A DNA stretch of 39,969 nucleotides from Microthyrium microscopicum (taxonomy: Eukaryota): positions 986,350 through 1,026,318 of the forward strand of contig MU004241.1 in assembly GCA_010405405.1 (NCBI GenBank), in the 5' to 3' direction. A model generated the notes under the pieces. It was not told where the DNA came from. It saw nothing but the letters and a program-made list of their open reading frames with translations, and did not search any database. Positions 1-39,969 of this stretch are shown here, piece by piece. Both the position numbers and the translations under genes were made by a program. Position 1 is the first letter of the stretch. Every line of letters begins with the position of its first letter.

Positions 1-700
1 ATAAAGTCCTATATACTTATTATACTAAGAATAAGACATTATTTCTACTAAGCTATAAGTAGCTTAGTTATTATTTTAATTATATAGTGCTACTTATTTC
101 TTTATATAACTAATAGAGTTAGAAATTTATTTACTATTCTTAGTCTAATAGAAATTAATATTAAAGACTAGTTATAGTATACTAAAGAAGTCTTTTCTAC
201 CTTATACTACTTAAAGAATACTATTAACTTCTTTTTTTCTTAAATTATCTTTCCTATAAAAATAAGAGAGTTTTCTTTAAAAATTTCTATATCTAATACT
301 ATTATATAGCTATTAAACTAGGTAAAAATGCTTAAGTAATATAGTAAAGAAAAGACTACCTTAAGCTCTATTTATAAGTAGGTAGATTAGATACTTAGAG
401 TAATAACTAATACCTATAGTAGTAAATCTATTTAGCGTATCTAATTACACCTATAGTATACTCTAAAAATTCTATATAAAGCTTTATAACCCTTAATACT
501 ATATATTGTCTAGGGGTTATTACTATGTATAGGAATATTACTTATTAGTAACCTTTATTATATTTAAATATATCTAGCACCTAGATAAAGTAGTAATAAT
601 ATTAAAAATAGATAAGGTAATAGTACCTTTAATAGTATATTAATTAATTATAATAATAAGAGTAATAGTAAGTAGTATATAAATTAAGCTAAAAGTAGCC
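1..700 (-). pseudogene. RIP-degraded coding fragments of an unknown gene (source of the mosaic modules)
   Basis: The minus strand reads coherently after de-RIP, e.g. module C 'MPPKVPSPHPLS..PLYPGARYIQ' and module A 'DMEIFEENSLIP.GK.IQERKEVDSTLQ'. No domain recognised. Confidence 0.35.
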
Positions 701-2905
701 TAGTTATTATTTTAATTATATAATACTACTTACTTCTTTATATAATTAGTAAAGTTAGAGATTTATCTACTATTCTTAATCTAATAGAGATTAATATTAA
801 AAACTAGTTATAGTATACTAAAGAAGTTTTTCTTACCCTACGCTACTTAAAGAGTGCTATTAACTTTTTTCTTTCTTAAATTATTTTTTCTATAGGAATA
901 AGAGAGTTTTCTTTAAAAATTTCTATATTTAGTACTATTATATAGTCTATTAAGCTAAACTTAAAAGGCTTTTAGTAGCGTTCCTAACTCTAATAGTTTA
1001 TATACGTATTAGATTTAAAGTCTAAAGAATTTACTAAGTAGAATATATTTTTAGTATAATTCTACTTAATAATAAAAAGAAATATTTAATATACTATAAG
1101 CCTTTATAAATACTTTTAATAAGCTATTAAACTAAGTAAGGATACTTAAGCAATATAATAAAGGAAAAACTACTTTAAGCTCTATCTATAAATAAGTAGA
1201 TTAGATGCTTAAAGTAATAATAGTTATCTAAGAATTATTACTACGTATAAGAATATTACTTACTAGTAACCTTTATTATATCTAGATATATCTAATACCT
1301 AGATAAAGTAATAATGATATTAAGAATAAGTAAAGTAATAGTACTTTTAATAGTATATTAGTTAACTATAATAATAAGAGTAATAGTAAATAGTATATAA
1401 ATTAAGCTAAAAGTAGCCTAGTTATTATTTTAATTATATAGTACTACTTACTCCTTTATATAACTAGTAGAGTTAAAGATTTATTTGCTATTCCTAGTTT
1501 AATAGAGATACTATTATATAGCTATTAAACTAGGTAAGAATACTTAAGCGATATAGTAAAGGCATTAAGTAAATAAATATTTCTTTAGTTATTTTAGTAG
1601 CGTCTTATATAAGCTCTTCTTCTAAAATAATAAAAGAGGTTTCCTTATAATAAATATAGTTAAAGAACGCTATATAAAGCTAAGGTTATATTTAAGGACT
1701 TAGTAATTACTAAAGTAGTTACTAAGGAGTAATAACTTTTCCTTTTTAGTTAAGATAGCGCTATTTTTATATCTTATATCCTACTAAGTAAGTAGTATAT
1801 TACCTTTATAATTAAATTAAGTAATTATATTAATAAATGCATTTATACTCCTAACTAGTTAAAGAAGTAGCTAAGGACTACCTTAAGCTCTATTTATAAG
1901 TAAATAGATTAGATGCTTAAAGTAATAATAGTTATCTAAAGGTCATTACTATATATAAAAATATTGCTTACTAGTAACCTCTATTATATCTAGATATATT
2001 TAGTACCTAGATAAAGTAGTAATAATATTAAGAGTAAATAAGGTAATAGCACTTTTAGTAGTATATTAGTTAACTATAATAATAAGAGTAATAGTAAATA
2101 GACTAAATTTTTTTAAATATTTCCTTAAATATTTTAGTAGCGTCTTATATAAGCTCTTCCTTTAGGATAAAGAAAGGGGTTCCTTTATAATAGATATAGT
2201 TAAAAAACGCTATATAAAGCTAGGATTAAGGGTTTAGTATTTTTATAATTCTTATATTAGTAAGGACTTAGTAATCTAATAAATATTATTAAGAAAAGTA
2301 GCTATTCTTAAGTTAATAGAAGTATACTAATTATTAAAGTAAGAAAGCTTATATTATAATAATAAGTATTTTCCTAGTCTAAGACTAATAAATAAATTAA
2401 GTAATAGAGAAGCTTCTATAAAGAAAAGCAAAATATCTAATAATATTAGAGTTATTAACCTACTAACGTATTAAAAGTAGTTTAATTATAATACTATAAG
2501 GAATTCTTATAAGCTAGGTACTAGTTTTAGTAATAAAGTAATTAAAGAATTTTAAAACTCTAAAGTATCTATTAGTAAGTAATACTTCTAAAATATATAT
2601 TAGCTAATTACTAATAAATCTTATATACCTATAAGTTATACCTTTTAAGTTAAGAACTATAGAGGTTAGTTTATTAACTAAAATAGTTAAAAAGTTTATA
2701 TATTCTATATTCTTTACTACTAAGTTTATCTTTTATTAACTTTACTTTCCTTTTAAGTATTTAGTATATATTCTTATAAAGTTAAAGTATAAAACTAAGT
2801 AATTATATTAATAAATACGTTTATACTCCTAACTTATTAAAGAAGTAGCTAAGGACTACCTTAACTCTATTTATAAGTAAATAGATTAAATACCTAGAGT
2901 AGTTA
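65..2905. repeat. Mosaic of shuffled, duplicated 100-250 bp modules
   Basis: Module A (tagttattattttaattatata...actattatatag) at ~65-309, ~701-945, partial ~1419-1510. Module B (gctattaaactaggtaa...ctttaagctctatttataagta) at ~310-410, ~1124-1220, partial ~1521-1562, ~1875-1930, ~2852-2900. Module C (ttattacta...agtaatagtaa) at ~510-700, ~1227-1418, ~1935-2100. Module D at ~1575-1685 and ~2114-2225. Module E at ~1818-1875 and ~2797-2852. Confidence 0.9.
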
Positions 2906-2999
2906 TTTATAGTAATAATAATTATATTTACCTTAACTCTAATATAATTAAGATTATTTAAGTACTAGACTTATTTTTAATATTATTACCTAAAGCTTT

Positions 3000-4510
3000 A
3001 GTAGTAGGATTATAGCCTTTAAATATTCTTATAGTAAGTATAGTAGTTAATACTTTAAAAGCTTAAGTAAGTAATAATAAAAGATAACTTAATAATTAGA
3101 TAACTTCTTAACGTCCTTAGCTTAGCTAGCTTTTATAAGTATATAAAGAAATTACAACTATTAAGTATGCTCTTAAAAGTAAAAAAATAAACTCTTACTA
3201 AAATATTTAGGCTCTTATTATAGATATAATAAAGCTAAGATAGCTAGTTATTAATAGATTACTAAATAAGAATAATAATCTATAGATAATAGGTAGTTAT
3301 AGCTTATACTAAATATAAAAACTTTATATTAATTCCCTAAGTATAGAATTAAAATTAAGTAATAACTTCTTATTAGAGAAGTAGCTATTATTAACATTAG
3401 CTAAGCTATATATATCCTTTACTTATATAATTATCTAGCTAGCTTTATTCTTTTACTTTTTTAGATAGGTTAGTTTTATATAAATATAAAATAAGAACTA
3501 AACTAATTTATATATATTAATAGTACTATAATTACTTTAATAGGATATTATAAACTTAAGTAGTAGCTTACTAGGATAGAAAGCTACCCTACTAATATTA
3601 ATATTAACTAATATATAAAAAGTTATAAGTTAAGTACTAGTATAGATAATAAGTAGTTATAGCTTATACTAAATATAAAAACTTTATATTAATTCTCTAA
3701 GTATAGAATTAGAGTTAGGTAGTAACTTCTTATTAGAGGAGTAGCTATTATTAATATTAGCTAAGCTATATATATTCTTTACTTGTATAACTACTTAGTT
3801 AGCTTTATTCTTTTACTCTTTTAGATAGGTTAGTTTTACGTAAATGCGAAATAAGAACTAAGCTAATCTATATATATTAGTAGTACTATAATTACTCTAA
3901 TAGAATATTATAAGCTTAAGTAGTAGCCTACTAGGGTAAAAAGCTACCCTACTAACGTTAATATTAACTAATATATAGAAAGTTATAAGTTAAGTACTAG
4001 TATAGTATCCTTAAAGAACTAATAAGCTACTATTAAGATAAAGCTATTATAGATTAGCTCTAATAAATAAAAAGACTTTTTATAGTCTAATTATAGCTAT
4101 ATTTATATTAGATTAATAAAAGTAGTTAAAGAATATATTAAGAAGTTAAAGAAGAGTTAGCTAATTATTATAGCTAGCATTAGATACTATCTTAATTAAT
4201 ATAAACTAAATAGCTACTAAGATATCTATTATAAAGAGTAATAGCTAAAAGTAATCTCTTAGCTTCTTATAACTCTATTATAATTTACTAACTTAATAAA
4301 GAATTCTTTTAAAATAAGCTATCTATTTTTCTTTTATAATATAATATAAAGTTAGTTAAACGTTTTACTTAATTTACCTAAAAGAGACTATCTTATTAGT
4401 AAGTACTTCCTAGTATTAAGAATCTATATCCTTAACTACTCTACTAAGTTAACTATAGTTTAGAAATAGTAAACTTACCTAGTTAACTTCTAATCTAAGA
4501 AAGCATACTT
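3000..4510 (+). pseudogene. RIP-degraded unknown gene with an internal 120-codon duplication
   Basis: Plus-strand frame reads e.g. 'RPQLSQLLQVHEEITTIKYALES' and an S/E-rich stretch 'DSPSAESESGSDFSSEEQP' after de-RIP. Ends uncertain, no domain recognised. Confidence 0.35.
3281..4005. repeat. Tandem duplication with an exact 360 bp period
   Basis: 3281-3640 aligns without gaps to 3641-4000, differing essentially by transitions. TATAG occurs at 3281, 3641 and 4001 (junction microhomology). Confidence 0.95.
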
Positions 4511-5329
4511 AAAATGCTTCTTTCTATTTACTAATAATAAATATATTACTAAATTACTTAATATCTATAACTCTAATAGTATAAAAGTTATATAGCTATA
4601 CTAAATATTTATATATATACTATCTATATACTATATATAACTAAAACTATTTATTAAGTATATATAAGTAAAAAATAGTACTTACTTATATAAAATTATA
4701 TAGCTACTTCTATATCTTAATAAATATAAGCCTATAAAAAATAGTCTTACTATATATAATAGTATAATATTAATTAAATAGTAAATAAAATAAAGCTTTA
4801 TAACTTCTTTACGTTCTTATAATAAATAGGTATATAAATATATATAGTTTACTATTAATTTAAAAAGGTAAGAGTTGCTTAGAACCTTATTTATTACGTT
4901 TATTATAAAGAAAAAGACTATAAAGTAGGTATATATCTTATATAATTAATTTAAAAAAACTAAGTAAGTATAAAAAGTAAAGTAAAAAAGAGAAATAAGT
5001 TACTTACGCTTAACTATTAATTTTTCTTATTCTCTATATAAAGAGCATCTATAATATAAGAAAATAAGGTTTTTTTTACTTTATACGTAAGGTTTAAAGT
5101 CTTAAGTAGCTATAAAGAAATATACTTTTTTAAGTATAGTAGTACTTTAGTATTACGCTATATAAAAGCTATTAAAATAACTTTAATAGGCACTTTTTTT
5201 ATACTTAAGCTAAGTAGAAAGTAAAGTAAAAAGAAAAAAAGAAGGTTAAATTAAGTTAAAGCTAAAGAAAAGATTTAGAAAGAGTACTATTTTAATTAAG
5301 AAAAAAAGGTTATTATACCTTAATAACTA

Positions 5330-6193
5330 CTTTAATAACTACTAAATCTTTAGATACTTACTATTCTAATATAGTTAAGAATAATCTTTGTTTAAAGTTT
5401 ATTTCTTTACTACTTTAATTTTTATATTCTTTAACTTAATAAGCTTTTTATATTTTACTATAATAATTATAATAGCTATAGAGGTAAATTCTATAATAGT
5501 TAAGGTAAAGATAGGTTTAATAAAGAAAAAGATAATAGCTATAGAGATAAATTCTATAGTAATTAAGATAGAGGTAAGTTTAATAAAAAAGGAGGTAGTA
5601 GCTATAAAGGCAAATTCTATAGTAATTAAGGCGAAAATAGATTTAATAAAAAAGAAGATAATAGCTATAAAGGTAAATTCTATAGTAATTAATATAGAAG
5701 TAGGTTTAATAGAGAAGAAGGTAATAGTTATTATTATTATTAATTACGCTTTCTTTAGTATTTGCTTAGTAGCTCTAATAATAGCCTAGCTATATCTTTT
5801 ATCTTTATCTTTTTTCTTCTTACTACTTCTAAACTTTAATATAACTTTACTACTTTATTTATAAAGCTAACTAAAATATTAAAGGTTTTAAAATATATAG
5901 AATATATAATAAAGGCAAATTCTATAGTAATTAAAGTAATAATAGAGAAGAAGATAATAATAATAAAAGTAAGTTCTATAATAGTTAAGATAAAAATATA
6001 GAAGGGCTAAGGTAGTAGCTATAGAGGCAACTTCTATAATAATAAAGGTAAAGTAGTATACTAAGTACTATTATAATATCTCTAACCTTCTCTTATATAA
6101 AGTAGACCTTATAAAGAATAAAGAGTACTAAGTAGTAAATACTTAAAGTACTTTTCTAGACGTTTTTAGACTTCTAGGGTGCTTTAGAAGCAT
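5330..6193 (-). pseudogene. RIP-degraded Pro/Gln-rich low-complexity protein gene
   Basis: The minus strand de-RIPs to '...RKKMKTED.ARLSSEPPSKHQRKRDQQQQQPPPSSPSNPPPPQSPQNLPPQPPP' repeats, with surviving cct/tcg/ttg codons. A possible ATG lies at 6193 (MLPKHPRSPETS). An alternative Ser/Thr-rich frame cannot be excluded. Confidence 0.45.
5469..5730. repeat. 63-bp (21-codon) tandem repeat, about 4 copies, with degenerate copies at ~5905-6050
   Basis: Unit ataatagctatagaggtaaattctatagtaattaagrtaragrtaggtttaataragaagaag. It appears in the ORF track as the IIAIEVNSIIVKVKIGLIKKK repeat. Confidence 0.92.
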
Positions 6194-7721
6194 AAGTAAG
6201 GAAAGGTAACGTAGCTATATATAATAATAATAGCCTCTAAATATAGCGTTCTTTAGAAAAGCTAGGTAATAGTAGCTTTCCTTTATAGTAATATATATTA
6301 AGTTAAAAGTATTACTTTTATACTAAATATAGCTCCTATACTAATAAAAGAGTTTAGTAGTTTAATATCGCTATAATTACTATCCTAGATAGGTTAGTTA
6401 GAATATAGATAATAAAGCTAGTTAAAGCTAGTTATAAAGCCTTACTTAAGTATCTTAAGGAGTAATAGTATTACTATTAACTTTATAAATTCTAACTTTA
6501 TATTTTAGTAGTATAAGTCTATTATAGGATAATATAAGCTAAATAAATAGAGTAAGCATATAATTACTTTAATTAAGGATACTCTTTAGTAGTATATTAA
6601 TTATTTATAATAATAAGAATAATAGTAAGGAACTAGTTTTTAGGTAGTAGGCTTAAAATAAGGGTAATCTATTTAGAAATAATTAAGACTAATAAGTACG
6701 CAAGTAATAACGTAAGTAATAATAAATATTAAAGTAGAGCATAATAGGCGTTAAGTTAATCTCTATTGCTATTAAGAGTAGTTATATATTTAAAATCTTC
6801 TTTAATATCCTACTTAATAGTTTAAAAATAGTAGCCTTATTACTAGATATATAATTACTTACTTTAAGAACCTTATCTAGTATTTATAATTTTCTATAGC
6901 ATATATATCCTATTAGCGTATAACTAAAGTCTTAACCTTTATAATAAATAGTAAGCTACTCTTATATAAATACTAAGAAGTAATAATTATCTTTATAGCT
7001 AGCATCTTAGAGGCTAGTAGAATAGAAACTATAAGGGCGTTTAGCTATAATAATAAGTATTATATATAGAAGGCCTATAGTAATATTATTAATAGAATAG
7101 AGCCCTTTATATAGTTTATAAAGTTAAGGAAGTTTAATATTAAGGGCTATTTTGTATTATCCTTCTAATATATTATCTTAGTAAGTAATAACATTAATAA
7201 AGTATCTTTTATACTTAGAGTACTAAAGCATAAAATATTATTTAGATAGAGTAGCTAGCCTAGTTTTAACTTTATTCTTAACTTTAGAAATTGCTTTAAT
7301 AATATAAATTTATAATAAAAGTAACTACGTAGTAGATATAAAATAAAGTAGGCATAAGATAATAGTTATCTATATGCTAATCTACTTTATAAGTAAATAT
7401 AGGTTTATATATACTTAAAAGTCTAGGAATATTTATAAAGACTTAATTTAAACTACTAGAGCTAACTTTAATATATTCTATAGTATAATAAGTTATAGTA
7501 TAAGTATATAATATTCTATAGATTAGGTTTATAGAGCGCATAGTAGTAGTGCTTACTATAATATTACTAGGCTTCTAAATAATAAATAAAGATATTAGAA
7601 TAGTAACTTTAAAGTAAAATTCTATTATTTATATAAATTACTATTATTACTAATAAGTCTTTTACTTCTTATTTAATATACTATTTCTCTTTTATAAGAT
7701 TTTATTAAGGAAAACATTACG

Positions 7722-8114
7722 TTAATGCTATTTTGTTATTAATATAATACTACCTTAAGTATTATAAGTCGTTACTTAAACTTATTTATAAAGGAGGAGG
7801 AATCTATACTCTAGTAGTATACTACTACGCATTATTATTATTATTATTATATAATTAATATATACTTATAGTATAATGCTTATAAGAATACTATTAAGGT
7901 AATATAATAACGTTTGCCTTAGTATTAGCGTTATAATTACTCTTCTATAGTACTACCCTAAGGCTATTCTACCTCTATAGTAGCTATACGTTAACTCTCT
8001 AAAAAATAATATTATATTAATACTATTTTATTATTAATATAATACTACCTTAAGTTCTATAAGTTATTACTTAAACTTATTTAAAGATAAAGAGGAGCCT
8101 ATACCTTAGTAGTA
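7722..8114. repeat. Two ~97 bp direct repeats 295 bp apart
   Basis: taatgctattttgttattaatataatactaccttaagt...ctagtagta at ~7722-7819 matches ~8017-8114. The minus strand reads like 'QISLSDDLQ.LRQYYVDDKIALTQ'. Confidence 0.85.
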
Positions 8115-8489
8115 GAAAATTAAGAGAGTTAAGAAAAGGGTTTAGCTCTAGCGCTCTAGCGCTTTAATATAGCACTAATAAACGTAAGCTAAAGTATATT
8201 AAATAAGGTATTAATAAGTCTAAAAATCTTAATAACCTTCTACTTTAGTATATAATTTAGCTTAATTTTAGTCGTAGGTTTATTATGTATTATAGCTACT
8301 ATAAATAGCTACTTATTTAATTTAAATAATAATAATAGGTGCTTAAATATAATATAGGATATAATAGCTATAGGTATAAGTAAAAAGGAGTATAGTAGAG
8401 TATAAGGAACGTATTAAAAATATTAGTAGAAAATAGAGTACATAAGAATTAAGTTTAGTTTAATAATAGTAATATTCTAGTAAGTTTTA

Positions 8490-9650
8490 GTTTAGTTACG
8501 ACTTTAGAAATGTTTAGCCCTAAACCTATTAATAGTACTATCTAATGTTCTTCTCTATTTAGCTACTAAAAGCTTTTATAATATTATTATTAAGCTACTA
8601 AAGAATAATAACTTCTAAATCTTCTAAAAAAGCTCTTCTTACTAGCTACTAAAGACAAAAACTACTTTTCTTTATATTACTATTAATAAAAAGTTATAAT
8701 TAAGCTTATTACGCTAGTTCTATTACTTAAAGAATTAAACGCTTTCTAGTTAGTAGCTATTAAGTTTACTACTAAGAACTAGCTTTATTATAGTAAATTA
8801 AGCTATAGAAAATTCTTTACTCTACTTATAGCTTTAGGTCTTAATATTATAATATATAATAAATGCTTCTATTAGATATATATTTAGTATAAGAAAGCTA
8901 AATATACTAGGTAAGGCGCTTAGTTATTATATCTTTTTAATAATATAATATAAAAAGATACTTAAACCTCTAGAGTCTTCTATCCTTATTAATAGCTTTT
9001 ATATCTTATTTTAGGAGTACTCTAAATAATAAATACTATCTCTTTAACGTATACTAGGATATTATAATTCTAAATTAATAAAATATAGTAACTATTTTAA
9101 AGATAAGACTTTATAAGCTATACTTATACTAGCTATAGAGATAAATTAGTAATATTATAATACTTATAAATTAATAATTAAACTAGATACTAGCTACTAC
9201 TATATATAGTAAGCTATACTTTTTAAGTTTCTATCTTATACTAATATACTAGAAAATTAGTTATAAATATAGTTAATTAGTTCTACTATATCTATAGCGT
9301 TAAGTAAAAAAAGTATTACTATCTATAGTAGAATAAGAATTAATTAGTTACTAAAGCTAACGTAATTATTAATTAAGAGCTAGCTAAAAGACAATAAGTA
9401 GCACTAGTAGAGCGGATTTAATATATAAAAAAGGTAAAATAGAAGCTAATTAACTAATATTAATATACTTATTTATAACGACTTAAGAAGATTAGGCGTT
9501 AACGTCTAGAATGTACTATACTAAAAGAAACCTAGCTTTATACCTACTAGAATATAAAGAATAGATTTAAAAGCTCTAACTATAAAGTCCTACTTACTTA
9601 AAAATAAAGAAATTAAAGATATTCTAATAAGACTATAAATTTTATTAGGC
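8490..9650 (+). pseudogene. RIP-degraded unknown gene
   Basis: Codon-like frame with surviving tgc/cgg/cga/tgt codons and a coiled-coil-like stretch 'ELAKRQ.VALVERIQ..EKVKQKL' near 9375-9450. No domain assigned. Confidence 0.3.
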
Positions 9651-10630
9651 TTATATTAAACTCTTATCCTTACTTCTTTTAAATAGCGTATTATCTATAT
9701 CTATATCTTATTCTTTCTCCTTATTTATTTAAAAAAAGATACCTTATATCTTTATATAATAACTATCTTCTTATTATAAGCTTTACTATTTATAGCTAAG
9801 AAGAAAAGATTTCTACTATATTTTAACTAAACTATAATATAGTATATATTATATAGATAGCTATAGATTTAGCGCCCTATAAATATCTTAATATATATTA
9901 AAATACTATGCTTATATCTCTTTCTCTATTATTAATGCTAATACTAATAGCTTAATTGCTTTTAGAAAAACGCTAAGGCTCTACTTAAGGATCTAGTTTT
10001 TACGTACTTATATAGTAATAACTTGCTTATCTGCTTCTAAGACTATATCTTACTAAGGAGAATTTAATAATATAATATTTATAAATTAGCTAGTAGTCTA
10101 TTTAGTAGAATTAAGGTTTTATTAATAAGTAGTATAGGAGTCTAGGTAGACTTTATACTTAAGTTTAGTTTAATTAGTTTCTAAGGAAGATTCTATATTT
10201 AAGTCTAGAGTATTATTATTATTCTTTTTTAACTTAGGTATTAATTTAGTTAGTATAATAGCTTTAAGGAGTTAAGAAGTAGTCTAGGATTCTAAGTATT
10301 TATAATTTATATTTTTTAGATAGGAGCGTACTTTAAATAAGAGCACTAAGAGAGTTAAGTATAGTTTTTAGTTATTTTAAAGACTATAGTATATAGTTTA
10401 TAGTAGAATTAAATAAAAGATATAATAGTATTATAATAAGTAGTAATAAAGCTATTAATTAACTAAGCAAGTTATTATAAATAAAGAAAATTATTAGAAA
10501 CTAAGATAATAAAGATATATAATGAAGGTAAATAGCTACTATTTTAATTATTATTATAAGTAGTAGATAATTATTAGGTAACGTTTAGGTCTAGTAACTA
10601 GATAAGCTCTTTATAAAAGCTTAAGGTAAA
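9650..10630 (-). pseudogene. RIP-degraded unknown gene
   Basis: The minus-strand frame reads as S/P/Q/T-rich protein, with a purine-rich tract on + (pyrimidine-rich leader) at ~10630-10720 upstream. No domain assigned. Confidence 0.25.
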
Positions 10631-10995
10631 GTATAGAGAAGATATATATATTAGAAGTAAAGTAAAGAAGTAAAATAAGTTTAAATTACTATAAGTACTA
10701 AAGAAAAAGAATTTAAAATTAATAGCCTATTATTTTATTTAAAGAATTACGAATTAAAAGCTATTAAAAAGAATAAATAATTTTACTTTTTATATATATA
10801 CTATTCTATATAAATATATATTCCTAAAGTTCCTAAATTAATTTATTCTATTATATTCTATATTATATTAATTATTATATTTAAGTCTATAACTAATACT
10901 AATAAAACTAAATTGCTTAGAAGATAATATTATAATAATAATAATAATACTTAGTAGTTTATAAAATATATAACTCTTAGGTAATAAAATATTTA

Positions 10996-13900
10996 TTAGA
11001 CCTCTATTTTATTATATATCTTTACTATTATTACTACTATCTTCTTTACTATTATTACTAGTCTCTTCTTTATTATCTTTATTAGTCTCCTATTTACCTT
11101 TTCTACTACTATTTAGTTTATCCTTTCTATTTTCTATTTCTTTTTTATTACTATACTTTATTTTCTTTATCTTATTAATAAGCTTTTTAAGATAAACTTT
11201 AACCTAAGCTTTATAGAGCTTTCTATTCTTTCTCTCTAGGGCTTTATATCTTACTATAGTTTTAACCTTAGCTACCTTAATTCCTTATTTACTAAAAGTA
11301 ACTAGGTTATATATTCTAGTATAATTATTATAATTAGGGTATAGATTTAACTAATAGTAATTAAAATACTTTAAGTCTCTATAAGGAACTATATATATAA
11401 TAGTTAATAGTTTATTTAGTTTATATACTTTTAACTTTATAGCTAGCTTAAATAATATAAGACTTAATAGCCTATTAAACGTAAGTTTTATAGCTTTTCC
11501 TAAGATTAGTATATACTCCTAAACTAAAGCTATAAGAAATTTAGTATATCTACGCTATAATTTAAAATCTCTTATTATTTAATCTATATTATATACTATA
11601 TAAATAATAAGTAGTTATATAGGAAGTTAACCTAAAAGACTAAAATTATTATTAAGCTCTTTCTTAGATATAGGATAGGCTTAAGCTTATATAAAATTAT
11701 ATTATTAGTAATTCTTAGTTAAGACTTTACTATACTATTAATTATTATCTTTACCTTTTTGCTATTTCTATTTATAGTAAGCTATAAAGGATTATATATT
11801 ATTCTTATTATTATCTATTATATAAGTTATACTACTATATAGTGTTATAATAAGGTAACTTAGCTAGAAAGTATTAAAATATAATACTTTACTAGAGTAT
11901 ATAAAGTCTAATTTATTATTAATAAGATCTTTATCTAAGTATATTTCTTTACTCTATATATATAATAGTATTAGCTTTAGAGAAGACTAGCGCTTCTTAA
12001 AGTCTTCTTTATAACAATTAATTAACTAGCTATATAAATAATCTTTAAGGTTATTAAGCTTAGCCTATTTACTAACATTCCTAGTAAGAAGTATACTAAA
12101 TTTATAAATACTCTTATTATGTAGCTTATCTATATAATATAATTAGAGTTATAAACTATATTTAGGCGTACTTAATAGAATAATTATAGAATAAGTTTCT
12201 TTAGATATAATCTTCTTCTTAGTAATATTATAGACTTAATAGTTATAATTATTATTATTATTCTAGATTATATTCTTAATATAATTAGTAAAATAATAAA
12301 TTATCTAAACGTACTAATTAGATTAAAAGTTAGTCTATTTTACTACTAGTATAGTATATTCTTAATATAACTTTTCTATAATACTAGAACTAGTTCTATC
12401 TATAGTACTAAATATATAAATAGATAGTATAAAATAAATTAAGTTATAAAACTTAAAGAAATTAAGTCCTTTAAACCTAGCTTAAAGAGTCTTACGCTTA
12501 TATATTACTATTTTAGTATATTCTATAATTTATAAATAGACTTATATATATTTAAGTATATTCTTATTATATAACTTATAGCTAGAAAGTATAATAATAT
12601 CTATTAAAGCTTTAATAAATTTTATTATAATTAGGTCCTTTAGAATTAAGAGTAAAGCTAAGGTAGCTATAAGTTACTTTAAAAGTGCTTATAATTCTAA
12701 GCTAGTCTTCTATTAAACGTTATAGTAGCCTTAAGCTATCCTTAGAAAGCCTAAATAAATAGGACACTATAAAAACTTATAATTAATTATAAACTTTACT
12801 TTTACGCTAAATATAGATTTCTTTTTTTTTTTTTCCTACTTAGTCTTTAGTATATTACTATCCTTCTTCTTAGTTTTTAGCGTTTTATAGGTATAGGTCT
12901 TTTATATAGCTCTATTATTCTTTATTTTAGCTACTAGTATTATAGATATTACTAGTACTCTCTTTTCTAAAATAATTTAAGCTATCTAGTCTATTACTTA
13001 CTTAACTAGTCTATTTAAAAAGAATATATATAGTAGATTAAAAGTAATTACTATATAAATATTTAATAAAGAATAATTTTAAGCAAAATTATAAATTTTA
13101 TAAATATAGTCTTTACCTTTAGCATTATTAATAGTAATAAGCTATTTAGTATACTCTCTTTTCTAATTAGCGTAATAAAATACTTCCTACTTTAATATAT
13201 TCTCTTATAAAGTTATATAAGTCTAATAGGCCTATTTACTAGTAAGGTCTTATTAATATAGTTATAGTATTAAGTAAATAGGATAGTAATATTTAGACTA
13301 GATACCTATAATTATAATAAGCTCTTTATAATCTATGCTTATATAAGTAAGAATTAAAAGATACCTTTAAAACTAGCTATTAGTAATTACTATAACGTAA
13401 CTACTCTTAAGGACTATTCTAAGTTTTATATTTTATTAGTAAATAGCTCTATAATACTTAAATATATAGTATTAAACCTTTAAATATAATATCTATAGCG
13501 TTATAAAATATCTTAAGTTTACTATTAATATCTATACTTTTTAGCCTAGAGAGTACTATAATAAGGAGAAATCCTAGTCTTCCTATAGCTCTTCTAATAC
13601 TTCCTAATAAATTAAAAATAGTTATATAGTAAGCCTATATATAGTTATTACTACGTTATTTAGATATTATAGTCTTATTTAACCTCTAATAGATAGAAAT
13701 AAGCATAATACCTAAATTAACCTTATTTTATAATTCTTACTACCTTTTTACTAATTAAGTATTAGTATAGATATACTTACTATTTTTATTCTTTTATATT
13801 ATAAGCTTAAAGTAGAGATTTTTAGTAAAAGGCCTATAAAAGATAAAGAATTTAATAATTTCTAAGATACTCTAAAAATATACCTTAACTTTACTACTTA

Positions 13901-14200
13901 GAAGATTTTTAATACTTTTTATTTTATTATATAATAGCTTCTTAAGTATTACTTCCTATTAGCTAGGTATAAAGCCTTTAAGGTTATTAATATTTTCTAT
14001 TAGTAATTTATAATTCTTTACTTTCTAACTAAGTAAGTTATATATTTTACTTCTAAAGGCTATTCCCTAAAATAACTTATTTACTTTATTCTTTAATATA
14101 CTATTAGAAACTACCTAACTAATAAACTTTAGTTCTTCCTTTAGTTAACTTTATAGCTTTACTCCTCTATAAAGCTTTTCTCTTCCTAAATAATAATATT
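10996..14200 (-). mobile_element. Plavaka-family (CMC/CACTA-related DDE) transposase domain, RIP-inactivated
   Basis: De-RIPed motifs occur in the expected order: FISWVVSNGMSKNEVDKLF (~14070-14130); ERIYTD..SAERW.ELQ (~13730-13785); LIPIHWGSDKT...WAYYMTIFNLPGSIRR...FLL.A.LP (~13545-13705); DGQFRRCLPILAY.SIDYEE....GI.SKHHCPMC (~13270-13385); NIH.A.TFDPLHIFFLNGLVK (~13000-13065); LNFPKFHNLIHF..SI.MFGT.DGTSSG.TEKLH (~12365-12470). An acidic tail lies at ~11010-11100. Confidence 0.88.
13426..13477 (-). other. Probable ~52 nt spliceosomal intron in the transposase gene
   Basis: The frame shifts by +1 between 'FHDA.D.IFK' and 'ELRMVLKSGYVMAIADG'. The intervening sequence begins GT, contains a TACTAAT branch-like site and ends TAA (possibly a mutated YAG). 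Removing 52 nt restores the frame. Confidence 0.5.
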
Positions 14201-17200
14201 AGTACTTTATCTTAATAATATCTTAAGGTAGTAGCTTATGCTTATTAATCTAGTTATAGCTTTTATTAGTTTTATAGGCTAGTATAGGTATACTTACTAG
14301 ATATTTTAGATTTTATTATAAGTATATAATAACTTTATTAACTATATATTATATACTACTTTTAGACTTTTAAGACTTATTAGCCTTATCTATCCTATCT
14401 TATAAATTACGTTTATACTATATTAGAATAGTAACTCTTTCTATAGCTTTAAGGGTAGCTAAAGATAAAGGTATAGTAAAAGGCGTAATTATCTTATCTT
14501 TTATTATAAGTATTTCATACGTAGTATAATTATAACTAGGATAAGTAGTAGATCTTATACTAGTAGAGAGACTATTTATAAAGGGTTCTCTTATTAAAGT
14601 TTTTATTACTAGTATTAATCTTTATACTTAATTAAAGAGCCTTTAAAGGCGATTATAAGGATTTATAATAAAGAGGAACTATATATTATTTAGAAAACTT
14701 AATATACCTATATTTAAGAAGATTAGTCTATAAGAATAATAATATAACTTATTTAGGTTAAATATATACTAGGAGATTAAAATATATAAGTTAAATATAT
14801 CTATATTTAATTACTTTTCTTTATTATTATACGTAATATTAAAAAGGTTACGTTAGTATATTAACTTCTATACCTATTTTGTCCTTATTAACTTTTAAAG
14901 ATATAAGTATATTCTTAGTATATAAGTAGTAAATCTAGTATTAAATTTATACTAGTAATAACTAGCGTTTAATTTTGCTTAGTATTCTAAAGCTTAAGTA
15001 ATAGAGTTAACTCTTAAGAATATTACCTAATAATATTTTATTATATATATAATATACCTTTACTTACTAAATATTTCTAAACGTACTAGATATTTCTAAA
15101 TATTCTAGATAGCTAGTACTAAGACTAAGTAAAGGTGCTAGCTAATCTTATATAATTAATAGGTTATAATATTACGCTAGAAACGCGTTGCGTAACTTTA
15201 TATTATTAATTACTAGCTTAGTAAGTTAATTTTTTTAGTAATAGTACTATTCTATCTATCTTTCTAGTCTAACTTCCTTATATATCCTTTTTTATTAAAT
15301 TTTCTTATCTATATAATTTTTTTATCTTAAATCCTTTTTTTGTTTAGTACTAACTATTATACTATTTAAGTTAGTTAATTAATTAGCTAAACGAACCTTA
15401 CTTTAAACTTAAACCTTTTTACTATCTTTTTCCTTATTATTATTCCTTACTATTAATCTTTACTAACTTTACCTTCTTTATTAGCTTTATTAGCTTTAAA
15501 TTCTTTATTCTTAGGTTTAAAACTATAAAGTAAGGTTAGTTTTATAAGATCTCTAATTACTTCTAATTCTTTAAGTATAATAGTTTTAATCTCCTTATAT
15601 ATATTTAGCTTTTTCTTACGATAAGAAACTACTCTATTAAAGTTAAGAATATTAAGTTTCTCTAAATTCTAATAAGAGTAATTATTAGTAAATAGTATAT
15701 GCTATATATAGCTATTATTAATAAAATACTTTAGCAATCTACTAAGTATAAATTATTTAAACTCCTTCTATCTCTTAGTACTAAGGGCTATTATAGTACT
15801 ATAAAGCTTTAAGTTACTAAAGAATAAGGATAAGTAGCTCTAAGATGCTATAATATTTATTTATAAGTTTTCTATAAGGAAACTAGTATAATCTTTTTAA
15901 ATAAGATTAATAAGATTCTAATTATACTTAATACTAGAGCTATTATTATAGGTAGTTATTAAAACTTAACTAAATTATAAAGGTATATCTTAATAGTCTT
16001 ACTAGGTATATATATAATTATTCTAAATATATATAGTAACCTATTTAAGTAGCTAACCTTTAGTTTTAGTATAGAGGCTAGTTTACGTAAGGTAAAGAAT
16101 AATAACTATAATATTAACGCCTTTTAATTATATCTATAGTAGAAGTTTAATTTATATAAAGGCTATAATATAGGCATTATAAGTATTAGAACTTAAACTA
16201 GTAACGTCCTTTTTAACTTTATTATCTCTAATATTTATAAATATTGCAAGTAGTATATCTTTTCTACGTTCTAAGGATAGGAAAAGCTAGCCTATAATAT
16301 ATTATAATTAGTTAAATTTAGAGTTATTATTATTAGTATATTTAAGAATTTTGTAGCCTATATTATTAAAGAGATTACAGTATAATGAATTAAATCTAAA
16401 TACTTATTTTAGTATAGTTTAGCTAAAGCTATTTACTATAGTATTATATATTAATAGTACTTAAGAACTATTACAAAACGTAGCTTTTTTATATTTAAGA
16501 TTATAGATAGGTCTAGGCTAAAATAGATCTTTAGTCTATATAATTATTTAAAGTCTATATAGAGATATAATAGCTATTATTTATAGTCTATATAATGCTA
16601 CTACTTTATTATAAATCTATAAGTTAATACCTATAAAATTTGCCTAGAAAAGCTCTTATAGAGTATTATAGTTTATAAGACTAAGAAGAGTAATTATTAA
16701 TTATAAATAATATTACTCTATATCTAGTAGTAGTTTACTATAATTAGCACTCTCTAACTTTAAGAGCTTCTTCCTACTATAATACTTTTCATTAAGAATT
16801 TAGAGGTTAAAGATATAATTAAGTAACTCTTTAGTAGCTATATCTATATTATATTCTTACTTTCCTATTACTAAGTTAATTACGCTAATTATTCTACTAG
16901 CTTAATTTACAAATTTCTTAAATAAGTATTTAAGACGTTTAATATAATAATTATAAATATCTTTAAAGTCTTAACGTTTAGCATTTATATAGAATTACTA
17001 TAAATAGTAAGCACTATACTATTTAGTAAGTAATACTATTTTAGTATCTAGGATATTAGTACTATAGTTATTTATATTATCTATATTCTGCTATTATATA
17101 CTAGGACCTTAATTTTAGTAAACTTAAGTTTATACCTCTTTTAATTTCCTTAAGGCAATAGATTTCTCTATCTTAATTAAGTATCCTTAGATAGTAAAAA

Positions 17201-17604
17201 ATCATAAAAAGTTTATAGAATTAACTTCTATATAGATATTTATATACTTAGTAATAAGGTTATCTAATTATATATTTATAATATATATAGCTAAAATCTT
17301 TATCTTAAAATTAGAATAAAATATTATAAAGGTAATTAATATTACTATTATAGCTTTTATAGTTTTAGTCTTACTATATCTTAGCCTAGCATAGTAAATA
17401 TTAAGTCTACCCTTACTACCTTTTAAGAAAATAATATTAATAAACTCTTTTTAATCCTTATAAAGAGCCTTTATAATACTAATCTATTCTATCTTTTTTA
17501 TAAGATTTTAAATCTCTTCTAAGGTAATTCTAAAGTTAGTCTTTAATAATTATATAAAAGTAGCTATACCTAGTTTTATAAAAGTGCTTAGCGACTAGTA
17601 CTAA

Positions 17605-17636
17605 TTATTATTAATATTAGTATTATTAATATTAGT

Positions 17637-17667
<31 letters not shown>

Positions 17668-17800
17668 GTATTACTATTATTAGTATTATTAGTATTTTTT
17701 ATAGGCATAATCTTATTATCTAACTATTTATTAGAATTAGAAATATCTTTAGGTATATCTTTGTAGGTATTATTATTATTATTATTATTATTATTAGCGT
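17605..17800. repeat. (TAT/TAG)n trinucleotide tracts, read as RIP-converted Asp/Asn/Thr runs on the minus strand
   Basis: tattattatt runs at ~17605-17695 and ~17768-17800 read aat/act codons in the frame of the giant ORF. Confidence 0.7.
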
Positions 17801-17803
17801 TAT

Positions 17804-17908
17804 TAGCTGTATTTAATTACTAACCCTATTTGTCGTTAGCTACTTTTAATTACTAACCCTATTTATTATTAGCTACTTTTAATTACTAACTCTATTCGCT
17901 ATTAGCTT
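17804..17908 (-). repeat. 33-bp (11-codon) tandem repeat x3
   Basis: Unit ttagctacttttaattactaaccctatttatta; minus strand approximately ADSEQGQQLEA. Confidence 0.85.
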
Positions 17909-17964
17909 TAGTAACCTCTAGCTTAGTCTATTAATCCTAAGCTTAAGACTTTATAAAGGGGAAG

Positions 17965-18362
17965 ATACTATTATTAGTAGAATAGAGAGGCGCTACTATA
18001 GTAGTATCTAAAGATTCTATATTAATATTGTCTTAGATAGAGAAGAAGAAAAGATAAGAAGTGCTATTATTAATAAAATAGAGGAGCGCTACTATAATAG
18101 TATCTAGGAATTCTATATTAATATTATCTTAGACAAAGAAAAAGGAAGGATAAGAAGTACTATTATTATTAAGATAAAGGGGTACTACTATAGTAGTATC
18201 TAAGGATTCTATATTAATATTATCTTAAATAAAGGGATAAAGAGGCTAAGAGGTACTATTATTAATAGAATAGAGGAGCACTACTATAGTAGTATCTAGA
18301 GATTCTATATTAACGTTATCTTAAATAAAGAAAGAAAGAGAATAAGAGGTACTATTATTATT
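17965..18362 (-). repeat. 96-bp (32-codon) tandem repeat x4
   Basis: Anchor (c/t)(g/a)ctactata at 17991, 18087, 18183, 18279; minus strand approximately STSHP.PSSVQDNVD.ESPDTT.AAPLHS.DD. Confidence 0.92.
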
Positions 18363-20984
18363 AGCTTTAAATTCCTATTTAAACTAAGATTTAGTTATAT
18401 AGTTAGATAAATCTAAATTAAGTAGCTTATTAATTAGCTTTTATGAAGTAGAACTACTACTTATTTCCTTTAAAGTTTCTTTAGTCTAACTAGTTAAAGG
18501 TTTTAACGTATTGTTTTTAATATTACTAAAGGATAAGCTACTTAATAAAGCATCCTCTTATATCTTATTAACCTTTATAGTTAACTTTTTTAGCGCGTTA
18601 GTATCTATTAATACTTTTTTAGTATGCTTTAATATAATACTAAACTCTACCTTTCTAAAGAATAAGGATAAGGTATAGATAGTAAGAATCTTCTCTAATA
18701 AAGGCTAACGTTCTAAGGAGTCTAGATATAAATTAAGTACTATAGTAAAGTAGTAATCTAGGTTATATTCTTTCTATCTTAACTATACCTAGTTAAAACT
18801 ATTTATTTAGTATATAATAGGCTTATTTAAATTATATATATATATCTTAACCTCTAGCCCTTTTAATTTAAAAAAAGCCTTATATAGATTCTTAATTAAT
18901 TAGCTATAGTCTAAAAAAATAATAACTTCTTTAGGGATTTAGAATAAAGAGAATTAAGCATTATTAGTATATTTATTATTAGGTATAATAGAAGGATAAT
19001 ATATAATTATAAGTACGTTATAAGTAGCTTAAATATTATAGTCTTAGTTAATAACTTTAGTAGTAAATTAAGAGCCCTTAAGTTTAGCTTCTAGCTTAAG
19101 TTAGATTATATAGACGTTACCTTCTTAAAAATAAGGATATTTATATCTATTTACTATAGTATAAAAATTAAAGCTTACTAAGAATTTATAGTCTTTACCT
19201 CCTAGTATTCTAGTAGTGCGTAATATAACATTATAGGAAGCCTTATTCTACTTATATGCCTAATAAAGCTATTCTACTAAATTTATACTTTAGGCTATAA
19301 ATAGATATAGGACTAAAAGATAGACTATACGTAACAAACTTATAATTCTATTATTCTTTACTTTTATAAGATTATTATAATTATTTAGAAAGGTAATATA
19401 ACTCTTCTATAGGCTAAAGACGCTATTTATAAATAGATAATTAATATTAGTAAGAATAATATTTAGATTAGTTTATGTACCTTAAGAGATTAGCTAAGAA
19501 AAATTCTTTTCTATAAGTATAGCTAGGCTAGTATTAATCCTAAAGAACTAAAAGACTATAGGGTACTAATTCTAAATAATATATTAGAGATAATAAAGAA
19601 ATAGGTTAAATTTAGTATTTTTATTACTAACTATTAAATTACTAATTATAGTAGAGTAGACTTAAAAAGAGTTATTTAATAAGTTAGGATATATCTTAAT
19701 AATAAGTATAGTTATATAGCCTATAGCTAATATACTTCTATAGTATTTAATGTCTTAATTAATCTTATAAGCTAATTAGATAAGTTACTTCTTTAAGATA
19801 ACTATAAGAAACTTAATAATTATTTAGTCTATCTTTTTCTTCTTTATAATTAAATTATCTAGTAAGAAGTAGATAGTTTTAACTATTAGAATTATAATAT
19901 TTTCCTATATATTATTTTTATTCTTATTAACTTTAAAAGTATTTCTCTTATCTCTAAGATATAGGTAAATAGTTAAGGTTAATATAAACTAGGTAACCTA
20001 TTTATTATTTTTTATTATAAAGAATTACGCTTTAATATTAAAAACTATAGCTTATTAACGCTTCTTTTTTAATCTATGTATATATTTAAGCTTACTAGTA
20101 GTACTATCTTAATTAACTTTATTATTAATACTATTACCTAAGTGTTAATTTACTTTATTAATTAAATTATTTCTACTAAGAGCTACCTTTAGACTTTTTT
20201 TTAGCATATCTTCTAGATAAGGCTTATTTAAATATACTTATAAGTTATAAATCTATTAAATTAAGAGCTTACTATTAGATAGATTTACTATAAGATTATA
20301 AATAGTATATTAAGGATTCTTAAGATTTATTTAAGACGTTAGTATAAAGGTATATTTAGAAGCTTCTAAACTATTTTAGACTTTTGCTTTACCTTTATCC
20401 TTAGTCTTAGGATTTTATTTACTTAAGTCTAAAAATATAGATAAAAAATTCTCTTTAGCTAGGTAGGTAGAGATAGCTATAGAATCTAGTCTATATAAGT
20501 AATTAGCTAAGAATAAAGAAATAAATTTCTTTAAACTTATATTTTAATAGCTTTAGAATTATTTAGCTTACTATTTTTATAAGAAGTATAAGTTTTATAT
20601 TAATTAGAAAGAAGTTTTAGGATTATAATAGCTAGATAGCTAAAGATCTTAATAAGAATTTTGTCTTTACTTATATCTTAGTTATAAATTTAGCTATTAT
20701 AATTATATACTAATTACTAAGTATATAAAGCGTTATAAGTAGTTATGCTTATAATAAGTAGAGTAAAAGCTAAGAAAAAGATAGAAAATATAAAGAATTT
20801 AGGTAGTATTTTTTTTAAGGAAGAAGAAGTATTAAAAAAAGAAGATAAATAATAATAATAAAAGTAGTAACTTACTTATTATACTAAAGCCTAAAGGCGT
20901 AACTACTAAAAGTTAGCTATTTAGCCTAAACTTTAGGTTATTAAGCTATACTATCTATAAAAGAATAAACTTAAGGAATTATTT

Positions 20985-21635
20985 AAGAGAACTTATTTAA
21001 TTCTTATAATTATAAAGAATAATAAAAAAGAAAGATAGTAGTAAGAGAGAAGTTATAAGAATAAAGTAAGGAATTACTCTTTCTATTAGAGACATAACTA
21101 GAAATTTATTTATTAGTAGAGTTATTATAAAGCTACGCTATTCTATATATAATAACTAAGTATAAAATAGATTTAAAAGAACTTATTTAATCTAATAATT
21201 ATAAAATAGTAGTAAGAGAATAATAATAAGAGAGATTTAGTAGTAAAAAGATAGAAATATTCTTTTTTCTAGTATAGAATCTTCTAGTTAAATAGATAAA
21301 AACCTTACTAAAGCCTATACGTAATAACTATATAGTTCTTAAAATTAAAAGAGACTACTCCTTTCCTCTTAAATATTAAGTATAGGTATAGGTATTAATT
21401 ATAGTTTCCTATTCTATTATAATTACTACTAAACCTTATATTATAATTACTAAGTTAGGAACTTAACTAACCTTATATAAGCTAAGACTTCCTTTTAAGT
21501 TTAAGCTTATATTAGCTAAGCTCTACTTTGCTATTTTAAAATATTCTCTTTTTAGGCCTTTAATACTTCCTCTCTTACTATTATATCTCTACTTTACTAC
21601 TCTTTTATAATTACTAGATTAAATAAGTTTTTTTA
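20985..21635. promoter_or_regulatory. Motif repeated in both orientations within the divergent intergenic spacer
   Basis: GAACTTATTTAAT.T..TAATTATAAA followed by a purine-rich 'tagtaagaga' tract at ~20989-21060 and ~21179-21235, and in reverse complement at ~21562-21634. The repeat is observed; regulatory function is inferred only from position. Confidence 0.45.
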
Positions 21636-23184
21636 ATTTATCTATTCTTTAGCTATTAGTATTTTATATACTTAGTAATTACTTTAGTTTAGCTCTATAG
21701 GTATTAAATCCTTTCTCTTAAGTTAAAGATATAAATTAGTATTCTTAATTCTATAGCTTAAAGCTTTTATACGCCTAACTATTCCTTTAATAAAGCCTCT
21801 AAGCATAATTCTCTCTTATAAATTAATTATAATATTAGATAAGCTATTCCCTTAGTACTCTTATTTTAAAAGGTTTTAGTATTTTATATATAGACCTTTA
21901 GAACTAGCTCTTCTTTAGTATAAATCTTACTTTTAACTAGTAGTAACCTATAGGTACGATATTTTGTAATAGCTAACTTTAAAAATATAATATAATATTG
22001 CTTAGAGGTACTAAATAAATATTTTAGCTAACTTAATTTATTAACTTTAATATATCCTTACTAAATACTTTTTACTTCTAATTTATTACTAATTTACTAT
22101 ATTTAATAAATCTTCTTTTTCTAGTACTATTAACTCTATTAATAAATCTATACTAAATTCTATAAACGACGTAGTAAAGATAATTTATAGAATAAATTCT
22201 AAGTATAATTAAAGAAATTATAAGTAGGCTAAGTAAATAATTAGAGCTAAGAATAATATAACTAAGGTAAACCTTTATACGAAATTAGGCTATTATATTA
22301 ATAAAATAGTCCTTAATATTATCTCTATTATAAAAAAGGATATTCTTAACTAATTTAGTATAATTAGATAACTTACTAATACTATTAGTTGCAATCTTAG
22401 ATATATTAAAGTTATTAAACGCAATTTGTAATTCTCTTAAGCTATTATCTTATTAACATTTAATATCTCCTTTTATAAAGCCCTAAACTAGATTATACTT
22501 TTATATACGCAATACCTTATTAGTAATAAATAAGCTTATTAAGAACGACGTAAGTAGCAAAAGTAGCCCTATAATCTATATAATTATTTTATTTTAAAGC
22601 TAGATATAATCCTAATTATTCTATAAATAACTTAAGCGTTTATAATATTTAATAATAAAAATACGTATAGTAATTCTACTTTTAGAGGATATTAGCTATA
22701 CTATTCCTAGCTTCCTAACTAGCCTTATAGAACTATAAATAGACTATAAGGAAATTATACTTACTATCTAAATCTTATTAATAGCGTATTACTAAATATA
22801 CTATAACTATAAAGTAATAGCCTAAATTTAGCTATATTTTATCCTTTATTTAACTAATATAAATACTAAGGCTATATAATACTACTACTAGGCTTTTAGA
22901 ATAGTAATGTCTACTATTAACTATAGTAGTAGTCTAGCTATTATAAAATATAACTTCTACTATTTATATAGTATAACTTAACTTAGTATAACTTTATAAT
23001 ATTTAAATTTAAAAGTATAATTCTACTTTAGCTAGGTCCTAATAGCTATAGCTTATATTAAACTTTATAGTAATTTAATACTAATAGAAATATAGTACTA
23101 AGCTATGCTAATAAAGGCAATAATAACTTCTTCTAAAATACCTTAGAAGGTTATTATAGTAATATGCTATAGTATAGCTAATTT

Positions 23185-23346
23185 TACGTATATACCTTTA
23201 GTAATAGCTATATACTACCTAAATTTATCTAGCTACTTCTTTTAGCTCTACTAGACCCTTTTTAATCTTACGTATATATTTCTAATAATAGCTATATACT
23301 ACTTAGATTTACTTAGCTACCTCCTTTAGCTTTACTAGACCCTTCT
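23185..23346 (+). repeat. 84-bp (28-codon) tandem duplication
   Basis: tacgtatata...ctagacccttt starts at 23185 and 23269; approximately HVY.S.NGY.PP.FTQPPPSAPPDPS. Confidence 0.85.
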
Positions 23347-23997
23347 ACGCGTATATAATTAAAAAAGAAAAAACTTATTTTAAAGAAATACTATAAAACT
23401 TAATAGTTTTTATCTATCTTTTAAGAAACTAATACTTAGAATAGTAAAGACTTTAATATAATTATACTAGTATTTACTAAGGACTTCTTATAAAAATAAG
23501 TTATACTAGACTTAAAAGATATATATAAATTAAGCCTTTTTAACTTATTTAAGATAAATATAGATATTTATAAATATATAATTAAGATTAGTATAAGGTA
23601 CTTTAAAGGTATAATAAGCTTAAAGTTAGACCTATCTAAAAGTCTAGATATAATTTATAATATAGGTTAAGTATAGAATAATTAAACTATTTTAATAAGT
23701 TTAAATATACGTAATTTTACTAAAGTTACCTATAATAATCTCTATAGGCTAAGAAAGATTACTTTTAAGGTTACCTAAATTAAATCTTTCTTAAAGAAAA
23801 CTTATACTAGTAAATAAAAATATAAGGCCTTAATTACTTCTACTCTAAGCTCTTTTTCTTTATTTTAAAATAGACGTAATAAGAAACCTTATATTTAACC
23901 TTATATAGATCCTTAGCTAACTACTTAACCTACTTTTACTACTAAACTATTAATATATAAACATAATATATATAAAGATCTTATTCTTAACTAATTT

Positions 23998-24090
23998 AAT
24001 AAAGATAGCAAGGTTACTAAAAATAATAAAGATAGCAAAGTTACTAAAGATAATAAAGATAGTAAGGTTATTAAAGATAATAAAGATAGC
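23998..24090 (+). repeat. 27-bp (9-codon) acidic tandem repeat x3.5
   Basis: Unit aat aaa gat agc aag gtt act aaa gat, approximately DEDSEVTED after de-RIP. Confidence 0.85.
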
Positions 24091-24510
24091 TTAGATAAGA
24101 ATTCTAAAGATAGCTTAGTTAAGGATTCTAAAATAGAGTTAAATAATAATTTAGATAATTCTAAAGAAAAAGACTTAGAATTTCTATTAATACTACCTAG
24201 TAGAATAAAGTAAAAGTATAATAATAATAAGAATAATATAGAAAGAGTTAGTAATAGCTATAATCTTTTAGTATCTATAAATAAAAAAAAATTTAAGAAT
24301 AAATCTAGTTCTTATAATTATAAAGAATAATAAACTTTAATATAAATAAGCCTATCTAGTAAGAAAAATAAAAGTAAGTCTAAACGTAAAGAAGTAAAGG
24401 CAAAATTAACTTTAATCTTAAAAGTAATTAATAAAAATAGTAGCTAGGAATATTATACTTCTCTAAGCTTACTAGTCTAAATATTATAGCCCTAGAATGC
24501 TACTACTAAT

Positions 24511-25215
24511 ATAGAGATAAGGAGCATATAATAAGATTAAGTATTACTTCTAAATAACGCTAGACCTATAAATACTACTACTATATCTTCTTAAGAACTT
24601 AAAGAACGCATTATTAAGCTAGAGATAGAGAGTATATAATAAGATTAAGCACTACTTCTAGATAGTACTAGACCTATAGATATTACTACTATATCTTCTT
24701 AAGGACTTAAAGAGTACGTTATTAAGTTAGAGATAGAGAATATATAATAAGATTAAGTACTACTTCTAAATAACGCTAAACCTATAGATATTATTACTAT
24801 ATTTTCTTAAGGACTTAAAGAGCCTATTATTAAGCTAGAGATAGGGAGCATATAATAAGATTAAGTACTACTTCTAGATAGTACTAGACTTATAAATACT
24901 ATTACTATATCTTCTTAAGGACTTAAAGAGTATATTATTAAGCTAGAGATAGGAAGCGTATAATAAGATTAAGCACTACTTCTAAATAGTGCTAAACCTA
25001 TAAATACTACTACTATATTTTCTTAAGGACTTAAAGAGCGCATTATTAAGCTAGAGATAGAGAGTATATAATAAAATTAAGTACTACTTTTAGATAGTAC
25101 TAGACTTATAAATACTACTACTATATCTTCTTAAGAACTTAAAAAGCGCGTCGTTAAGCTAGAGATAGAGAGTATATAATAAGATTAAGTACTATCTTTA
25201 GATAGTAATAGACTT
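24511..25215 (+). repeat. 108-bp (36-codon) tandem repeat, about 6.5 copies, inside the helicase ORF
   Basis: Unit starts (ntagagata) at 24511, 24619, 24727, 24835, 24943, 25051, 25159. The frame-1 reading is approximately PE.GS.QQDQAPLPDSA.P.DTTT.SSQGLEERVVE. Confidence 0.95.
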
Positions 25216-28200
25216 ACGTAGCTTTAAAGCCTTAAGCCTTCTACTAGTAATATATAAATAAGAGATAGTAAAGTATAAGCGCTAATTTTTATAAATATTA
25301 ATTATCTATCTAAAATATATTATTTATAGAGACCTAATTCTACTACTCTAGATTATATTATATTACTCTTTACTCTATAAAAATTAAGTTATTTAATAAT
25401 AGTTAAACTCCTTCTTAATTACTTAAGAAAACGCTATAGCTCTTTAAGTATGCTAGCTTCTTTAACTATACTATCTTCTTAAAATAAGCTATTTTCTTTT
25501 AGCTATACTAAATCTTTAAGTTCCTTTAAGTACGTTATTAATTTTATTAGCGCTAAGAACGTTATTAATCTTACTACTAATAACTTAGAATTATTATTAC
25601 TTATAGTAAACGTTTTTATAAACGCTAAAGACTTAATTAAGAAAGATATTACTATACTAAATAACTTTATAGCTACTAAAGTAATTAATTTAACTATAGA
25701 AAAGGTTACTATGCTATCTAAATCTTAGTTACTAAACTTACTATCTTCTTTATAGAATAAAGTAAATACGTTACGTAGTATAGAAATAAAATACCTCTAG
25801 GAATTATAACCTTATAAGGATAAATAATAGTATAACTATAATAATAAAGATAGTAATATAAGAATTAATATATAGTAAGCTTATAAGAAATAAATTAAAC
25901 CTTATTTGTCTAATATATATAAACTAATACCTAATACTATTAGCTTTTATATGCTAAAGACTTCTAAAAATAAATATATCTAAGAACGAACTAGTTTCCT
26001 TATTAACTACTTTAACTATACTAAATATAGATTTATTATACTTAAGTCTTCTATAATAAATAAAGCTCTATATACTAAAGCTTTATAAGCTAAACTATTT
26101 TATAATATATATATAGAATATAAAGAGTCTAAAATAATTAAAGATAAGGATTTAAAAGCTTCCTTTATTACGAACTTCTATATAAGACTATTATAAAGTA
26201 AAACTTATAAGTACTTAATACTTAAAGACTAGAGAGAAATATACGTATTCTTTAATTATAAAGATAAGAATAATATATTAGACTTTATTATTTCTAAATT
26301 TAAAGTTAATATTTAAATTTATTAAGCTATTAAAATAATAATTATATATAAGTATATTATTCTTATATAAAGTCTTTATATTATAGATATTCTAAGCTTA
26401 GGGAAAACTATCTAGATACTAGTTATTATTTAGATAAATAGTTAATAAACTAAAAGCATAATAATATATATAAAGAAGTAGCGCCTTATAAGGGAAAAGA
26501 AACCTAAGCTTCTTAAGAAATATCTATTAGATATTTAAGTCCTTAGTTATTAAGGCCTTAAAGATAAAGAAAAAGGTTCTTATACGTAGTTAAAAAGTCT
26601 TAACTAACTTATAATATACTATTACTCTAAGAAATTATTAGTATAGTTAAAATCTATTATAACCTATGTTAACTTAGATAACTACTAGTATAGTACTCTT
26701 ATTATTAATATAAACTATATATAAATAATTATATTTATAATCTTAGTTTAGTTAGATAAATAGAAAAAGGTAATTAATATCTTAAAATATAAAAGTAAGC
26801 CTAACTAAGTATTTACCCTCTATGTTAACTATTTAAGCATAAAACCTAAGTTTATATTCCTAAATAAAGTCTCTTATACGCGTAGACTTTTTACTAATTT
26901 TAAAACTAATTTTAAAATACCTAAGTAAACTAATATTATTATATTAACGATATTAGGTTTATATATATCCTAAGTCTTATAACTAATTATAAGACTCTTA
27001 TAAGCATAGTTAAAAGAATAAAAAACTAGATATTATAAAACTCTAAAACCTAAGAACTATTTCTATACTAATATAGAATTAGTAGTAAATAAAGGTAAAT
27101 ACCTATATAGTTAAAGATACTTTATAATTAGAGTCTTAGTCTTAAATAAGTTTTATAAATATTAAATACTAAATAACTTAACTTATTCTAATATTAATAA
27201 AGAAACCTATATATCTAGTTATATATTATTAGAGTACTATTATAGTATATAGTCTAGAGCTACTATATTAAGTTAATCTAGAATATATTATAATATTATA
27301 ATAAGCTAACTAAACCTAATTACTTACTTAGTAAATATATAATATATTTACTTCTTTAATACTAATAAAGATATTAGGAAGTTTCTTAAAGATAAATTAA
27401 AGAAAGATTAGGTAATCTTTACTAATAACTACGTATTATTTACCTCTTTATTACTTAACGCTATTTCTAGTTAAATTACTATACTTATTATAAAAGATAT
27501 AAGATTATATAAGTATCCTAATAAAAAAGAAAAGAAATAACTTATAAGAAAATAAGCTTAAGTAAGCGCTACTTTAGTTAGTATATATACCTTATTTAAA
27601 CTTTACTATATAATAAATATAAAGCTTTTTAGTTAAAAGTATATTATACTACTTTTAAACAAAATAGGGCTTATTATTATTAATATAATAGACCTAGAAG
27701 TAATATAGCTTATAAATAAGCTTAATAAATATATAGTAGCATAAATAAATAAACTAAGGATAAGTACTATTAATAACTTTATTACTTAGCATAAAAGTAA
27801 ACTATATTAAGCTAAATAGATATAAGCTAGGCTAGCTAACTATATAGTCTATTAAACCTTTACTAAGATTATATATTATAGACTTATTATTAAGGTACCT
27901 TATCTATTAATATTAAAATAAGTAAAAGAAATTAAAAGATAGACTAAAGATAATCTCTATTACGTATTAATAAAAATTAATAGTAGCTTACTTTTAAAGC
28001 CTAACTCTAAGAAACTAACTAAGCCTAAGGATAATTTCTTTATTAAAGAAGCTTCTTAGTTTTTAAAAATAAGTACTTAGATATAGTACGTAGTAAATAT
28101 TATTAAAAAGATTTATACTAACTTAGAAACATACTTTCTTAATAAAGAGTAAAAGAAATAAGGCTTATAATAGAATAAGGTCTTAATTATTATAAAGTAT

Positions 28201-29169
28201 TTTACTTTTATTAGTATAATTATAATAGCGCTTTAATATATAATTAAGAAATTTAATCTCTAAGTACCTTATTTTAGTAAAACTAGTACGTTAAGTAAAA
28301 AATTATTTTTAATTAAAGTAAGCTATTTAAGAACTAGCTTATCCTTACGCAACAAAGCTAATATCTATTACTCTTTCTAAAATATTCTAAAGTCTACTAT
28401 AAATAGTTAAACGCTATTAAGAGTAAGTAAATACCTCTTTAATAAGAATATCTAGGTTCTAGTTAGAATATATAGTAGCTATAGTACTAGAAGTAACTAA
28501 TAATAAGTAAAGTATCTAATTATAATATCTATTCTAATATTACTAAGTAATTAGACTTAGGATACTAGAAAAGTTCTTTAAGTAAATAATATAGTAAAGT
28601 ATATCTTAATTAATATATTATACTTAGATAATAATTTAATTAATATACTATTACAAAATATTAATAAGCTTTAGTTAAATACTATAGGTTTTATAGAGGC
28701 TTATTCTAAAGATTAAGTAGTATAACTAATAAGACTTAAGGATTTATAAATATATCTTAAATTAGGACTAACCTAGCCTAAGTTAACTAAATTAGTATCC
28801 TAACCTAAGGAAGCCCTAGCTTCTCTATCTATAGAAGAGATATAGAAATACCTAAAGAATATTAAAAATAATATATACTAAAATATTAAAAAGAGTTTAG
28901 TTATAATTAAGATAAAGCCTAGAGATAATAAATTTAATAAATAACTTTATATATAATTAGTTTAGTTCATAGTAAGGATTAAAGTACTACTATTAAATTA
29001 TTAATAATATAAAATATTAAAAAATATACTTAAAGTTAATATTATTACTATTAATATATAAAATACATCTTTATAATAAATCTAAATATCTTAACTAGAC
29101 TAATAGACATATCTAGTAACTAAAAGAATCTAGAGAGAAATAGAAAAATAATAAGAATAGATAATAACG

Positions 29170-29650
29170 CTTTATAGCCTATAGAGTATTTATTTAGCTA
29201 AATATCTTTTAATATATATCTATAAGATATAACTTAACTATATCTATTTATAAATACTATTTTACTTATATTCCTCCTCCTTAATAATATTAACTTATAA
29301 AATAAATAATATAGCACTATTAGTTTCTATAGCTCCTATTAGAATTTTAGGTAAAGAGCTTAGGAAGAATTATAAAGCTATATTATTTATACTATTAAGT
29401 AATTAATAATTTAAGCTAATATTCTAATAGGGTATTCTATTAATCTTCTTCCTATTTATTTATAATATTAGAACTCCTTTAAAAACAAAAATTAGTAGTT
29501 TAGTCCTTTAACTTTAGCTTTTCTATAAGTAAATCTATTATCTTTACTAGCAAAAGGTTAGTAAATTATATTATATTATAATACTAGCGTTATTAATACG
29601 CTTAAATAAACTAGAAAAGATCTAGCTATATAACTACCCTCTTTACTAGA
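29170..29650 (-). pseudogene. Small RIP-degraded gene, possibly intron-containing
   Basis: The minus strand has a branch/acceptor-like 'tactaaccttttgctag' (~29547-29563) followed by a coherent frame 'IYLQKAEVEGP...FLFLEEFQ'. A purine tract lies upstream at ~29690-29760. Confidence 0.3.
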
Positions 29651-29799
29651 ATTAATTCTATTATCTACTTTATCTATATCTAAAGGCTAAGGAAAAGACA
29701 ATAAAGGAGAGAGAGATAAAAAAAGATAAAAATAAGGAACTAAAGATTAAGAAGGCTTAAACTTAAGGTATTAAGTTTTATTTAATTAGATAAGAAAAG

Positions 29800-30480
29800 C
29801 TACGTCCTTTTATAACCTTAATAATAAACTATTAGTCTAAGTAACTTTACTACCTAAATCTAGGACTTACTTATAATAACTATTACTAGTTTTAATCCTT
29901 AGCTTACTTATTTAACTCTATCTTTATACTTAATATCTTTATCTATCTTAATATTATATCTACTACTAATAACTATAAATATTATATTATTTCTTATACT
30001 AAGACAATCTATAAACTTAGTTAAGCTTTTATAAACTTAATAGGCTTATATAAATATATAAATCTTAAAAAACCTAATATAGTATTTAGATTTAAATAAC
30101 GTTTAATCCTAATATATTAATTATAATTATATTTCTTTATAATTAGCTTTATTTAGATATATACTTTAATATATACTTATTCTAGTTATAGTAACTTATC
30201 CCTTCTATATCTTTTATTAAGATTTACTTAGGTAGGTACTACTACGCTTTAATTAGACCTACTTAAAACACCCTAAGCTAATTTTTAAGAAGTTTAAGGA
30301 AGAGTAAAGTAATACTTAAAATATAAATAAAATTAAGAGTAAGAGTAAGAACTATAATCCTTTAGAATAATTAAGTATAAACTAATTATTTTATAAATAT
30401 AGAGCTATAGCTATATAATTACCTACTCTACTAAGAGTAAGCTTACTATATTTTATATTCCTACTTAAAAGCTAAAAATA
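29800..30480 (-). pseudogene. Possible RIP-degraded gene
   Basis: Minus-strand frame with an 'SHSHSQ'-like stretch. It is preceded by a purine tract and the same short motif found upstream of the neighbouring relic. Confidence 0.2.
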
Positions 30481-31249
30481 TAAAGAAACTAGAGAATATA
30501 AAGAAAATAAAGAAGTACGTAAAGAAGGCTATAAAGAAAGCTATAAAGAAAGCTTAGTTAGAGAAGAAAGCTAAGATAAAAGAAGTTACTAACTTATTAA
30601 AGAAGACTATACTTAAAAATAAAGTTAAGATAATAACTAAAGAGGCTAAGAAGGCCTAAAGTTTAAGATATAAGATACTCTTTACTAGGTAGAAACTAAA
30701 AGTTATTATATAGAATTTATAATTACTATATTAAAGTTAATTAATAATATTAGCTCTAAAAGCTTAAATAATTTTTTTTATCTATACTTTCTTACTTTAA
30801 AGGTTCTAATCTCTATATTAGGAAGCTCTCTAATATAACCTTAAATATTCTAAATATACTTATCTATAAGAGATATATAGTAAATAATAAGATAAGTTAT
30901 AAGAAAGGTAATAATTAGAAGTAGTAATTAAGAAAAATAGAATCTTAAGCTATAGGTATATTTAATAAGAGGAATTACTCTATTACTCTTAAAATCTCAA
31001 AATTTAATTAACTATTAAAAAAGTTATATAAGGTTCTAGACTTAAAATTACTACTAAGCTTTAAGGCTTCTTATCCTCTTTTTTACTACTTATCTTTTTC
31101 TATTTATAGTAATTATATTTTTATATTAAATATATATTAGTTAGTATAAAGGTTAAGATATTATCCTTAAAAAAGAAAGAGTAGAGTCTACTAAAATAAG
31201 ATAAGCTTTAGCTATAAAACTATCTACTATATTAATATTATTACTACTA

Positions 31250-33240
31250 CCTTCTTTACTTATACTTTAAAGTAGCAAATAAAAAGAAAGAAAAGAAGGA
31301 AAAGATTATAAATAAAAAGAATAAAGAATAAGAAAAGAAGAGAAAAGAAGAAAAGAAATAAGCAAAATAGAAGATAAAAAAAGAAGAGACGTAGTAAGTA
31401 AAGATAAAGAATAACTAGACTATTATAATTAGTTATAAAACTAAGCTAATATAATAATTTAGAAGTAATAAAAGTCTAAATTATTACTATTAATTATATT
31501 TAGGCTAGAAATTAAAATAGAAGAAGTTAGCGCTTTAAGTAAAGAACTAAATAGTAATTATTACTATTTAGTTCTATTAATATACTTTATAGATTAATTA
31601 GCATAACCTAGTCTACGTTATAAAATATTATTATTTATTAAAAATAAAAGAGCTTTTAATTCTTACTAAGGAAGTATAATATTAATTAAAGTTATTAAAT
31701 CTAAAATATTTAAGTATATTATATTTTTTTCTTATATTATTTCTATTTACCTCTAAGTAGATATACTTCTTATTTACCTTAATAGGAATAACTTAAAAAA
31801 TATTAAAGACTATATATACTTAAGTACTTATCTTTAGTACCTTATAAATAAAGTACCTAGTAGAATTATATTTATAGAAGGCTATAAGGTTTATAATAGA
31901 TTATATAATATAAAATTTAGAACGTAATATAGCGTCTTAAGTAATATACTAAGGCTTTTAACTACTATAGTAGAAAAAAGACGTAATCTTATTATAAGTC
32001 TACTTTATATAAAATAGCTATTAAACTTCTATTTTATTTATGCTACCTCTTATTATTTAATTAATACTAATTATAGATAAATTAGCTATATTAAAGCCTA
32101 TAATAATACTTACTTAAAATAAACTTATTATATAGTAGTAACTATATATAGGTAGCTATAGATAGTTCTTAAGCTTTATAGCGTACTTTTAATTTACTTA
32201 CCTTACTTTTAAATAAGAACGAAATAATAATAATAATTACTAACTCCTTTATTAATTTATTAAAGTTACTAGACCTAAAGTTATTACTATAAATTTATTC
32301 TTAGAAGTAGAAGATTATAACTAGAGGCTTTATTACTATAATATATTTTTTAGTACTAATGTTCCTTAATTTAATAGAGATAAGAATAGTAATCCTATAA
32401 ATAAAACTATATAGCTATTAATAATTTTAAATATAGAAAGCTAATAATAAATAAGCTAAAACGTCTAAACTACTACTTATATAATCCTCTTCGTCTTAAT
32501 AAACGTAATCTATTCTATAAATATATAATTCCTTAAATTATAAGACTAGTAAGTAAGTTATTACTAGAAATCTTACGTTAATAATAAAAACTTATAAGAT
32601 ATTAATATATAGAAGGCTAGTTACTAGAAAAGGCTAGGAATAATCTACTATTTAGATCTCTATTATAATAAGGTATAGAATACTTTAACTATATTTAGAA
32701 TAGATATTACTTTTTAGAATTTATATACTAGACTTAATTATTATTTAAGTATAGTAAATATACTAAATAATAGATTATAAAGCAAAACTATAGTAACGTA
32801 GAGGCTATAACTTTATAGTATTAAAATAATTATAACTATTAGCTAACTTATTATACTAGAGAATAAAATCTATAATACTACGTATTATAATATAAAGAAT
32901 ATAAAGGTAGTAATTTTAAGCTATAGATATATTTATAAAGTAATCTTCTTTAAAAGTATATAGGTCTTAAATAATAATATATTTAGAAAAGTCTAGAAAG
33001 TCTAGATAAGTTTAGAAATTTCTAAAAATATTTTATATAATCTTAAAGAATATTTACTTTATTATATTATTAACGCTAAATACTATTACTTACTTTATAT
33101 CTTATACATAAATATAACTTAACTATAGCTATTAACCTAAATATAAGTCTATAAGTCTTCTTCTAATAGCGTAAAGATATCTATAGGCTTAATATATAAG
33201 CCCTTAGAATTAGTAAATCTAGTTATAAGCAACGCATAGT
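31250..33240 (+). pseudogene. RIP-degraded unknown gene with a K/E-rich N-terminal tract
   Basis: A purine-rich K/E/R tract at ~31280-31410 is followed by long codon-like stretches. No domain recognised and the exon structure is unresolved. Confidence 0.3.
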
Positions 33241-33454
33241 TTTAAGTAATAACGCATTTTTAACTATTTAAGTACTACTATAGTATATTTCTCTTATATT
33301 TTCCTTTCTATATTATAATAAATTTATAACTCTTAATCCTTATAATATACTTATTATTAATTTTTAGTATATTCTCCCTATTTTAACTTTAATCTTATAT
33401 TATCCTCTTTACTTAATAATCTCTCTATATTATAATTAGACTTTTAGAAGATAA

Positions 33455-34200
33455 TATAGCTAAATAGTAGGATAGCTTAAAGGAGTATCTAAATATAACT
33501 AAAGAGAAGCTAATATAATAACTTAATATAAACTTAAATAAATATACTTAATTAGCTATAGCTATAGAGAAGCAACTTTAAGATTTATACTATAGTCTTA
33601 ATAACTATAATATATATAAAGAAAAGTAAGAAATAATTACTAATATTATATAATACCTAAATATATAATTATTAGCTAAATAAGGCTATTTATATATTAG
33701 AAGATTATATTAGCTAAGTATAAAATATAATAAAGCTATATATAAGAATAAATAATAAAGATTACTTCTTATATTAGTCTACTATTACTAACAAAATATA
33801 TACTAATAGAAATAAACAAAAGTCTAAACTTAGAATATACGTAAGTAAACCCCTATTCTAACTTTAACTATCTATTAATAATAGATAGGGTCTATTACTA
33901 ATAGAACTCTACTAATATCTCTCTAAAGCTTAAGGCTAAGAAAATTAAAATAATCCTAAGATTATAGTAATATATAACCTAAGGTATAGCTATATATACT
34001 TCTAAACTTTAACTCTTCCTTAGTAGTTATAAATATATAAATATATATTTATAAAGTAATAAGTAACTATATTTATACTTTAGACTATAGAAAGTTTATA
34101 AATAGTAGCTATAATAGTTCTAAGAAAAACGCTAATACTTTAAATTATAATACTATAGTTAAGTTCCTTAGAGAGTTCTTTAAGTATAAATAATACAAAG
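33455..34200 (+). pseudogene. RIP-degraded unknown coiled-coil-like gene
   Basis: After a pyrimidine-rich leader (~33290-33430) the frame reads approximately 'MAEQ.DSLEEYLN.TEEKLIQQLD.NLD..TQLA.A.EKQL.DL'. Confidence 0.3.
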
Positions 34201-34439
34201 AGCTCTTATTTTTTTATAAATTTAATTAAATAAAGAGAACTCCTATTAATAATAAGGTCTTATTTTATAGAGTAATTAATAGTATTATATTAATTAGGCA
34301 ATAAACTACTAAATTTAAAGTAATAAAATAAATTAAGAAATAAAATATAATTTATTATTACGTAATCCTTAGACTATTATAAGTTTTTCCTTTTTCTTTA
34401 ATTTAGGAAATATACTAATAATTAGAATAAAGCATAACG

Positions 34440-35800
34440 TTAATTATTATAAGTAAGATACTAAGGTATATTAGAATGCTTAATTCCTAGGTTAAAACCT
34501 AGCTTTATAACCTTATAGTTAATAAAGTAAACATTCTTTAAGTAAAATAAATTAGTATTAGATCTTAATAGCCTAATAAGATAGGTTAGCCTTAGATATT
34601 AAATCTCTATATATACTAGTCTAAACCCTAGCTTTAGTTTAGATACTTTCTTATCCTTTAGAGTATATTACTTATCTTACTACTCTTATATAATAAATTA
34701 GTTATCTTCTTAATATATTTATATATATTTATTAGGTTAATAGTATTTAAAGTCTACTAGCTACTTAATATAGATAGTAGATAGTACTATAAGTTAATTA
34801 AGCATAGGTTTGTTAAATACCTAAGGATTAGGCTATATTTTAGTTCCTAATATAGTAATATCTATTCTAGCTTTAAAAAATGCCTTAAACTTAGTATTAA
34901 AAGGTAGCTCTATATTAAACTTAATAGAAGTTTTTAGCAAAACTTAAGAGCTAGCCTCTATCTTAAGTTAAAGAAATAATTATAACTTAGTTTTAATAAA
35001 ATGCTTTAAAGCTTATTTAATAAAGTTTTTAAGCTTTATAATAAAAGTAGCCTATAACTCTAAACCTAGAGCTTATTTAATAAGAGTCTTAAGCTTTATA
35101 ATAGAAGGAGCCTATAACTTTAGGTCTAGAGCTTATTTAATAAAAGCCTTAAGCTTTATAAAGAAAAGAGCCTATAACTTTAAGTCTAGAGCTTATTTAA
35201 TAGAGGCCTTAAACTTTATAATAGATAAAGCTTATAACTCTAGTTCTAGAGGTTATTTAATAAGGGTTATGAAATAAAGCGCCTACTATAACTCCTAGTT
35301 TAGTAATTATTTAATAAAGGCTTTAAGCTTTATAATAAAAGAAGCCTATAACTCTAATTCTAAAGTAGTATCTAGTAAGTTAGAGTTAATAACTATTAGT
35401 AATTCTAATACTAAAAAAGCATCTTAATTAGACTTTTAGTATATATTAGCTAGGTCTAGTAATCTTATCTAATAAAACTAGAAAGTATTACCTATTTTTT
35501 ATATACTAGTAGGATTTAACTAAGAAATAGTATTCTATAATACTATAAATATTAGGTTTTATCTAATAGTACTAATTAGCTAATAGGCTTATATATATAA
35601 AAAATTATTTATATATTATAGAATTATTAGAACGCTATTCTTTAGTATTTTCTTATATACTTTATAGTAAGTTTCTATAAAATTAATATAACTTATTAAA
35701 ATATAGCTAGTCTATATATAGTTAACGCATTTACTACTATATTTATAAGAGAGTAAATAGTTATATAATATATAGATTAAGTAATTATTTATAAAAGGTT
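34440..35800 (-). pseudogene. RIP-degraded gene with a putative Cys cluster and a 20-aa repeat
   Basis: Continuous minus frame: 'CVN(C)..TS....S(C).DF.ET.(C)KV(C)' at ~35652-35729 (only the first Cys codon survives as tgc), then the 60-bp repeats, then 'ECLL(C)Q' near 34520-34535. Confidence 0.45.
35008..35362 (-). repeat. 60-bp (20-codon) tandem repeat, about 6 copies
   Basis: Successive 60-nt lines 35041-35280 are near-identical (gcctataact..a..ctagagcttatttaata...). Minus strand approximately PDPESQAPS..ELEASVEQA. Confidence 0.93.
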
Positions 35801-35937
35801 AGAATAGTGCCTATAATTAGTACTATAATAGTTAACTAATATCTTACTAGGTTTAATATATAGAATTAAAATTAAATTATTATATAATAATAAAAGAGTC
35901 TAGACTTATTAAGTAAGCATAGACTATAAATATAGTA

Positions 35938-37110
35938 ATGCCTAGTATCTAACTATTATTTATTAATATATATAAAGATAGTAACTAATATAGTACTTTA
36001 AAACTTATAGACTCTATAGGTTTAGACTCTATATTAGCTTAATTAGCAATAAAGGTAGCTTCTATAGCTTATTTATAATTAAGAGAGACAAACTAGTCGC
36101 TATAGAATAATATAATAATAATTATTAATAGACTAATTACCTAAATAAAGTAATTAAGAAGTTTAATACTAGCCTCTTTATTAAAAGTATTCCCCTATAT
36201 AAACTAGATAAGCTTACTTTAGCTAGTAAAGATTAGTAGCTAAATATATTTATATATTCCTAGAATAATTTAGTAAATAATTAACTTATCTTATATAGAA
36301 GGAGTAATAATAATAGCTAGTATTTTGCTTATTATAGTAGCATAGTAGTAATAAAAGAAGATATAAACTTTTAGTAGCTTAATAGAGTAGTAATTAAGAC
36401 GTTCTTATAGAAAATAGCGTAAGTCTAATATTAACTTCTATCTAACTATTTAGATTTAGCTTATCCTACTATTACTAATTATAAACTATAAATCTCTTAT
36501 TTATCTTATATAATACTTAAACTTACTTATATGTTTAATAATATATTAATATAATAGCTAAACGTAACTTTATAATATAAATTAATATAACTAAACGTAA
36601 TTTTATAATATAGATTAATACCTAGCCTTTACTTTAATATAAGGAGATATAGAAATAACTTAATATAAGCTTATAATTTTAGGCCTCTTTTATATGGCCT
36701 AAGAATTAGTATATATAATAATTAGCGCATTAGATAATAATTAAATATAATAGTAAGCTAAATCCAATTTTATAATATAGGATTACTACCTAGCCTCTAC
36801 TTTAATATAGCGTAGCATAGAAATTACTTAGTATAACTTAATAATCTCTAGCTCCTTTTACGTAGCCTTAAAATTAATGAATCTAATAATAATAGAAAAT
36901 AATAGCTAAATAGGATCCTATAATCTACCTTAATTTAATCTCTTATATTAATATAGCGTAATATAGAAATGACTTAACGCAACTTGCCTCCTCTTACTTC
37001 TTTTATATAGTTCTTAGAATAGCCTATTTAATAAGAACTAATAATAATAGTTAAATAAGTTTTAAAAATATAACCTTTATATATACTTAGCGTATACTAC
37101 GTTAATTAAG
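35938..37110 (+). pseudogene. RIP-degraded unknown gene, divergent from the Cys-cluster gene
   Basis: A surviving ATG at 35938 (atg cct agt atc) opens a frame that continues coherently through a basic patch (~36340-36425) into the ~168-bp repeats. Confidence 0.45.
36601..37020 (+). repeat. Degenerate ~168-180 bp repeat, 2-3 copies
   Basis: ttttataatatag..tacctagcctytactttaatata at ~36601 and ~36768, with a third partial copy at ~36947; approximately Y.ASTL.QR..EMTQHDL. A ~33-36 bp duplication precedes it (~36547-36615). Confidence 0.7.
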
Positions 37111-37599
37111 AGTTAAAAAGTAATAAGAAACGCTACTAAAATTAATCCTAGCACTAATATCTTTTACGTATTATATAGTATAACTTTTAAAATATTATCT
37201 TCTTTTCTTATTATTCTATATAATCTGCTTCTTATCCTCTACTATACTTATCTAAAGTTCTACTAATTATACGTTTCTATTAGAATACTTATATACTTAG
37301 TAATCTTTATTATAATATTATACTTATTAGATTCTTACTACTACTTTACTTTAATATTTAAATCCTAATAATATATTTTATATATAATATAATCTCTTAG
37401 GTAAGCCTATACTAAGTTAATAAAACTATAATAAATTTAGTAAAGTAAGGTAATATTATAAAAAGTAAAATAAGAAATAGGCTTATAGAAGCTTATAAAG
37501 GTTAAGGTATAAAAAAAGGTAAGGCTAAGTAAATTACTATGTATATTTTCTTAGCCTATAATTTATTTTTATTAGATTCTAATTTATATATTCTTCTTT

Positions 37600-38700
37600 A
37601 TTAGGGATAATAGACCTCTATTATAAAACTCTATAGCTTAAGACTTTTTAAGCTATAATAAATAAAATAGAATAGACTTTATAAAGTAGACGTCTAATAC
37701 TAATATAATATACTCTAAATATACTTACTAAACTAAATATTAGCTAATATAATAATTACTTACTAGCTAAACGAATGAATAGAGTTTTTAGACCTAACTA
37801 GGCAGATATAAGTTAAAGGTACTATTATTAAGCGAAATAGTACTTATAAATCTAGAAGTATTAATGAACTCTAAGCCTTAAACTCTAAGTTAGGCTTACT
37901 TAACTATCTAAAAACTAGCTTAATAATTTCTAAAAGAATAATTCCTATTAAATATTAACTAAGTCGTAATTCCTATATAGTATTAAACGCTACTTTTAAT
38001 AAAGCTCTAAAAGCTGCCTAAAATATAGGACCTATAAGTACCTTAAATAAGTCTTTTAGTAATAGCTAAGTATTTCTACTATTTATTTGTCTAGATTTGT
38101 CTAGAAAGCTAATAAATACTAATAAATATATAAGTCTTAAACTATTCTAGAAACCTTTTCTCTTTACCTTATTAATTATAATAACGTAATTACTTAGAAA
38201 AGCTTAATAGGTAACGTAGTATTATATAATATACTAGTATTTATTTCTTTTATTCTATTTTGTCTCTACCTTATTATATATATAAACTAACATAATAGTA
38301 TTAAAGTAGATTCTTCTAACTATAGCCCTTCTTAAGCTATAAGTAATAAAGACGCCGCGCTAGGTTATTTCTATTTATAGAAACTAAGATAAGCGTAAAT
38401 ATATAACTTACTACTTTCTAATATAGACTAAATGTTTATTTCTAGCTTAGGTAATTATCTTCTTAGTAATTGCCTTATATATAGTATAAATATAAATAAG
38501 CTCTCTTTATAATCTATATAATCTAGTTTACTAGTTTCTATACCTTAGTAGCTATATATAGCCTTTAAATAACTATTTCTCTCTAAGCTTATTATTATAA
38601 TACTAATAATCTTATTAATAAATCTAGTTTATTATAAGGTTTACGTTTACCTATAAGGAAAAGCAAATAAGAACCCATACTAAGCTAAAGTCTATATAAT
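37600..38700 (-). pseudogene. RIP-degraded unknown gene
   Basis: One minus frame reads coherently for over 290 codons (e.g. 'RQLLRR.LPELE.NIQS.LESG.LYIYAYL.F', 'PSAASSLL.AQEGL.LEESTL') with surviving caa/cag/tgt/gcg codons. Confidence 0.45.
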
Positions 38701-38799
38701 AATAGAGTTATTAAATTAACTATAAATAAATTAACCTTAGCTATTTTTAATAGTAAGTATAACTTAGATTCTTAGCTAGATTATTAAAACGGTGCTAGT

Positions 38800-39969
38800 A
38801 AGTAAAGTGTAATAAGTAATAAGCTCTAGAACTATTACTATAAAGTATATTTAGAAGAGGTACTACCTAAGTTTCTAACTATAGTAATTAATATTCTAAA
38901 GGTACTAACTATATTTAAGTATAACTAATTCTATAAGAATATAAGTTTGTTCTTATATCTTCTTAAATATAGTATATATAGGATTTAGCTAACTTTAAAA
39001 ACTACTTAAATATAGTATTATATTAGTTAGTATAGAATTACTATATCTAAATAGTTAAAGATATTATTATTAAATATTTAGACTAAGTAAAATATATATT
39101 AATTAGTACTATTTAACTCTATATTTCTAAGATTACTTAAGATTAAGAAACTAAATATATAAAAGTTTGCTAAGTAACTAAGAAAAAATAGTAACTTTAT
39201 TAGATTATATAAGTATAGCAAAAATAAAAAGAACGAACCTTATATAAGTTTATATTTTTAAATAAGACTAAATTATAACTATATATTAATAATACCTTTA
39301 AGAATATATATTATTTATTAGTAAGATAATTCCTTTTTTTATTAATAACTTACTATTCTATTTATATACTAATTATAAGCATAAAACTCTTATACTTAGC
39401 TAGGGTAGGAAATATTCTAAAAACTACTAGGCTATAAAGACTATAAAATCGCTATTTTTAGGTAAACTTATTATATATATCTATATATTTATTAAGTTAC
39501 GTATAGAGACTATTACCTAGAGAGTTAATAATTTTTAGTATAACCTACCTATATATTAAGGTAATTTAGGTTATTAAATAAATAATATAATACTAACTAA
39601 TAACTATAGTAAGTTATTAAAAATAGCTTAAATAATAGAACTTATAACTACCTTATTTAAAATAAAAAATAAGCTTACTTATTTAAAAAACTATTAGAGA
39701 TTTTATATTATATAAAACTAGGGTATAATATAAAGAGTAATAAGAGCTAATACTAGATATATATATTTCTAACTATAATAATATTAATAAGCTTTATAAA
39801 GTACGTTCTTTAAAAAACTAGTAATAATCTTACTAATATTACTATTTAGATAAAATCCTAGCCTATATAGAAAAATAATTATAATCTACCTACTTAAGAA
39901 GATAATAAGAACTAAGACTTCTTTAAGCTACTATAATATTTAGGGCGTAAGTAAAGTAGTTCTAAAGCT
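38800..39969 (+). pseudogene. Possible RIP-degraded gene running off the window
   Basis: Codon-like plus-strand stretch at ~39270-39560 (e.g. 'KH.TL.LSWGGKYS...WA.KT.KSLF.G'). No domain recognised. Confidence 0.2.

Follow-up and report, generated by a model that had tools for sequence, protein, structure and literature searches.

What was the DNA of this 39,969-nt stretch of the Microthyrium microscopicum genome, referred to below in its entirety as the window, before mutation erased its genes? The initial annotation had read it as a gene-dense array that was duplicated as a whole and then destroyed by RIP. The account given here is that the window is probably the relic of a large Plavaka-type transposon, or a block built around one.

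Composition of the window and its mobility genes

RIP is scored by TpA/ApT above 0.89 and (CpA+TpG)/(ApC+GpT) below 1.03. Over the full window the two indices are 1.64 and 0.081, dinucleotide counts put CpA and TpG each at 0.08 of expectation across all 39,969 nt, and both thresholds are passed by 20 of 20 two-kb bins. The second index ranges from 0.04 to 0.15 in these bins and is therefore saturated throughout, while GC content is about 0.20 across the window and lies between 0.181 and 0.235 in every one of 39 one-kb windows. GC content, CpA/TpG depletion and the uniform bins together uphold the earlier claim that the entire block, 1..39969, is RIP-saturated and AT-rich. No tRNA and no Rfam family was found in the window.

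When all six frames of the whole window were searched with Pfam, Plavaka was the sole significant family. The same searches gave no reverse transcriptase, RNase H, integrase or gag, no DUF3435 tyrosine recombinase or other Starship-associated family, and no helicase, TET/JBP, methylase, SET or ParB domain within the window. The initial annotation was thus right, at the level of Pfam, that LTR and LINE domains are absent, but the window does hold a transposon domain, the Plavaka transposase relic at 12287-14135 on the minus strand, and it is this DDE transposase that supplies the mobility gene where a DUF3435 captain had been proposed for checking. No recognisable accessory gene lies beside the transposase; at E<=0.1 all Pfam matches were to Plavaka, bar one to ArgoL1 (E 0.036, 14.2 bits, ~3936-4028) that we put down to chance, more than 20 long translations having been searched.

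A Plavaka transposase relic

The relic at 12287-14135 (minus strand) is recognisable from its sequence as a dead Plavaka-type DDE transposase (CACTA/EnSpm-like, CMCT clade). Its first part, at 13482..14135, corresponds to the first half of the Pfam domain and contains 14 stops in 218 codons. Pfam PF18759 matched this part with an E value of 3.7e-4 to 5.3e-4 and a score of 20.3 bits, which is under the 26.3 cut-off. An exhaustive phmmer search returned 20 matches with E values of 1e-3 or less, the best being 1.4e-9. All fall at window positions 13458-14156, and each of the 20 matched proteins is Plavaka by Pfam, at E 1e-22 to 1e-47. By tblastn, 17 of the 20 proteins matched one locus, which is part 1 (best E 9.8e-15). 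Part 1 was also matched by a Plavaka subfamily HMM (107.9 bits, E 4.3e-35) and by L001, an intact relative (E 3.3e-18). Protein query P0006 gave no match against longer proteins.

The second part, at 12287..13387 on the minus strand, is in a different reading frame and has 32 stops in 367 codons. This half of the transposase is visible only through an HMM and through L001: window positions 13387 to 12368 are colinear with L001 4223-5074 (E 8.7e-20), and an HMM made from 82 full-length Plavaka proteins aligns its positions 428-622 of 923 with 12329-13090 (i-E 1.5e-6). Comparison of the 82 proteins themselves with the window gave only 16 HSPs, all in the core at 13464-13916. The two parts are separated by a gap at 13388..13481 (minus strand) across which the frame changes. 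In the L001 alignment this gap of ~95 nt matches one of ~100 nt (L001 4123 to 4223), and all 20 related protein fragments stop near model position 165-195; the segment is probably an intron whose position is conserved.

The decay of the transposase extends to its most conserved residues. Where the family has the invariant W365, W366 and Q369, the relic reads TAG, TAA and TAA; T377 has become ATG, and D386, which is invariant in the family alignment, is now AAT (N); all of these changes are transition products. With stops in both parts and D386 replaced by N, the catalytic core is not intact. When six-frame translations of the window were compared with 80 related loci, 25 HSPs were obtained, all in 12287-14135, so the transposase is all that these loci and the window have in common. 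The closest intact relative, L001, likewise carries a transposase gene of ~3.3 kb only, on a 9.6-kb contig, and no clear TIR was seen in it.

Reading frames, repeats and copies around the transposase

Only 13 stop-to-stop frames of at least 60 aa survive in the window, the longest of 134 aa. Codon phase was assessed by counting stops in 600-nt bins and comparing the counts with 30 first-order Markov simulations. Some frame reached or exceeded the 99th percentile of the simulated stop counts in 41 of 132 bins, and some frame fell to the 1st percentile or lower in 18 of 132. The codon-phase signal is statistically real and far above chance, and the phase does not change across 10.5-12.6 kb, 13.5-20.4 kb and 23.7-27.9 kb. 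About 12 phase blocks can be counted against the simulations, in line with the dozen or so relic frames noted initially, but several of them are merely tandem repeats. The description of the window as gene-dense with alternating strands is therefore partly borne out, the transposase alone having a strand that can be given with confidence.

Two phase blocks stand out by their length. Stop counts place one at 14400..20400, 5' of the transposase, with whose first part it shares the frame; its assignment to the minus strand derives from the stop pattern as calibrated on the transposase. This block contains coding-like tandem repeats at 17604-18363 and has no Pfam match, and an exhaustive search with the translation of 14.2-16.6 kb (residues 1-800) found no homolog among 1.84 billion representatives. 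The other, again defined by stop counts, lies at 23700..28000, probably on the plus strand. Its content is also without a Pfam match, and a word-based protein search with 25201-27900 gave no homolog.

Internal repeats are mostly short-range. In 21 of 22 TRF rows the period is a multiple of three. Self-alignment revealed a module array at 1..2950, consisting of about four diverged copies of ~640-720 bp (pairs 49-320/685-957, 506-799/1224-1516 and 1169-1393/1877-2101 are 84-91% alike). A 46-nt piece of this module recurs at 6584-6629, and contig loose ends at 6628-6629 run on like the module. A tandem duplication of 360 nt x 2.0 (91% alike) was found at 3281..4005 by both self-alignment and TRF, and TRF placed arrays of 108 nt (6.5 units) at 24512-25213, inside the 23700..28000 block, and of 60 nt x 6.0 at 35010..35362. 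The spacer that separates the two long phase blocks holds a cluster of ~70-100-nt repeats at 20983..21670, with two direct copies and one inverted copy by self-alignment: 21144-21234 is 80% alike to 21670-21570 (E 7e-17), 20983-21053 is 81% alike to 21636-21565, and inverted pair I7 is 93% complementary over 43 nt. Self-matches cover 14.8% of the window, leaving 85% without a second copy inside it. Long direct repeats resembling LTRs did not turn up in self-alignment of the window, where no distant direct match exceeded 224 nt (at 69%), and long inverted repeats reached noise level only (70-78%).

The search for element ends scored pairs fitting RIP-degraded Plavaka termini (YATYA..TRATR) at 19 or more of 30. 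At this score 2369 pairs were found in the window and 2483 in the control, so there was no signal above control, and the best pair, 4768/22859 (24/30, TSD TAA), is within chance expectation. RIP converts Plavaka ends to TATTA..TAATA, which is ubiquitous in the window.

Copies of the window DNA were sought for 6001-26000, divided into 30 bins, among contigs from four runs (X1-X4) of one sample; these contigs, and hence the lengths over which copies were compared, reach ~1.2 kb at most. The inference that the DNA had been repeated stands across 6001..26000, where diverged copies cover 30 of 30 bins and ~3400 contigs per run in X1-X3 match with a likeness of at least 80%. Of the X1 contigs, 859 are at least 99% identical to the window, 923 are 95-99%, 1215 are 90-95% and 469 are below 90%. 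The X1 copies differ at 2086 transition places (A>G 591, C>T 543, G>A 494, T>C 458) against 12 transversion places, and X2-X4 show the same transition bias.

Summed word depth per bin in X1 is 938-2666, single contigs among those listed having ~65-135, and the data suggest ~8-22 copies of 6001-26000. Depth over the bins of 9.3-24 kb is 1454-2142, except for 1033 at the simple-repeat bin 17340-18006, and is lower (938-1566) at 7.3-9.3 kb, where the dip could reflect an independent insertion or the loss of this segment from some copies. Likeness is 85-91.5% in the listed pieces, which measure 212-1182 nt and are scattered from 6289 to 25888. It can be seen that the transposase region is also multi-copy, with pieces at 11585-12158 and 12935-13462 that are ~91% alike. 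Among the longer X4 contigs, 27% continue into unlike sequence, which fits patchy homology and a single unit equally well. The number of units in tandem arrays varies between copies, as at joints skipping 108 and 540 nt in 24.5-25.2 kb, so the arrays belong to the repeated unit. Joints skipping 1-15 kb were rejected as deletion derivatives, since their sides comprise just 20-25 letters of AT-rich DNA. Copy number and divergence are similar along at least 15-20 kb of DNA surrounding the transposase, which in this respect acts as a single unit.

Origin of the block and comparison with known systems

We consider it somewhat probable that the window lies inside a many-copy, RIP-saturated repeat, a large Plavaka-type transposon that multiplied and was then killed by RIP. 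Such a transposon would have moved by cut-and-paste and reached roughly ten to twenty copies, and would have contained, besides the transposase, other long frames and tandem arrays of its own. During sexual cycles RIP would have recognised the copies as duplicates and changed C to T, mainly at CpA and on both strands, until CpA/TpG was nearly gone; its signature is plain in the window. Stops at Trp and Gln codons and altered invariant residues, as seen in the transposase, would have left all genes of the window dead. The giant Plavaka elements of a red alga give so large a transposon a precedent. Against it stand the lack of termini above control, the uneven depth at 7.3-9.3 kb, a Pfam score under the curated cut-off, the absence of accessory genes of the sorts found in large Plavaka elements, and the 80 related loci, which match the window in the transposase alone.

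It is possible, though we think it the less probable history, that the window is instead a mosaic or nest of several repeat families, unrelated but comparably abundant and all degraded by RIP, like the AT-isochores of other ascomycetes, in which Plavaka would be an ordinary 5-10 kb piece and the other frames would be other dead elements past recognition. The depth dip at 7.3-9.3 kb and the X4 contigs that run on into unlike sequence are what patchwork would give, whereas copy depth is fairly even over ~15 kb and the listed pieces are uniform in their divergence. The module array at 1-2950, with its fragment at 6584-6629, resembles a separate small family, but the six frames hold no second transposon protein domain of any kind, LTR-like direct repeats are absent and self-matches account for so little of the window. 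The lack of ends above control and the presence of the transposase alone in L001 speak for a nest, and so does an account of L. maculans AT-isochores in which RIPed transposons form a mosaic (PMC3105345).

The window might also belong to a giant element of the Starship type, or to a large segmental duplication that has no transposase of its own, the Plavaka relic then being a passenger or nested insertion. This agrees with the repetition of all of 6001-26000 and with the uniformity of RIP over the window; we nonetheless regard it as very unlikely, since DUF3435 and other Starship-associated families were not found in the window, segmental duplications would not be expected to reach ~8-22 copies, and the Plavaka transposase is the sole mobility gene present. 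A captain gene, which occupies one end of a Starship, could however lie beyond the window. Hardly any credence is due to single-copy DNA made AT-rich by RIP leakage from neighbours or by another mutational bias. That 85% of the window has no second copy inside it would suit this explanation, but the many diverged copies in every bin refute it for 6001-26000, and transition-only differences together with CpA/TpG depletion are the signature of RIP.

Returning to the Plavaka-type transposon, it is rather unlikely that the whole window and DNA beyond it form one copy of an element of at least 40 kb, present in some fifteen copies. If true, that element would measure about double the largest described Plavaka that we found (17-19 kb, from a red alga), and its cargo would include, besides a frame of ~1900 codons 5' of the transposase, a divergent one of ~1400 codons with no detectable relatives. 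Should colinearity of the copies extend to tens of kb, this family would rank among the largest cut-and-paste transposons known, and it would pay to reconstruct its long frames from copies with fewer mutations. For now the window is an ordinary RIP wreck, though a usefully labelled one.

Fungal Plavaka elements have been described as PlavakaA and PlavakaB of the CMCT clade in a paper that has RIP among its keywords (Kojima 2025, PMC12730594). The ends given there are TGT..ACA with a 2-bp TSD or CATCA..TGATG with a 2-3 bp TSD, and the catalytic core comprises DDE, C(2)C and H(3-4)H motifs (PMC12730594); Tuber Plavaka ends are given as CATAC (PMC12581995). The window resembles these elements in its PF18759 transposase, its matches to 20 of 20 Plavaka fragments and to L001, its multiple copies and its fungal genome; it differs in that its relic has no recognisable ends after RIP and no TET/JBP gene, and its repeated unit, by copy depth and divergence, is at least ~15-20 kb.

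Another parallel is the giant Plavaka of the red alga Bostrychia moritziana, for which a length of 17.4-19.1 kb, tandem arrays and three accessory genes are reported (bioRxiv 10.1101/2025.02.11.637652). As described there, it shares with the window large size, further long genes or frames beside the transposase, internal tandem arrays and mostly degenerate copies, while the accessory domains named for it (N6-adenine methylase, SET, ParB-like, 2OG oxygenase) were not detected in the window. The two also differ in kingdom, and the window decayed by RIP.

AT-isochores of filamentous ascomycetes are described mainly as mosaics of retrotransposons. The window is like those of the Leptosphaeria maculans type (PMC3105345) in its uniform ~20% GC, lack of genes, saturated RIP indices and dead transposons. 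In contrast to them it has no retroelement domain, and one DNA-transposon family may explain much of the block. A gene-less AT-rich block of an ascomycete would be traced to a DNA transposon of the Plavaka group, delimited only recently, rather than to the usual retrotransposons or to a Starship, and would be one more example of Plavaka elements of unusual size among the Pezizomycotina.

RIP saturation and persisting stop-codon phase

The window is mutated to saturation, as the initial annotation had stated. GC content lies between 0.181 and 0.235 in each of the 39 one-kb windows of the 39969 bases, and over the whole window the ratio of observed to expected counts is 0.08 for CpA, 0.08 for TpG and 1.43 for TpA; the RIP indices are 1.64 for TpA/ApT and 0.081 for (CpA+TpG)/(ApC+GpT). 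All 20 two-kb bins are saturated, the second index ranging from 0.04 to 0.15 per bin. Only 13 stop-to-stop frames of at least 60 aa are present in the window (the longest being 134 aa), and no tRNA genes or Rfam families were found in it.

RIP does not produce indels, and old reading frames are therefore expected to persist as stop-codon phase. Stop codons were counted in all six frames in 600-nt bins and set against 30 simulations of the window under a first-order Markov model. Some frame had a stop count at or above the simulated 99th percentile in 41 of the 132 bins, and at or below the 1st percentile in 18. Phase is constant over 10.5–12.6 kb, 13.5–20.4 kb and 23.7–27.9 kb, with several shorter blocks besides. 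About twelve phase blocks can be counted in the window, so that the earlier estimate of a dozen relic frames is roughly right, except that some blocks are accounted for by tandem repeats alone. Across the whole window, 21 of the 22 tandem-repeat (TRF) rows have a period divisible by three, which fits a coding origin of most internal arrays. To assign sense, the exons of the transposase, whose strand is fixed by homology, served to calibrate the stop pattern; by this rule most of 3.3–20.4 kb would be minus-sense and 23.7–28 kb plus-sense. A gene-dense arrangement on alternating strands is thus borne out only in part, the strand being certain for the transposase alone.

A Plavaka transposase killed by RIP

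We scanned the six-frame translation of the whole window against Pfam, with stop codons read as X. Plavaka transposase (PF18759) matched the minus strand at approximately 13473–13919 with E values of 3.7e-4 to 5.3e-4 and 19.7–20.3 bits, short of the curated 26.3-bit cut-off. The sole other match in six frames, ArgoL1 (E 0.036), was taken as chance. An exhaustive phmmer search with 1200 residues of the relic frame against 1.84 billion representative proteins returned 20 hits at E<=1e-3 (best 1.4e-9), all mapping to 13458–14156, and Pfam identifies a Plavaka domain in every one of the 20 (E 1e-22 to 1e-47). In the reverse direction, 17 of these 20 proteins matched one and the same locus by tblastn (best E 9.8e-15), and none of the 20 revealed a second transposase locus in the window. 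The relic scores 107.9 bits against an HMM built from the 20 proteins, and an HMM of 82 full-length Plavaka proteins recovered its continuation in another frame at 12329–13090, corresponding to model positions 428–622 of 923.

The closest intact relative found lies on a 9.6-kb metagenome contig, L001, which matches the window colinearly from 14135 to 13482 (E 3.3e-18) and from 13387 to 12368 (E 8.7e-20). The window gap of about 95 nt between these matches (13388–13481) has a counterpart of about 100 nt in L001 (4123–4223), and is probably an intron shared by the two. All 20 related Plavaka protein fragments stop near Pfam model position 165–195, the site of this gap, which points to a conserved intron where gene callers may cut these genes short. 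At columns that the family alignment shows as invariant, two Trp codons of the relic have become TAG and TAA, a Gln codon TAA, a Thr codon ATG and an Asp codon AAT, every change being explained by C-to-T or G-to-A transitions. We conclude that the relic is a Plavaka transposase inactivated by RIP.

No reverse transcriptase, RNase H, integrase or gag domain was detected by Pfam in six frames of the whole window, nor were DUF3435, helicase, TET/JBP, methylase or SET domains. Self-comparison of the window gave no LTR-like direct repeats, the longest distant direct match being 224 nt at 69%. The earlier observation that LTR/LINE domains are lacking holds at the level of Pfam. A Starship captain (DUF3435) had been suggested as the enzyme to seek; this was off target, the enzyme being a Plavaka DDE transposase.

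Diverged copies in the same sample

Self-matches cover only 14.8% of the window and are all local. Copies were sought in four public runs (X1–X4) from one sample of one study, by aligning contigs to 6001–26000 at >=80% likeness. About 3400 contigs per run fitted this stretch in X1–X3 and 481 in X4; those of X1 comprised 859 at >=99% likeness, 923 at 95–99%, 1215 at 90–95% and 469 below 90%. All 30 bins of 6001–26000 were covered, and the X1 difference places were almost exclusively transitions (A>G 591, C>T 543, G>A 494, T>C 458; transversions 12). The longer pieces listed (212–1182 nt, 85–91.5% alike) were distributed throughout the stretch, the transposase region (11585–12158 and 12935–13462) among it. 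Summed word depth in X1 was 938–2666 per bin against 65–135 for single listed contigs, which suggests roughly 8–22 copies, summed depth not being equal to true copy number. Unit number in the internal tandem arrays varies among copies, and the arrays are thus part of the repeated unit. For 6001–26000, the complete bin coverage and the nearly transition-only differences support the proposal that the DNA was multi-copy and was RIPed for that reason; the equal RIP saturation of the remaining 20 kb suggests that it may have been repeated as well. The reading as a many-copy mobile-element relic stands; a single cargo element extending beyond the window, the main proposal of the initial annotation, is no more than a possibility.

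Other copies retain G or C at hundreds of places. At a 96-nt tandem repeat (17961–18363), where the window copy is A-rich, G-rich inserts occur in contigs derived from other copies. These resemble less mutated repeat versions, indicating that less RIPed copies are present in the same sample; read on the minus strand, the presumed sense strand, the inserts would specify a proline-rich repeat.

Ends and extent of the repeated unit

Plavaka ends are described as TGT..ACA with a 2-bp TSD or CATCA..TGATG with a 2–3 bp TSD (PMC12730594), and as CATAC in Tuber (PMC12581995). RIP-altered ends would read TATTA..TAATA, a motif ubiquitous in the window, and a scan for degraded end pairs gave 2369 candidates against 2483 in the control. 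The best pair, 4768/22859 (24/30 identical, 28/30 allowing transitions, TAA flanking both sides), would bound an 18.1-kb element around the transposase; it does not exceed chance, and no depth step is seen at 22859. Separately, a cluster of a repeat of approximately 70–100 nt (two direct copies and one inverted, 80–93% alike) lies at 20983–21670, within the 3-kb spacer that separates the two long, divergent phase blocks, and three runs contain a 32-nt piece (20927–20959) in different sequence surroundings. At the left window edge (1–2950) a 640–720 bp module is present in tandem in about four diverged copies, with a 46-nt fragment 4 kb away at 6584–6629 and weak inverted matches at 7818–7862 and 35777–35849; the module may represent a small repeat family of its own or subterminal repeats.

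On balance, we lean towards the window being a many-copy block killed by RIP, with a large Plavaka-type transposon as its source. The alternative is a mosaic. Depth is fairly even and divergence uniform over some 15 kb around the transposase (X1 summed depth 1454–2142 in the 9.3–24 kb bins, save 1033 at the simple-repeat bin 17340–18006), a single transposase is present with no further mobility gene in 40 kb, and nested LTR pairs are absent, all of which argue for one large unit. There is also a precedent in a red alga, for which giant Plavaka elements (17.4–19.1 kb) that carry accessory genes along with tandem arrays are described (bioRxiv 10.1101/2025.02.11.637652). However, the contigs are too short for colinearity of copies to appear, depth is lower at 7.3–9.3 kb, 27% of the longer X4 contigs enter unlike sequence, and the 1–2950 array resembles a separate family. 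The nearest intact relative carries a transposase only, protein searches and comparison of related loci recognised no accessory gene beside the transposase, and the terminal inverted repeat (TIR) scan of the window found no ends. Within the large-Plavaka-block reading, a single unit of at least 20 kb is put forward tentatively, as somewhat short of an even chance, and one of at least 40 kb seems improbable. RIP-killed Plavaka-type transposons are a known kind, to which the window adds another member.

Follow-up and report, generated by a model that had tools for sequence, protein, structure and literature searches.

The locus holds two very long relic reading frames that run outward, on opposite strands, from a spacer, and it lies in DNA whose RIP signature is saturated over the entire window (the whole stretch analysed, 39,969 nucleotides). 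G+C content is about 20% throughout these 40 kb, with every 1-kb bin between 0.18 and 0.235, and in 2-kb bins the RIP indices are 1.51–1.80 for TpA/ApT and 0.04–0.15 for (CA+TG)/(AC+GT). All bins combine low G+C with extreme indices, which agrees with the equally heavy RIP that a preliminary description of this DNA had claimed for both frames. Repeat copies within the window are 82–91% alike as bases versus 97.7–100% at the purine/pyrimidine level, so that they differ by transitions only. Just one ORF of at least 100 aa is present in the six frames of the window. Y is abundant in every frame; under RIP, C codons and H codons both turn into Y codons.

The two frames stand out as runs of low stop density against a window mean stop fraction of 0.122. 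On the minus strand, the long part of relic frame 1 (13472–20250, frame -2, about 2,260 codons) has a stop fraction of 0.080, compared with 0.126 in -3 and 0.187 in -1. Its downstream part (10996–13150, frame -3) has 0.070, compared with 0.124 in -1 and 0.210 in -2, and is closed by two stops in a row near 10996. The switch from -2 to -3 falls between about 13472 and 13150 and may reflect an intron or an indel; with this one frame change included, frame 1 totals about 3,000 codons. Relic frame 2 occupies 22000–28881 on the plus strand (frame +1, about 2,290 codons), with stop fractions of 0.082 in +1, 0.123 in +2 and 0.173 in +3. The low–mid–high cyclic order of the stop fractions is identical in all three segments, each read on its own strand, and the flanks of the two-frame region contain no comparable low-stop runs. 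These phase-coherent runs on the minus and plus strands confirm the two very long diverging frames proposed earlier. The frames do diverge from a spacer (from about 20250/20251 to 21999/22000) in which per-bin stop counts reveal no coherent frame, but its length is about 1.7 kb and not about 1.2 kb as first given. Within it, a repeat unit of 100–140 nt occurs in three copies, at 20942–21082 (+), 21134–21265 (+) and 21565–21670 (-), which form self-BLAST pairs 74–81% identical; the inverted pair 21150–21217/21658–21592 is 92.6% identical at the purine/pyrimidine level.

Both frames also contain tandem arrays, as had been claimed, and these are in frame: their periods (24, 33, 96, 84, 27 and 108 nt) are all divisible by 3. 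On the minus strand, a 24-nt array at 11019–11097 lies inside the downstream part of frame 1, and the span 17604–18360 holds a 6/9/15-nt run (17604–17696), a 33-nt array of 3.3 copies (17799–17907) and a 96-nt array of 4.2 copies (17961–18360). Copies of the 96-nt unit are 82–83% identical as bases and 97.7–100% at the purine/pyrimidine level. In frame 2, the arrays span 23179–25213 on the plus strand and comprise 84-nt (two copies, 23179–23344), 27-nt (3.5 copies, 23997–24090) and 108-nt units (6.5 copies, 24512–25213). Copies of the 108-nt unit agree at 85–89% of bases, a figure that rises to about 99% at the purine/pyrimidine level.

At the downstream end of its long part, frame 1 carries, in the same frame, a match to the Plavaka transposase domain (Pfam PF18759; 13472–13919, minus strand; E 2.3e-4, 20.9 bits, profile positions 34–195 of 325), which scores 17.7 bits when the translation is longer. 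The Plavaka transposase of the preliminary description was recovered in the frame and at the place named for it, but 20.9 bits is less than the Pfam gathering cut-off of 26.3 bits, so the match stays under the family threshold. Saturated RIP is expected to depress such a score, and the shortfall therefore lowers the proof of membership, not the likeness. This is the only Pfam family match in 22 translations with stops read as X (about 38,500 residues), a scan that left out frame +2 of 13.5–20.5 kb, frames +2, +3, -1 and -3 of 21–28.9 kb, the plus frames of 10.5–13.5 kb and the regions 1–6495 and 33384–39969. The rest of the Plavaka domain outside profile positions 34–195, including its second half, was not located in any of the scanned frames. 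No Pfam match was obtained for the downstream part of frame 1 (10996–13150) or for either flank (6496–10997 and 28882–33383; 12 translations covering all six frames of both), and a word-index search with the Plavaka stretch among longer proteins retrieved nothing at E ≤ 10. The position and frame of the domain match support a putative Plavaka-type transposase relic on the minus strand.

Ordinary searches with the translation of frame 2, its stops replaced by X, retrieved no relatives. For the +1 translation of 21001–28899, Pfam returned no family at E ≤ 1, SNF2 PF00176 and PF00271 both remaining below their thresholds; HMMER found no match at E ≤ 1e-3 among 1.84 billion representative proteins, and a word-index protein search found none at E ≤ 10. 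With phmmer against the PDB, the sole match was a kinesin (E 2.6) aligned on the tandem repeat, which we discarded, leaving no relevant PDB match.

The ATPase core of SNF2 proteins opens with the Q motif and motif I (LADxMGLGKTxQ). Frame 2 was searched for such a core with a custom-made, RIP-aware codon-profile search (Viterbi), the SNF2 profile being built from 13 bacterial and 71 viral sequences; two SNF2 profiles, a small and a broad one, were used. Codons were scored against the model null, the codon frequencies of the window having proved composition-driven in that role (shuffled controls at 193–243 bits). At 26260–26469 on the plus strand, the search detected an SNF2-type N-terminal ATPase signature that matches the opening of the core and extends from the Q motif through motif I to the beginning of motif Ia (33.1 bits, profile positions 3–72). 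The Q motif (..YQ) is read as YX, and motif I as D-x-x-S-L-G-K-T-I-X, which fits D-x-x-G-L-G-K-T-I-Q after C>T/G>A changes. The other five frames reach 17.3–21.2 bits, shuffles of the region 14.4±1.4 bits (maximum 19.0; 0 of 100 as high) and whole-frame shuffles a maximum of 21.0 bits (n=18). The score is stable over assumed mutation rates of 0.5–0.8 (33.9, 33.1 and 31.9 bits). DEAD, ResIII, PIF1 and NACHT profiles score 13.5–18.8 bits in the same region, where their shuffles have means of 13.4–14.7 and maxima of 18.0–19.1 bits; the best match of the ResIII profile lies elsewhere, ending at 28734.

Beyond this opening the signal is thinner. The whole SNF2 profile with loose gaps gives a collinear signal of 45.2 bits against 20.8±3.6 (0/150), or 50.9 against 21.1±4.1 (0/100). 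The rest of the N-lobe, past profile position 72, scores 13.8 bits with the small profile, against 14.8±2.3 in shuffles (124 of 200 as high), and 16.1 against 12.7±1.7 with the broad one (7 of 200), its best piece being an Ia-like motif at 27895–27951, some 475 codons out of place. Motifs II (DExH) and III were not found within about 200 residues after motif I, and the two profiles place them differently. Both profiles agree on a helicase C-lobe-like stretch with candidate motifs IV, V and VI at 28168–28587 on the plus strand, a weak, suggestive match. With loose gaps, the small profile gives it 24.5 bits against 15.6±2.5 (1 of 200 shuffles, open -6) and 19.8 against 14.1±1.8 (3 of 200, open -7), and the broad profile 15.6–19.5 bits (10–21 of 200). 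Of the SNF2-like motifs I–VI claimed at the outset, motif I and the beginning of Ia are upheld, together with a Q motif; II and III were not found and IV–VI are weakly supported. As positive controls, seven viral SNF2 cores kept out of the profile were mutated in silico; they retained 140–301 bits, or 67–195 bits once 15% extra random changes were added. It follows that the window copy contains no compact canonical SNF2 domain. The profile match nevertheless supports the prediction that the C-terminal third of frame 2 opens with an SNF2-type ATPase signature, which is solid over the first ~70 positions.

Considering the scores that complete control domains retain after mutation, the missing motifs II and III, a C-lobe that 1 to 21 of 200 shuffles equal and the blank ordinary searches, frame 2 might not encode an SNF2 ATPase. 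It could instead be a large accessory or unrelated protein with a motif I-like P-loop, or a rearranged fragment that keeps the first ~70 SNF2 residues, in which case the giant gene beside the Plavaka relic would be of an unknown kind. We regard this as quite improbable, since the 33-bit match spans the Q motif, a 20-residue spacing and the GLGKT-I-Q box, more than a P-loop, and the P-loop profiles NACHT, PIF1, DEAD and ResIII remain at shuffle level in the region. Moreover, what follows profile position 72 was scored at three gap settings. One of them gives 25.4 bits against 18.0±2.9 (1 of 200 shuffles as high), and at the remaining two the score is reached by 13 and 25 of 200.

Contigs from four sequencing runs, all of one sample, were aligned to positions 10001–30000. 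Three runs contributed about 3,400–3,600 contigs each and the fourth 456, and all 30 bins of this interval were covered in each of the four runs. In run X1, 2,697 of the 3,566 contigs are less than 99% alike, and the differences fall at 2,913 transition places versus 28 transversion places. Variants with G where the window copy has A are present among the contigs, as is a G-rich, less mutated version of the 96-nt unit, and either one or five units of the 108-nt array are missing from other copies (contig joints skip 108 and 540 nt). The stretch is best explained as a dead, RIP-killed copy of a multi-copy repeat of at least 18 kb, and the contigs support its membership of such a RIP-mutated repeat. 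A less mutated, readable copy may be present in the same genome. Contig joints with 21–25-letter sides (e.g. 10884>27296) were set aside as unreliable.

Any duplicated DNA is a RIP target, no termini or TSDs were found in the window, and in length both frames far exceed the transposon genes covered by the passages cited below. The locus could on these grounds be no transposon, and represent a segmental duplication of host genes that RIP then destroyed, among them an SNF2 gene and a domesticated gene of Plavaka origin. This origin seems very unlikely. In three of the four runs, contigs less than 99% alike number in the thousands and show many variants at each position, which points to many copies and not to one duplication, and the copy number of the tandem arrays varies between copies.

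The window was compared with itself at the base and the purine/pyrimidine level, and neither comparison revealed TIRs, TSDs or element ends. Inverted repeats enclosing 11–29 kb were only low-complexity or chance-length matches, and in DNA of 20% G+C short termini are indistinguishable from chance unless further full copies are compared. The inverted pair 11088–11173/31367–31286 was rejected as a TIR, being a purine run facing a pyrimidine run, and loose contig ends at 10729/10773, 14893, 26420, 28316 and 29237, each from a single contig, were not taken as element ends. The giant transposon with transposase and helicase that had been proposed is consistent with the multi-copy, RIP-mutated repeat, but its ends were not found in the window.

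The lack of TIRs enclosing both frames bears on whether they belong together. They could derive from two unrelated repeats lying side by side in a transposon graveyard, a Plavaka relic ending in or near the spacer and a separate repeat or duplicated gene with an ATPase-like frame; the head-to-head arrangement would then be an insertion accident, whether or not it was later copied as a block. Juxtaposed elements are expected where the whole window is RIP-mutated repeat DNA, and the direct and inverted 100–140-nt units of the spacer could be subterminal repeats of element ends. Other copies argue against such an accident. Contigs about 11% different cover 20023–21202, 20996–21342 and 21608–22631, so the start of each frame runs on into the spacer in other copies, although 21342–21608 is unbridged among the matches listed (the longest pieces; there are 11,329 further ones). 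Summed contig depth is similar over the 30 bins, even if depth is no measure of copy number. Nowhere in 10001–30000 do five or more contigs start or end together, as would be expected if many copies of a shorter element had different neighbours. We consider a chance juxtaposition unlikely.

The most likely reading is a giant cut-and-paste transposon of the Plavaka lineage with an SNF2-like ATPase accessory gene, which is plausible, not proven, with a probability of roughly 0.45. Frame 1 would encode a Plavaka-type (CMC/EnSpm-related DDE) transposase, and the last third of frame 2 an SF2 ATPase whose first motifs, Q and I, are of the SNF2 type. The spacer would act as a shared central control region from which transcription runs outward into both genes, and the two frames would form one mobile unit. 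The ATPase, presumably complete in the original element, may have aided transposition or countered silencing, by analogy with the TET/JBP proteins of fungal Plavaka and KDZ transposons and with the accessory genes of red-algal giant Plavaka elements.

A more specific version of this reading is tentative and rather doubtful: an undescribed giant Plavaka lineage of at least 18 kb in a RIP-competent filamentous fungus, with its own SNF2-type ATPase divergent from a giant transposase gene and at least one much less mutated copy in the same genome. That ATPase might be JBP2-like, with a long N-terminal region, perhaps base-modifying, fused to the ATPase. The 2014 work of Iyer et al. reportedly deals with Plavaka DNA transposons of fungi. 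The literature searched contained no description of a Plavaka–SNF2 pairing, in line with the novelty claimed for it; the supplements of Iyer 2014 and Kojima 2020 may list relevant Plavaka neighbourhoods. The pairing would be new if true, and the window copy is too decayed for proof. An ATP-driven chromatin motor would then join the counter-silencing tools of transposons (TET/JBP, and the methylase and oxygenase genes of red algae), and a connection of transposition with access to nucleosomes could be put to the test. The value of the dead window copy is as a pointer to the family.

Fungal Plavaka and KDZ transposons carry TET/JBP dioxygenases, which are thought to undo methylation-based silencing. 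None of 301 prokaryote genomes searched contained Pfam Tet_JBP. The locus resembles fungal Plavaka elements in its Plavaka domain similarity, in a fungal host with RIP and in a possible accessory gene, as TET/JBP is in known elements. It differs in the length of the transposase-bearing frame (about 3,000 codons), in a partner that resembles SNF2 and not TET/JBP, and in a Pfam score below the family cut-off. PlavakaA and PlavakaB are fungal DNA transposons related to CMC/EnSpm (Kojima 2025, PMC12730594), and within Pezizomycotina Plavaka is reported from Tuber (PMC12581995). Termini published for fungal Plavaka are TGT..ACA, CATCA..TGATG or CATAC, with 2–3-bp TSDs (PMC12730594, PMC12581995).

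The large KDZ transposons of Cryptococcus and the Starships are likewise large fungal mobile elements with extra genes. Starships move by a tyrosine recombinase, and no domain of this type was seen here in X-read searches, which are weak. Starships carry extra genes (PMC9156397), and the Cryptococcus KDZ elements measure 6.4–10.9 kb and have extra ORFs with unknown function (PMC11343200). According to Kojima 2025 (PMC12730594), KDZ transposases have no sequence similarity to Plavaka. AcademH, KolobokH and Helitron, in which an SF1/SF2 helicase is either encoded next to the transposase or joined to it, are a precedent for helicase-encoding cut-and-paste or rolling-circle DNA transposons (PMC10799480). 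Their helicase domains are of the DEAD/Helicase_C or PIF1 type (PMC10799480), whereas frame 2 gave no match to profiles of these two kinds (DEAD, PIF1), and the transposase families differ.

The giant Plavaka elements of red algae span 17.4–19.1 kb and have three accessory genes, PAG1–3 (bioRxiv 10.1101/2025.02.11.637652). These include an N6-adenine methylase/SET protein and a ParB/2OG-oxygenase protein and have been ascribed a role in chromatin or DNA modification; most copies are degenerate. In that preprint, SNF2 is mentioned once, concerning host gene families. The host kingdom differs, and methylase and oxygenase genes there contrast with an SNF2-like ATPase here. The two nevertheless fall into one size class, about 18 kb or more, and both combine a Plavaka-type transposase with large accessory genes (a candidate one here) and have internal tandem repeats.

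Across all 39,969 bases of the window G+C content is 18–23.5%, and in each 2-kb bin TpA/ApT is 1.51–1.80 and (CA+TG)/(AC+GT) is 0.04–0.15, the established signature of filamentous-fungal DNA saturated with repeat-induced point mutation (RIP). Between copies of the internal tandem repeats, identity is 82–91% at the base level and 97.7–100% after merging A/G and C/T; their differences are therefore transitions, as in RIP. These observations agree with the heavy RIP reported in the preliminary description, and the copy in the window is dead. A single ORF of at least 100 aa survives in the six frames (5388–5789, plus strand, 133 aa, TTG start). It lies entirely within a 63-nt tandem array, where frame −3 is also almost free of stops, and probably results from the repeat itself.

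Relic frames were judged by per-frame stop-codon counts (window mean, 12.2% stops). On the minus strand, the main part of frame 1 (13472–20250) has 8.0% stops in −2 versus 12.6% in −3 and 18.7% in −1, and its downstream part (10996–13150) has 7.0% in −3 versus 12.4% and 21.0%. Frame 2 (22000–28881, plus strand) has 8.2% in +1 versus 12.3% in +2 and 17.3% in +3. The cyclic order of stop fractions is low–middle–high in all three segments on these strands and low–high–middle on the opposite strand, in agreement with the strands assigned by homology (Plavaka minus, SNF2 plus). Stop counts revealed no stop-poor runs of comparable length in the flanks. The window thus contains two relic frames, of ~2,260 (+720) and ~2,290 codons, diverging from a spacer at ~20250–22000 as previously claimed, and 10996 and 28881 are good frame ends.

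The frames contain six tandem arrays with periods of 24, 33, 96, 84, 27 and 108 nt, all multiples of three, and one run of 6/9/15-nt units. In-frame repeats are indeed present in both frames, but periods divisible by three are not special to them, because all other arrays in the window share this property: 3281–4005 (360 nt), 4669–4793 (66 nt), 5469–5731 (63/126 nt), 5901–6004 (54 nt), 31282–31389 (51 nt), 35010–35362 (60 nt) and 36554–36890 (33/168 nt). These periods hint that the flanks are likewise relics of coding repeats. The left end of the window (47–2943) carries long-period direct repeats, in which pieces of 110–290 nt recur at offsets of ~540–1,430 nt and are 98–100% identical at the purine/pyrimidine level. 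An inverted 88-nt pair (1688–1775 and 5270–5357), ~3.6 kb apart and 96.6% identical at that level, could represent the termini of another element.

For the Pfam scan, frames were read through with X at each stop, giving 22 translations (~38,500 residues). Only two overlapping frame −2 translations matched, both to Plavaka transposase (PF18759). The best match (13472–13919; E 2.3e-4) covers profile positions 34–195 of 325 and scores 20.9 bits, below the Pfam cut-off of 26.3. Nevertheless, the family is the one named in the preliminary description, and the match lies at the place named, in phase with the long relic. The scan did not recover the other 130 profile positions. Directly downstream of the match, the frame shifts from −2 to −3 through an intron or an indel. 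The identification of frame 1 as a putative Plavaka transposase is supported by this partial match.

Ordinary searches with frame 2 were all empty: no Pfam family at E≤1, no relevant PDB match, no HMMER match among 1.84 billion representatives and none in a word-index search at E≤10. We therefore built a RIP-aware codon-profile search. SNF2 references from 15 bacterial and then 80 viral loci yielded a small and a broad profile HMM (13 and 84 cores), whose columns were converted to 64-codon probabilities with C→T and G→A at a rate of 0.65; background amino acids put through the identical mutation model served as the null. Bacterial SNF2 genes kept out of the profile reached 297, 152 and 43 bits after in silico mutation, versus 13–17 for codon shuffles. 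Over the six frames of the window, the top match falls in +1, at 26296–26433 with the small profile (25.3 bits) and 26260–26469 with the broad one (33.1 bits, profile positions 3–72). Other frames reached 17.3–21.2 bits with the broad profile, region shuffles 14.4±1.4 (0/100 as high) and whole-frame shuffles at most 21.0 (n=18). The broad-profile match holds at assumed mutation rates of 0.5–0.8 and spans the Q motif, the spacing and D-x-x-S-L-G-K-T-I-stop, which becomes D-x-x-G-L-G-K-T-I-Q once RIP is reversed. DEAD-box, ResIII, PIF1 and NACHT profiles of the same construction stayed at shuffle level there. A candidate SNF2 assignment is supported for the ATPase start only.

Past profile position 72, N-lobe scores are close to or no better than those of shuffles (equalled by 124/200 and 7/200 shuffles with the two profiles). 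The strongest N-lobe segment there resembles motif Ia (27895–27951, +1), ~475 codons from motif I. This stretch, V-P-x-L-L-x-x-x-stop-x-x-E-I, scores 13.8–16.1 bits with both profiles and lies only ~75 codons ahead of the candidate motif IV, a geometry matching no simple SNF2 layout. Both profiles agree on a C-lobe-like stretch at 28168–28587, whose score is equalled by 1/200 and 3/200 shuffles (small profile) or 10–21/200 (broad profile). Motifs I–VI had been claimed for this frame; the Q motif and motif I stand, whereas the profiles disagree on the positions of II and III, and IV–VI are reached by 1–21/200 shuffles. Whole-profile chains with loose gap costs, chosen post hoc, gave 45.2 and 50.9 bits versus ~21±4 (0/150 and 0/100). 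Under three gap settings, the small profile ranked frame +1 first every time and spanned the whole region in two. Seven SNF2 cores of giant viruses, kept out of the profile, scored 140–301 bits after in silico mutation, and 67–195 bits with 15% further random changes. Given these controls and the weak signal past position 72, no SNF2 domain of compact, canonical form is present in this copy. Three readings of frame 2 are possible: an SNF2 relative that is very divergent or rich in inserts, a copy that has been rearranged, or a protein whose likeness to SNF2 is confined to the start of its ATPase. Directly downstream of the C-lobe-like stretch, the ResIII-family profile finds its best regional match (~28700–28734, +1; 18.8 bits versus shuffles of 13.4±1.4, maximum 18.0), which may be a further remnant of an SF2 helicase C-terminal lobe.

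The stretch was found in four runs of one sample from one study, whose contigs were aligned to 10001–30000 at ≥80% likeness. All 30 bins were covered in all four runs. Run X1 gave 3,566 contigs (869 at ≥99%, 987 at 95–99%, 1,269 at 90–95% and 441 below 90%), with differences at 2,913 transition and 28 transversion places. Coverage, spread of likeness and transition bias thus indicate a genome with many diverged, RIP-type copies of the whole 20 kb. In other copies, the 108-nt array is shorter by one or five units. At the 96-nt repeat (17968–18330), contigs from runs X2 and X4 are G-rich where this copy is A-rich, so RIP has mutated this part far less in at least one copy in the sample.

The two frames could also belong to separate, abutting elements. 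The spacer contains a 100–140-nt unit three times, two direct and one inverted, and is compatible with abutting element ends or with a shared control region. In other copies, the start of each frame runs on into the spacer, as seen in contigs ~11% different that span 20023–21202, 20996–21342 and 21608–22631; among the contig pieces listed, 21342–21608 is unbridged. No shared break point (at least five contigs starting or ending together) occurs in 10001–30000. Base-level and purine/pyrimidine self-comparison found no inverted repeats enclosing both frames; published Plavaka termini are short, and recognising them in DNA of this kind would take further full copies. Pfam gave no match in the 4.5 kb on either side. 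On balance, the frames probably form a single unit, and the observation in the preliminary description is largely real.

The lead is the transposon family rather than this dead copy, and the less mutated variants hint at a readable copy in the same genome. Outside the gene-neighbourhood figures of Iyer 2014 and Kojima 2020, we found no description of a Plavaka–SNF2 pairing in the portions of the literature consulted. In those portions, Plavaka elements are CMC/EnSpm-related and carry TET/JBP in some cases (PMC12730594), are present in Tuber with 2-bp TSDs (PMC12581995) and, in red algae, include giant forms of 17–19 kb with three accessory genes (10.1101/2025.02.11.637652); DNA transposons of other families encode helicases (PMC10799480), and Cryptococcus has large KDZ elements (PMC11343200). 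A single giant transposon combining a Plavaka transposase with an SNF2-like partner is a plausible reading, to which we give slightly less than even odds (about 0.45).
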